Origin: Candidatus Nitrosopumilus koreensis AR1
GTDB lineage: Archaea > Thermoproteota > Nitrososphaeria > Nitrososphaerales > Nitrosopumilaceae
NCBI RefSeq assembly: GCF_000299365.1
Contig: NC_018655.1
Location: 780,001-812,000, forward strand
Direction: 5' to 3'
Length of the DNA stretch: 32,000 nt
Shown here: one piece after another, positions 1 to 32,000 of the stretch
Layout of the letters: the number at the start of each line of letters is the position of its first letter
How positions within the stretch are numbered: the first letter of the stretch is position 1
The notes under the pieces: generated by a model
What the model was told of the DNA's origin: nothing
Seen by the model: only the letters and a program-made list of their open reading frames with translations
The model's database searches: none
Position numbers and translations under genes: made by a program

Positions 1-480
1 CAAGAGATGGCAGCAGTGATACGACAGCATGAAGGATATGTCTTAAAATTTGTAGGAGACGCAGTTATAGGATATTTTGATGCACAAAGTAATGGGTTAC
101 TTGCATCAGATAATGCAGTTAATTGTGCAAAATCTATGATTTCAGTAATCCAAAAAGGAATTAATCCAATTCTTAATCAGTATGATTACCCTGACCTGAT
201 GGTAAAAATTGGTGTTGATTTTGGACAAAATATTGTAGTAAGATATGGTGCTGATGAAAACCAGTCACAGGTAGACATAATTGGTCCTGCCATGAATATT
301 GCGGCTAAAATTCAAAACATGGCAAAGCCTAATCAGATTTTAATTGGAAATGATGTATACAAAAGATTGCATCCTAACTCTCAAAGAGAATTTGCTGAAG
401 TGGTGTGGAAAAAAGATGAATGGCGATATCGTTCCAGAATTACTGGAGAACTTTACAAAGTTTATGAATTCAAAGGATAA
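1..480 (+). CDS. Class III adenylate/guanylate cyclase catalytic domain protein, C-terminal part (5' end outside window)
   Basis: The frame is open from nt 1 (caa gag precede the first ATG at 7). The translation has cyclase-homology-domain motifs (KFVGDAVIGYF, IGVDFGQNIVVRYG, IIGPAMNIAAKIQ). Stop at 478-480. Confidence 0.75.
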   Translation, partial: QEMAAVIRQHEGYVLKFVGDAVIGYFDAQSNGLLASDNAVNCAKSMISVIQKGINPILNQYDYPDLMVKIGVDFGQNIVVRYGADENQSQVDIIGPAMNIAAKIQNMAKPNQILIGNDVYKRLHPNSQREFAEVVWKKDEWRYRSRITGELYKVYEFKG

Positions 481-492
481 TGTGGTTTTTAA

Positions 493-639
493 TTATACTG
501 TAAATTTATCAGGGCATTCAACATGCTCATAATGATGTTCGGTGAATTTTTCCTGAACAACGTAGATCACAATCTTGTGTAGATCTTTTTCTGCAATGTC
601 TTTCTTGCATTTCAAACAAGTCTTTTTCATTTCTGCCAT
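493..639 (-). CDS. Small 48-aa Cys/His-rich (zinc-ribbon-like) protein, below the ORF-track length cutoff
   Basis: My own translation of the minus strand gives MAEMKKTCLKCKKDIAEKDLHKIVIYVVQEKFTEHHYEHVECPDKFTV. It has a CxxC pair plus a distal His/Cys cluster. A TATA-like CTTATAG (plus 666-672) ends 26 nt upstream of the ATG. The upstream element is shared with the TrmB promoter at 9995-10030. Confidence 0.4.
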   Translation of the reverse strand: MAEMKKTCLKCKKDIAEKDLHKIVIYVVQEKFTEHHYEHVECPDKFTV

Positions 640-776
640 GCGTACCAGCGATCTAAACTGGGAATCTATAAGGATCTGCGATCAGCTCAAATTGAGCAAA
701 AACGACTCAGATTTTACAAAACCGTATATCAAATGCCTAAAGCAAGGCAGAAATAGAGCAAATTCAAACCAAATTT

Positions 777-1148
777 GTGGAAAACATGATACACAAACAC
801 CTACAGGACCTTTACGGATTAAATCCAAACATCCCACATGTAGCGTTACAATTTCCTCGATTACCACCAGGATTAACACATCCAATGTTTAAGATTCACA
901 AAAATCCTGCCAAAGAACAATTTTCACGAGATGTAGAAACAATTAATCAAAAACTTCAAGGATTCCAACATCTGTACCAACAATATGCTGCAAGTTTGTT
1001 ATCAGGAAACCAAATAATTCCTCCAGGTCATCCATTATATACAAAACAACACTCTCTTCAAACACTTCAAGATGAAAACAGTAAACTGTTAAAAGAAAAC
1101 AACGAATTAAAGAAAAAACTAGAAAACAAATCAAAAAAACAAGATTGA
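777..1148 (+). CDS. Hypothetical protein with C-terminal coiled-coil/lysine-rich tail
   Basis: 123-codon ORF with GTG at 777 and first ATG at 786. C-terminal heptad-like LQDENSKLLKENNELKKKLENKSKK. No family recognised. Confidence 0.5.
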   Translation: MENMIHKHLQDLYGLNPNIPHVALQFPRLPPGLTHPMFKIHKNPAKEQFSRDVETINQKLQGFQHLYQQYAASLLSGNQIIPPGHPLYTKQHSLQTLQDENSKLLKENNELKKKLENKSKKQD

Positions 1149-1204
1149 AAAAATATCTCGGCTTGCAAAATCAGTAAGAATCCTTATTAATTCCAAACCC
1201 AATT

Positions 1205-1597
1205 TTGTGTATGGTCAAAACTCCTGCAGACAAATGGAAATCAACCATAATAAAATACAGGAAACAGTGTCAAAAAATTTTAGAGATATCTCAAAGTGTA
1301 AGATACGCAGGAGTTATCAACGTCTATGGTAGAACCTTAGCTGGAATTGTTCAACCAAATCTTAAACCATTACTAAAATCTGAACAAGTAAAAAATGAAT
1401 TTTTTATTATCTCAACTCTAATGTCTTTACGAAAAAATACAGCAAGTACTGTAGGGAAATTAGAATATGTCATATTGCAACATCAGAAAGTTACAATACT
1501 CATTCTACAAAAAAATGACCTTACATATTATGTTTCAATCAATAGAAAAGAAAAAGACTTGAAGAAGATTATTTCTTCAATAAAGAAAATAGTCTAA
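1205..1597 (+). CDS. Hypothetical protein (possibly Roadblock/LC7-like small regulatory fold)
   Basis: 130-codon ORF with TTG at 1205 and ATG at 1211. The size and the alternating pattern (VRYAGVINVYGRTLAGIV ... KVTILILQKNDLTYYVSI) resemble Roadblock/MglB-type proteins, but I cannot verify this. Confidence 0.5.
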   Translation: MCMVKTPADKWKSTIIKYRKQCQKILEISQSVRYAGVINVYGRTLAGIVQPNLKPLLKSEQVKNEFFIISTLMSLRKNTASTVGKLEYVILQHQKVTILILQKNDLTYYVSINRKEKDLKKIISSIKKIV

Positions 1598-2004
1598 GCA
1601 GGTGTGAATCCGTGATATCCACCAGTTTGTTCCGCTTTATCTGAGAAACTTGGTTCAAACAAGGAAATCAAATAATCATCAGGATCTGAAATTACCGCAT
1701 TTTTTCCTGCATCTTTTTCAACTATCTCGCGATGAATTTTTACTCCTTTTCCTCTCAATTCCTCAACTGCAGATTTTACATCTCCGACCAAAAAACCAAT
1801 TGTAATGCCACTCTCAAGAGCATTTCCATGTTTTTCAGTTATTGAAGCAGGGTGCAAGCTCAACAAAGCTCCTGAAGTGCCCAAATCTACCCATGTTCTT
1901 CTTTGATTTTTTATTGGCAGTCCAATAACCTCATTGTAGAACTGAACTGATTTGTCTAGGTCTTTTACAGCCAGAATGACATTTCCGACTTTTTTAATAT
2001 TCAC
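1594..2004 (-). CDS. VOC (glyoxalase/bleomycin-resistance/dioxygenase) family protein
   Basis: The N-terminus KVGNVILAVKDLDKSVQFYNEVIGL is a typical VOC beta-alpha-beta-beta-beta module. 136 aa, a typical size. Confidence 0.85.
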   Translation of the reverse strand: MNIKKVGNVILAVKDLDKSVQFYNEVIGLPIKNQRRTWVDLGTSGALLSLHPASITEKHGNALESGITIGFLVGDVKSAVEELRGKGVKIHREIVEKDAGKNAVISDPDDYLISLFEPSFSDKAEQTGGYHGFTPA

Positions 2005-2038
2005 AGATATGCTACCTCGAAGTTCTTTAAATTAATTG

Positions 2039-2257
2039 TCATTGAACTTCCACCATGGTTTCTGTTCGCTCTACACCATTAATTTTTTGGATTCGGTTTG
2101 CGACCTCTTTAATTTGAACTAGTTGTTCAACATCAATTATGGCTACTGCATCAAACTGACCGCTAGTTGGAAATGAATCTGTAACGGAATCAACCTTGCG
2201 TAATCGTGCAGCGATTAATTTTTTTGGAGATTTTACCAAAATTATTGCTCTTACCAT
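2039..2257 (-). CDS. Stand-alone Lrp/AsnC ligand-binding (RAM) domain protein
   Basis: 72 aa. Pattern IILVKSPKK...VDSVTDSFPTSGQFDAVAIIDVEQL...VERTETMVEV matches the AsnC-type C-terminal domain and there is no HTH. The ATG overlaps the upstream stop (ATGGTAA). Confidence 0.72.
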   Translation of the reverse strand: MVRAIILVKSPKKLIAARLRKVDSVTDSFPTSGQFDAVAIIDVEQLVQIKEVANRIQKINGVERTETMVEVQ

Positions 2258-2490
2258 CCTAAATTAACCTCCACTTCGATTAAGGTTTCAGTGGTTACAA
2301 TATCCTTGATTTTTTTAAAATCAATCACCATGTTATTGATGTCTTCAATTCCTCCTTGCAAAATAACGCTAATGTCTGCCCTGCCAGTGACTACCATGAT
2401 TTGTTTTACTACCTTTCTTTTCTTTTTGAGAATTTGGACAACAGAATCCACTTTTCCAGGTTTAACTGTAATCAGACATAATGCGCGCAT
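2251..2490 (-). CDS. Stand-alone Lrp/AsnC ligand-binding (RAM) domain protein
   Basis: 79 aa. CLITVKPGKVDSVVQIL...VVTGRADISVIL...IVTTETLIEV is the RAM-domain pattern. Translationally coupled to the 2039-2257 gene. Confidence 0.72.
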   Translation of the reverse strand: MRALCLITVKPGKVDSVVQILKKKRKVVKQIMVVTGRADISVILQGGIEDINNMVIDFKKIKDIVTTETLIEVEVNLGW

Positions 2491-2524
2491 ACAAGTACTA
2501 CGTTATTGAATCGGATAAAGATTC

Positions 2525-2818
2525 CTAGTCAAATGCTTCCTGAGACCTTGCTTCTTCTAAATAAGCACGTCTTTCTTCATTGACTTTTTCTTGATCAATT
2601 TCAATATCGTCATCTACTATGACTATCCCCATATCGCCAACAGGTTCTTCCTTTTTCTTTGATTTGGTTGTTTTAGCCTTGGTGGCTTTTGCTTTTGGAG
2701 TCTTTGATTTGGTTGTTTTAGCCTTGGTGGCTTTTGCTTTTGGAGTCTTTGATTTGGTTGTTTTAGCCTTGGTGGCTTTTGCTTTTGTGCCTTTCTTTGC
2801 AGGTTTTTTTTCAGCCAT
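2525..2818 (-). CDS. Lysine-rich tandem-repeat protein with acidic C-terminal tail (possible nucleic-acid-binding protein)
   Basis: The ORF runs 2525-2896, but the first convincing start is the ATG at 2818 (MAEKKPAKKGTKAKATKAKTTKSKTP...). It has 15-aa K/T/A repeats followed by DDDIEIDQEKVNEERRAYLEEARSQEAFD. Confidence 0.6.
   Translation of the reverse strand: MAEKKPAKKGTKAKATKAKTTKSKTPKAKATKAKTTKSKTPKAKATKAKTTKSKKKEEPVGDMGIVIVDDDIEIDQEKVNEERRAYLEEARSQEAFD
2661..2787. repeat. 45-bp tandem direct repeat, about 2.8 copies, inside the lysine-rich CDS
   Basis: The unit gatttggttgttttagccttggtggcttttgcttttggagtcttt occupies 2661-2705 and 2706-2750 identically. A third copy from 2751 diverges near 2787. 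45 bp equals 15 codons, so the repeat is in frame. Confidence 0.9.
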
Positions 2819-3061
2819 GAATCGAAAATCTAGAGTTTGCCTTATTTTTAAAGATTTTGTAGGATTGGTTTTTGGAGAAATTTGTGTATTATGCACCGAT
2901 CAAGTAAATTTTTTGAGAAAACAATGGACCAAAGTAGCCATATGAGTCAAGAATTTACTCTGAGTTTGATTTAACAAAAAACACATTCTTCATGTTCTAT
3001 TGGGAGGTGAAAGAAGATAGCAACATTAGCAGATTATGCAACAGTAGGCGATTCAGTCAGC

Positions 3062-3349
3062 TTGGCAAAAATTGGGGATAAAGCATTTACAATTACATTC
3101 ATCGAAGATTCAGATTATACTCAAGGTGAAATGATCACAAAAGGAGTTAAGATTACCACTAGAGAAACTTTCGAGGTTGAAGGAAATTTTGTAAATAAAT
3201 TTCACACAACTAGAGTAGCAATTGTAAAAAAATTCAGCAATGAGAAATTACGTTCAGATGTCAATAACGGAAACGCTTTGGGACCAGTCAAATGTATCTC
3301 TGAAAAATCAGCATCAGGAAAAAGCTTCTATAATTTAGTAGATGCATAA
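3062..3349 (+). CDS. Hypothetical small protein
   Basis: 95-codon ORF with a TTG start. The frame is open from 3011 but has no ATG or GTG. No recognised motif. Confidence 0.45.
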   Translation: MAKIGDKAFTITFIEDSDYTQGEMITKGVKITTRETFEVEGNFVNKFHTTRVAIVKKFSNEKLRSDVNNGNALGPVKCISEKSASGKSFYNLVDA

Positions 3350-3382
3350 TGGAGTTTATAATTAGACTCTAAAACACACTAT

Positions 3383-3397
3383 TTTTTTAATTTTTTA
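3383..3397 (+). terminator. Oligo-T tract, candidate archaeal terminator for the 3062-3349 gene
   Basis: T7 (3383-3389) and T6 (3392-3397) runs lie 34-48 nt after the stop codon. Archaeal RNA polymerase terminates on oligo-T. Confidence 0.35.
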
Positions 3398-3400
3398 CAG

Positions 3401-3474
3401 TGCCGGGGGCGGGATTTGAACGCGCGACAGCCCGGTCTTCAGCCGAGTGCTCTCCCAGGCTGAGCTACCCCGGC
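3401..3474 (-). tRNA. tRNA-Phe (anticodon GAA)
   Basis: The minus strand reads GCCGGGG TA GCTC AGCCTGGGA GAGC A CTCGG CTGAAGA CCGGG CTGTC GCGCG TTCAAAT CCCGC CCCCGGC A. This is 74 nt with a 7-bp acceptor stem, a standard D arm and GAA at the anticodon position. There is one C:C mismatch in the T stem and no encoded CCA. A TATA-like CTTTAATT lies about 30 nt upstream (plus 3501-3508). Confidence 0.92.
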
Positions 3475-3795
3475 ACTCAAAAAAATGTCGCTAGTTGAGG
3501 AATTAAAGTGTGTCCCTTTAGGATCTTTGAACTATAATTTCAAGGATGTTGTTCTGTGAACACAAAAATTCTACAAATTGTTCAAGAGAAATAAGTTGAT
3601 TTCATTTAGGATTAAGTCAACTAAAATGTAGATTAAAAATCAATTCAAAATCATGTATGTATGATTTGCCTATTTCGTAATACAAATGGCAACATCAAGT
3701 ATGAAGTAAGAATTGAGAGTAAAAGTATAGTCAGTCATGCGTCTTACTTGAATCCAGTTCTTTACTCTTCATACTGTTAAAGTGGTGAAATACAA

Positions 3796-4926
3796 ATGAA
3801 GAATTTGTTAGTTATTTTCTTTTGTGTGTTTGTATTTTTTTCAAGTTATTACTGTGAATCTTTTGGACAAGTTGATACTAGTATAAATTTTGAAAATGCT
3901 TTGATGCTTTATAAAGAAAAAAAATATGAAGGTTCCCTATCAGAAATTGACAAGATTTTAGAAAAGTATCCAGACAACATCGAGGCATTAAACAGTAAAG
4001 GAACCATTCTTTTAGCTCAAGGAAAATATGTCAATGCGTTACAAAATTTTGAAAAAGCTGCAACTATTGATCCTAGTAACTTAGAATCAATTAATGGTAT
4101 TGGAAAAGCATATTTTCATTTAAACAGGTATGATGCTGCTATGAATTTTTTTGGACATGTATTACAAATTGATAGAAGAAATTTTGATGCGTTAATTGGA
4201 AGTGGAAATGTTTTGTCAAAGTTAGAACAATTTGATGATTCCATACTGTTTTTCAACATAGTATTGGAAAAAGATCCACGTAATGTAGATGCTTTGATAG
4301 GAAAAGGCACTGCATTATTGAATACAAATCAACATAAATTAGCATTAAGCATATATGATAAAATTTTGGAGATTGATTTGAGTAATACAGATGCATTAAA
4401 TGGTAAAGGGAAAATTTTCTTTGAATTAGATGAATATGAGAAATCAAGAATTGCATTTACAGCAGTGTTAGAATCAGAACCAGAAAACATTGAAGCATTG
4501 TTGGGATTATCTGAATTGAATCTTCATGAACACAAAAATATCAAATCCCAACAAATGTATGAAAAAATACTTTCTATAGATCCGGATAACATCGAAGCCT
4601 TAATTGGCAAAGCGTCTGTTCTAGTTGAACTTGGAAAATTTGATGAGGCCTTAGAATATTTTGATGAGGCCTTAGAAGTGGACCCTGATAATCCAGATGC
4701 ACTAAACGGAAAAGATTTGGTTTTAGGAGATAAAGTAGAGGATTCGCTTGATTTGATACTTTTGATCACAATCATTGGAAGTATAACCTCGGTAGTTTCA
4801 TTTTTTGTTGTGCTTATTAAAATCCGAGAAAATGCAGAATTAAAATCAAAACTCATCATGTCAAACGAACAGATTGAAGATTTAGTAGATAAGATGATGA
4901 GAAATATGGCAAAAAATCAAAAATAG
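3796..4926 (+). CDS. TPR-repeat protein with N-terminal signal peptide and C-terminal transmembrane helix
   Basis: Hydrophobic N-terminus MKNLLVIFFCVFVFFSSYYC. About 8 or more 34-aa TPR units (...ALNSKGTILLAQGKYVNALQNFEKAATIDPSN...). C-terminal helix LILLITIIGSITSVVSFFVVLI. Confidence 0.85.
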   Translation: MKNLLVIFFCVFVFFSSYYCESFGQVDTSINFENALMLYKEKKYEGSLSEIDKILEKYPDNIEALNSKGTILLAQGKYVNALQNFEKAATIDPSNLESINGIGKAYFHLNRYDAAMNFFGHVLQIDRRNFDALIGSGNVLSKLEQFDDSILFFNIVLEKDPRNVDALIGKGTALLNTNQHKLALSIYDKILEIDLSNTDALNGKGKIFFELDEYEKSRIAFTAVLESEPENIEALLGLSELNLHEHKNIKSQQMYEKILSIDPDNIEALIGKASVLVELGKFDEALEYFDEALEVDPDNPDALNGKDLVLGDKVEDSLDLILLITIIGSITSVVSFFVVLIKIRENAELKSKLIMSNEQIEDLVDKMMRNMAKNQK

Positions 4927-4930
4927 TTTT

Positions 4931-5467
4931 TTAGGTTTTCCAAAGAACATCATCTCTACCATTTCGTTTATTGATTAAACGACCAATCACAAAAAACAGA
5001 TCAGATAAACGATTAAGGTAAATTATGCAGTTTGAATTGATTTCGTCTTTTTCAGCAAGTTGCACAGTCAATGTTTCTGCTCTACGCACAACTGTTCGAG
5101 TAAAATGTAGTTGTGATGCTGAAAGTACACCTCCTGGCAATATGAAATTAGTTAATGGTTCTAACTCTGATTCAAATTTGTCAATATGTTGTTCTAATTC
5201 TTGAATCATCCCTAATGTTACTCTATTTTTTACATCATTGAGGTTTGGGTTAGATAGATCAGAGCCCACCACAAACAAATCATTTTGTATTTTGATAAGA
5301 ACACTAGAAATGTCATTATCTAACGGGTTTGCCAACACAACACCTAAGGAAGCATTTGCTTCATCAACTGCGCCATACGCAAATATTCTTGGGTGAGATT
5401 TTGAAATGCGAAGATTTCCCTGTAACCCAGTATTTCCATCATCTCCTGTCTTGGTGTATATTTTCAC
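4931..5467 (-). CDS. pduO: PduO-type ATP:cob(I)alamin adenosyltransferase
   Basis: The N-terminal MKIYTKTGDDGNTGL motif and the 178-aa length are typical of the Cob_adeno_trans (MMAB/PduO) family. Confidence 0.88.
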   Translation of the reverse strand: MKIYTKTGDDGNTGLQGNLRISKSHPRIFAYGAVDEANASLGVVLANPLDNDISSVLIKIQNDLFVVGSDLSNPNLNDVKNRVTLGMIQELEQHIDKFESELEPLTNFILPGGVLSASQLHFTRTVVRRAETLTVQLAEKDEINSNCIIYLNRLSDLFFVIGRLINKRNGRDDVLWKT

Positions 5468-5548
5468 AAAATTACAAAGTCTGTTTCAACTATTATGTTG
5501 TTCGAAAATCTCAAAACTCTTTAGGAGAATGGTTTGTATTAGTTAACG

Positions 5549-6082
5549 ATGGTAGAAGATTTTTTTAAAAATGCTGCAAATCTAAAAAATATCCCACGTC
5601 AAGGATGGATTGACAAACTTTCTATAGATAATCCCGAATCAGTTGCTGATCATACTTTTTCTATGGCAATGATTGGAATGGTAATTTCAGATTTAGAAAA
5701 TCTGAATTCAGAAAAAATCTTGAAAATGATTTTGATACATGATTTATCTGAATCCATAATAGGAGACATAATTCCAGAAAAAATGGATGTAAAAGAAAAA
5801 CAAGAATTAGAAAACAATGCATTTGGCAAAATCATGGAAAAACTTCCAGAACCCCTGATAACAGAATATGGCAAAATATGGAAAGAGTATCAAGAAAATT
5901 CCTCTCCTGAAAGCAAGATAGTCCATCAAATTGACAAATTAGAGATGGCACTTCAAGCAAAAATTTACCAAGAACAAGGTTATTCTCAAGAAAAACTAAA
6001 AGTTTTTTTAAAATCTGCAAAAAAAAGCATTACGCATCCAAAATTAAAAGAATTATTTACAAAGATTATCACTGAAAATTAA
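5549..6082 (+). CDS. HD-domain phosphohydrolase (YfbR-like 5'-deoxynucleotidase family)
   Basis: PRQGW...ESVADHTFSMA...LIHDLSESIIGDI...HQIDKLEMALQA carries the H...HD...D metal ligand pattern of HD_3/YfbR-type enzymes. Confidence 0.83.
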   Translation: MVEDFFKNAANLKNIPRQGWIDKLSIDNPESVADHTFSMAMIGMVISDLENLNSEKILKMILIHDLSESIIGDIIPEKMDVKEKQELENNAFGKIMEKLPEPLITEYGKIWKEYQENSSPESKIVHQIDKLEMALQAKIYQEQGYSQEKLKVFLKSAKKSITHPKLKELFTKIITEN

Positions 6083-6306
6083 TGTCTGAGACAGAAAAAG
6101 ATGAAATGATTGATGCACAAAAACAAGTGATAGGAATCTTGTTTGAAGTGATCAAAAGATTGCAAGCCAATAGTGATTTAGATGAAGAGTATTTTGAATT
6201 AATTACAAAAGATGGAAAAAACAAAACCAGATTAAATGAAATTCTAAATGAAAGAAAAGAAAATGCAAAAATTGTAGGTAGATTACTAGAACAACTAGAA
6301 GTTTAA
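6082..6306 (+). CDS. Hypothetical small helical protein
   Basis: 74-codon ORF. Its ATG overlaps the HD-gene stop (TAATG at 6080-6084), implying co-translation. Confidence 0.55.
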   Translation: MSETEKDEMIDAQKQVIGILFEVIKRLQANSDLDEEYFELITKDGKNKTRLNEILNERKENAKIVGRLLEQLEV

Positions 6307-6698
6307 TGTCCGCAACCACAGTCATCATCAGAAATTATCTTTAGATGAGATGTTTGTTGGTGCTTGTCTTGAATGTAGTTTGAAAGATTTGCAATTCTTA
6401 CTCTAGGTTCTTTAGTTTTCCAACTACCCTCATTTTCAAACCAAAACTCTATTTCATCAACATCATATCTTTCCCCATTTTCTATTAGTTCTTTGAATAT
6501 GGATTTTATTTCATCAATTTCAGATTCAGATAATTTTGATTTATCTTCAACCATTGTTGTAATTTCATTTAATTTGATAATCACATTATTTGTAAGAGGC
6601 ATGTGAATTTTTACATAATATTCTATAACTATCTTTTGAGTTGACATTGTTTTTATAGCAATCCAATAATTTGACAAATATGCAGTATTTTCAAGCAT
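6303..6698 (-). CDS. Hypothetical protein with C-terminal DDDCGCGH motif
   Basis: 131-codon ORF. The internal ATG at 6647 (MSTQKIV...) is an equally plausible start. The stop overlaps the convergent gene by 4 nt. Confidence 0.5.
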   Translation of the reverse strand: MLENTAYLSNYWIAIKTMSTQKIVIEYYVKIHMPLTNNVIIKLNEITTMVEDKSKLSESEIDEIKSIFKELIENGERYDVDEIEFWFENEGSWKTKEPRVRIANLSNYIQDKHQQTSHLKIISDDDCGCGH

Positions 6699-7027
6699 TA
6701 AAACTTGGTCAAAAGAGAGTTGCGGATGCCAGAGAATATCTTAACAAACTAACTGATGGAAAAGCAATGCCAGCATTGGCATTAACTGATACGAAATCCA
6801 ACGTATGGAAACCCGTAGGCGAAGAAAATCTTTACGCTTTTGTGGATGAATCAGCAGGCTTTGTTTTGACAGATAATAGTGGATACATTCTTGCTTTAGT
6901 GGACAATAGTGGTGCCTCTAAGACAATTGTTCAGGGTGTGACAAAAGATCAAAAAGAAAAACTAGAGAAAATATTTGAATCAGATAACATTCCAAAATTT
7001 GAAGGTAAGGTAATTCTTCCAGTATGA
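6671..7027 (+). CDS. Hypothetical protein
   Basis: 118-codon ORF with TTG at 6671 and ATG at 6680 (MQYFQALK...). No recognised motif. Confidence 0.5.
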   Translation: MTNMQYFQALKLGQKRVADAREYLNKLTDGKAMPALALTDTKSNVWKPVGEENLYAFVDESAGFVLTDNSGYILALVDNSGASKTIVQGVTKDQKEKLEKIFESDNIPKFEGKVILPV

Positions 7028-7082
7028 TTCTAGCCACAAATAAAACGTAAAACTTTAGTTATGATTGTGTAGAGGTAGTAAA

Positions 7083-8306
7083 ATGAGTAAATTTTCTCAA
7101 GAGATCGAAGTCAGTGGCCATCTAATTGACTCTTTGATTTTGACTAAAATATTTGATAAAATTATGGATTTACAAGGAGAGTTTCAAGTCCAAGAAATAA
7201 ACATTGGTAAAAGAAAAAAAGATCAGTCATATGCTAAATTATTAGTCAAAGGGAAAAATCAAAAACACCTAGATGAAATTTTACAAACAATTTACAGGGA
7301 AGGTGCAGTATCTAAAGTTCAAAAAGAAATCACACTAAAAAAATCACCAAAAAATTATGTAATGCCAGACAATTTTTACAGTACCACCAACAATCACACC
7401 CAAGTATTTCATAAAGGAAAATGGATTCAGGTAGAAAACATGATGATGGACAAATGTATTGTTGTAAAAGGAAACCGAGCATTTTGTGTTCCTGTAAGAG
7501 ATGTCAAAAAAGGTGATCAAATTATTGTTGGGGAAGGAGGTATCAAAATCAATCCACCTGAAAGACCAAGAGAGGGTTCTAATGTATTTCAATTTATGGG
7601 CAGTTCAAGCTCTAGTGAAAGACCAACACAACATATTGCAAAAAAAGTTGCAGAGGACATTTACAATACAAAAAAGAACGGCGGTAAAATTGTGATTGTA
7701 GGGGGTCCTGCAATAGTCCACACAGGAGCATCAGATGCAGTATCAGAATTAATCAGATTAGGATACATTGACGGAGTGCTAGCAGGTAATGCTTTAGCTG
7801 TTCACGACATAGAGTATGCCACCCTAGGAACATCATTAGGGATGAATGTTCATGATGCAACTCTAGCATATCATGGCCATAGAAATCACATGGATGCAAT
7901 CAATTCTGTTTTCAAAGCAGGTTCTATTGCAAATATGGTAAAAACAAAAAAACTCACCAAAGGAATAATGTATGAATGTGTAAAGAATAATGTTCCATTT
8001 GTACTTGCAGGCTCTATCAGAGATGATGGGCCATTACCAGATGTAATTACGGATGTTGCACAAGCTCAAAGAGAATACAAAAAAGTTCTAAAAGATGCAA
8101 AAATGGTCATAATGATTTCAACAATGCTTCATTCCATTGCAACAGGAAACATGCTTCCTGCAAATGTCAAAGTAATTGTAGTTGACATTAACCAACCAAC
8201 AGTAACAAAACTTATGGATAGAGGAACGTGGCAAGCATTAGGTATTGTTTCAGATGTGGGTGCATTTCTACCCATGGTTGCACAGCAAATTAGAAAAAAG
8301 AAATAG
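7083..8306 (+). CDS. LOR/SDH-domain protein (TIGR00300-like; putative ornithine cyclodeaminase-type enzyme)
   Basis: The N-terminal IEVSGHLIDSLILTKIFDKIMD is typical of the LOR/SDH conserved N-domain, followed by the Rossmann-like GGKIVIVGGPAIVHTGA. The ORF opens at 7065, but the ATG at 7083 (MSKFSQ) is the likelier start. Confidence 0.7.
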   Translation: MSKFSQEIEVSGHLIDSLILTKIFDKIMDLQGEFQVQEINIGKRKKDQSYAKLLVKGKNQKHLDEILQTIYREGAVSKVQKEITLKKSPKNYVMPDNFYSTTNNHTQVFHKGKWIQVENMMMDKCIVVKGNRAFCVPVRDVKKGDQIIVGEGGIKINPPERPREGSNVFQFMGSSSSSERPTQHIAKKVAEDIYNTKKNGGKIVIVGGPAIVHTGASDAVSELIRLGYIDGVLAGNALAVHDIEYATLGTSLGMNVHDATLAYHGHRNHMDAINSVFKAGSIANMVKTKKLTKGIMYECVKNNVPFVLAGSIRDDGPLPDVITDVAQAQREYKKVLKDAKMVIMISTMLHSIATGNMLPANVKVIVVDINQPTVTKLMDRGTWQALGIVSDVGAFLPMVAQQIRKKK

Positions 8307-9044
8307 TCAAGGCATCAATCTTGGATGCATTACTTTTATTCCATCATCCCCCAATTCAATAGGGTGAATCTGCTCACTGTGTGCAATTCCTCTTAGTTTT
8401 GTTACTTGAATTGATCTTTCCATGGTATCATGATGTCTAGAATGACGTAGTTGTATCACACCTGAAGATACAAACCATTCAGGAGGGATGTGATCATCAT
8501 TTACGGATTCAGATAGTAGAATTGATGTGACACCATAACTTTCAAGTGCTTGAACTAATCCTTGCAATCCTTGTCTTTTGTTGAATTCATCAGAGTATTG
8601 CATTTCCAAAATGGTAATAGAATCAATCACAACACGTTTTGCTTCTATTCTTTTAATGCTACTAAGAATTAATTTTGTCAAGTGCTCAAATGGTATTTGT
8701 TCGCCCCTATACAACGAATCATCCTTCCCGATAGAGTGATCAGTTATTTGAAAAGGTCTTGCGTCAATCATCAAAATTTTGTCTTTTGATACCAAGTCCT
8801 CAAAATCCCACCCGTGAGCCTTGGAGTCATTTTTTATTTCATCAATATTTTGGGCAAGACTGATGTACACACCAGGTTCATCAAAATCTTTGGCACCTCC
8901 ATGTAAGAATTGTAATCCAAATGTGGTCTTACCTGAACCCGGAGGGCCAGACACAACAACAGAACGACCTTGTTTTAATCCTCCAGACACGATAGAGTCT
9001 AATCCAGAAATTCCTGTTTTTACCTTGGCATATGTTGAGCTCAT
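8307..9044 (-). CDS. Single-domain KaiC-like/RecA-superfamily ATPase
   Basis: GISGLDSIVSGGLKQGRSVVVSGPPGSGKTTFGLQFL (Walker A) and VVIDSITILE (Walker B-like) match the KaiC domain. The ORF extends to 9056, but the TATA box at 9070-9077 favours the ATG at 9044. Confidence 0.85.
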   Translation of the reverse strand: MSSTYAKVKTGISGLDSIVSGGLKQGRSVVVSGPPGSGKTTFGLQFLHGGAKDFDEPGVYISLAQNIDEIKNDSKAHGWDFEDLVSKDKILMIDARPFQITDHSIGKDDSLYRGEQIPFEHLTKLILSSIKRIEAKRVVIDSITILEMQYSDEFNKRQGLQGLVQALESYGVTSILLSESVNDDHIPPEWFVSSGVIQLRHSRHHDTMERSIQVTKLRGIAHSEQIHPIELGDDGIKVMHPRLMP

Positions 9045-9069
9045 ATACAAAAACAAAGTTAATTTTTGT

Positions 9070-9077
9070 ATATAAAG
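9070..9077 (-). promoter_or_regulatory. TATA box (TTTATATA) for the KaiC-like gene
   Basis: The minus strand reads CTTTATATAC, a near-consensus archaeal TATA. It is centred about 29 nt upstream of the ATG at 9044, consistent with a leaderless or short-leader mRNA. Confidence 0.45.
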
Positions 9078-9119
9078 AAGGAGACTAGTTAGATTCTGAC
9101 AGGTATGATTTTACTAAAA

Positions 9120-9965
9120 TTATAAATGAATATTTTTTGATGTATTCCACATTGACTCAAACAACAACTTCATAGAATATACTAATGCTGGAGAATCAGT
9201 CCACATTGCAAACGGTTCATTAGAGTTGTTTGCATTCTTTGTAAAGAACAACAATTCTGAATTATCTTTTAGTATGAAACACAAATTATCTTTGATATCT
9301 TTGTTTATTGATTTAATATTTTTCCTCTCTAGTTCATCAAAGATGTATAATGTTTTATCACTACAAGAACTAAGTATTCTAAATTTCTGTTTTGATTTTT
9401 CAAATGGTTCTATAAAGTCAGCATGATATAATTTTAAGAGATCTTTTTCACTTCCAAGTAACAACAATTCATCGGTATAGCCATCAGTCATACTGGTAAT
9501 TTTTGAGTAGATTTGATTTGTTCCTTTTAGCATTTGGAATTTCTCTTCCTCATTTTCAGGTTCAGAATCAAACGTTGGAATATTTTTCCAAATTTCAGAT
9601 AATTCACCTTCCATTTTTTCAAGGGATTTTACACGTTCTTTTTCAGAATTTACTAAAATCCATATTGCCTTGTCTAAAGGTAATGCAGTAAATTGTATTG
9701 GGTGTTGGAATGTTGCAGAAACAATGCCCTTGTTTTGTAACGCAGATAATAGATGATATGTTTCGGTTCTAGGTAGTTTTAATGCCTTGCAAACTTCAGG
9801 AGCTGTCTTTGCGCCATATTTACCTAGATAAATGTAAACTTTGGATTGATTTCCAGTAAGGCCATATTTTGATAGTTGTTGTTGAACTTGATCTAAGGAT
9901 GATTTGTACTCTCCTAGAGAGGATCCAGACTCAGCATCAAATATGGATATTGCTTGTTCTTTCAT
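9120..9965 (-). CDS. TrmB-family transcriptional regulator (paralog 1)
   Basis: Winged-helix region LSKYGLTGNQSKVYIYLGKYGAKTAPEVCKALKLPRTETYHLLSALQNKGIV plus a TrmB-like C-terminal domain. The ORF extends to 9986, but the TATAAC box (plus 9995-10000) sits 29 nt upstream of the ATG at 9965 (MKEQAISIF). Confidence 0.85.
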   Translation of the reverse strand: MKEQAISIFDAESGSSLGEYKSSLDQVQQQLSKYGLTGNQSKVYIYLGKYGAKTAPEVCKALKLPRTETYHLLSALQNKGIVSATFQHPIQFTALPLDKAIWILVNSEKERVKSLEKMEGELSEIWKNIPTFDSEPENEEEKFQMLKGTNQIYSKITSMTDGYTDELLLLGSEKDLLKLYHADFIEPFEKSKQKFRILSSCSDKTLYIFDELERKNIKSINKDIKDNLCFILKDNSELLFFTKNANNSNEPFAMWTDSPALVYSMKLLFESMWNTSKNIHL

Positions 9966-10030
9966 TTTACAGGATACTCCGTACATAATGCCATGTTATA
10001 GGATCCGATCGTGAGCTCTTTTTGAGTAAA

Positions 10031-10054
10031 TTGATCGCAATTTTGATCGCAATT
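10031..10054. repeat. Perfect 12-bp tandem direct repeat TTGATCGCAATT x2 in the TrmB-1 upstream region
   Basis: Read directly: 10031-10042 and 10043-10054 are identical. It lies adjacent to the GC-rich GGATCCGATCGTGAGCTC at 10001-10018. Confidence 0.9.
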
Positions 10055-10074
10055 TAGGCACAAATTACTCAATC

Positions 10075-10620
10075 TCATTTTAAAAGACTCTCCACAAACA
10101 ATGGTTTTTCAAGTTTAGCTGGAACTGTGAACTCTGTTTTAAACTTGAATTTTTCTCGAACTTCTTTAGAGTTTTTTAGCAATGCAATTTCAAACTGTCC
10201 GCCATCTTCATAAACAATTGAATTTAGATTGTTCTTTAATCCTTTTGAAACAAGACCATCCAAAGTCTCTTTTGCAGATTGTAGTTTTTCTAATTTTATT
10301 TTTAGAGATTCAATCTCTTTAAAGTATAACTCCAATTCGCCTTTGATACCCATGCCATTATACAGATTTAATGAATTGTATTTTATCCAATTTGAAGAGG
10401 TTTGTTTTTTTGTCTTTTTTGTCTTTTTTTCATCTGATTTGTCTTCTAATTTTTCTTTAATGGATAAGAATTCCTTATCATTTTCTAATTCTTTTTCTTG
10501 AGATCTTAGCTTTTCACCAGCTATCTTTGAAATTTTTTCCAATTCTTTTTTTGTTTCAACAACATTATTTTCTAGATATGTTTTGAATTCATCAATTACA
10601 TTAAATTTAATTAAACTCAT
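10075..10620 (-). CDS. Hypothetical coiled-coil protein, last gene of the leftward pilin operon
   Basis: 181 aa with long heptad-like E/K-rich stretches and a KKTKKTKK linker. Its ATG (10618-10620) directly abuts the stop of the upstream gene (10621-10623). Confidence 0.6.
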   Translation of the reverse strand: MSLIKFNVIDEFKTYLENNVVETKKELEKISKIAGEKLRSQEKELENDKEFLSIKEKLEDKSDEKKTKKTKKQTSSNWIKYNSLNLYNGMGIKGELELYFKEIESLKIKLEKLQSAKETLDGLVSKGLKNNLNSIVYEDGGQFEIALLKNSKEVREKFKFKTEFTVPAKLEKPLFVESLLK

Positions 10621-11127
10621 TTAGATCACCGGTGTTTGATTTAATTCAAGTTGTCCAATATTTTCAATTTTCTTTAATTCATTATTTGCAGAACGCAAAA
10701 AGTTGATGCTGTTAAGTAATTTCAATTTATCTTTTCTTACTAATTCAACAATTTTTGGAGTAATGTAATCTAAAATGTTTATAATAATATCAGTTGAAAA
10801 ACTATCCATTGTTTTTTCTTCTGTTTTACTATTGGAATCAACAACAAGTATGTTAAGATTGGGTAATAATTTTATGTTGGTGTTTTCATCTAAATGTAAA
10901 ATATTAGAGGGTAATTCAATAGATAATCCCAAAAATTTAGTTATAACTTTTAATGAATTAATCAATTCATCAAGCGTGTTTACTCTTTGATTTTCTAATT
11001 CATAAATCTGTAAAGATTCCTGAATTAAAGATTCCATATATTGTAAGCTTGGGTGATCAGAATTACCTCCTGTTTCTGCAGTTGCTTGGTTTGCATTATT
11101 TTCAAGCGTACTATCCATAATGGTCAT
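10621..11127 (-). CDS. Hypothetical protein, pilin-operon member
   Basis: 168-codon ORF on the same strand, contiguous with the downstream gene. No signal peptide or known motif recognised. Confidence 0.58.
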   Translation of the reverse strand: MTIMDSTLENNANQATAETGGNSDHPSLQYMESLIQESLQIYELENQRVNTLDELINSLKVITKFLGLSIELPSNILHLDENTNIKLLPNLNILVVDSNSKTEEKTMDSFSTDIIINILDYITPKIVELVRKDKLKLLNSINFLRSANNELKKIENIGQLELNQTPVI

Positions 11128-11187
11128 GCAAAAAATATTCTTTTTTAGATAATATCCAAGTGTATGTGTGAAAATATTACATCCTGT

Positions 11188-13674
11188 CTAAGTGACTGTG
11201 GTGCCTCCGATGTCAATTGTCTTGAAAAATGTTCTTCCTAATTCATCATATCCGGACAGATAGACGTAAAAATTGTAATTTTCTCCAGGCGTAATAGGAG
11301 TTCCATATTGACCATTTATGGAAGGGTGAGTGGTAGGGGCATAGAACTCTATTGTGAATTTTTTTCCAGGAGGCAAATATATGCTATCATTAGTGTCTGA
11401 CATTTCAAATTCTGTACTAGTTCCATTTACAAATTGAGGCAGTGAAGCGTATGCAATATCTGATGTAACATCATCAAAAACTCCACGAATTCCACTCATT
11501 GAAAAAAATGCGCCTATGGTACCAGTATTGGATACTCTAACCAGATAATTTCCGCCATCCTCATTGATATCATATGAAAAATAACCCGGAAAAGTGTCAT
11601 CAGGTATAGGTATCTGAACAAAGGATGTGTCTGGGTTTCCATTGAGTGAGTCATCATCAATTCTAACATCTACTCCCAAACCACTAACAAAATCTACTGT
11701 AAATAATATGCGTTCATCAGTTAAACTGATCTGATTCATTGCACCAGTAAGATTTCCACTAGAATGAAAATTTGTCACATCATTAAGAGGATCAATAAAA
11801 TCCATTTCAATGTCTGTTTGTGAAAACAATGTTGTTTTACCTCCAGAATTATCGACTCTTTCGATTGTATAGTCTACCAAAAATGCACCATCTCCATATT
11901 TTGTATTGTTTAATGCCAGTACTTCACTAGAAGTTAATCCATATGATTCCCAATGCATTATAGAATCAATACTGCCTTTAAAATTCTCAGTAATTTGACC
12001 ATCTTGGGTATCAGGATTTGCTCCAATCATCCACTTAGTATCTATTTCTAGTTGCGAATTATTTGGATTACTTGTATCTTGTTGAGTTACAACAAAAGAT
12101 CCATCTAAATACAAAGTACATGTTTCAGAATCTACACGAATTCCAACAAAATGATGCCATTCATCAGTAGTTACTCCAGAGGTATTACAATCAAGTATTT
12201 TTCCTTCTGTAGAATCAAATCTAAATGACAATGTACCTGTTGTTCCAGATTTATCAAAAACAACCTCATAAAATTCAGAGCCAGGATTGGATTCTTCAGC
12301 CCGGATTATTACTTGCCGGCCATCATTTCCAGTACCATCTACATAAAACCAACCAGCAGTAGAGTTTGGGCCATCATCAAGATCATTACAAGAGGTATCA
12401 ATTCCTACTGAAATGTAATCATTATTCCCATCAAAAGTAAATCCTCCACTGGAAAATACACCACTAGAATCACTCCATGCAGGCGTGCTGGTACCTGAAC
12501 CAAGAGTGGCACTGATTTCATTATCACATGCAGCCCCAGTTACCCCATTAGAAAGAAAAGATTGTTTCTCAAAATGAAATATCATACCACTAGATAAAAT
12601 TGAATTATCTATAGTTGAATCAAGATGGGAATTAAGATAAGCTAAAGATGAAGTCCAAGTTCCAGAAGGTATTGTAACTGTACTTGTTTGGTTATTTGTA
12701 ATGTATGCCATGTTATTTTGATCAAGATCAACGGTAAACCCTGTGGCATCTGCGGTACCAGAGCTTAATTGATATTCGCCATTAGGGGTGTTTGTGGATT
12801 CTTGATGAATTGTAAGAATGTCAGGAGTGTTACTAGGAACTGTAAATCCAAGTGATTCCAAAGAAGTTCCAGCTTCTAATGCCAACAACACGTCTTTAAT
12901 TGTTATAGTTACAGATGAATCATTTCCAGGATATCCATTTACAATAGAACCAGTTATAGTTACAGATTCTGCGGCTGTACCTGAAATGACACAGGACCAT
13001 TTGAAGATTACAGATTCACCTTTTTTCAGAGAAGGGTACGATGCAGGAGTTGGCGAAGAATCACAAATTGCGGTTGCGGAACCTGATGGGGGAGACATCT
13101 CAGGGACAATGTTAAGTAAAGTAACATCATTTGGAAGGTCATTTGTAACAGTCATAAATAATGTTGTAGAAAATCCATTAGCAACGGTTTCAGGAGCTGC
13201 ATGTAAGTTAATAGATAAATTTTGATCAGGAACTGAATTGAAAAAATATGTTTCAGTATTTCCCCGATCAGTAACAAGGGATATTTTATACGCTTGAGTA
13301 TCAACTACAGAAAGCGGAAGGGTTTGTCCAATTCCGCTGACAGAATTTGAAGGAGATATGCTTTGATCAATATCAAATTTTGAAGGAATCCATGTTGAAT
13401 CAGTGGTATTTTCAATCCATAGTTTTGTTAATTTTATTGGAAGTTGGCCTTTGTTTTGAACTGTCAAATCAAATTTGTTGTTTGTAATGGTAGCATCAGA
13501 AATTTCAAAAGATTCAGAATTTCTTGCACCATCAACACTTTCTTTGATTATTACGGCTTGTGAAAAATCATCAATCACATTCATACTATATGACACATAT
13601 GCCACAGTGCTAGAAGCAGCAATTATAAAAAATACTGCACCCACCAGCGTACTTAATGCTCTACGATTTTTCAT
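11188..13674 (-). CDS. Giant (828 aa) type IV pilin-like protein with class III signal peptide, beta-sandwich modules and a LamG/concanavalin-A-like lectin domain
   Basis: The N-terminus MKNRRA|LSTLVGAVFFIIAASSTVAYV is basic, then Ala, then a hydrophobic helix. Residues about 395-595 (nt about 11890-12492) carry the Laminin_G_3 pattern: FTFDGNNDYISV ... TAGWFYVDG ... LSFRFDS ... WHHFVGIRVDSETCTLYLDGSFV. The ATG overlaps the upstream pilin gene by 4 nt. Confidence 0.8.
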   Translation of the reverse strand: MKNRRALSTLVGAVFFIIAASSTVAYVSYSMNVIDDFSQAVIIKESVDGARNSESFEISDATITNNKFDLTVQNKGQLPIKLTKLWIENTTDSTWIPSKFDIDQSISPSNSVSGIGQTLPLSVVDTQAYKISLVTDRGNTETYFFNSVPDQNLSINLHAAPETVANGFSTTLFMTVTNDLPNDVTLLNIVPEMSPPSGSATAICDSSPTPASYPSLKKGESVIFKWSCVISGTAAESVTITGSIVNGYPGNDSSVTITIKDVLLALEAGTSLESLGFTVPSNTPDILTIHQESTNTPNGEYQLSSGTADATGFTVDLDQNNMAYITNNQTSTVTIPSGTWTSSLAYLNSHLDSTIDNSILSSGMIFHFEKQSFLSNGVTGAACDNEISATLGSGTSTPAWSDSSGVFSSGGFTFDGNNDYISVGIDTSCNDLDDGPNSTAGWFYVDGTGNDGRQVIIRAEESNPGSEFYEVVFDKSGTTGTLSFRFDSTEGKILDCNTSGVTTDEWHHFVGIRVDSETCTLYLDGSFVVTQQDTSNPNNSQLEIDTKWMIGANPDTQDGQITENFKGSIDSIMHWESYGLTSSEVLALNNTKYGDGAFLVDYTIERVDNSGGKTTLFSQTDIEMDFIDPLNDVTNFHSSGNLTGAMNQISLTDERILFTVDFVSGLGVDVRIDDDSLNGNPDTSFVQIPIPDDTFPGYFSYDINEDGGNYLVRVSNTGTIGAFFSMSGIRGVFDDVTSDIAYASLPQFVNGTSTEFEMSDTNDSIYLPPGKKFTIEFYAPTTHPSINGQYGTPITPGENYNFYVYLSGYDELGRTFFKTIDIGGTTVT

Positions 13675-14123
13675 GGACTCACCTGGGTTCTGAATTGATT
13701 ATCTCTAGCACTTTTGATCAAAATATCAAATTCAACATCATCAATCCAAGCATAAGTCATGTTTATTGAATAAGATTCAGAAGGGCTCATTCCTCCATCA
13801 TCAATTAACACTGAACTAATTTTTTCAAATGTTGTTGAGTTAATAAATTGAATATTTGTTACATTTAATCCAACATTTCCAGTATTAGTCATGGTTACAT
13901 TGACATATTTAGAAGGATTTGTTCCAAACCATATTTTTTCAAATATAATGTGCTCATTTAGTTTATTGATATTTTTTGAAAAAGTATTTTCAAGATTTTT
14001 TTGATGAGACAATAAATTAGAATTGGACCATCCGACCAAACCCGCGCCAAGAATTGCAATAGATGATAATAGAATGGCACTAGTGACAATAGAAGCTAAG
14101 GCTCTCCTACGAACAAATTTCAT
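13671..14123 (-). CDS. Type IV pilin-like protein (150 aa, class III signal peptide)
   Basis: The N-terminus MKFVRRRA|LASIVTSAILLSSIAILGAGLV is followed by a small beta-rich domain (VNVTMTNTGNVGLNVTNIQFI). A TATA-like CAATATAC (plus 14147-14154) ends about 24 nt upstream of the ATG. Confidence 0.75.
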   Translation of the reverse strand: MKFVRRRALASIVTSAILLSSIAILGAGLVGWSNSNLLSHQKNLENTFSKNINKLNEHIIFEKIWFGTNPSKYVNVTMTNTGNVGLNVTNIQFINSTTFEKISSVLIDDGGMSPSESYSINMTYAWIDDVEFDILIKSARDNQFRTQVSP

Positions 14124-14184
14124 TAAGTAATTTCATGAAAAATTAGGTATATTGCTCAGTATGTAATAAAATCTAACTTACATT

Positions 14185-14823
14185 TTATGATGATGCAGAC
14201 TCGTTAATTTTCTTATTTAAAACGGAATTGATGGTATCTATTTTTTGTTTTAATTCATCAGAAGGGTTTTCTGAATGTTGATTGCTAAGATCAATTTGCA
14301 GTTTTGTTAATTCCTCTGTAGACATTTGATCAAATTCAGAATCTGCCGATTTTATTTCATCTGAATATGTTACTTCTTTTTCATTTGTTGATTCCTCTGT
14401 TTGTTCTTTTACATCTTCAGAAATTGACTCTAATTCTGAAGAGTGTTCTGTTTGTTCAGAAAGATCCATTGTTTTGCTAATCTCATATGGTGGACATGGG
14501 ATTTTCATGCTCTTAGTTAGCATGAACAACACAGGGTATAATTCCTGATAAGACATGCGTAAAATTTGAGGGATGTTTTGTTCATCTTTTTGATATAATG
14601 ATTCTAATTCTGAAGAATTTCCGTTAACGTCAATTTTTCCTTCCAAGCTTAGACGAATCCCTTTAGGTGCAGAGCTAAAGGTATAGCCATATTGTAATTG
14701 ACAAGAGTTTTCAGCACTGGAAACCTCGTTTAATGACACATCAATGTCATATTTTTTAAAATCTGTTTTCTCTTTGACATTATTATTTACATTGAATGAT
14801 TCAATGTCCAAATTGAACTGCAT
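14185..14823 (-). CDS. Hypothetical protein with acidic C-terminal half
   Basis: 212-codon ORF with no signal peptide. The C-terminal half is rich in E/S/D (SEQTEHSSELESISEDVKEQTEESTNEKE). It is divergent from the AAA/vWA operon across only 67 nt. Confidence 0.6.
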   Translation of the reverse strand: MQFNLDIESFNVNNNVKEKTDFKKYDIDVSLNEVSSAENSCQLQYGYTFSSAPKGIRLSLEGKIDVNGNSSELESLYQKDEQNIPQILRMSYQELYPVLFMLTKSMKIPCPPYEISKTMDLSEQTEHSSELESISEDVKEQTEESTNEKEVTYSDEIKSADSEFDQMSTEELTKLQIDLSNQHSENPSDELKQKIDTINSVLNKKINESASS

Positions 14824-14890
14824 TTGAAAGTAGAATCAAAAATTGTGTATTAACAAAGTGTCTGTCATTTCAAGTTACATCATTTCGAAT

Positions 14891-15928
14891 ATGAGCAATA
14901 ATAATGATTTAAAAATAATGCAAATAGAGGATTTTGCCCAAAAGAACACTGTAAAGAAGAAAAATTTTAATTTAAATTTTACAATTTCAAAAGCTCCCAA
15001 AAAAGCCAAGAAATTAGATTTACATCAAGATATTTCAAATTATCTGGACAAAAATCAGTATTCATTTAGTGAAGATATGCAAGAGATGATTCCAAAAGAC
15101 ACTCCTCCATATTTGGATAATGGGGAAAAGTATGTAGAAAGAATTGCAAGAGCTTTAAAGTTTTTTAAACAATGTTCTTTGATTGGCCCCAGCGGAACTG
15201 GAAAAACACACATTGTTTATTTGGTTGCTGAATTAGCAGGTCTGCCATTATGGGAAATTAATTGTGGATTACAAACATCTGTTTTTGATCTTTTTGGAAG
15301 ATATGTAGGATTGGGAAAAGAGAACTGGATTGATGGATTGATTGTAAACTGGTGTAGAGATGGAGGAATATTGTATCTTGATGAGGCAAACATGATGAAA
15401 CAAGATGTTGCAACACGATTAAACCCTATTCTTGATCAGAGAGGACATCTTGTGTTAACAGAAAAAGATAATGAACTTATCCATAGACACGAACATGCAT
15501 ATCTGATAATCAGCATGAATCCTTTTTCATCAGAATTTGCAGGAACAAAGCCACTCAATGCTGCAATGAGAAGAAGGATGAGCGTTTGGTTAAATTTTGA
15601 TTACATGAGTGTGGGAGATAAAATTGATGAAAAAGAAATTGATCTTGTATGTCACAGAGCAAAAGTAAACAGAGACGATGCAGAAAAAATTGTCAAGATA
15701 GGTGCAAAACTAAGGCAAGAATATCAACAAGGTGATCTTCCATATGGTCCATCAGTTGGAGATTTGGCAAATTGGGCAAAAATTGTTGCAGATGGAACAA
15801 CGGTGGAAATTGCAGCAGAAGAGACAATCATAGCATTAACTGCAGATGATTTTGAGGTTCAAGAAGAAGTTCGTGCAATTGTAAAACGAGTTTGCGGAGG
15901 AGATAAGTTTGAAAGAAAATTTGTATGA
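14891..15928 (+). CDS. AAA_5 (MoxR/CbbQ/NorQ-type) ATPase
   Basis: Walker A LIGPSGTGKTHIVYLVAE, Walker B GGILYLDEANMM, and LIISMNPFSSEFAGTKPLNAAMRRRM (sensor/Arg-finger region) are typical of dynein-related AAA_5 ATPases. The ORF opens at TTG 14843, but the ATG at 14891 (MSNNND) is preferred. Confidence 0.85.
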   Translation: MSNNNDLKIMQIEDFAQKNTVKKKNFNLNFTISKAPKKAKKLDLHQDISNYLDKNQYSFSEDMQEMIPKDTPPYLDNGEKYVERIARALKFFKQCSLIGPSGTGKTHIVYLVAELAGLPLWEINCGLQTSVFDLFGRYVGLGKENWIDGLIVNWCRDGGILYLDEANMMKQDVATRLNPILDQRGHLVLTEKDNELIHRHEHAYLIISMNPFSSEFAGTKPLNAAMRRRMSVWLNFDYMSVGDKIDEKEIDLVCHRAKVNRDDAEKIVKIGAKLRQEYQQGDLPYGPSVGDLANWAKIVADGTTVEIAAEETIIALTADDFEVQEEVRAIVKRVCGGDKFERKFV

Positions 15929-17471
15929 TCTATCTGCAAACATCATCTATGAAGTAGCAGACAAAGAAAAAACAAGCATTGAAGTAACAATGCCTGAAAA
16001 ATTATCTTTTTTAGAACTAAAGTACGGAAAACCCACACAAATATCCCTTCCAAAACCAAAAAAAAGTGATGAAAAATGTCTCTATCAAGGCATTCTGTTT
16101 GATAGTATAGATGACTCGTATTCTACAGTGTGGTCTTTGTTTTTAGCATCATTGTATCACTCTGGAGGCCATGCTGCAGTTTCAGATTATTCAGTATATC
16201 AAAAATGGTATCAGAGAAAATCCCCAATCTTAGCATCTCAAGCAATTAAATTTGTGGAAGACATCAGAGTTCAGGAATATCTAAAAACCAGATATTCAAA
16301 TCCTTTAAAAAATATTGAAATGATTAAATTTTCTTGTGAATTGTTGTACAACAAATTTTTGAAAAACATCCTAGAGTCAAATGAAAAAAATAGAACACAG
16401 CATGCATTTAGAAATAAAATAGAACACTTCAGAAATGAAGTAAAAGAATCTATAACAAATAATGACACTCCTGAAAACAGGATTAAACTTGCAGATGAAA
16501 TTTACAAAAACAGATATGCTTTAGGAATGTGGGAATATCCATTTTGCGACAACATCAAACCAACAAACTTTACAAAATATTTGAAATATTTGAAATTAAA
16601 TCCTACTGGAGAATTCAGACACTATGCTAACGAATTAGGCAATATGTGGATAGACGAAATTAAAAAAGAAGAAAAAATGATGGAAAAATACAAAAAATAT
16701 TCTGAAGGATTACGTTTTGACAAAATCAAACTAGCACCAGAAAATCTTGGAAAATTTTTTCAGTTGAGAGTAGATAGTACAAATTTTATTAAAAAAATTA
16801 GAAGTCAAGTATCGAATGTAACAAACTCCATGGAAGATCCAAATACTGAAGATTATGGTTACATTGAAATGCAAAAAGCAGTTCAGGCAGTTGCAAGTGA
16901 AAGTCAAGGAATTTCTTATTTTGAGCAAGATCAAGAACTTCGTTATGAGGAAAGCTGGGCAATAGTTATGGATACTAGTGCAAGTATGAAAATTCAGTTT
17001 CAGGATTTACAGAAATTTTTGATGTGTATTGCAGAAGCTGCAGACAAAATAAACTACAAGGGAGGAAAATGGTCCATACATGGTTTTAGCAATGATTTTG
17101 TGCTGATTAAAGATTTCAAAGAAAAGTATGATGACAGAATCAAGGCCAGGATAGGAGGAATGAACAGTTCAGGATTATCATTTGTTCCAGATGCCATGAA
17201 ATTGGCAACAAGAATGCTAGAAGACGACATCAATGAACGCAGATACTTGTTCCTAATTACCGATGGATACATGATGGGGTATCATGAAATTGACGAAGAG
17301 TTTCAATCTGCTATTAATCTGGCCTCCAAGGCAGGCGTAAATGTAATAGCAATAGGCGTACCTGATGGAATGTCAAAATATTTCACAGTTAGTTTCCCTC
17401 ATACTGAGATTAGAAAGACAGTTGCAAACTTTGTTCGCGCCTATACATCTGTGGCACAACAATACATGTAA
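15909..17471 (+). CDS. von Willebrand factor A (vWA) domain protein, NorD/CbbO-like architecture
   Basis: The C-terminal vWA domain has the MIDAS motif WAIVMDTSASMK (DxSxS) and ...LFLITDGYMMG.... There is a long helical N-terminal region and no signal peptide. The TTG start at 15909 is preceded by GGAGG (15896-15900) and overlaps the AAA gene by 20 nt. Confidence 0.8.
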   Translation: MKENLYDLSANIIYEVADKEKTSIEVTMPEKLSFLELKYGKPTQISLPKPKKSDEKCLYQGILFDSIDDSYSTVWSLFLASLYHSGGHAAVSDYSVYQKWYQRKSPILASQAIKFVEDIRVQEYLKTRYSNPLKNIEMIKFSCELLYNKFLKNILESNEKNRTQHAFRNKIEHFRNEVKESITNNDTPENRIKLADEIYKNRYALGMWEYPFCDNIKPTNFTKYLKYLKLNPTGEFRHYANELGNMWIDEIKKEEKMMEKYKKYSEGLRFDKIKLAPENLGKFFQLRVDSTNFIKKIRSQVSNVTNSMEDPNTEDYGYIEMQKAVQAVASESQGISYFEQDQELRYEESWAIVMDTSASMKIQFQDLQKFLMCIAEAADKINYKGGKWSIHGFSNDFVLIKDFKEKYDDRIKARIGGMNSSGLSFVPDAMKLATRMLEDDINERRYLFLITDGYMMGYHEIDEEFQSAINLASKAGVNVIAIGVPDGMSKYFTVSFPHTEIRKTVANFVRAYTSVAQQYM

Positions 17472-17492
17472 TTTCGAATTATTACATACTCT

Positions 17493-17500
17493 TTTAGATA
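17493..17500 (+). promoter_or_regulatory. TATA-like box (TTTAGATA) for the major pilin gene
   Basis: One mismatch from TTTATATA. It is centred about 29 nt upstream of the ATG at 17526, consistent with a leaderless transcript. Confidence 0.35.
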
Positions 17501-17525
17501 TTCTACAAAATAACCATATTTTTTA

Positions 17526-18155
17526 ATGAAAATGACCCCTCTACGAAATAATCGCAGAGCAATCAGTACAGTACTTACAACCATCATCATCTTGGTGGCT
17601 TCTGTTGTACTTGGTTCAGGTGTAGTTGTTTACGGCACATCACTTTTCCAAGGCGGTACACAACAAGAAGCAATTTCAGTCCAAGGTGTCCAGTTGTGGG
17701 TTAATGCTACTGATTCAAACGGCGTTGCATGGGGTGCTGCTGCTGTAAGAAACAGTGGTGACAAAATCTTGTCTACAGACAAGATAGAAGTCAGAGGTAC
17801 TAACGTTCCATTCTCAGCCTGGTATGTAGACACAGATCCAGACAGAGTAACGGTAGATAACTTCCAGGCACAATTCATTTCAACCGGAACTGTTTCAGGT
17901 CAAATGCAATCTACAGGTTCAACATGTGCATCTGCAGATCTTGAAATTGATCTGGATGATGCAGGTGCATTACCAGCATTATGTATGACCAAACAATCAG
18001 GTCCTGTTGGTTTGAATCCAGGTGACAGAATGATCATCTACTTCAAAGTTCCAGATGGAACTCTATCATCACTTGATGCAGGAGCAACATCTAGCTTGAA
18101 TATCTTCGCCGGAAAAACTGGTGCACCACAAAGTGTAACCATCGCAAATACTTAG
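17526..18155 (+). CDS. Type IV pilin (209 aa), candidate major pilin, class III signal peptide
   Basis: MKMTPLRNNRRA|ISTVLTTIIILVASVVLGSGVVVYGTSLF resembles Aap/Ups-type archaeal adhesive pilin N-termini and lacks the GIGTLI-type archaellin motif. The globular part is rich in G/T/S/A. The gene appears to have its own promoter and terminator. Confidence 0.8.
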   Translation: MKMTPLRNNRRAISTVLTTIIILVASVVLGSGVVVYGTSLFQGGTQQEAISVQGVQLWVNATDSNGVAWGAAAVRNSGDKILSTDKIEVRGTNVPFSAWYVDTDPDRVTVDNFQAQFISTGTVSGQMQSTGSTCASADLEIDLDDAGALPALCMTKQSGPVGLNPGDRMIIYFKVPDGTLSSLDAGATSSLNIFAGKTGAPQSVTIANT

Positions 18156-18198
18156 GATTCGGTGTTTTTTTAATGAATCCATTTTTTCCTTTTTCTTT
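18155..18198 (+). terminator. Hairpin plus oligo-T terminator/attenuator after the major pilin gene
   Basis: GGATTC (18155-18160) and GAATCC (18175-18180) form an inverted repeat flanking a T7 run (18165-18171). T6 (18182-18187) and T5 (18190-18194) follow. The next gene has its own GGTGA Shine-Dalgarno at 18200-18204. Confidence 0.45.
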
Positions 18199-18209
18199 AG
18201 GTGAAGTAA

Positions 18210-19739
18210 ATGAAGGATAAAACAAAGTCTGTAGAAACTTTTCTTAAAAGTGAGTTTTTTGATCCAAATCAAAAACAAGCTTCATCAGAATTAAAGATTA
18301 TAAAAAATTATGAACTGAATGCACCATACAGTTATGCAAATATTTTGTATAATGAAAAAAATTCCAGTTATGAATACCAAATTGATGAGATTAAATTAAA
18401 TCATGAAGAGCAAGAAATTTTTAACAAATTATACCAATTATTAGAGGAAAGCATAGACTCTGTAAAAAATGCAAAAGGAGATAATTTTGAAAGTTTTCTA
18501 AATACCATAATTGATGAAAATAAAAAATTATTTGAAAGATATCCTGTAGCAAGTTTGGAGAAAGTAAAATATTATCTTAGACGAGACATCTCAGGATTTG
18601 GAATCATTGATGGATTGATGTGGGATCCTAATATTGAGGATATCAGTTGTGCTGGAATCAATACTCCAATTTACATTTGGCACAGACAATACGACAGCAT
18701 CCCAACAAATATTCAATTTGAACCAAGTAATCTAAACAATTTTGTGTCTAGAATTGTATTTCGTGCAGGAAAACATGTTAGTTCTGCACATCCAATCACA
18801 GATTTAGCATTAGAAGGCAATCACAGAATCTCAGTTCTGTATCAAAAAGAGGTAACACCAAAAGGTACCAGTTTCACTATTAGAAAATTCAAAGAAGATC
18901 CATACACAATTGTTGATTTGATAGACTTTGAGACAATGGATACGTCAATGGCGGCATATCTATGGTTGTTAATGGAGGCAAAGATGTCCATAATGGTGAT
19001 TGGTTCAACAGGTAGTGGAAAAACTACCATTCTTAATGCAATAACTGGGTTGGTCAATCCAGATTACAAGATATTTTCAGTTGAAGATGTATCTGAAATT
19101 AACATAAAACATGAGAACTGGTTTAGTCTGATTTCAAGACCGGGTTTTGGAACACAAGGAGAGGGCGAAATTGGACTGTATGATTTGATAAAATCAGGAG
19201 TAAGACACAGACCAGATTACATTATAGTAGGAGAGATTAGAGGCTCTGAAGCTTATGTGATGTTTCAAGCAATGGCAACAGGTCATGGAGGATTGTGTAC
19301 AATGCATGCAGATAGTTTGATTTCTGCAACAAAAAGACTTCAACAAAAACCAATGGAGATTCCACCATCATACATGACTTTGATGAACTGTGCAATTGTG
19401 ATTAAACGAGTAAAAGACAATGAGACAAATCAAAGTACAAGAAAGATAGTTTCGATTGAAGAGATTAAAGACAGTAATTCATTTAATTCTGTTTTCAAAT
19501 GGAATGCAAAAAACAAAACATTTGATTCAGAGATTGAAAAAAGCGAGATGGTAAAAAGAATTGCAGAGTCACAAGGTCAAGCAGTTAATGAGTTAATTGA
19601 TGAATACAAAAAAAGAGTTTCAATTCTAAAATATCTCAAAGATCATAATATTCGAGACTATAAAGAGACAAGTGATTTTATTGGAAGATATTATAGAAAC
19701 CCAAATGAAATTCTAGAAAAAATTCATTATGAGGTGTAA
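18210..19739 (+). CDS. Type IV pilus/archaellum assembly ATPase (ArlI/FlaI, PilB/TadA superfamily, T2SSE domain)
   Basis: Walker A VIGSTGSGKTTILNAI, Asp/Walker B box RHRPDYIIVGEIRGSEA and His box ATGHGGLCTMHA. 509 aa with an N-terminal domain typical of FlaI-like ATPases. Confidence 0.92.
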   Translation: MKDKTKSVETFLKSEFFDPNQKQASSELKIIKNYELNAPYSYANILYNEKNSSYEYQIDEIKLNHEEQEIFNKLYQLLEESIDSVKNAKGDNFESFLNTIIDENKKLFERYPVASLEKVKYYLRRDISGFGIIDGLMWDPNIEDISCAGINTPIYIWHRQYDSIPTNIQFEPSNLNNFVSRIVFRAGKHVSSAHPITDLALEGNHRISVLYQKEVTPKGTSFTIRKFKEDPYTIVDLIDFETMDTSMAAYLWLLMEAKMSIMVIGSTGSGKTTILNAITGLVNPDYKIFSVEDVSEINIKHENWFSLISRPGFGTQGEGEIGLYDLIKSGVRHRPDYIIVGEIRGSEAYVMFQAMATGHGGLCTMHADSLISATKRLQQKPMEIPPSYMTLMNCAIVIKRVKDNETNQSTRKIVSIEEIKDSNSFNSVFKWNAKNKTFDSEIEKSEMVKRIAESQGQAVNELIDEYKKRVSILKYLKDHNIRDYKETSDFIGRYYRNPNEILEKIHYEV

Positions 19740-19742
19740 AAA

Positions 19743-21191
19743 CTGCTTTCACTGAAAGACAGTCAAAAGAAAATCGACAAAAAGGAAAAAACAAAACTAG
19801 AAAGAGAAATTCCTTATTTTATCACATTTGTTACATTATTAGCAACAAGTGGATTTGGACCATACACAATATTTGAAAAGATAAAAAATTTTGATATTTT
19901 GCCACATACACAGACTCAAGCAAAAAGAATACTGAAAAGAATAGAGATTTTGGGCATGGATCCAATATCGGCCATAACTCAAGCAAAAGACAAGACATCA
20001 TCAAAGACAATGTCAGATTTTCTTGGAGGTTATGTTTCAGCAATAGAGGGAGGAGGAGATGTAGTAAATTATCTAAAAAGCAAGATGAATGGAGCATTTG
20101 ACTCCTATGCTGAAACAGAAAAACAAAAGATCAGCAAAGTAAAGGCACTTGTAGAGTCATACATGACAATACAAATAGTAATTTTAGCAGTATACATTAT
20201 ATTTTCAGCAGTTGGTTCAGGTACAGACCCAACAGCATTAGCTCAGAATTCAGGTGACAACTCACAACTATTGTTGATTGTAATTCCGCCAATAATATCC
20301 GCAGCATTTATCTTTCTTGCAAGTAAAACAAATTCTTCATTCTTACCAGAAATGCCAGTAAAACAAATTGCAATGTACACAATTCCAATATGCAGTATTG
20401 GTTTTACAATTACATTATTGGGAATCATCAAAGAGTACAATGCATTTATCATGATGTTTTCTCTAGTGGCTGCAGCAGTATTTCCTGCAATGAAATTTAA
20501 AAGAACATATCAACGATCAATTGATGCTGAAAATGCTACTCCAAGAATAATGAGAGATATTGCTGAGTCAAGAAAAGCAGGAACTAGTCCAGAAAAATGT
20601 GTAATCCGGGCATGTAAAAGTAAAGATTACAAATTATTTACATCAACATCCAATACAATAGGAAGTAAATTGGAATGGGGCATACCATTTGATGATATTT
20701 TTAATTCATTGAAAAAAGAGATTAAAGATTTTCAAGTCTTGATTAATTTTAAGATCTTGTTTGAAATCATTTCAGGAGGAGGAGGAAACATCCATACACT
20801 GATATCTCTTGCAGATATTTCAGAAAAAATCCACAGCATTGAGAAAACAAAACGCAGTTTACTTAAACCATACATAATGATTGGATTCATTTTGATGGGC
20901 ATGACAGGATTAACAACATTACTGGTAATTGATTCACTTGCAAGCATAGGAATTCAGTCTGAAACAGATTCTGAAAGGATTGCATTAATGGAGAAAAATT
21001 CACAAGAAAGTTTTGAAATGTATTCAATTGTCATTCTGATTCAAGGATGGTTAGCAGGCATATTCTTAGGAAAAGTAGTCACAGGCACATATTCAGGAGG
21101 ATTCCAATACTCAATAATTTTGGTGTTGATTGCGTTTGGAAGCATCATGCTTATTCAGAGTTCAATTGTAAGCATTGGCGCCCTGTTCTAG
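19743..21191 (+). CDS. Type IV pilus platform membrane protein (ArlJ/FlaJ, TadC family, two T2SSF-like domains); start codon unresolved
   Basis: Polytopic membrane protein with duplicated motifs (RILKRIEILGMDPISAI...GGGDVVNYL and RDIAESRKAGTSPEKCV...GGGGNIHTLI). The listed ORF starts at TTG 19899. However, 53 upstream in-frame sense codons (19740-19898) encode ...REIPYFITFVTLLATSGFGPYTIFEKI..., which belongs to the domain. No ATG, GTG or TTG occurs in that stretch, so the start given here (CTG 19743) is provisional. Confidence 0.82.
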   Translation: MLSLKDSQKKIDKKEKTKLEREIPYFITFVTLLATSGFGPYTIFEKIKNFDILPHTQTQAKRILKRIEILGMDPISAITQAKDKTSSKTMSDFLGGYVSAIEGGGDVVNYLKSKMNGAFDSYAETEKQKISKVKALVESYMTIQIVILAVYIIFSAVGSGTDPTALAQNSGDNSQLLLIVIPPIISAAFIFLASKTNSSFLPEMPVKQIAMYTIPICSIGFTITLLGIIKEYNAFIMMFSLVAAAVFPAMKFKRTYQRSIDAENATPRIMRDIAESRKAGTSPEKCVIRACKSKDYKLFTSTSNTIGSKLEWGIPFDDIFNSLKKEIKDFQVLINFKILFEIISGGGGNIHTLISLADISEKIHSIEKTKRSLLKPYIMIGFILMGMTGLTTLLVIDSLASIGIQSETDSERIALMEKNSQESFEMYSIVILIQGWLAGIFLGKVVTGTYSGGFQYSIILVLIAFGSIMLIQSSIVSIGALF

Positions 21192-21250
21192 TATGTATTG
21201 TTTAGAGTCATACTGCTCGATATATCCAATTTGAGCCCAAAATCAACACA

Positions 21251-23863
21251 TTGAAGACTGTCTTAGTGATACTTTTAGTTCTAGTTGTGGTTGGAGGAGG
21301 AGTACCAATAGATGCCCAATCCAATTTTGGAGTACAGAATCCATTTGATAAACAACCTGACTTGGAATTTGGATATCAATTACATCCACAAAAATTCTTG
21401 GAAAATACAGAAGGCATAATCAACATACATGCATTAAACAATGAAAACATTTTACCAGTTGAGATAAACGGATTAAAAGTATCTAGTTCAGACAACACAA
21501 TAGTAGCAATTACAGGAATCAGTAATGCAGAAAACTATTCGACAGAAATCAAAATATTGGCAAAAGAACCAGGTTTTGCAAACATATCTCTTGCAGCACC
21601 AGGATTCAAATCACAAGAAATTCCAATAGTTATCTACAACAACAACAATCATCCAACCCAAATATTACTAAAAACAACTCCAAATGATTTTCCAGTAGAT
21701 GGCCCAAAATTTGGATATATCGGAATTGAGCTTGCAACTACAGGCAATTTACCCGTAATTGCAACAGAAGACACCATTGTAAAAATTTCCACTCCAAATA
21801 CAAATGTGATAAAATTACAAGAGTCAGAGATTACAATACCAAAAGGAGAATATTATACACTGACAAAATTCAACATAAAAGAATCAGGAGATGCAATTAT
21901 ATTTGCAGAAACAGAAGGGATGAAAAAAGTTAGCCAATTCATCCATGTCAGGGAAGCAAAAACACCGTTACAATTACAACTATATGTTTTTCCAAAAAAT
22001 TTCAATAGCTTTTCATCACAAACAGGCTATGCAATTGTTCAATTACAAGATGCTGAAGGAATACCTGTAAAAGCAGACAAGAATATTAATTTGAAAATAG
22101 GAGTAGAAAACCCAGATTCAGGAATTAATACCAGTCATGATTTTGAAGAATTTTTGTTTGCGTCAAATGAATTAGAGATAAAAGAAGGAAGTTATTCCAC
22201 ATTTAGTAGTTTTTCAATAAGACCAAATGTTGCAGATTTTACAGATGAATTTGTGCAATCATACAATTTTTACATTATAGCAGATGATCATATCGCAAAA
22301 GGGGATTCTATTACAGTTACACATGATGAAATAGGAGCCATAGAAGGAAAGGGTCCAGCAATAACACAAACACTCCCATTTTTAACAACAGGTGAAAAAG
22401 AGCTTGTAGGAGTAACATATTTTGAAACAGAAGTTGAGGTTTCAAGACAGTTAGGAACAAGTACATTAGGCAAGACAGATAGAGAAACAGTTACAGTTTC
22501 AGTACCCGTAGTAGCAAGTGAAGATCTTTTTGTCAATGTTGCATCATCAAACTTGAAAACGGTGGATGCAGAAAATGCGTTTATTCCAAAGGGGAAAAAT
22601 ACTGGTTTGATTTTTGGAAATACTGGAACAATGATTCCAGATGAAGGAGAATCTCTTGAATTCTATATTACTGATAACAAGAAATCTTCAACAGTTGCAG
22701 GAGAACCAAACGGTCCATTGGAAGATGATCTTTCGTTAATTGTAGAGCCACTTATTCCAAAGATTCTTGCATATTCACAATTTCCAATAATTGGGTATCT
22801 GTTAGAAAGTCCTGAAGAGGATGAGGAAGTTACAACTGCAGATGATGAGGAAGAAGAGGAAGACGGACGAATAGGAGTTACTCATTTTATCAAAGATTCA
22901 GTCATGACATTTAGTGCTAATGAGAATTTTGAGATTCCACCAGAAGTGATAACACAAAATCAAGAGTATGCTGTAATTTTTGGTCAATCAAATAAGATAG
23001 GTACTAGCAGCATGACAGTTCAAGCCACAGGTATGGAAACAGGATTAAGTTTAGAGAGTCACACTACAGATCCAACCAACATAGAGTTATCCGTATCTAA
23101 GAACATCCTTCCCATGACCAAAAACTTGGCATCAATCCAGCTTTTAGACTCTGTTGGGAATCCTGCATATGCTAAAAACCAAATCACATTAGAGATCGTA
23201 TCAAATAATCAATATTCTTTGAAATTACCTGAGAATATAGTAATTGAAAAAGGGGAATATTTCAAATCATTTGAGATAGAATCATTTTCAGAAGGCACTA
23301 CAGAAATCACTATGTTAGCAGAAGACTTGCCAATGCATAATTTTGAATTAACTGTTAATGGATTTCATCCCGAAATATCACTAGTTGCGCCTAACTCAAT
23401 TGATCAAGGTACACAAATAACTGCAGAGTTGTTATTAGATTATCCAACATCAACATTATCTGTAGAAAATTTTGATGTAAATTGGAATGTTATTGGCGGA
23501 AAAATAATTGAACAAGAAACCACAACAGATAGTGACGGAAAAGCTAGAATCACAATAGATGAAATCAAATCAGAGAGTCTAGAGATTTATGCATCAGTTG
23601 AAGGATTAGGATTTACAAATCTAGAAATAAATAAAACAATCAAAGTTATTCCTGCTCCCATCACAGATGCAGTAACTGAAGAAACAAATAATGAAATATT
23701 TACTGAAAATAATTTCATATTGTTTGCAATTCCAGGTGCAGCAGGAGCTGCATTCTTTTATCTAAGAAAAACAAATCGCTTAGAAGAGATCACAGAAAGA
23801 TTTAACATATCTGAGAAAATTGAAGAGATAAAAGAAAGAGTTTCAAGCATTAGAGAAAGGTAA
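21251..23863 (+). CDS. Large secreted, C-terminally membrane-anchored surface protein with repeated Ig-like (Big_2-like) modules and an acidic linker
   Basis: TTG start. Sec-type signal MKTVLVILLVLVVVGGGVPIDAQS. Recurring module ends (EPGFANISLAAPGF, GDAIIFAETEGM, GTSSMTVQATGM, GTTEITMLAEDL, ESLEIYASVEGLG). Acidic tract EEDEEVTTADDEEEEEDG at about nt 22810-22870. C-terminal helix FILFAIPGAAGAAFFYL followed by RK. Confidence 0.7.
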   Translation: MKTVLVILLVLVVVGGGVPIDAQSNFGVQNPFDKQPDLEFGYQLHPQKFLENTEGIINIHALNNENILPVEINGLKVSSSDNTIVAITGISNAENYSTEIKILAKEPGFANISLAAPGFKSQEIPIVIYNNNNHPTQILLKTTPNDFPVDGPKFGYIGIELATTGNLPVIATEDTIVKISTPNTNVIKLQESEITIPKGEYYTLTKFNIKESGDAIIFAETEGMKKVSQFIHVREAKTPLQLQLYVFPKNFNSFSSQTGYAIVQLQDAEGIPVKADKNINLKIGVENPDSGINTSHDFEEFLFASNELEIKEGSYSTFSSFSIRPNVADFTDEFVQSYNFYIIADDHIAKGDSITVTHDEIGAIEGKGPAITQTLPFLTTGEKELVGVTYFETEVEVSRQLGTSTLGKTDRETVTVSVPVVASEDLFVNVASSNLKTVDAENAFIPKGKNTGLIFGNTGTMIPDEGESLEFYITDNKKSSTVAGEPNGPLEDDLSLIVEPLIPKILAYSQFPIIGYLLESPEEDEEVTTADDEEEEEDGRIGVTHFIKDSVMTFSANENFEIPPEVITQNQEYAVIFGQSNKIGTSSMTVQATGMETGLSLESHTTDPTNIELSVSKNILPMTKNLASIQLLDSVGNPAYAKNQITLEIVSNNQYSLKLPENIVIEKGEYFKSFEIESFSEGTTEITMLAEDLPMHNFELTVNGFHPEISLVAPNSIDQGTQITAELLLDYPTSTLSVENFDVNWNVIGGKIIEQETTTDSDGKARITIDEIKSESLEIYASVEGLGFTNLEINKTIKVIPAPITDAVTEETNNEIFTENNFILFAIPGAAGAAFFYLRKTNRLEEITERFNISEKIEEIKERVSSIRER

Positions 23864-24106
23864 TTGAATCATTTGCTTGAATTTTGACATATGATGTGGA
23901 AAATGTTCTTTGGTTCTAGAATGTCTGGCAAGCATCACCAAAGAGATGAATCCTTCTGCAAACAAAGCAGTTCCTTCAATAGGCGAGACATGAATCAAAC
24001 CAAAATTTTGCACCAGAACAGTTCCAATAATTATAACAAGCACAACAGAATAGTAAATTGCGTATTTTTCAGTATCAGGATTATGGAATATCTTAAAAAT
24101 TTTCAT
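23843..24106 (-). CDS. Possible small (87 aa) membrane protein
   Basis: Internal ATG (24106) of the 191-codon ORF. MKIFKIFHNPDTEKYAIYYSVVLVIIIGTVLVQNFGLIHVSPIEGTALFAEGFISLVMLA suggests two hydrophobic helices. It overlaps the 3' end of the convergent 870-aa gene by 21 nt. Weak support. Confidence 0.3.
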   Translation of the reverse strand: MKIFKIFHNPDTEKYAIYYSVVLVIIIGTVLVQNFGLIHVSPIEGTALFAEGFISLVMLARHSRTKEHFPHHMSKFKQMIQLPFSNA

Positions 24107-24234
24107 AAGGTGAATTTTATTGGAAGATATTAAAATTTTGAGAGTGATAGAAAATTTGCATGCAAACAGTGAAAAATTTTTAATTTTTATAGAATATACG
24201 TGAAAACTCCCAATAATTTGAAGGTGATTTAGAT

Positions 24235-24930
24235 ATGGAAACAATTCCAGAGATTTTTTTGATAAGAATCGGTCTGGCATTAGGAATGCTTGCCATAGGA
24301 GGATTTTTTGATATTTGGAAAAGAGAAGTGCATGATTATCTTTGGATTGTTTTCGGAGTAGCAGGAGCAATATTACTAATTTTTGAACCAAATCAAACAG
24401 ATATAATTTACTCAACACTATTTGCGTTGATCATTGCGCCAATTTCTATACTAATTTGGAGAATGGGATTATTTGGCGGAGCAGATGCTTTTGCATTAAT
24501 TGCACTAGCAGTAATAGCGCCACAAATTACAATTAGTGGAAATATTGTTACACCATTTACGACGTTATCAAATGCTGCAGTATTATTCATAGTTCCATTA
24601 TTAGTAAATGCATTGAGAAATACAATTTCAAAAATTAGAGGAGAGAATATTTTTGAAGGATTTGATGAAACATTACCCAGAAAAATTCTAGCATCATTCT
24701 TAGGATATAGAGCAAAAAATCCAAAATATTGTTTTTCAATTGAGAAAAATGAAGGATCTGTTAAAAAAATAGCATTTTCATTTCACCATGCAGACAATGA
24801 AGAATTTTCAGAAAAACCAAACACATGGGTTACCCCTGGAATCCCATATCTGTTATTAATTATTGGAGGTTTCTTGATTCAATTAGGATATGGAGACATA
24901 ATTCTAATCGGTATGGGTATGGGGCCATAA
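24235..24930 (+). CDS. Prepilin/prearchaellin signal peptidase (peptidase A24, FlaK/PibD type)
   Basis: Polytopic membrane protein with both catalytic-Asp contexts (GGFFDIWKREVHD and LFGGADAFALIALAV). GGTGAT Shine-Dalgarno at 24223-24228, with a TTTTATAG box about 45 nt upstream. Confidence 0.85.
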   Translation: METIPEIFLIRIGLALGMLAIGGFFDIWKREVHDYLWIVFGVAGAILLIFEPNQTDIIYSTLFALIIAPISILIWRMGLFGGADAFALIALAVIAPQITISGNIVTPFTTLSNAAVLFIVPLLVNALRNTISKIRGENIFEGFDETLPRKILASFLGYRAKNPKYCFSIEKNEGSVKKIAFSFHHADNEEFSEKPNTWVTPGIPYLLLIIGGFLIQLGYGDIILIGMGMGP

Positions 24931-25003
24931 TTTTTCATATAATGTATCTGTAATGTGATAATACAGACACGGGCTTAAGACCACCATTCTGTATTAAAAA
25001 AAT

Positions 25004-25954
25004 ATGACAATGGAAGAGGCATTATTAGAAGGATATGTGTTTGATGCAAGACATGCAGAATCAATAGACAAGATCAATAAAATTTTCTCTCAATATGGAT
25101 TAACGCCAAATCAATCTAAAGTATATCTTCATTTAACAAAGGCAGGAGAAAAAACAGCCTCAGAAATATGTAAAAGTTTGAAAATTCCCAGAACAGAAAC
25201 ATATCATCTGTTAAATTCATTAGAGCAAAAAGGAATAATCTATTCAATTTTTGGGAAACCCTCAAAATTCAATTCCATTCCAATAAACGATGCAATGAAT
25301 ATTCTGATAGATAATGAAAAGAAAAGAATTTCAGAATTAGAATCAAAAAAGAAAACAATCATATCATTATGGCAAACACTTCCAGAATTTCATAGTGAAA
25401 AAGCAGAATTGTCTGAGAACAGATTCCAAAGTCTACAAGGACGAAATTCAATTTTAGTAAAAATAGAACAGATGACAAAAACAGCAACAAAGTCAATACA
25501 TGTTTTGGGAACAGAAGCTAATTTTATAAAATTTTACCATACAGATTTTGTAGATTACCTAAAAAACACCAAAGCAGAATTAGGAATAGTTACAACATTT
25601 TCTGAAAAAGGAAATTATGTTTTTGAGGGAATTAATTTAGAACATATAAAAAAATTAGAGGATAGTCATCAAGACAATTTCTCATTTATCATAAAAGATG
25701 AATCAGAAGTATTGTTTTTTGTAAATAACTTAGATGTTGAATTTATGGCAATGTGGACGGATTCAAAATCTTTTGTATCAACATTAGAATCCCTGTTCAA
25801 ATTGATTTGGAGAAAATCAGGACATGTTTTAGAAAAAGAAGATGAGGAATTTGATGAAAAGGAATACGAACACAGACTAAGAGAGATAGAACAAGAAAAA
25901 ATCATTCTAAACTATATCCACAAAAACATTCTTGCAAAAAAGAGGAGAACATAA
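25004..25954 (+). CDS. TrmB-family transcriptional regulator (paralog 2)
   Basis: FSQYGLTPNQSKVYLHLTKAGEKTASEICKSLKIPRTETYHLLNSLEQKGIIYS aligns by eye, residue for residue, with the wHTH of the 9120-9965 protein. The C-terminal domain is also shared (MWTDS motif). It carries an extra acidic/basic tail. Confidence 0.85.
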   Translation: MTMEEALLEGYVFDARHAESIDKINKIFSQYGLTPNQSKVYLHLTKAGEKTASEICKSLKIPRTETYHLLNSLEQKGIIYSIFGKPSKFNSIPINDAMNILIDNEKKRISELESKKKTIISLWQTLPEFHSEKAELSENRFQSLQGRNSILVKIEQMTKTATKSIHVLGTEANFIKFYHTDFVDYLKNTKAELGIVTTFSEKGNYVFEGINLEHIKKLEDSHQDNFSFIIKDESEVLFFVNNLDVEFMAMWTDSKSFVSTLESLFKLIWRKSGHVLEKEDEEFDEKEYEHRLREIEQEKIILNYIHKNILAKKRRT

Positions 25955-26343
25955 TGAGCGACATAATAACTGCAAAAAAAGAACTTAGTATACTAATAAT
26001 TGATGACAATGAGCAGATTACAAAAATGATATCAACATTTTTGAGTCTAAATAGTCACAAATGCACAATTGCAAATCATGCACAAGATGGGCTAGAATAT
26101 ATCATCAAAAACGACTATGATGCAGTCATACTTGATCTCACCATGCCAGACATGGATGGATACGACATATTAGAAAAAATCAAAGAGTCAGACATACGAC
26201 ACAAAGTAATTGTTTTGACAGCATCAAATGTATCTCAAGAAAACATCAAAAAGATAAAACAGACAGGAACAAAAATTATTTTACAAAAACCAGTTGATAT
26301 TGATACCCTATTAGAAAAAATTTACCAAATTGTAGACGTGTAA
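25954..26343 (+). CDS. Stand-alone response-regulator receiver (CheY-like) protein
   Basis: ILIIDDNEQ ... DAVILDLTMPDMDGYDIL ... VIVLTAS ... KP are the canonical REC motifs, including the phospho-acceptor Asp in DLTMPD. There is no output domain. The ATG overlaps the TrmB stop (TAATG). Confidence 0.9.
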   Translation: MSDIITAKKELSILIIDDNEQITKMISTFLSLNSHKCTIANHAQDGLEYIIKNDYDAVILDLTMPDMDGYDILEKIKESDIRHKVIVLTASNVSQENIKKIKQTGTKIILQKPVDIDTLLEKIYQIVDV

Positions 26344-26353
26344 GGGATACAAC

Positions 26354-27439
26354 ATGTTGAAAATTAAACATGTATTGTTTTTGATGTTTGGGGTAACAAG
26401 CTTCATAATTTTCTACATGGGTTTTTTGAACTACATTACAACATCAGATCAGTTAATGGGAACAATAATGTTAGTATTTTCAGGAATTGTGTCCATAGGT
26501 GTATTAATTGGAACATTTTATGTGTCAAGAAAGATAACAAAGCCAATAGAAATAGTCATTGAAAAAATGAATGAATTTTCATCAACAAACAAAGTAGATG
26601 AAAGTTTTATGTCTCATAATGGAATAAAAGAATTACATTTTCTTCATGATAATTTTAAAAACATGACAGGAATGGTATCAGACACAATAAAGAAAGAAAG
26701 GAAATTGAACAAACAACTACAAGAGATGGACAAACGCAAAGTGGAATTCATGTCCATGGTTTCACATGAATTAAAAACACCAATAATGCCAATTTTAGGA
26801 TATGTTCAATTATTAAAAAAAGAAGAGCTGTTGGGAAAATTAAATTCGCAACAACTAGATGCGGTTAATGAAATTGATCTTGCAATTACACGGTTACAAA
26901 AACTTGTTCAAGATGTCTTAACTGTTCAAAAAATAGATTTAGAAAAACTCATCATTACAAATACTCTGATAGATTCAGAGAAAATAGTCAATACTGTTTA
27001 TAACGCATTTTTGCCAATATGCAACATTAGAGGGATCAGACTGGAGAAAAGTATTTCCCAAAATCATAGATTATTCTCAGATCCAGATAGAATCAATCAG
27101 GTATTTTCTAACCTAATATCAAACGCCATGGAATTTCTTCCCAAAGACAATGCACATATAGAAATCGGAGCACGTGATGAAAATAACAAAGTATTGTTTT
27201 TTGTAAAAGATAATGGCATGGGAATTTCCAAAGAAGAACAAAAAAATATTTTCAAAAAATTTTATCAAATAGATGCGACATCAAAGAGAAAAAAAGAAGG
27301 AAGCGGTTTAGGGCTAGCTATATGTGAAGGGATCGTGAAAAAGCTAGGTGGAAAAATTGGAGTAAAAAGTGACATTGAAAAAGGAACTATGTTTTACTTT
27401 ACATTGCCAAAAGAAGAGATTCCACTACAAAATTTCTAA
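26354..27439 (+). CDS. Membrane-bound sensor histidine kinase
   Basis: Two N-terminal transmembrane helices with a very short external loop. H-box FMSMVSHELKTPI, N-box NLISNAMEF, G boxes VKDNGMGIS and GSGLGLAICEGIV. Confidence 0.9.
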   Translation: MLKIKHVLFLMFGVTSFIIFYMGFLNYITTSDQLMGTIMLVFSGIVSIGVLIGTFYVSRKITKPIEIVIEKMNEFSSTNKVDESFMSHNGIKELHFLHDNFKNMTGMVSDTIKKERKLNKQLQEMDKRKVEFMSMVSHELKTPIMPILGYVQLLKKEELLGKLNSQQLDAVNEIDLAITRLQKLVQDVLTVQKIDLEKLIITNTLIDSEKIVNTVYNAFLPICNIRGIRLEKSISQNHRLFSDPDRINQVFSNLISNAMEFLPKDNAHIEIGARDENNKVLFFVKDNGMGISKEEQKNIFKKFYQIDATSKRKKEGSGLGLAICEGIVKKLGGKIGVKSDIEKGTMFYFTLPKEEIPLQNF

Positions 27440-27514
27440 TTTTAATAAAACTTACTATGTTTAAACATGGAAAAATCGTACGCGTGTTTTAAATGAAAAA
27501 ATGATAATTCATCA

Positions 27515-28096
27515 TTGTTGAGAAAACCAGTAAACATTGCAATCATGTTAGTGCTTTTTTCAATAATCACTGCCTTAAACATTGATCAATCTTTTGCAGA
27601 TTCAATTGACAATTTGGCAGATTTTGTCGATCCAAACAAAGATCCTCAATATTATTTGGATAGATATTACAATGAACCAAAATACAAATCATGGTTTGAC
27701 AAAAACTACCCTGATATTACCATAGAAGCTGCAGTAGGAATAAACAATGAAGAAAACACAATAGATTCAATTTTAGAAAAAAAGATAATTCAGGAAGCTG
27801 ATGCAGCCCTAGTTCATCAAGATACAACACAAAAAAATAATTCAGAGACTGCACAAATGATTCTTGCAATAGGAGGATTAGGAATACTTTTTGGAGCAGT
27901 ATATGGAGTAAAGAAAAAAGTCAACGACAATACAAGACAGATTTCTATCAACAAAGAAACCATAAAAAACAGAATCATAAAACCAATTACAAGATCAAAC
28001 CCACTTGAAATAATTCAAATTAGATTGGCAAAAGGGGAAATAACAATAGAAGAGTTTGAAAGATTAGAGAGTAAACTGAGTAAAAATACTAGGTAG
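27515..28096 (+). CDS. Secreted/membrane protein with C-terminal SHOCT domain
   Basis: TTG start. Signal-like VNIAIMLVLFSIITALNIDQSFA, a central transmembrane helix MILAIGGLGILFGAVYGV, and a C-terminal RLAKGEITIEEFERLESKL (SHOCT motif). Confidence 0.68.
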   Translation: MLRKPVNIAIMLVLFSIITALNIDQSFADSIDNLADFVDPNKDPQYYLDRYYNEPKYKSWFDKNYPDITIEAAVGINNEENTIDSILEKKIIQEADAALVHQDTTQKNNSETAQMILAIGGLGILFGAVYGVKKKVNDNTRQISINKETIKNRIIKPITRSNPLEIIQIRLAKGEITIEEFERLESKLSKNTR

Positions 28097-29441
28097 TTAT
28101 TCCCAAATGTTTCTTTGAAGATTCTCCAATCTTGCCACTTTTAAGAGATTCAAAGAATGTTTCAATCATTTTAATTCCTGAAACTATCTTAGGGGCATTA
28201 TTTTCTACAAATGTTATTTTTTCAGAGGGAGTTTTTGGTTTTTGTTCTTGATAATTTTTGTATACTTTGGTACCATCATAATCTACATATGCAATTCTAG
28301 CACTGAAATCTGTTCTCTCTAAAACTAAACTATCGCCACCAACTATGGCTGTGTGATAAGGATGAACTATTAGTGATTCTGAAAGTTTTTGAGAAGTGTT
28401 AATTTTTGCAGCATCTAAATCAGGAGCATAGTAATTAAAATCAGCTAAGAGATAAAATGTTGCATCAGGTTTGGTTGCTTTTACACCATGAATTGCAGAT
28501 AATGCATCATATGAATACTCTCCCATAATTTTATGAATATTTCGAGTAATCTCAAAATACTCATTCATCTCATCACTAATTTCAAATCCAGAAATTGCTG
28601 CATTTTGTATTGGTGTAGATACAGCAGTAAACTCTGTTGCAAGAATTTTTTTAAATTGGATTTTAAGATCAATGGCATGTTGTGGAAAAATAACATAACC
28701 CAAACGATATCCGCCAGCTGCATGTGATTTAGATAACCCATTTGTCACAAATGTTCCTTCAGGATAGATTTTTCCCATACTAACAAATTTTGAAAAATCA
28801 TAAGTTGTTTGGGCGTAGATCTCATCAGAAATTACGCAAATATTTTGCTCTCTGCACACATCAGCAATTTCTTCTAATTCTAATTTGTCATATAATAGAC
28901 CTGTAGGGTTGTTGGGGTTGTTTAAAATCAGAATTTTTTGTCTATCTTGTAATCTAAGGGCAAGTTTTCTTAAATCACTTGGAGAAATTTTTCTATTAGC
29001 ACGAGTTGGAAGCATATGATAATTTTTCTTCAAGAAACGAATTTGCGGCAAATACCCCAGCCATGCAGGGGTTGGCAGAATAACAGTTCCATGCAATATT
29101 TCTAATAAATTAAAAATCAGTTCTTTTGTACCAGGGCCAATGTAAATTCTCTGAGGGTCAACATCCATTCCAAAATAATGTTTGTTGTATTTTGAAATAG
29201 CATTACGTAATTCAGGTAAACCTGACACAGCAGCATATGCACCTTTAGATGCACTAGCAATCAAAGCATCTTGTATTTTTTGAGGTACTGGGAAAGGAGA
29301 TTGGCCAAAAGCAAAACCGTAATATCCAAAACTGCATTCAGGATGAGGGCAATTTGAGTGAAATTCTTGTAAAAATGTATTTAATTTGAGATTTTCAGGC
29401 ATCTCAATGTCTTCAACTTGTTGGTCAACAATGAATTTCAT
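28089..29441 (-). CDS. Class I/II pyridoxal-phosphate-dependent aminotransferase
   Basis: ILNNPNNPTG, SDEIYAQ and the PLP-lysine context NGLSKSHAAGGYRLGY are signature motifs of the aspartate/aromatic aminotransferase fold type I. Confidence 0.87.
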   Translation of the reverse strand: MKFIVDQQVEDIEMPENLKLNTFLQEFHSNCPHPECSFGYYGFAFGQSPFPVPQKIQDALIASASKGAYAAVSGLPELRNAISKYNKHYFGMDVDPQRIYIGPGTKELIFNLLEILHGTVILPTPAWLGYLPQIRFLKKNYHMLPTRANRKISPSDLRKLALRLQDRQKILILNNPNNPTGLLYDKLELEEIADVCREQNICVISDEIYAQTTYDFSKFVSMGKIYPEGTFVTNGLSKSHAAGGYRLGYVIFPQHAIDLKIQFKKILATEFTAVSTPIQNAAISGFEISDEMNEYFEITRNIHKIMGEYSYDALSAIHGVKATKPDATFYLLADFNYYAPDLDAAKINTSQKLSESLIVHPYHTAIVGGDSLVLERTDFSARIAYVDYDGTKVYKNYQEQKPKTPSEKITFVENNAPKIVSGIKMIETFFESLKSGKIGESSKKHLGITT

Positions 29442-29511
29442 TACTATTAGTTATTTTGAAGGGATTAAGACATTATGCGTAAAATAGAGGATATCAAAAA
29501 GTGAGATTTTA

Positions 29512-31437
29512 TCAACCTAGTTTGGAAACTTCATCCAAAATCTGAGGGTTTTCAAGAGAGGACAAATCTCCTAGATCATTTCCAAGTAATTTGGATTTTA
29601 ACAGCCGACGCATAATTTTACCTGTTCTAGTTTTTGGTAAATCAGATAATTGAAAAACAAATTTGGGTTTTGCTAATTTGCCAATTTTTTCACTTATAAA
29701 ATCAGACACTTCAGATTCCAAACCAAAATCATTTTTGTTATCTGTTACAAAAAAAACAACAATTGCCTCTCCAGTTAAATCATCAGGAATTGCAACCGAT
29801 GCAGCATCAGAAATTTTTTCATGAGACATCACAGTATGTTCAATTTCGGCAGTACTCATACGATGACCAGAAACGTTGATGACGTCATCAGTTCTTCCCC
29901 GCATATACCAGAGATTATCATTATCAACAAAAACATAATCTCCATGAAACCAAATATTTTCAAACCTAGACCAATATGTTTCAAGGAATCGTTTATTGTC
30001 ATTTAATAATCCTCTGGTCATTCCTGGCCAAGGAGATCGTATGATTAAATAACCATTTTTGTTTTTGACAGAATTCCCATCATCATCTACCACATCAAGA
30101 TCTATCCCAGGAACTGGAATGCCAACAGTAGAGGGTTTTAATTTCATTCCAGGAAAAACAGACAACATTGCACCACCTATCTCAGTACCCCCAGACAGAT
30201 TCATAATCGGGATTTTTTTATTTCCAACTTTTTCAAACAGCCACCACCAAGAATCTTCATCAAGAGGTTCTCCAGTTGTAGGTATGTTCTTGATTTTGTC
30301 AAGTGAGAAATTTTTTAATGGTTCTTCATTATTTTTTTTAAACAGTCTTGTTGCAGTAGGAGATATGCCAAAAATTGTTGCATTATAATTTGAAAGAATC
30401 TTCCACACTCTGTCAGAACTTGGAAAATCTAATGCCCCATCATATATCACAGAACTAGCACCCATAATCAGCAAGCCATAAACATTCCACACCAGACCTG
30501 TTATCCACCCAATGTCTGCTGGCCAAAACAACACATCTTGTGCCTGCAAGTCAATAAGATATGCTGCCTGATGACCAGCAAATACAGAAAAACCCCCATG
30601 AACATGTACAACCCCCTTGGGTTTTCCAGTAGTTCCAGAGGTGTATAAAATAAAGAGTGAATCTTCAGAATCCATTACTTCAGTGTGGCAAACCGAATCT
30701 TGAGATTCGGTCAGTTCATCATAAAAAACAATATTTTCAGATTTTTCATATTTGTCAATTCCTTTGTAGTTTACCACAATTGTTTTTTCAACCTTAGTTT
30801 GCAAAATTGCATTTTCCATAGGTTCTTTTTGAGAAATTGGTTTTCCTTTTCTCACAAAGCCATCTGAAACAAAAAGAATTTTTGCATTACAATCTTGCAA
30901 TCTAACATGTAATGATTCAGTACTATATCCTGAAAAAATTACAGTTTGTATTGCTCCGATTTTGGCAGATGCTAAAATTGCCAAAATTGCCTCTTCAATC
31001 ATTGGAAGATAAATCGCTACAACATCACCCCTTCCCACACCAAGAGATTTTAAGCCATTAGCAAGTTTTGAAACTTTTTCATCTAGTTGCAAGTAAGATA
31101 ATTCTGAAGTGGCCTCATCTTCTGAAATAAAATAATACGCAATTTTATTTGGAGTTGTTTTTGCAAATTTTTCAACAGTTGATTTGTAGATATTTGTTTT
31201 ACCATTTACAAACCATTTTGAATGTGCGATTCCTTTTGAAGAATCAAGTATTTTCTCATATGGAGAATCCCAAACAACCCCAATATCCTTATCAACTTCA
31301 CTCCAAAACCATTCCAATTCATTTTTTGCTTTATTTGACAGTTCAGTTAATGATGAAATTCCATGTTTCTGCATAAAATGAAAGATGTTAGATTCTTCAA
31401 CTTGTTTTTGTGTTGGTATGAATTCAAAATCAGACAA
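29512..31437 (-). CDS. acs: AMP-forming acetyl-CoA/acyl-CoA synthetase
   Basis: TTG start. 641 aa. AMP-binding motifs LYTSGTTGKPKGV, GWITG, YWSRF...FHGDY...GRTDDVINVSGHR and PKTRTGKIMRR match Acs-type enzymes. Substrate not determinable from sequence. Confidence 0.85.
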   Translation of the reverse strand: MSDFEFIPTQKQVEESNIFHFMQKHGISSLTELSNKAKNELEWFWSEVDKDIGVVWDSPYEKILDSSKGIAHSKWFVNGKTNIYKSTVEKFAKTTPNKIAYYFISEDEATSELSYLQLDEKVSKLANGLKSLGVGRGDVVAIYLPMIEEAILAILASAKIGAIQTVIFSGYSTESLHVRLQDCNAKILFVSDGFVRKGKPISQKEPMENAILQTKVEKTIVVNYKGIDKYEKSENIVFYDELTESQDSVCHTEVMDSEDSLFILYTSGTTGKPKGVVHVHGGFSVFAGHQAAYLIDLQAQDVLFWPADIGWITGLVWNVYGLLIMGASSVIYDGALDFPSSDRVWKILSNYNATIFGISPTATRLFKKNNEEPLKNFSLDKIKNIPTTGEPLDEDSWWWLFEKVGNKKIPIMNLSGGTEIGGAMLSVFPGMKLKPSTVGIPVPGIDLDVVDDDGNSVKNKNGYLIIRSPWPGMTRGLLNDNKRFLETYWSRFENIWFHGDYVFVDNDNLWYMRGRTDDVINVSGHRMSTAEIEHTVMSHEKISDAASVAIPDDLTGEAIVVFFVTDNKNDFGLESEVSDFISEKIGKLAKPKFVFQLSDLPKTRTGKIMRRLLKSKLLGNDLGDLSSLENPQILDEVSKLG

Positions 31438-31480
31438 GATTCAATTTTTACAATAAAACAGACTGTAAAAAGATTTTAGA

Positions 31481-31744
31481 TTAAGAAATATCAATTCCGA
31501 GACGTCTGGCACAGGCAATTGCTGCTTTTCCATGATCTTCAGTGATTCCAAATTTTTGAAGTTCTTTAGTTATTTTTGTCCCAGAGAACAAGGTATTTTC
31601 ATAATAATATTGGCGCAAAATCACGCCTACATGTTCATCTAACCTCTTACGAGTGGCATCATTCATGCCTGCTTGAAGTATCGTAGCATCAGATGTTGCC
31701 AAGATTTTGATAAATTCTATATCCTCAAGTGAAATCTCAGACAT
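31481..31744 (-). CDS. Hypothetical small protein, likely co-transcribed with gatB
   Basis: 87-codon ORF. Its ATG (31742-31744) lies 2 nt after the upstream stop (31747-31749). No motif recognised. Confidence 0.5.
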   Translation of the reverse strand: MSEISLEDIEFIKILATSDATILQAGMNDATRKRLDEHVGVILRQYYYENTLFSGTKITKELQKFGITEDHGKAAIACARRLGIDIS

Positions 31745-31746
31745 GC

Positions 31747-32000
31747 CTATCCAATCTGTTTTTTTAACAAATCCAATGTAAGTTGAGGATCTGCCTTTCC
31801 TTTTGTTTTTTGCATGACTTTTCCTACAAGATAATTTATTGTCTGGGGATTTGATTTTGCTTGTTCTACTGCCTGTGATTCCTCAGAAATCACATCTTTA
31901 ATGATTGTAATTAATTCAGATTCGTCAGAAACATTTCCTAAATCTAAATCAGATATTACTTGTGAAAGTTCTTTTCCAGTTTTTACAATTTCATGTAATG
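31747..32000 (-). CDS. gatB: Asp/Glu-tRNA amidotransferase subunit B, C-terminal fragment (5' end outside window)
   Basis: Not in the ORF track because it has no start. My own translation of the minus strand ends ...SNPQTINYLVGKVMQKTKGKADPQLTLDLLKKQIG*. This is the conserved GatB/YqeY C-terminal domain motif. Confidence 0.78.
   Translation of the reverse strand, partial: LHEIVKTGKELSQVISDLDLGNVSDESELITIIKDVISEESQAVEQAKSNPQTINYLVGKVMQKTKGKADPQLTLDLLKKQIG

Follow-up and report, generated by a model that had tools for sequence, protein, structure and literature searches.

The block of genes between positions 10075 and 24930 of the window (the whole 32,000-nucleotide stretch of 'Ca. Nitrosopumilus koreensis' AR1 DNA analysed here, NC_018655 780001-812000) raises the question of which kind of type IV filament it encodes, and of what the genes accompanying the filament machinery may do. 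The block codes for three prepilins, a T2SSE ATPase, a TadC/T2SSF platform protein and an A24 peptidase. Its other products are the two members of a MoxR-vWA pair, a surface protein that is large and Ig-rich, and three cytoplasmic proteins of small size. All features listed in a first-pass annotation were found in place, and its core reading, a probably adhesive type IV pilus with three prepilins and its own ATPase, platform and A24 peptidase, was supported. The block is a real and complete archaeal type IV pilus gene cluster of the adhesion type and not a swimming archaellum. We consider it probable that this organism makes from it an adhesion-type pilus that belongs to thaumarchaeal subclade 4A and is related to the Aap pilus.

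The pilus locus itself is already known. In their census of archaeal pili, Makarova, Koonin and Albers (2016) entered it as a T4P system, and the coordinates in their Table S4 (NC_018655) equal the window position plus 780000 for all 15 shared ORF ends, the annotated start differing from that of the window ORF in three genes. The same authors remarked on the vWA/MoxR link and on an associated surface protein in thaumarchaeal T4P loci, and 'adhesion-like pili' were described in ammonia oxidisers by Abby et al. (2020). The finding is therefore correct but not new, and the novelty first implied for the locus has to be given up. The published loci share with ours the same coordinates, arCOG assignments, vWA and GvpN/MoxR pair and arCOG11936 protein, and there is no essential difference from the 2016 entry. 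The annotation on which that entry was based did not include an 828-aa LamG pilin and made TadC about 52 residues too short, and arCOG05517, arCOG11534 and arCOG11968 stand as 'uncharacterized'. Pili are not mentioned in the AR1 genome paper, and our search of the literature found no filament, cleavage or adhesion shown for AR1 or any orthologue.

A comparison with relatives revealed a 13-gene block syntenic across Nitrosopumilaceae and kept whole in Nitrosarchaeum, Nitrosopumilus, Nitrosotenuis and Nitrosotalea. Nitrosopumilaceae from sediment, soil, groundwater and freshwater share the pilus. Makarova et al. (2016) reported that SCM1, the model strain in N. maritimus, does not have it. The AR cultures are enrichments from marine sediment of Svalbard (78 m depth), which does not fit the 'planktonic-type' genome first suggested.

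All ORFs of at least 60 aa in the 32-kb window were scanned for class III signals in FlaFind style, with the pattern [KRDE][GA][ALIFQMVED][ILMVTAS], which had to occur within the first 45 aa and to precede a stretch of 20 residues whose mean Kyte-Doolittle value exceeded 1.6. Exactly three proteins matched, the same three in which N-termini of the form RRA|(I/L)(S/A) are read in the sequence, and the scan found no substrate-binding protein with such a signal in the locus. In sets of 54, 36 and 35 orthologues, all of them from further Nitrosopumilaceae, the leader is likewise basic, position -1 holds A or G, position +1 holds I, L or M, and a hydrophobic helix follows. All three pilins gave weak matches to the NCBIfam UpsA model (at most 34 bits, cut-off 130).

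The candidate major pilin, pil209 (arCOG03871; 17526..18155, plus strand), starts with MKMTPLRNNRRA|ISTVLT and is followed directly by a T-rich tract. Across 28 orthologues its mature N-terminal helix is nearly invariant and its central loop hypervariable. The best PDB match of its profile was AapB (8Q30), at a marginal E-value of 0.0018 and mainly over the N-terminal helix; its UpsA match had an E-value of 2.6e-8, under the cut-off. The minor pilin pil150 (arCOG01824, FlaF/FlaG/pilin family; 13671..14123, minus strand), with the N-terminus MKFVRRRA|LASIVT, matched the P. calidifontis T4P pilin 8FK7 over its full length (profile E 9e-6), and the end of its gene, stop codon included, shares 4 nt with the beginning of the LamG pilin gene. 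The latter gene (11188..13674, minus strand; N-terminus MKNRRA|LSTLVG) encodes a modular LamG pilin of 828 aa, which is an addition to the published annotation. This minor pilin combines a class III signal and a pilin moiety (residues 5-141 match 8FK7, E 0.013) with a variable C-terminal part bearing a LamG/ConA-like lectin domain (Laminin_G_3, residues 415-585, 51.5 bits). The N-terminal part of about 260 aa is kept in 35 of 35 orthologues, the C-terminal part in about half of them.

The type IV pili of S. sanguinis offer a parallel: PilB carries a vWA module, and PilC carries Ig and ConA-like lectin modules and sits in the tip complex with a small minor pilin. Like PilC, the LamG pilin consists of a short pilin moiety with a grafted binding module, and its gene overlaps that of a small pilin. 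PilB and PilC are bacterial, and the likeness is of architecture only, plus a shared domain superfamily, and, unlike in PilB, the vWA domain of the AR1 locus lies on a cytoplasmic protein and not on a pilin. A large surface protein of 870 aa (arCOG11936; 21251..23863, plus strand) begins with a Sec-type signal peptide, contains Ig-like repeats and has its membrane anchor at the C-terminus, with hydrophobic segments at both ends; its match to Big_1 (26.4 bits) stayed under the cut-off of 34.9. It is flagged 'subclade_4A' in Table S4 and was syntenic in 49 loci.

The core machinery was matched by the T2SSE, T2SSF and Peptidase_A24 models. The assembly ATPase (T2SSE/VirB11 superfamily, arCOG01817, gi 407462477; 18210..19739, plus strand) matched Pfam PF00437 at 125.7 bits, and its Walker A motif GSTGSGKT at residue 265 is conserved in 80 loci. 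Among PDB entries it scored higher with A. fulgidus GspE (2OAP, 355.6 bits) than with S. acidocaldarius FlaI (230 bits). The A24 peptidase (24235..24930, plus strand), a five-TM form of the PibD/FlaK type, matched PF01478 (Peptidase_A24) and PF06847 (Arc_PepC_II); both catalytic aspartates are present, D26, R30 and the GGAD84 motif being invariant in 47 orthologues. The ATPase was assigned to subclade 4A, within clade 4 and not clade 3, by Makarova et al. (2016). In their published Newick tree it groups with those of AR2, MY1 and N. gargensis (support 0.997), and this thaumarchaeal clade is sister to a Sulfolobales clade (0.892) that holds the Aap ATPase of S. acidocaldarius. The tree thus places it outside the archaellum clade and beside the Aap clade.

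The claim that the locus does not match Aap therefore holds only for the accessory genes, since the ATPase clades are sisters and AapB is the best, though marginal, PDB match of the pil209 profile. In both systems the ATPase and platform genes are neighbours, and a second pilin accompanies a small major pilin (in AR1 the candidate pil209) of beta-sandwich type that carries a class III signal. Unlike the aap cluster, which according to the Aap literature includes AapX and makes pili with roles in adhesion and twitching, the AR1 locus has no AapX (no Fe-S/oxidoreductase domain of this type occurred among the proteins scanned between 7065 and 27439) and encodes the peptidase within itself. It also adds the MoxR, vWA and SecB-like proteins, h168, h181, the LamG pilin and the Ig-rich membrane-anchored protein.

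These comparisons bear on the other filaments that the block might encode. An archaellum, or a rotary motility apparatus derived from one, shares with the AR1 locus the superfamilies of ATPase, platform and peptidase and subunits with class III signals; FlaI is the best NCBIfam model of the ATPase, pil150 was placed in the FlaF arCOG in Table S4 and also matches a 'flagellar-like' pilin, and a KaiC-like ATPase is encoded nearby. We regard this reading as practically excluded, as every test of archaellum membership that was run came out against it. The FlaI match reached 355.5 bits where 550 are required; ArlJ models gave at most 43 bits against cut-offs of 400-570 (550 for the match of 43 bits), ArlF 16.5 bits with pil150 against 110, and ArlH 26 bits with the KaiC-like ATPase against 215. 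None of the three pilins matched an archaellin model, even at E-values up to 10 in the case of pil150 and pil209; no archaellin, ArlG, ArlH, ArlX or ArlCDE was found in the locus, and the ATPase belongs to clade 4. An Ups-like pilus for cell aggregation and DNA exchange is very improbable. It is suggested by the UpsA matches of the three pilins and by UpsF as the best model of TadC, at 85 bits against a cut-off of 400, but the thaumarchaeal ATPases that sit with Ups/Bas in the published tree form a different group (AR2 gi 407465042, N. gargensis, Cenarchaeum) from that of gi 407462477, and Abby et al. (2020) set an Ups/Bas-related pilus apart from the adhesion-like pili. More plausible than these two, though still unlikely, is a short, membrane-proximal structure comparable to a bindosome or pseudopilus, which would expose the LamG pilin together with the Ig-rich protein on the cell surface for the capture of substrates or particles and form no long filament. 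The large binding-type proteins of the locus would suit it, as would NCBIfam matches to BasE (262 bits, cut-off 1000) and BasF (68 bits), both under their cut-offs, and type IV filament machineries 'functionalised' to scavenge substrates have been proposed in a preprint of 2026. However, the ATPase lies with the Aap clade (4A) and not the Ups/Bas clade (4I), pil209 has the hallmarks of a major subunit in its invariant helix and hypervariable loop, and the proteins with class III signals in the locus include none of the substrate-binding kind.

A further doubt concerns AR1 itself, in which the locus might be decaying, with the start codon of TadC lost and the pilus not assembled. The gene of the polytopic platform protein (19743..21191, plus strand) directly follows the ATPase stop codon, but in AR1 there is no ATG, GTG or TTG between that stop and the annotated start, TTG 19899, and the short protein starting there is devoid of the conserved ELPYFIT segment. 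Without a usual codon at the conserved start, TadC could be poorly expressed in AR1. On the other hand, the 52 codons upstream of TTG 19899 are open and conserved; the orthologues open with M(L/I/S)S(L/F)K directly after the ATPase stop, and at that codon AR1 has CTG, with GAGGTG six bases upstream. The sequence thus indicates that translation probably starts at CTG 19743. The long protein recovers the full T2SSF domain (PF00482, 46.5 bits), the match covering profile positions 2-120 as compared with 35-120 for the short one. The remaining genes of the block are all intact. We think a decaying locus rather improbable, slightly more so than a bindosome-like structure, and an adhesion-type pilus of subclade 4A continues to be the reading we prefer.

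The MoxR-class AAA+ ATPase (arCOG00441; 14918..15928, plus strand; annotated start ATG 14918, ORF open from TTG 14843) is of the CbbQ/NorQ/midasin type, with AAA_5 (72.9 bits) and CbbQ_C (49.6 bits) domains, a Walker A motif GPSGTGKT and PDB matches to midasin (195 bits), CbbQ (88.6), NorQ (83) and CobS (39). Its gene overlaps that of a vWA protein (arCOG02900; 15909..17471, plus strand) whose C-terminal vWA domain (residues 352-485) has an intact MIDAS, D355-x-S357-x-S359 and the downstream TDG being at least 95% conserved in 24 orthologues; a search with its N-terminal 350 residues gave no match. The association of an AAA_5 and CbbQ_C ATPase with a vWA-MIDAS partner is shared with CbbQ-CbbO, NorQ-NorD, CobS-CobT and midasin. 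CbbQ-CbbO is a Rubisco activase. Unlike all of these pairs, that of AR1 is embedded in a pilus locus and always has the gene of a SecB-like protein alongside.

This putatively SecB-like protein is h212 (arCOG05517; 14185..14823, minus strand), whose gene, in all orthologous loci, is placed either between those for MoxR and vWA or next to them. It is predicted to consist of an N-terminal domain with a SecB-like fold, a variable acidic linker and conserved C-terminal helices. AlphaFold2 gave pLDDT values of 76-89 over residues 21-110 (one model, from a shallow alignment), and in a Foldseek search the best 20 PDB matches were all SecB or SecB-like, with E-values of 7e-4 or weaker and TM scores of about 0.5; they included SecB (1ozb, 1fx3, 1qyn), the unannotated streptococcal entries 2o2a and 2hng and the Rv1957 SecB-like chaperone (5mtw). 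At the sequence level, Pfam SecB did not match h212 or any of 51 distant relatives, the h212 profile had no PDB match, and hhalign against E. coli SecB returned a probability of 0.2%. For h168 (arCOG11534; 10621..11127, minus strand), also cytoplasmic and syntenic, a long helix, four strands and another long helix are predicted, at pLDDT 75 in one AlphaFold2 model and 45-58 in the other four; Foldseek gave no significant match, the best being a prefoldin subunit (E 0.5). The third small cytoplasmic protein, h181 (arCOG11968; 10075..10620, minus strand), is listed in Table S4; its synteny extends over about 30 loci, in which the identity is 30-41%. None of the three matched a Pfam or NCBIfam family. 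Five co-oriented genes had been described as lacking a recognisable function; two of these minus-strand genes encode pilins, leaving only these three without a family match.

A conserved palindrome, TGTAA-N-TTACA, marks at least five promoters in the locus, upstream of pil209, pil150, h168, h212 and a flanking TrmB gene. There are four exact matches in the window as against 0.55 expected. In 31 of 46 orthologues from four genera, the copy upstream of pil209 (TGTAA-N10-TTACA, 17467..17486) lies 56-64 nt 5' of the ATG; that upstream of pil150 (TGTAA-N11-TTACA, 14162..14182) is present in 14-15 of 35-36 orthologues, and that upstream of h168 (TGTA-N13-TACA, 11161..11181) lies 50-58 nt from the gene in most of 28 out of 30. 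With promoter-proximal palindromes conserved upstream of at least five genes, the locus comprises more than two transcription units, and not the two operons initially assumed.

Both edges of the block carry a gene for a TrmB-family regulator, one on the left (9120..9986, minus strand; Pfam TrmB 48 bits), conserved at this position, and one on the right (25004..25954, plus strand; 55 bits), syntenic and a candidate for binding the palindrome. The palindrome occurs upstream of the left gene in 7 of 33 orthologues and upstream of the right one in 23 of 40 orthologous loci, in AR1 as TGTA-N15-TACA with TGTAA-N7-ATACA nested within it (24943..24965). The palindrome probably serves as operator for the TrmB-family regulators on the two flanks. 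Two further neighbours are a single-domain KaiC-like ATPase (8307..9056, minus strand; Pfam KaiC 192 bits), a conserved candidate regulator distinct from ArlH whose gene adjoins the TrmB gene in many orthologous loci, and a response regulator receiver protein with a histidine kinase (25954..27439, plus strand; Response_reg, HisKA, HATPase_c), kept downstream in Nitrosopumilus and Nitrosarchaeum loci and entered with the locus in Table S4.

Taken as an adhesion-type pilus of subclade 4A, the system may work as follows. The A24 peptidase would cut the prepilins after the RRA leader, and an ATPase hexamer on the TadC platform would polymerise pil209 as the major subunit. As minor subunits, pil150 and the LamG pilin would initiate the filament and occupy its tip, the LamG pilin presenting a lectin-type module in a C-terminal part that varies between lineages. 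For the MoxR and vWA proteins, h168, h181 and the Ig-rich protein, we infer possible roles. The Ig-rich protein may be a cell-surface partner serving as anchor, collar or second adhesin, and the MoxR, vWA-MIDAS and SecB-like proteins may constitute a chaperone or remodelling device for the pilins or the machinery. Expression could be co-ordinated through the TGTAA-N-TTACA operator, most likely bound by the TrmB-family regulators, with the KaiC-like ATPase and the two-component pair perhaps supplying further inputs. We propose only tentatively, and with some doubt, that MoxR, vWA and arCOG05517, perhaps with h168 and h181, form a cytoplasmic chaperone/remodelling module and that the TrmB-bound operator makes the locus one regulon. 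Such a module could keep the very large LamG pilin in hand or pass it on, or drive disassembly or retraction in a PilT-less system. Neither a role for this module nor the operator has been described before.

Ammonia-oxidising archaea belong to the most abundant microbes worldwide, and little is understood of how they become attached to particles, sediments and biofilms. As the locus is already catalogued, the value of the present analysis lies in testable details, namely a lectin-bearing modular pilin with lineage-variable C-terminal modules and a MoxR/vWA/SecB-like accessory module. A shared operator would, in addition, allow the regulon to be mapped. Conserved across habitats and reported absent from SCM1, the pilus is a plausible marker, and a plausible effector, of a surface-attached lifestyle.

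The block at 10075-24930 of 'Ca. Nitrosopumilus koreensis' AR1 comprises 12 long ORFs in two divergent arms and carries the parts of a type IV pilus (T4P), each domain call being borne out by Pfam and NCBIfam. In our reading, the system is quite likely an Aap-related adhesive type IV pilus. The minus-strand arm encodes the small cytoplasmic proteins h212 (14185-14823), h168 (10621-11127) and h181 (10075-10620), together with the minor pilin pil150 (13671-14123) and an 828-aa pilin (11188-13674). On the plus strand lie the genes for a MoxR-type AAA+ ATPase (14843/14918-15928), a vWA protein (15909-17471), the candidate major pilin pil209 (17526-18155), the T2SSE ATPase (18210-19739), the T2SSF/TadC platform protein (to 21191), an 870-aa Ig-rich surface protein (21251-23863) and an A24 peptidase (24235-24930). 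We found TrmB-family regulator genes on either flank of the block, a KaiC-like ATPase gene to its left and a response regulator/histidine kinase pair to its right. For the MoxR gene there are three candidate start codons (TTG 14843, ATG 14891 and the annotated ATG 14918), and according to the choice made the divergent intergenic region shared with h212 measures 19 to 94 nt. The sole RNA gene detected in the window by tRNA and Rfam scans, a tRNA-Phe (GAA) at 3400-3474 on the minus strand, is far off and unrelated to the locus.

The first-pass annotation had described three pilins with a common processing site and an A24 peptidase with both catalytic Asp residues. The three quoted N-termini are correct, and a FlaFind-style pattern, applied to every ORF of at least 60 aa in the 32-kb window, found exactly those three proteins. 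Their basic leader, A/G at position -1, I/L/M at +1 and the following hydrophobic stretch are shared by 35 to 54 orthologues encoded in other genomes, and in the peptidase both D26 and the GGAD84 motif are invariant in 47 orthologues. The specificity of the scan, the conservation among orthologues and the invariant peptidase motifs indicate that the observation is real and does not reflect a chance pattern.

The core interpretation of the first-pass annotation is correct, yet the finding had already been described, and catalogued to this very locus. Supplementary Table S4 of Makarova, Koonin and Albers (2016; PMC4858521) lists the locus of AR1 (NC_018655), with coordinates equal to those of the window plus exactly 780000 for 15 of the 15 shared ORF ends (e.g., 793671..794123, 794185..794823, 795909..797471, 797526..798155, 798210..799739, 801251..803863 and 804235..804930); three genes differ, in annotated start only. 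The window accordingly spans positions 780001-812000 of AR1. The table assigns h181 to arCOG11968, h168 to arCOG11534, pil150 to arCOG01824 (FlaF/FlaG/pilin family), h212 to arCOG05517, MoxR to arCOG00441 (GvpN/MoxR), vWA to arCOG02900 (vWFA), pil209 to arCOG03871 (pilin), the ATPase to arCOG01817, TadC to arCOG01808 and the peptidase to arCOG02298 (PMC4858521). Abby et al. (2020) recognized four T4P types in ammonia oxidisers, that is, the archaellum, a Ups/Bas-related pilus and "two other adhesion-like pili" (PMC7554672). Pili are not mentioned in the AR1 genome paper (PMC4010524), and we found in the literature no experiment on any member of this pilus system. Table S4 also places a second, different T4P locus of AR1 at about 874-883 kb of NC_018655, outside the window, with a Zn-ribbon protein (arCOG06883), three pilin-family genes, an ATPase and a split TadC; it lists no archaellin for AR1 (PMC4858521).

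Whether the block is strain-variable, a point raised in the first-pass annotation, was addressed by synteny. A scan of one genome per species revealed 125 relatives of the ATPase in Nitrosarchaeum, Nitrosopumilus, Nitrosotenuis and Nitrosotalea, including the chromosome of Nitrosotalea devanaterra; identity reaches 85% in the best of them, from a Nitrosarchaeum MAG, and is about 60-69% in the others over most of the protein. Wherever the flanking sequence sufficed, the whole block was syntenic, with h181, h168, the large pilin, pil150, h212, MoxR, vWA, pil209, the ATPase, TadC, the surface protein and usually the peptidase and a TrmB gene, and with local inversions only. Such block-wide synteny marks a family-wide system and not a strain-specific island.

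For the affinity of the ATPase we relied on the published tree of Makarova et al., which includes the window protein (gi 407462477). There it falls into one group (support 0.997) with AR2, Nitrosoarchaeum MY1 and N. gargensis, and the sister of this thaumarchaeal group (0.892) is a Sulfolobales clade including S. acidocaldarius gi 70608025 (PMC4858521). The same authors give Aap as 4A and Ups as 4I, and the other S. acidocaldarius clade-4 ATPase, gi 70607238, lies with the Ups/Bas group (PMC4858521); by elimination, the sister clade is that of the Aap ATPase, and the locus belongs to the thaumarchaeal 4A systems. Among the alternatives to an Aap-related adhesive pilus, a Ups-like function, to which this tree speaks, ranks below both a bindosome-like display, the strongest of the rivals, and a locus partly disabled in AR1, which comes second. 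An archaellum is the weakest of all, and its exclusion in the first-pass annotation holds. The ATPase scores 355.6 bits against the non-archaellar GspE of A. fulgidus (2OAP) and 230 bits against FlaI of S. acidocaldarius, and every archaellum-specific NCBIfam model stayed under its cut-off: FlaI at 355 bits (cut-off 550), ArlJ at 43 (550), ArlF at 16.5 (110) and, on the KaiC-like neighbour, ArlH at 26 (215). Archaellin, ArlG, ArlX and ArlCDE are absent from the locus. With scores under the cut-offs and components missing, the archaellum reading was rejected.

The pilins themselves show affinities to solved structures. The pil150 orthologue profile matches PDB 8FK7 over its full length (E 9e-6). 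For the pil209 orthologue profile, the best solved match is AapB of the S. acidocaldarius Aap pilus (8Q30), followed by T4P pilins of S. islandicus and S. solfataricus, with marginal E-values (0.0018 and weaker) and with the N-terminal helix carrying most of the match. The mature N-terminal helix of pil209 is nearly invariant and its central loop hypervariable, its gene stands directly upstream of that of the ATPase, and the gene is preceded by a conserved palindrome of its own and followed by a T-rich tract; on these grounds we take pil209 as the probable major subunit.

The 828-aa protein is a modular pilin, in which a class III signal and a pilin moiety (weak match to 8FK7, E 0.013) are combined with a Laminin_G_3/ConA-like domain at residues 415-585. 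Its first ~260 residues are kept in 35 of 35 orthologues and the remainder in only about half, as would be expected of an adhesin that exchanges binding modules. The gene, whose start and the end of pil150 overlap by 4 nt, is missing from the RefSeq annotation behind Table S4, which lists there only a 240-nt opposite-strand ORF (792986..793225, window 12986-13225); the 828-aa ORF is nevertheless intact and conserved, with 70% identity in L001, an orthologous locus of another Nitrosopumilaceae genome. The closest described architecture is that of S. sanguinis PilC, a pilin with Ig and ConA-like lectin modules that associates with a small minor pilin in a complex at the tip (PMC9934059); we offer the likeness as an analogy. 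In AR1, pil150 and the LamG pilin might form a tip adhesin complex, with the Ig-rich protein, for which a PDB sequence search returned nothing meaningful, as a possible surface partner. N-glycosylation sequons showed no clear enrichment in the secreted versus the cytoplasmic proteins.

The annotated start of TadC (TTG 19899) is probably too far downstream, and a non-canonical start is probably used, as judged from the reading frame and its orthologues. No stop codon interrupts the frame after that of the ATPase gene, and the 52 upstream codons encode a conserved ELPYFITxVTLLATSGFGPY segment. Orthologues start with M(L/I/S)S(L/F)K directly after the ATPase stop codon, where AR1 has CTG 19743 with GAGGTG six bases upstream, and with the long form in place of the short one the Pfam T2SSF match covers profile positions 2-120 instead of 35-120. 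Further downstream, a gap of 371 nt separates the gene for the surface protein from that for the peptidase, and RefSeq annotates there an opposite-strand ORF for a 2-TM hypothetical protein (803843..804244; window 23843-24418, minus). This ORF runs into the end of the gene for the surface protein and, if taken in its long form, also into the start of that for the peptidase; perhaps it is spurious and the gap holds the peptidase promoter instead.

The accessory proteins appear to include a functional module. The closest relatives of the MoxR ATPase are midasin AAA domains, CbbQ, NorQ and CobS, all of which act with vWA/MIDAS partners, and the MoxR gene here adjoins that of a vWA protein in which D355-x-S357-x-S359 and a downstream TDG are kept in at least 95% of 24 orthologues; a PDB sequence search with this protein gave no match. 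The h212 gene is always found beside the MoxR and vWA genes, even with MoxR inverted. In one Nitrosopumilaceae subgroup (L044, L055, L059, L060, L066 and L070), an inverted MoxR gene has about 90 additional codons, and h212 is read in the same direction as vWA. The persistence of this adjacency despite the inversion supports a MoxR/vWA/h212 module, which might serve in chaperoning or remodelling.

As for h212, an AlphaFold2 model built with 24 sequences (pLDDT 76-89 for residues 21-110) has four strands followed by helices; the 20 PDB structures that Foldseek ranks highest against it are without exception SecB or SecB-like proteins (TM about 0.5, E from 7e-4, probability about 1.0). The family is small (105 clusters in a profile search of 1.84 billion representatives); the Pfam SecB domain was found in 0 of 51 distant members, hhalign against E. 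coli SecB gave 0.2% probability, and a profile search of the PDB gave no match. Since sequence methods lend no support, we hold the claim to a predicted SecB-like fold and nothing more. None of h181, h168 and h212 has a meaningful Pfam or NCBIfam match even at E up to 10. The h168 model has a long helix, four short strands and a long helix; the five models are inconsistent, only one of them being confident, and Foldseek found no significant fold match. A prefoldin-like topology is a visual impression only.

A comparative finding, new to this work, is an inverted repeat, TGTA(A)-N9-15-(T)TACA, at 11161-11181, 14162-14182, 17467-17486 and 24943-24965, with a degenerate copy near 14860-14880 between the h212 and MoxR genes. 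The exact form TGTAA-N7-13-TTACA occurs four times in the window against 0.55 expected. Within 110-120 nt upstream of orthologous genes (background 3% per 110-nt window), we found the repeat for h168 in 28/30, h212 in 30/36, pil209 in 31/46 or, in another count, 32/47, the right-hand TrmB gene in 23/40, pil150 in 15/36 and the left-hand TrmB gene in 7/33, usually starting 50-67 nt before the start codon in pil209, pil150 and h168. The conservation, traced in the orthologous loci L001-L080, spans four genera, and the other genes of the locus are essentially without the repeat: large pilin (0/35), vWA (0/39), ATPase (1/65), TadC (1/76), peptidase (1/47), response regulator (0/25) and histidine kinase (0/14). 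This distribution implies more than the two operons proposed in the first-pass annotation. The repeat is a candidate operator of a pilus regulon, and in the simplest reading the TrmB-family regulators on the two flanks would bind it as a common operator, with autoregulation of one of the two. Scans of the locus for bacterial sigma-70 promoters and intrinsic terminators, models not applicable to archaea, gave no enrichment over shuffles. A tandem direct repeat of two copies of TTGATCGCAATTT lies at 10030-10055, within the spacer of 88 nt that precedes the left-flank TrmB gene; the window has no other occurrence of GATCGCAA.

The source of the AR enrichment cultures was Svalbard marine sediment at 78 m depth (PMC4010524), so that AR1 is not a planktonic strain; the first-pass annotation had taken its genome to be apparently of planktonic type. 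The interest that is left in this family-wide system attaches to three parts so far not characterised, namely the accessory module, the modular pilin and the candidate operator.

Follow-up and report, generated by a model that had tools for sequence, protein, structure and literature searches.

A probable minor type IV pilin carrying a stalk and a lectin-like LamG head in Candidatus Nitrosopumilus koreensis AR1

Analysis of a 32,000-nucleotide stretch of the Candidatus Nitrosopumilus koreensis AR1 genome (NC_018655.1, positions 780,001 to 812,000; hereafter the window, to which all coordinates refer) indicated that an 828-aa protein encoded there joins a type IV pilus subunit to a stalk and a lectin-like LamG head and is most likely a minor pilin for pilus adhesion. 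The gene is an intact ORF, and its mature product has a computed mass of about 88 kDa and a pI of 4.05. Twenty full-length homologues (identity 28-75%) and 186 clusters matching aa 1-262 at E<1e-30 rule out a chance origin of the ORF. A pilin-LamG fusion had been proposed in an earlier note written from the sequence alone, and the proposal was borne out by the intact ATG-initiated ORF, the pilin module and the Pfam LamG match. From the N-terminus the chain comprises leader and helix, pilin module, CARDB-like stalk, linker, LamG-bearing head and two Ig-like domains; its single hydrophobic segment is N-terminal and other membrane anchors are absent. The whole-chain AlphaFold model returned a pTM of 0.41, with low pLDDT in the N-terminal helix. 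The gene and its parts are as follows:

11188..13674, minus strand: large modular pilin gene, 828 aa, WP_016939373.1 (intact ORF, ATG start)
13516..13674, minus strand: predicted class-III signal peptide (MKNRRA|LSTLV) and hydrophobic alpha-1 helix, aa 1-53 (motif scan; modelled helix 12-53)
13234..13515, minus strand: pilin beta-sandwich, aa 54-147 (8FK7 profile match; pLDDT 83-89)
12889..13233, minus strand: second beta-sandwich B2, a CARDB/DUF11-like stalk domain, aa 148-262 (pLDDT 80-87)
12445..12888, minus strand: low-confidence linker and first half of the family-specific head domain (PRE), aa 263-410
11890..12444, minus strand: LamG / ConA-like jelly-roll cassette, aa 411-595 (Pfam, PDB profile, Foldseek)
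11191..11889, minus strand: family-specific C1 and C2 Ig-like beta-sandwich domains, aa 596-828 (separate model, pLDDT 77.9)

The N-terminal region was analysed by scanning for a FlaFind-type motif, [KR][GA][hydrophobic][..][TSA], followed by a 20-aa hydrophobic stretch. Exactly three ORFs in the window carried both elements, namely those of the 828-aa (RRA|LST), 150-aa (RRA|LAS) and 209-aa (RRA|IST) proteins. The leader of the 828-aa protein reads MKNRRA|LSTLVGAVFFIIAASSTVAYV, with a mean hydropathy of 1.82, and the pilin leader claimed previously was thus found as a class-III motif and hydrophobic helix with a predicted cleavage site. Of the 20 homologues, 18 keep the motif and two are N-terminally truncated gene calls, and aa 1-53 is the best conserved segment of the protein, reaching 87% identity inside the close clade.

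Comparison of the family profile with the PDB returned the flagellar-like type IV pilus subunit of Pyrobaculum calidifontis, 8FK7, with an E-value of 5.3e-6 (aa 4-142 against chain residues 5-138). As judged from this profile match, aa 1-147 is a complete archaeal pilin module, helix plus beta-sandwich, homologous to 8FK7, whose leader, alpha-1 helix and entire beta-sandwich align with the large-pilin profile (PMC10334743). The two proteins differ in that 8FK7 is a stand-alone filament subunit of 144 aa, whereas the 828-aa protein extends 680 residues further. At least two beta-sandwiches had been anticipated, and AlphaFold modelled a helix at aa 12-53 followed by two such domains with confident pLDDT values of 80-89, spanning aa 56-145 and aa 154-261. 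Of the domains suggested for a profile search, Laminin_G_3 was recovered and the archaeal pilin N-terminal domain was not, as neither archaeal Pilin_N nor bacterial N_methyl matched the 828-aa protein in the Pfam scan at E<=1. The best NCBIfam match of each of the three pilins was the UpsA model, weak in every case and amounting on the 828-aa protein to 20.1 bits, far under the 130-bit cutoff. The pilin homology of the 828-aa protein is therefore argued from the 8FK7 profile match, the weak UpsA matches and the genomic context.

The B2 module that follows recurs as tandem repeats in proteins of 3-7 kaa, with 7-23 repeats detected by a local HMM and up to 57 matched stretches; two of these proteins that were scanned are CARDB/DUF11 by Pfam. 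Beyond B2 the pLDDT is below 50 at aa 263-311 and 55-78 at aa 313-400, and the PRE portion is retained in variants lacking LamG. A LamG domain had been located at aa ~395-595, with motifs that we mapped to aa 412 (FTFDGNNDYISV), 439 (TAGWFYVDG) and 506 (WHHFVGIRVDSETCTLYLDGSFV). Its presence was supported by Pfam Laminin_G_3 (PF13385, aa 415-585, E 1.6e-13, 51.5 bits against a cutoff of 27.6), by Laminin_G_2 (PF02210, 23.2 bits, slightly over the cutoff of 22.9) and by a PDB profile search matching LamG/LNS domains. The structure prediction agreed with this assignment: the cassette folds as a jelly-roll with pLDDT 82-91 across most of aa 411-595, and Foldseek aligned it with perlecan LG3 (rmsd 4.0 A over 161 columns) and with the neurotoxin HCN/Hc jelly-roll. 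Phage LamG proteins are matched as well, and C496 and C519 are invariant in the homologue alignment.

The jelly-roll and the PF13385/PF02210 signature are shared with the LamG/LNS domains of laminin/perlecan LG, neurexin, pikachurin, clostridial HCN and phage tail proteins, which typically serve receptor or glycan recognition; by analogy the same role is putative here. The LamG/PF13385 superfamily is broad and includes many proteins whose ligands are themselves proteins or have yet to be identified. Across the family of the 828-aa protein conservation is highest in the helix and lowest in the LamG/PRE region, which is the pattern expected for a constant assembly handle bearing a diversifying binding head.

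Two features had escaped the earlier note, namely the nesting of LamG, as a cassette, within a family-specific head and the two more Ig-like domains that make up the last 230 aa. Comparison of the C1/C2 model with known structures gave generic Ig-like folds only, none at E<=0.001, and a homologue search with the C-terminal 233 aa retrieved only fragments of the same family and none outside it. Whole-chain Foldseek matches to tetanus/botulinum Hc had suggested a clostridial neurotoxin Hc-like unit, in which the jelly-roll is followed by a beta-trefoil; this was rejected, the whole-chain rmsd being ~20 A and the C-terminal 233 aa Ig-like with no beta-trefoil. A GH16-type glucanase was also discarded, as the catalytic E-x-D-x-x-E occurs nowhere in the 828-aa protein.

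The large pilin gene is not isolated: it lies within a set of genes with conserved order, listed below in order of position.

8307..9986, minus strand: TrmB-family regulator and single-domain KaiC/ArlH-like ATPase (syntenic with the locus)
10075..11127, minus strand: two conserved soluble proteins, 168 aa (arCOG11534) and 181 aa (arCOG11968), downstream of the large pilin
13671..14123, minus strand: 150-aa partner pilin NKOR_04805, arCOG01824 (class-III motif; paralogy)
14185..14823, minus strand: 212-aa acidic protein, arCOG05517, without TM segment, first gene of the pilin-pair operon
14843..17471, plus strand: pair of a MoxR/GvpN/CbbQ-type AAA ATPase and a vWA protein, between the two divergent pilin operons
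17526..18155, plus strand: 209-aa pilin NKOR_04825, arCOG03871, candidate major pilin directly upstream of the ATPase
18210..19739, plus strand: type IV filament assembly ATPase, FlaI/UpsE/BasE-like (T2SSE, E 2.2e-36)
19743..21191, plus strand: TadC/UpsF-like membrane platform, T2SSF (UpsF best NCBIfam match)
21251..23863, plus strand: feature forming part of the pilus locus
24235..24930, plus strand: prepilin peptidase A24, PibD/FlaK-like (both catalytic aspartates, D26 and GGAD84)

The large pilin and the 150-aa pilin are tightly coupled, as had been noticed from the sequence, and the pair sits inside a complete type IV pilus locus. The ATG of the large gene lies on the stop of the 150-aa gene in a 4-nt ATGA overlap (13671-13674), which was read from the sequence in accordance with the earlier claim and is kept in all nine machinery-linked loci. 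In addition, wherever the sequence preceding the large gene is available (21/21 loci), a small pilin gene stands directly upstream of it. So strict a pairing, together with the 4-nt overlap, suggests that the two proteins form a stoichiometric complex. When the 150-aa and 209-aa pilins were compared with the PDB as single sequences, all matches were spurious (for example Chs6 and photosystem subunits), and the comparison of the small pilin required a family profile in place of the single sequence. That profile matches 8FK7, and HHalign (97.7%, E 1.4e-12) identified the 150-aa pilin as a paralogue of the N-terminal module of the large one. The 209-aa pilin (UpsA model, E 2.6e-8) shares with the large pilin the leader only.

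The A24 peptidase, the T2SSE ATPase and the T2SSF platform all fall inside 11 kb, with synteny kept in eight other loci, and the locus as a whole is a complete type IV pilus locus of subclade 4A. The assembly ATPase scored 355 bits with the NCBIfam FlaI model, under its 550-bit cutoff. The conserved N-terminus of the platform implies a CTG start at 19743, while the mechanically called ORF begins at 19899; lacking a canonical start codon for this N-terminus, the AR1 machinery may be weakly expressed or impaired. The synteny of the MoxR/vWA pair is conserved, and its linkage to thaumarchaeal subclade 4A has been reported earlier (PMC4858521). Domain scans of the ORFs found no archaellin gene in the window and neither a solute-binding-protein domain nor an ABC transporter at the locus. 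A sigma-70 promoter/terminator scan remained at background level, the sigma-70 model being inapplicable to an archaeon.

Pilin and stalk (aa 1-262) together act as a carrier that occupies the N-terminus in every case across hundreds of protein clusters, while the heads borne on it vary: LamG may be present once, twice or not at all, and some heads are ~200 aa longer. Many genomes hold extra satellite pilin pairs far from the machinery, with heads that differ between copies. Among sister pilins, one of the small-pilin type bears a PA14 domain.

With moderate confidence we regard the 828-aa protein as a minor modular pilin of the AR1 subclade-4A pilus, paired with the small pilin and probably located at the tip with a ligand-binding LamG head. 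According to this proposal, the A24 peptidase of the locus would cleave the precursor after Ala6 (RRA|LSTLV), and aa 7-147 would be inserted by the FlaI/UpsE-like ATPase and the TadC platform into a filament made mainly of the 209-aa pilin. The remaining ~75 kDa, consisting of the stalk, the flexible linker and the Ig-like head with its nested LamG, presumably could not pack at every lattice position, and the large pilin would therefore be present in few copies, most probably at the tip because pili grow from tip to base. There it would co-assemble with its translationally coupled 150-aa paralogue as an initiating and capping complex. The acidic LamG head would serve as a ligand-binding module mediating attachment or aggregation, possibly with lectin activity; candidate ligands are glycans on particles, extracellular polymers and the S-layers of other cells. 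Our literature search found no experimental report of pili, processing or binding for any Nitrosopumilaceae and no mention of the NKOR_048xx locus tags.

Against a filament role, the small partner is classed (arCOG01824) with FlaF, which in archaella does not belong to the filament. The same classification speaks for an alternative, drawn by analogy and in our judgement unlikely, in which the pair would form an ArlF/ArlG-like strut or anchor at the base of the machine. Its short stalk would stand in the pseudo-periplasm, and the glycosylated S-layer would be gripped by the LamG head so as to anchor the pilus motor or open the S-layer for it. The modelled rod of about seven beta-domains could plausibly span the pseudo-periplasm, and the pair is encoded apart from the major-pilin/ATPase operon together with three uncharacterised soluble proteins. 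The ArlF match itself is very weak (E 0.007), occurs for the 150-aa partner only and reaches 16.5 bits against a cutoff of 110, whereas both profiles match the filament pilin 8FK7 and no ArlF or ArlG chain at E<=1. Moreover, distant satellite pairs with differing heads suit diversified ligand recognition better than a fixed anchor, and since LamG-less heads exist, gripping of the S-layer by LamG is not the core role of the family.

Somewhat less credible is a bindosome-like surface display without polymerisation, in which the leader would do no more than export a protein that binds substrates or particles at the cell surface and tether it to the membrane or to a pseudopilus. Non-pilin substrate-binding proteins of Sulfolobales also use class-III signal peptides (PMC4858521), and BasE and BasF are the second-rank matches of the ATPase and the platform. 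Nonetheless, the locus is devoid of the solute-binding-protein domain and ABC transporter sought there, the N-terminal 147 aa are a whole pilin module and more than a leader, and a dedicated paralogous partner pilin is conserved.

We give slightly less weight again to the possibility that the pair is purely an assembly primer, nucleating the pilus like the bacterial minor-pilin HIJK complex, with the head as a steric cap for no specific ligand. Bacterial tip complexes offer a precedent in their bulky K-type cap subunits (PMC9934059), and the stoichiometric complex suggested by the pairing would suit such a function. However, a passive cap is unlikely to gain binding modules repeatedly (LamG, double LamG), and several divergent copies per genome would be unexpected for it. 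A priming role is compatible with the minor modular pilin explanation. That the 828-aa protein is the major subunit of a thick, decorated filament is very improbable despite its complete pilin module, as an 88-kDa protein with a flexible linker far exceeds the matched archaeal pilin (144 aa), the 209-aa pilin adjoins the ATPase in the usual major-pilin position and a protein that forms a lattice could not vary so much in its head architecture.

The minor modular pilin reading has counterparts in bacteria. PilC of Streptococcus sanguinis is a proven pilin-lectin, made of pilin, Ig and ConA-like domains and stabilised by the small pilin PilA in the tip complex (PMC9934059), and PF13385/ConA-like fusions are among the commonest bacterial modular pilins (PMC8179133). 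On both counts the suggestion that a pilin-borne lectin would be unusual was overstated; the strategy is known in bacteria and is without earlier description in archaea. The 828-aa protein resembles PilC in the succession of pilin module, Ig-like domain and ConA-like/LamG jelly-roll, and in having a small dedicated partner pilin. PilC is a low-abundance subunit proposed to bind ligands at the tip, and we propose the same role for the 828-aa protein. Unlike PilC, it carries an archaeal pilin module (RRA|L, no Glu5, a beta-sandwich like that of the P. calidifontis pilin), its LamG is nested in a family-specific head accompanied by two more Ig-like domains, and it is nearly double PilC in size; no link to PilC appeared among the PDB profile matches at E<=1 or in the 50 Foldseek matches listed. 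The protein joins a pilin module to a functional module foreign to pilus biology, as bacterial modular pilins do (Raynaud et al. 2021). The IPR012902-type motif (Gly -1, Glu +5) is absent, residues -1 and +5 being Ala and Val, and the 828-aa protein is therefore an analogue of the bacterial modular pilins and no member of that group.

The identical locus was catalogued by Makarova et al. (2016) as a subclade-4A type IV pilus, with coordinates that agree exactly after an offset of 780,000 (PMC4858521). Within the FlaG/FlaF/PilA group of archaeal pilins (arCOG03871/arCOG01824), these authors listed two genes as pilins, a large syntenic one of Nitrosopumilus AR2 (552 aa) and that of the 209-aa protein, and described the 150-aa gene as FlaF-like; they also noted the vWA/MoxR pair, a surface protein and regulators at the locus. 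Relatives of the 828-aa protein had been classed as pilins (arCOG03871) by 2016 (PMC4858521). The 828-aa gene, however, is missing from the annotation behind this reference census of archaeal pili, which makes no mention of a LamG/lectin module, head cassette variation or a conserved pilin pair (PMC4858521). The current annotation of the family is limited to "LamG domain-containing protein", a label that makes it invisible to searches for pilins.

Likeness to the Ups pili of Sulfolobales is limited to best NCBIfam matches, UpsA for the three pilins and UpsF for the platform, none of which comes near its equivalog cutoff. Cells bearing Ups pili aggregate in a species-specific manner, the pili recognising S-layer glycans. 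The pilins of this system are small and recognition is ascribed to the major pilin, in contrast to the fused lectin-like domain of the 828-aa protein.

Few microbes of oceans and sediments are as abundant as the ammonia-oxidising archaea, whose attachment to particles, sediment grains, sponges and each other is, to our knowledge, essentially uncharacterised. Some papers hold that Nitrosopumilus has no pili at all. We tentatively suggest that the Nitrosopumilaceae possess an independently evolved archaeal counterpart of PilA-PilC, in which a paired pilin-plus-CARDB carrier with exchangeable heads constitutes a programmable repertoire of tip adhesins. If so, this repertoire would set what ammonia-oxidising archaea attach to, be it particles, sediment, hosts or each other, the grafting of a binding module onto a pilin would have arisen in the archaeal type IV pilus as in bacteria, and a lineage-variable, pilus-borne binding head would offer a molecular handle on free-living versus attached lifestyles. 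The forms relevant to such a repertoire include nested LamG, two LamG, none and uncharacterised folds, with PA14 on the sister pilin and several divergent pairs per genome.

In this window from Ca. Nitrosopumilus koreensis AR1, the gene at 11188..13674 (-) reads through 828 codons without interruption from an ATG start, and the peptide motifs quoted for its product in the earlier note were located at aa 412, 439 and 506. The protein (WP_016939373.1, labelled "LamG-like jellyroll fold domain-containing protein") is strongly acidic (net charge -67; predicted mature pI 4.05, ~88 kDa), contains six cysteines and has a single hydrophobic segment, aa 6-24, with no second membrane anchor. A FlaFind-type six-frame scan of the whole 32-kb window, requiring [KR][GA][ALIFQMVED][ILMSTAV][TSA] in the first 20 residues and then a 20-aa hydrophobic stretch, returned exactly three ORFs with a class-III-type motif: this gene and those of the 150-aa (NKOR_04805) and 209-aa (NKOR_04825) proteins. 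Since one ATGA holds both the start codon of the 828-aa gene and the stop codon of the 150-aa gene, the two overlap by 4 nt, as had been proposed.

The 828-aa gene is part of a complete type IV pilus locus:

10075-10620 (-), 181-aa Lys/Glu-rich protein, arCOG11968, without TM segment
10621-11127 (-), 168-aa acidic protein, arCOG11534, without TM segment
11188..13674 (-), 828-aa pilin, motif RRA/LST
13671..14123 (-), 150-aa pilin, motif RRA/LAS
14185-14823 (-), 212-aa acidic protein, arCOG05517, without TM segment
14843-17471 (+), MoxR/GvpN/CbbQ-type AAA ATPase and vWA-domain protein, between the two divergent pilin operons
17526..18155 (+), 209-aa pilin, motif RRA/IST
21251-23863 (+), 870-aa acidic secreted protein, net charge -71, Sec-type signal peptide, directly 3' of the platform gene

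The + strand also encodes a FlaI/UpsE-like ATPase, a TadC/UpsF-like platform, an A24 prepilin peptidase in which both catalytic aspartates are present, a TrmB regulator, a receiver domain protein and a histidine kinase, while the divergent - strand genes further include a TrmB protein and a KaiC/ArlH-like ATPase. The MoxR-type ATPase/vWA pair was retained in every complete related locus, and its linkage to pilus loci was already noted by Makarova et al. (PMC4858521). A domain scan of the 212-, 168- and 181-aa soluble proteins gave no match; their genes lie on either side of the pilin pair and share its operon orientation, a synteny that holds across genera. The 870-aa protein is likewise conserved in related loci, its signal peptide being the only hydrophobic segment and a weak Big_1 hit the sole domain match. 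The mechanical call of the platform ORF starts at a TTG at 19899 and yields 430 aa. The 52 codons 5' of this TTG (19740-19900, +) continue its frame without a stop and share 79% identity with the N-terminal sequence of the Nitrosarchaeum homologue, whose own TTG start (locus L001) corresponds to CTG 19743-19745 in AR1. The AR1 platform protein would have either a rare CTG start or an N-terminal truncation, and the CTG in place of TTG makes expression of the machinery in this strain uncertain. At the window edge, the ORF 7-480 (+) matches the adenylate/guanylate cyclase catalytic domain (E 9e-9) and probably has no connection with the pilus locus.

The LamG domain announced in the earlier note was recovered by Pfam Laminin_G_3 at aa 415-585 (E 1.6e-13; 51.5 bits, cutoff 27.6), and Laminin_G_2 scored marginally over its Pfam cutoff. 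An AlphaFold2 model calculated with 20 homologues as input returned a mean pLDDT of 70.9 and a pTM of 0.41, so that single domains are credible and their relative placement is not. The model showed a long helix (aa 12-53), the two N-terminal beta-sandwich modules that had been claimed (aa 56-145 and 154-261, confident, pLDDT 80-89), a disordered stretch (aa 263-311), a beta region of moderate confidence (aa 313-400) and a confident jelly-roll at about aa 411-595, followed by more beta domains up to the C-terminus. The family profile, searched against all PDB sequences, matched two groups. The first comprised LamG/LNS domains (S-layer protein 4QVS, pappalysin-2, neurexin, pikachurin and perlecan LG3). 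The second was 8FK7 (aa 4-142, E 5.3e-6), the subunit from which the archaeal type IV pilus filament of Pyrobaculum calidifontis is built; since this alignment spans the leader, helix and whole beta-sandwich of that 144-aa pilin, aa 1-147 make up a full archaeal pilin module, more than a signal anchor. Curated pilin models gave no match at threshold in Pfam and NCBIfam searches of the 828-aa protein.

The "CARDB-like" label attached to the sandwiches is supported at the superfamily level through the second one (B2, aa 148-262), although the 828-aa protein itself has no significant CARDB match. B2 occurs as tandem repeats in proteins of 3-7 kaa (local HMM, 7-23 copies; profile search, as many as 57 matched stretches), and in the two giants scanned (P0135 and P0170) Pfam names the repeats CARDB/DUF11; the pilin stalk domain is thus a common building block in very large surface proteins. 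Giants with B2-type repeats matched by the aa 1-262 profile were P0039, P0101, P0135, P0141, P0168 and P0170 (3,200-6,900 aa); the C-terminal end is a beta-propeller in P0135 and a Por secretion tail in P0170. The last 233 aa, modelled alone (pLDDT 77.9), were Ig-like and gave generic structure matches only (for example ApaG, TRAP-beta and chaperone-usher proteins), none at E<=0.001, and the homology search found no relatives of this region beyond the 828-aa family. Because of these generic matches, the tetanus/botulinum receptor-binding likeness returned by whole-chain Foldseek was attributed to the jelly-roll only and rejected. Matches in the viral library were phage LamG-like structural proteins, and a GH16-type catalytic motif is absent from the protein.

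Twenty full-length homologues (28-75% identity) were retrieved from Nitrosopumilaceae, and 26 loci came from a genome scan. The whole locus arrangement recurs in Nitrosarchaeum, Nitrosotenuis and Nitrosopumilus (8 loci with sufficient flanks). Wherever the sequence preceding the large pilin gene is available (21 loci), a small pilin gene comes immediately before it, and the 4-nt overlap is kept in 9 of the 9 loci linked to the machinery. In satellite pairs, encoded at other sites of a genome, 5-45 nt separate the two genes and the overlap is lacking; contig JAILWG010000001.1 holds a linked and a satellite pair (L009, L011) about 44 kb apart. As satellite pairs lie outside the pilus locus, some genomes carry at least two divergent LamG-pilin pairs. 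The satellite pairs seen at L009/L011, and also at L004-L006 and L013-L015, consist of a 153-aa and a ~804-aa protein with LamG (gap 29-45 nt), at distances of up to tens of kb from the pilus locus. The small pilins are, as a family, paralogous to the N-terminal carrier module of the large one (HHalign 97.7%, E 1.4e-12), and the leader is the only part that the 209-aa pilin shares with either.

An exhaustive profile search with aa 1-262 returned 1236 cluster representatives (186 at E<1e-30), matched nearly always at the extreme N-terminus. Family-specific HMMs, applied to 150 listed representatives of the 1236 and to homologues from earlier searches, resolved the mapped large pilins into discrete architectures:

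~830 aa, pilin module, B2, linker, PRE (first half of the family-specific head domain), LamG and the Ig-like domains C1 and C2
~590 aa, PRE, C1 and C2 kept, without LamG
~1000-1040 aa, additional ~200 aa N-terminal to LamG
1241 aa, two LamG domains
~800 aa, ~400-aa unannotated insert
~400-460 aa and ~555 aa, other unannotated heads

In the alignment with LamG-less proteins, ~290 residues including LamG stand in place of ~50 between two conserved strands, so LamG is a cassette that sits inside a beta domain specific to the family. Proteins of the close clade were most alike in the helix (87% identity) and least alike in LamG/PRE (60-62%). In two loci (L016 8440-9954; L022 3531-4991) a PA14 and a SpaA-type prealbumin-like domain are carried by a third pilin, whose gene has that of the small pilin on one side and that of a ~400-aa carrier pilin on the other. 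It has a class-III-type N-terminus resembling that of the small pilin and is a second type of modular pilin within this system.

The modular-pilin design principle is already known from bacteria. Among the cargo domains of modular pilins in bacteria, PF13385 is one of the commonest (PMC8179133), and Streptococcus sanguinis PilC, composed of a pilin, an Ig-like domain and a ConA-like lectin, binds glycans and is stabilised by the small pilin PilA in a tip complex (PMC9934059). PilC is the closest working model for the 828-aa protein. The latter is an analogue, not a member, of the bacterial family: it has an archaeal leader (Ala at -1, Val at +5), and the PDB matches of its family profile at E<=1 did not include PilC.

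The 828-aa protein has a full archaeal pilin module, and its gene lies next to those of a dedicated peptidase, ATPase and platform, in a strict pair with that of a small paralogous pilin. The protein carries a variable head, a LamG fold included. The observation in the earlier note was confirmed, and the reading given to it there is supported in part: the gene encodes an archaeal type IV pilin of modular build, with LamG nested in its head and a small pilin as conserved partner, whereas the tip site and ligand binding also proposed there are features that we infer. The leader would be cleaved after Ala6 and the pilin module would enter a filament in which the 209-aa pilin is the main component, as a low-copy subunit because of the ~75-kDa extension, most plausibly at the tip together with the 150-aa pilin. 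The head may bind glycans on particles or extracellular polymers. Sulfolobus Ups pili have S-layer glycans of neighbouring cells as ligand, and by analogy these too are candidates. Experiments on these Nitrosopumilaceae pili were not found in the searchable literature. A purely structural assembly cap is compatible with the strict small/large pairing but leaves the repeated gain of binding modules unexplained. Bindosome-like surface display without polymerisation is possible, although neither a solute-binding domain nor a transporter occurs at the locus. The idea of an ArlF/ArlG-like envelope anchor draws on the FlaF-like classification of the small partner, but is weakened by the small- and large-pilin profiles, which both match a filament-forming pilin and no ArlF/ArlG chain, by satellite pairs with differing heads and by the occurrence of LamG-less heads. 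A role as major subunit is unlikely given the size of the protein and the variability of its head.

The locus had been catalogued before, and the 828-aa gene and its architecture were overlooked. Table S4 of Makarova et al. (2016) (PMC4858521) lists the AR1 locus as subclade 4A, at coordinates equal to those of the window + 780,000, with the 150-aa gene as arCOG01824 (FlaF-like), the 209-aa gene as arCOG03871 (pilin) and the 870-aa gene as arCOG11936 (surface protein associated with T4P). Its indices 918, 919 and 920 are consecutive and 919 is a 79-aa + strand ORF (792986..793225), that is window 12986-13225 (+), on the strand opposite to the 828-aa gene, which was therefore not in the census annotation. 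For the sister genome AR2 the table gives the syntenic large gene, of 552 aa, as "Pilin, FlaG/FlaF/PilA family" (PMC4858521); here too the gene overlaps that of its small partner by 4 nt. In the second AR1 pilus locus of the census table, a geneless 2.8-kb stretch (871739-874514) stands opposite a 2.7-kb surface protein gene in AR2, so further large ORFs may have been missed in the AR1 annotation used by the census.

Follow-up and report, generated by a model that had tools for sequence, protein, structure and literature searches.

A MoxR-class ATPase and a predicted NorD-like vWA adaptor linked to type IV pilus genes in Nitrosopumilales

The type IV pilus locus of Candidatus Nitrosopumilus koreensis AR1 contains a gene pair that, judged by sequence, specifies a MoxR-class AAA+ ATPase and a vWA protein whose modelled architecture resembles that of NorD, and the linkage of this pair to pilus genes is conserved in related genomes. 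By analogy with characterised pairs, we see an even chance that the two proteins act as a cytoplasmic, ATP-driven remodeller of the NorQD/CbbQO type, dedicated to a client of the Nitrosopumilales type IV pilus system.

MoxR/VWA pairs are widespread and clients are known for a handful of them (Rubisco, cNOR, chelatases and respiratory complexes); the tight tie of the present pair to a pilus system offers a small, defined set of candidate clients. We know of no cytoplasmic assembly chaperones for archaeal type IV pili. Ammonia-oxidising archaea are globally important, and their surface attachment is poorly understood.

The preliminary description of this DNA implied that the pilus linkage was new, but it has been known since 2016 for exactly this locus. 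Makarova, Koonin and Albers (2016) found the arCOG00441/arCOG02900 pair to be "strongly linked" to thaumarchaeal T4P loci, and both genes appear in their supplementary table under the coordinates 794918..795928 and 795909..797471 of NC_018655 (PMC4858521). The remaining value therefore lies in mechanism. The present analysis adds an adaptor modelled as NorD/midasin-like rather than ArnB-like, a neighbour with a predicted SecB fold that co-occurs with the pair, and a promoter-like motif on both pilin genes; this architecture, the conserved candidate partner and the shared promoter elements sharpen the mechanistic question.

Results

The ATPase belongs to the CbbQ/GvpN/NorQ group

The sequence analysed (the window) comprises 32,000 nucleotides, positions 780001-812000 of NC_018655, and the pair lies inside its type IV pilus locus (Table 1). 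Both genes are clearly real, judging from motif conservation in 58 ATPase and 59 vWA orthologues. The longest reading frame of the ATPase (14843..15928, + strand) exceeded the Pfam cut-offs for AAA_5 (72.9 bits; cut-off 22) and CbbQ_C (49.6 bits; cut-off 20.6), and it carries the Walker A (GPSGTGKT, nt 15185-15208) and Walker B (ILYLDEAN, nt 15368-15391) sequences recognised earlier. GPSGTGKT, LYLDEAN and an arginine-rich MRRRM were invariant or nearly so in the 58 orthologues. The start had been placed at 14843, which is merely the TTG of the longest reading frame; GenBank and RefSeq use ATG 14918, most of the listed orthologues are likewise 336 aa long, and ATG 14891 is a further upstream alternative.

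In PDB sequence searches the best match was to the AAA domains of midasin (E 2e-56, summed), with CbbQ (5c3c, 3.6e-24) and NorQ (9qh4, 1.7e-22) also matched and CobS much weaker (4e-9). The best NCBIfam match was GvpN (TIGR02640 equivalog), at 42.6 bits, below its cut-off of 266.8. Among the 120 matches listed in a homologue search, all were orthologues of at least 70% identity. On these domains and motifs the ATPase is assigned to the CbbQ/GvpN/NorQ group of MoxR AAA+ proteins.

The vWA protein has a NorD-like domain order

Pfam VWA/VWA_2 matched residues 352-485 of the second reading frame, and the DTSAS motif previously taken for a MIDAS lies at residues 355-359 (nt 16971-16985). Alignments showed the MIDAS to be complete, with D355, S357, S359 and D452 invariant and T451 nearly invariant, and it was kept in the 59 vWA orthologues. 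The AF2 model (pTM 0.78) consisted of an N-terminal domain (residues 1-300), a segment (301-345), the VWA domain (346-492) and a C-terminal helix. Conservation of the 301-345 segment (0.62) was level with that of the VWA core, compared with 0.46 for the N-terminal domain, and both this segment and residues 493-520 combined conservation with low pLDDT. For the segment, such a combination would be expected if it became folded upon binding its partner.

Foldseek returned NorD (9qhd_G, E 1e-7) as the best match to the model and the MIDAS domain of midasin (8ql1, 6qtb) as the second, and NorD was also the best non-collagen match in a profile search (4.8e-5). Matches to CobT_C were weak, being found for 5 of 15 members of the vWA family with a best E of 3.6e-4. 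The N-terminal domain is limited to a tiny family, which accounts for 75 of 1.84 billion cluster representatives. The modelled order of N-terminal domain, flexible linker and C-terminal VWA fits an adaptor of the NorD/CbbO type, and the predicted architecture as a whole is NorD/midasin-like rather than ArnB-like.

The two genes overlap by 20 nt (15909-15928), with GGAGG ahead of the second start, as had been reported, and they overlapped or were at most 20 nt apart in 52 of 58 loci. No TM-like or signal-like segment was found in either protein, so that both look cytoplasmic from their sequences, in keeping with the earlier view.

Table 1. Features of the pilus locus, in window positions.
Feature	Position	Strand	Basis or remarks
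MoxR-class (CbbQ/GvpN/NorQ group) AAA+ ATPase, 336 aa, AFS80849.1 / WP_014963235.1	14918..15928	+	Pfam, PDB matches, exact-sequence look-up
vWA adaptor protein, 520 aa, AFS80850.1	15909..17471	+	Pfam VWA/VWA_2, alignments, AF2, Foldseek
GGAGG, Shine-Dalgarno-like	15896..15900	+	inside end of ATPase gene; 8 nt before vWA TTG start; read in sequence
212-aa cytoplasmic protein, NKOR_04810, arCOG05517 "uncharacterized"	14185..14823	-	AF2 and Foldseek; divergent from ATPase gene
Conserved spacer block, TATA-like TATTAA and dyad	14848..14890		MAFFT alignment of 38 spacers
Pilin-promoter-like motif TACATACT-N5-AGATA	17483..17500	+	conserved; between vWA stop and ATG of 209-aa pilin
Pilin-promoter-like motif, second copy, 1 mismatch	14148..14165	-	upstream of 150-aa pilin gene
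209-aa type IV pilin, UpsA-like, class III signal peptide	17526..18155	+	NCBIfam UpsA 2.6e-8; hydrophobic N-terminal segment
FlaI/T2SSE-type pilus assembly ATPase	18210..19739	+	Pfam T2SSE 2.2e-36; NCBIfam FlaI 4.9e-106
T2SSF/TadC platform protein	19743..21191	+	start uncertain: CTG 19743, ATC 19773 (RefSeq, 472 aa) or TTG 19899 (GenBank, 430 aa)
870-aa acidic surface protein, signal peptide and C-terminal anchor	21251..23863	+
Left-arm unit, downstream of SecB-fold gene	11188..14123	-	two genes
150-aa pilin-like gene, left-arm unit	13671-14123	-
828-aa LamG pilin/adhesin, left-arm unit	11188-13674	-

Linkage to pilus genes is conserved

The vWA gene is followed, in the order previously given, by genes for the pilin, the FlaI-like ATPase, the T2SSF platform and the 870-aa surface protein. 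In species-representative genomes the ATPase gene lay directly upstream of the vWA orthologue in 32 of 34 loci and a pilin gene directly downstream in 24 of 26, and a pilus ATPase was encoded within 4 kb of the vWA orthologue in 19 of 20 genome loci. When the search was begun from the pilus ATPase, the pair was present at 33 of 35 informative metagenome loci. Two loci in Bathyarchaeia show the same association; in that lineage the ATPase and vWA genes, together with the divergent neighbour described below, adjoin a T4P operon, and a TrmB gene directly follows the vWA gene. Family identity was about 72% for the ATPase and about 32% for the adaptor, the latter similar to that of the pilins; this difference would be expected if the adaptor kept pace with rapidly evolving clients. 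The preliminary description had allowed that homologous pairs might never be linked to pilus genes. They were almost always found next to them, and the synteny indicates that the linkage is not incidental.

Two same-clade pilus loci (L078 and L048) had no adjacent pair, so the pair is not indispensable in cis. In Nitrosotenuis an orphan vWA paralogue had no ATPase beside it (L007 and L011) and a TrmB gene near it.

This synteny bears on the idea that the pair came to lie among the pilus genes by an accident of history and serves an unrelated client, for example by inserting metal into a respiratory or copper enzyme or as a CobS/CobT-like chelatase. Database labels on ATPase orthologues ("nitric oxide reductase NorQ protein" or "CbbQ/NirQ/NorQ/GpvN family"), the weak CobS and CobT/CobT_C matches and the location of a cobalamin adenosyltransferase gene about 10 kb from the pair could be read in this way. 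However, the pilus synteny was kept across genera at about 30% adaptor identity and recurs in a second lineage, NorQ and CbbQ scored far above CobS, and the GvpN match was well below its equivalog cut-off. As had been stated, the reading frames of at least 110 aa in the window included no nor or cbb genes (norCB, or cbbLS for Rubisco), and cobN, gvp and FHA genes were likewise absent from the window; a PADLOC scan for defence systems gave no meaningful match. We regard an unrelated client as very improbable. A CobS/CobT cobaltochelatase was rejected on the weak CobT_C and CobS scores and the absence of cobN from the window, GvpN membership on the sub-threshold score and the lack of a gvp cluster, and NorQD or CbbQO as a functional system on the absence of the client genes among the window reading frames.

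The divergent neighbour has a predicted SecB fold

The gene next to the ATPase gene on the opposite strand had been taken to be the start of the pilin/adhesin operon, but it is a separate gene for an acidic cytoplasmic protein of 212 aa. AF2 predicted an N-domain (residues 1-118) with a SecB fold, a four-stranded sheet with two helices, then an acidic, disordered tail and, at the C-terminus, a hairpin of helices; the model was of moderate confidence (N-domain pLDDT about 85). The best Foldseek matches were SecB and SecB-like structures (1qyn, 1fx3, the SecB-like Rv1957 5mtw, and 1ozb; E 2.4e-4, probability 1.00, TM 0.59). At the sequence level there was no Pfam match and no PDB profile match at E up to 10 that would make the protein a member of the SecB family. 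SecB itself has an acidic C-terminal tail, as does the 212-aa protein. The latter differs from SecB and from SecB-like TAC chaperones in having no sequence similarity to them, an archaeal host and a far longer tail, which is uniformly acidic.

We found the gene in 30 of 32 genome loci and in all 20 metagenome loci, and the Bathyarchaeia homologue was recognised by hhalign (probability 97.4%), so that the SecB-fold gene co-occurs with the pair in both lineages. The 212-aa protein is a candidate partner of the ATPase and the vWA protein.

Promoter-like elements suggest that the pair is a separate unit

With the ATPase start at the annotated ATG 14918, the divergent spacer is 94 nt long; the 67 nt first reported hold only for ATG 14891. 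Within it lie a TATA-like TATTAA (14848-14853) and a dyad, TGTCTGTC..TTACATCA (14859-14882), and alignment of 38 spacers with MAFFT gave the family consensus TTAA-N4-5-CTGTnTGTA-N10-TACAnATnACA-N2-ATTAA. We infer from this conservation that the block is a bidirectional promoter with an operator.

A second element preceded both pilin genes, spanning -43 to -26 relative to the start codon of the 209-aa pilin and -42 to -25 relative to that of the 150-aa pilin gene. The exact pattern ACATACTAGNNNAGATA was found in 17 of 42 loci, in every case just before pilin genes. The preliminary description had put the pair at the head of the pilus assembly operon. With a conserved promoter-like motif between the vWA stop codon and the pilin ATG, and the pilin genes on both arms having such a motif of their own, the pair looks instead like a separate two-gene unit; it is probably this rather than the literal head of the pilus operon, with read-through between them possible. 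A scan for sigma-70 promoters and intrinsic terminators was uninformative, the host being archaeal.

Discussion

The likening of the pair to NorQ/NorD and CbbQ/CbbO in the preliminary description was borne out by the best PDB matches, which were NorQ, CbbQ and midasin for the ATPase sequence and NorD and the midasin MIDAS domain for the adaptor fold. Like NorQ/NorD, which inserts FeB into cytochrome c nitric oxide reductase, the pair has an ATPase with AAA_5 and CbbQ_C domains encoded by adjacent, overlapping genes, and the adaptor shares with NorD the sequence of N-terminal domain, flexible stretch and C-terminal VWA with a DxSxS..T..D MIDAS. It differs from NorQ/NorD in its pilus locus context and the absence of nor genes, in an N-terminal adaptor domain that is unrelated to that of NorD and limited to a small archaeal family, in the length of the adaptor from residue 301 to its end (about 220 aa, where the VWA and finger of NorD together take up about 300 aa) and in an ATPase that is extended at its N-terminus by about 65 aa relative to NorQ. 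In the solved NorQD complex a finger is inserted into the pore, there is a C-terminal contact, and the MIDAS binds acidic residues of the client (PMC13036017, PMC9976466).

The Rubisco activase CbbQ/CbbO has an ATPase of the same subfamily and an adaptor with a C-terminal MIDAS-VWA, which according to the literature binds an acidic residue of its client, but the present pair has no Rubisco or cbb context and the N-terminal domains are unrelated. The CbbO protein is also much larger than the adaptor described here. Midasin/Rea1, which acts in eukaryotic ribosome assembly, works by gripping a conserved acidic residue with its MIDAS while the ring pulls the factor off; it is one giant polypeptide with six fused AAA modules, whereas the pair described here consists of two small, separate proteins. 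GvpN, the gas vesicle assembly ATPase after which arCOG00441 is named GvpN-like (PMC4858521), resembles the present ATPase in being its best NCBIfam match and differs in the absence of gvp genes here. GvpN assists the growth of a polymer of small hydrophobic subunits, which is conceptually near pilin polymerisation; to our knowledge it has no vWA partner.

On this analogy the ATPase would form a ring on which one vWA protein docks, probably through the conserved pre-VWA segment and the C-terminal helix. The family-specific N-terminal domain of the adaptor and its Mg-MIDAS site would grip an acidic residue of the client, and ATP hydrolysis would pull or twist it. The client would be some part of the pilus system that is exposed to the cytoplasm. 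We favour the SecB-fold protein, which has the acidic tail, or else a prepilin or adhesin precursor that this protein holds; the three proteins might then provide a chaperone step of hold and release ahead of membrane insertion and assembly. Ring formation, the docking of the adaptor, which protein is the client and which way the effect runs are all inferred. The preliminary description knew of no established role for a MoxR/vWA pair in archaeal pilus biogenesis, and a role is still prediction only.

A different function was proposed by Makarova et al. (2016), who placed the vWA protein in arCOG02900 together with ArnB and counted the pair among predicted T4P regulators (PMC4858521). The vWA protein and ATPase would then control pilus expression or activity, not assembly, by sequestering and releasing a regulator (TrmB-family or KaiC-like) or by gating the assembly ATPase, with an outcome like that of ArnA/ArnB, which represses the archaellum in Sulfolobus. 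Several features of the loci suit this reading: the TrmB gene directly after the vWA gene in Bathyarchaeia, that near the orphan paralogue, the two TrmB genes and the KaiC-like gene that flank the locus in the window, and the conserved dyad upstream of the pair, which has a TACATA core in common with the motif before the pilin genes and so suggests that the pair is in the same regulon. As far as we know, however, the characterised CbbQ/NorQ-type pairs all remodel protein complexes and none regulates transcription. ArnB is also an archaeal MIDAS vWA protein acting on a type IV filament system, but its domain order, with an N-terminal vWA, a beta-sandwich and a C-terminal four-helix bundle in ArnB/vWA2 (PMC6509490), is the opposite of that modelled here, and the similarity detected is limited to the generic VWA fold. 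The ArnB paralogue structure 5A8J was absent among the 50 Foldseek matches listed and from the PDB profile matches, there is no FHA partner in the window, and ArnA/ArnB are reported never to occur in T4P loci (Makarova et al., 2016; PMC4858521). The reversed domain order, the absence of 5A8J among those matches and the lack of an FHA gene led us to reject membership of the ArnB type, and we consider a regulatory module possible but on balance unlikely.

The remodeller reading gains support from the separate regulators already encoded in the locus (the two TrmB proteins, the KaiC-like ATPase and a two-component pair). It is weakened by the position of TrmB in Bathyarchaeia, which suits regulation, and by the published classification of the pair as a predicted regulator, as well as by the orphan paralogue in Nitrosotenuis and the two pilus loci that have no adjacent pair. 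A further weakness is that the SecB assignment comes from a moderate-confidence model with a Foldseek E of about 2e-4 and no sequence-level match. The more specific proposal, that SecB-fold protein, NorQ-like ATPase and NorD-like adaptor make up a dedicated hold-and-release system in the cytoplasm, serving the prepilins or the large pilin-anchored adhesin, is speculative and we consider it rather doubtful. If true, it would be the first MoxR/VWA machine with a filament-assembly pathway, not a metalloenzyme, as its client, and also the first SecB-type chaperone function in archaea.

Two further ideas about the locus were discarded. Stop-codon read-through from the pilus ATPase into the platform gene would be in frame here, but the frame relation was not kept in other loci, and the 168-aa left-arm protein and a 172-aa neighbour in Bathyarchaeia looked alike by eye but had no BLASTP similarity. 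An Rfam scan yielded a tRNA as its sole match.

Conservation of the link between the pair and pilus genes

The pair consists of a MoxR-class (NorQ/CbbQ-like) ATPase and a NorD-like von Willebrand factor A (vWA) adaptor protein. Makarova et al. (2016; PMC4858521) described it as strongly linked to thaumarchaeal type IV pilus (T4P) loci and placed it among predicted T4P regulators, and their supplementary table, whose NC_018655 coordinates minus 780000 give the positions used here, lists 794918..795928 as arCOG00441 ('MoxR-like ATPase'), 795909..797471 as arCOG02900 ('vWFA domain containing protein') and the gene of a 212-aa neighbour as arCOG05517 ('Uncharacterized protein'). The linkage is already known for exactly this locus and the function remains predicted; a literature search found no later paper testing it, in keeping with the preliminary description, which knew of no established role for the pair in archaeal pilus biogenesis.

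The co-occurrence census proposed in that description was run, and homologous pairs were nearly always linked to pilus genes. Scanning with the vWA protein, one genome per species, gave 42 loci, 40 from Nitrosopumilales (Nitrosarchaeum, Nitrosotenuis, Nitrosotalea and others) and two from Bathyarchaeia. Among loci with enough flanking sequence, the ATPase gene was directly upstream of the vWA gene in 32/34, the 212-aa gene was divergent from the ATPase gene in 30/32, a pilin gene was directly downstream of the vWA gene in 24/26 and the gene for the assembly ATPase of the pilus (pilus ATPase) lay within 4 kb in 19/20. Searches by tblastn with ten window proteins showed that the whole ten-gene order is kept even at 30-35% vWA identity. 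The two exceptions (L007 and L011) are second, orphan vWA paralogues from Nitrosotenuis genomes that also have a complete locus. No ATPase, SecB-fold (212-aa) or pilus genes adjoin these paralogues, and that of L007 lies among genes for uncharacterised proteins, secreted or coiled-coil, and for a TrmB regulator.

The converse scan, of metagenomes with the pilus ATPase as query, gave 80 loci; 35 had informative sequence 5' of the first pilin, and a vWA gene was upstream of that pilin in 33 of them. The pair was not adjacent in L078 and L048, two pilus loci whose ATPase falls in the same clade; in L078, unrelated genes (an FTR1 permease and a hydantoinase) take the place of the whole left arm. 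In L042, from Bathyarchaeia, the ATPase gene adjoins that of a 573-aa vWA protein; a TrmB regulator follows, and the pair faces a T4P operon with T2SSE, T2SSF and pilin-like genes. Both bathyarchaeal loci (L041 and L042, ~6000-19500) have the trio of pair and SecB-fold protein, then TrmB, facing a convergent T4P operon, an arrangement which indicates that the association reaches beyond Nitrosopumilales. The adjacency, seen in both scans and in Bathyarchaeia, is hence conserved and not incidental, and because of this synteny it is very improbable that the pair serves a client unrelated to the pilus.

Organisation of the locus

Exact-sequence look-up identified the two products as AFS80849.1 / WP_014963235.1 ('ATPase', 336 aa) and AFS80850.1 / WP_014963236.1 ('von Willebrand factor type A', 520 aa). 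The Walker A, Walker B and MIDAS motifs, the GGAGG and the 20-nt overlap of the genes were all read in the sequence as first described, and both proteins lack a hydrophobic N-terminus and any TM-like segment, in agreement with the reported lack of signal peptides. The ATPase start, previously put at 14843, was corrected to ATG 14918, as in GenBank/RefSeq and most orthologues among the matches listed (336 aa), so the spacer to the divergent 212-aa gene is 94 nt rather than 67 nt.

Features of the pilus locus and of related loci
Feature	Position	Strand	Remarks
Left regulator flank	8307-9986		TrmB, KaiC-like
Second pilin motif copy	14165-14148	-	one mismatch; same distance 5' of 150-aa pilin gene
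212-aa gene (NKOR_04810, arCOG05517, 'hypothetical')	14185-14823	-	100% identical to NKOR_04810 of Candidatus Nitrosopumilus koreensis AR1
Spacer block	14848-14890		dyad symmetry; 38 aligned loci
ATPase gene, ORF	14843..15928	+	AAA_5 and CbbQ_C above Pfam cut-offs
Walker A GPSGTGKT	15185-15208		in ATPase gene
Walker B ILYLDEAN	15368-15391		in ATPase gene
GGAGG	15896-15900		8 nt ahead of vWA-gene TTG start
vWA gene, ORF	15909..17471	+	VWA/VWA_2 (Pfam)
Adaptor N-terminal domain	residues 1-300		small beta unit and helical bundle (AlphaFold2)
Adaptor low-confidence segment	residues 301-345		AlphaFold2
Adaptor compact VWA domain	residues 346-492		AlphaFold2
MIDAS DTSAS	residues 355-359		in vWA protein
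Adaptor C-terminal helix	after residue 492		low confidence (AlphaFold2)
Pilin motif	17483-17500	+	-43 to -26 from pilin ATG, after vWA stop
Right regulator/peptidase flank	24235-27439		A24, TrmB, receiver, kinase
L007 orphan vWA paralogue	9992-11551
L011 orphan vWA paralogue	10001-11530
L042 ATPase gene	8044-9069
L042 vWA gene	9095-10816
L078, pair lacking	1-8000
L048, pair lacking	1-1450

Downstream of the vWA gene, in the order originally stated, are genes for a UpsA-like pilin, the FlaI-like pilus ATPase, a T2SSF platform protein and an 870-aa surface protein. On the opposite strand, upstream of the ATPase gene, are those for the 212-aa protein, a 150-aa pilin-like protein, an 828-aa LamG pilin and two small cytoplasmic proteins. 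The flanking genes encode a TrmB regulator and a KaiC-like ATPase on the left, and an A24 prepilin peptidase, a second TrmB, a receiver domain and a histidine kinase on the right, so the functional locus extends from about 8.3 to 27.4 kb in the window. The window lacks nor, cbb, gvp and cobN genes, as had been noted for nor and cbb.

Promoter-like motifs

The motif TACATACT-N5-AGATA, which lies after the vWA stop and ahead of the pilin ATG, is conserved family-wide. The exact pattern ACATACTAGNNNAGATA was found in 17 of the 42 genome loci, always just ahead of pilin genes, and ahead of both where there are two pilin copies. A looser form, TACATACT(AG)-N3-5-AGATA(A/T), was seen ~25-43 nt 5' of every pilin ATG, duplicated pilins included, in the window, L016, L026, L040 and others, and probably serves as a promoter or operator specific to pilin genes. 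The spacer between the SecB-fold and ATPase genes holds a different block, with the consensus TTAA-N4-5-CTGTnTGTA-N10-TACAnATnACA-N2-ATTAA, which has the TACATA core in common with the pilin motif and resembles a bidirectional promoter that has an operator at its centre.

From these motifs we infer four transcription units, namely the SecB-fold gene, the ATPase and vWA genes, the major pilin, whose transcription may run on into the assembly genes, and the minor pilin with the LamG pilin; the four probably share a regulon. The gene directly divergent from the pair is that of the 212-aa protein and not, as had been proposed, a pilin/adhesin operon. The suggestion that the pair heads the pilus operon appears overstated: the motifs point to a separate ATPase and vWA unit, but the sequence after the vWA gene has no oligo-T tract, and transcription may therefore read through into the pilin gene.

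The SecB-like neighbour

The 212-aa protein gave no Pfam match and no PDB sequence match. Its modelled N-domain (pLDDT ~85) has a four-stranded antiparallel sheet, then a short and a long helix, followed by a disordered acidic stretch, and the best Foldseek matches were SecB of E. coli and H. influenzae and the mycobacterial SecB-like chaperone Rv1957 (E 2.4e-4, probability 1.00, TM 0.59 normalised to SecB). It is predicted to have a SecB chaperone fold with a long acidic disordered tail; a literature search found nothing about pilus loci of archaea that contain SecB-like proteins. The N-domain is kept in all loci, with tails of 37-150 residues that are uniformly acidic, many of them having a loosely conserved ..IIQE.NVS.. 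motif at the end. A Bathyarchaeia homologue (hhalign probability 97.4%, E 1e-11) is divergent from the ATPase gene there too, so the trio is common to two deep lineages.

A possible remodelling role for the pair

The best PDB sequence matches of the ATPase were midasin AAA modules, followed by CbbQ (3.6e-24), NorQ (1.7e-22) and CobS (4e-9), and residues ~70-240, with all catalytic motifs, are almost invariant among 58 orthologues. GvpN was rejected as an assignment, its equivalog model scoring far under the cut-off. For the four-part adaptor model (pTM 0.78), the top Foldseek matches were NorD chains of the 2026 NorQD cryo-EM structures (E 1e-7), then midasin/Rea1 MIDAS domains; the family profile also matches NorD (4.8e-5). 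These matches bear out the kinship with NorQ/NorD and CbbQ/CbbO that had been claimed. Like NorD, its best fold match, the adaptor has an N-terminal domain and a C-terminal VWA. ArnB, which shares its arCOG, has the reverse domain order and the FHA protein ArnA as partner (PMC6509490); the ArnB paralogue structure 5A8J was neither among the best 50 Foldseek matches listed nor among the PDB profile matches of the adaptor, so the shared arCOG reflects a generic VWA domain only.

The N-terminal domain defines a very small family (75 matching cluster representatives of 1.84 billion), found in proteins of ~520 aa or ~570-587 aa, with a C-terminal VWA in seven of eight sampled matches, including 5/5 of the longer class. 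Segment 301-345 equals the VWA core in conservation (major-residue frequency 0.62 on average, versus 0.46 for the N-terminal domain; 59 orthologues), as expected for an element folding on a partner. In solved NorQD, a finger of the VWA domain inserts in the ring pore, the C-terminus of NorD makes contact with the post-sensor-1 loop and the MIDAS binds acidic client residues, and the NorD N-terminal domain is thought to confer specificity (PMC13036017, PMC9976466).

At about even chances, we favour the reading that the pair serves the pilus system as a dedicated remodeller of the NorQD/CbbQO/midasin type. The ATPase would form a ring on which one adaptor docks via residues 301-345 and its C-terminus; the family-specific N-terminal domain would grip the client, the MIDAS would bond to an acidic residue of it, and ATP would drive pulling or twisting. 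The favoured client would be the acidic tail of the SecB-fold protein, or a precursor held by that protein. To our knowledge, every characterised member of this ATPase group remodels protein complexes, which favours such a role, as do the conserved neighbour with a chaperone fold, the identity across the family (motor ~72%, adaptor ~32%, the latter comparable to pilins) and the dedicated regulators separately encoded in the locus. The main alternative is the regulatory role proposed in 2016, when the pair was listed among predicted T4P regulators (PMC4858521), and we regard that role as rather unlikely. The preliminary description stands as an observation, with small corrections, and its interpretation is only partly supported.

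Other features of the window

The sole Rfam or ARAGORN match in the window is a tRNA-Phe (GAA) gene (3400-3474, -). The platform (T2SSF) frame is open from the pilus ATPase stop onwards (19740-19900) and encodes a conserved N-terminal segment (..REIPYFITFVTLLATSGFGPY..); this stretch holds no ATG, GTG or TTG. Orthologues begin there with ATG, TTG or GTG, and this genome has CTG 19743; the annotated start is ATC 19773 (472 aa) in RefSeq versus TTG 19899 (430 aa) in GenBank.
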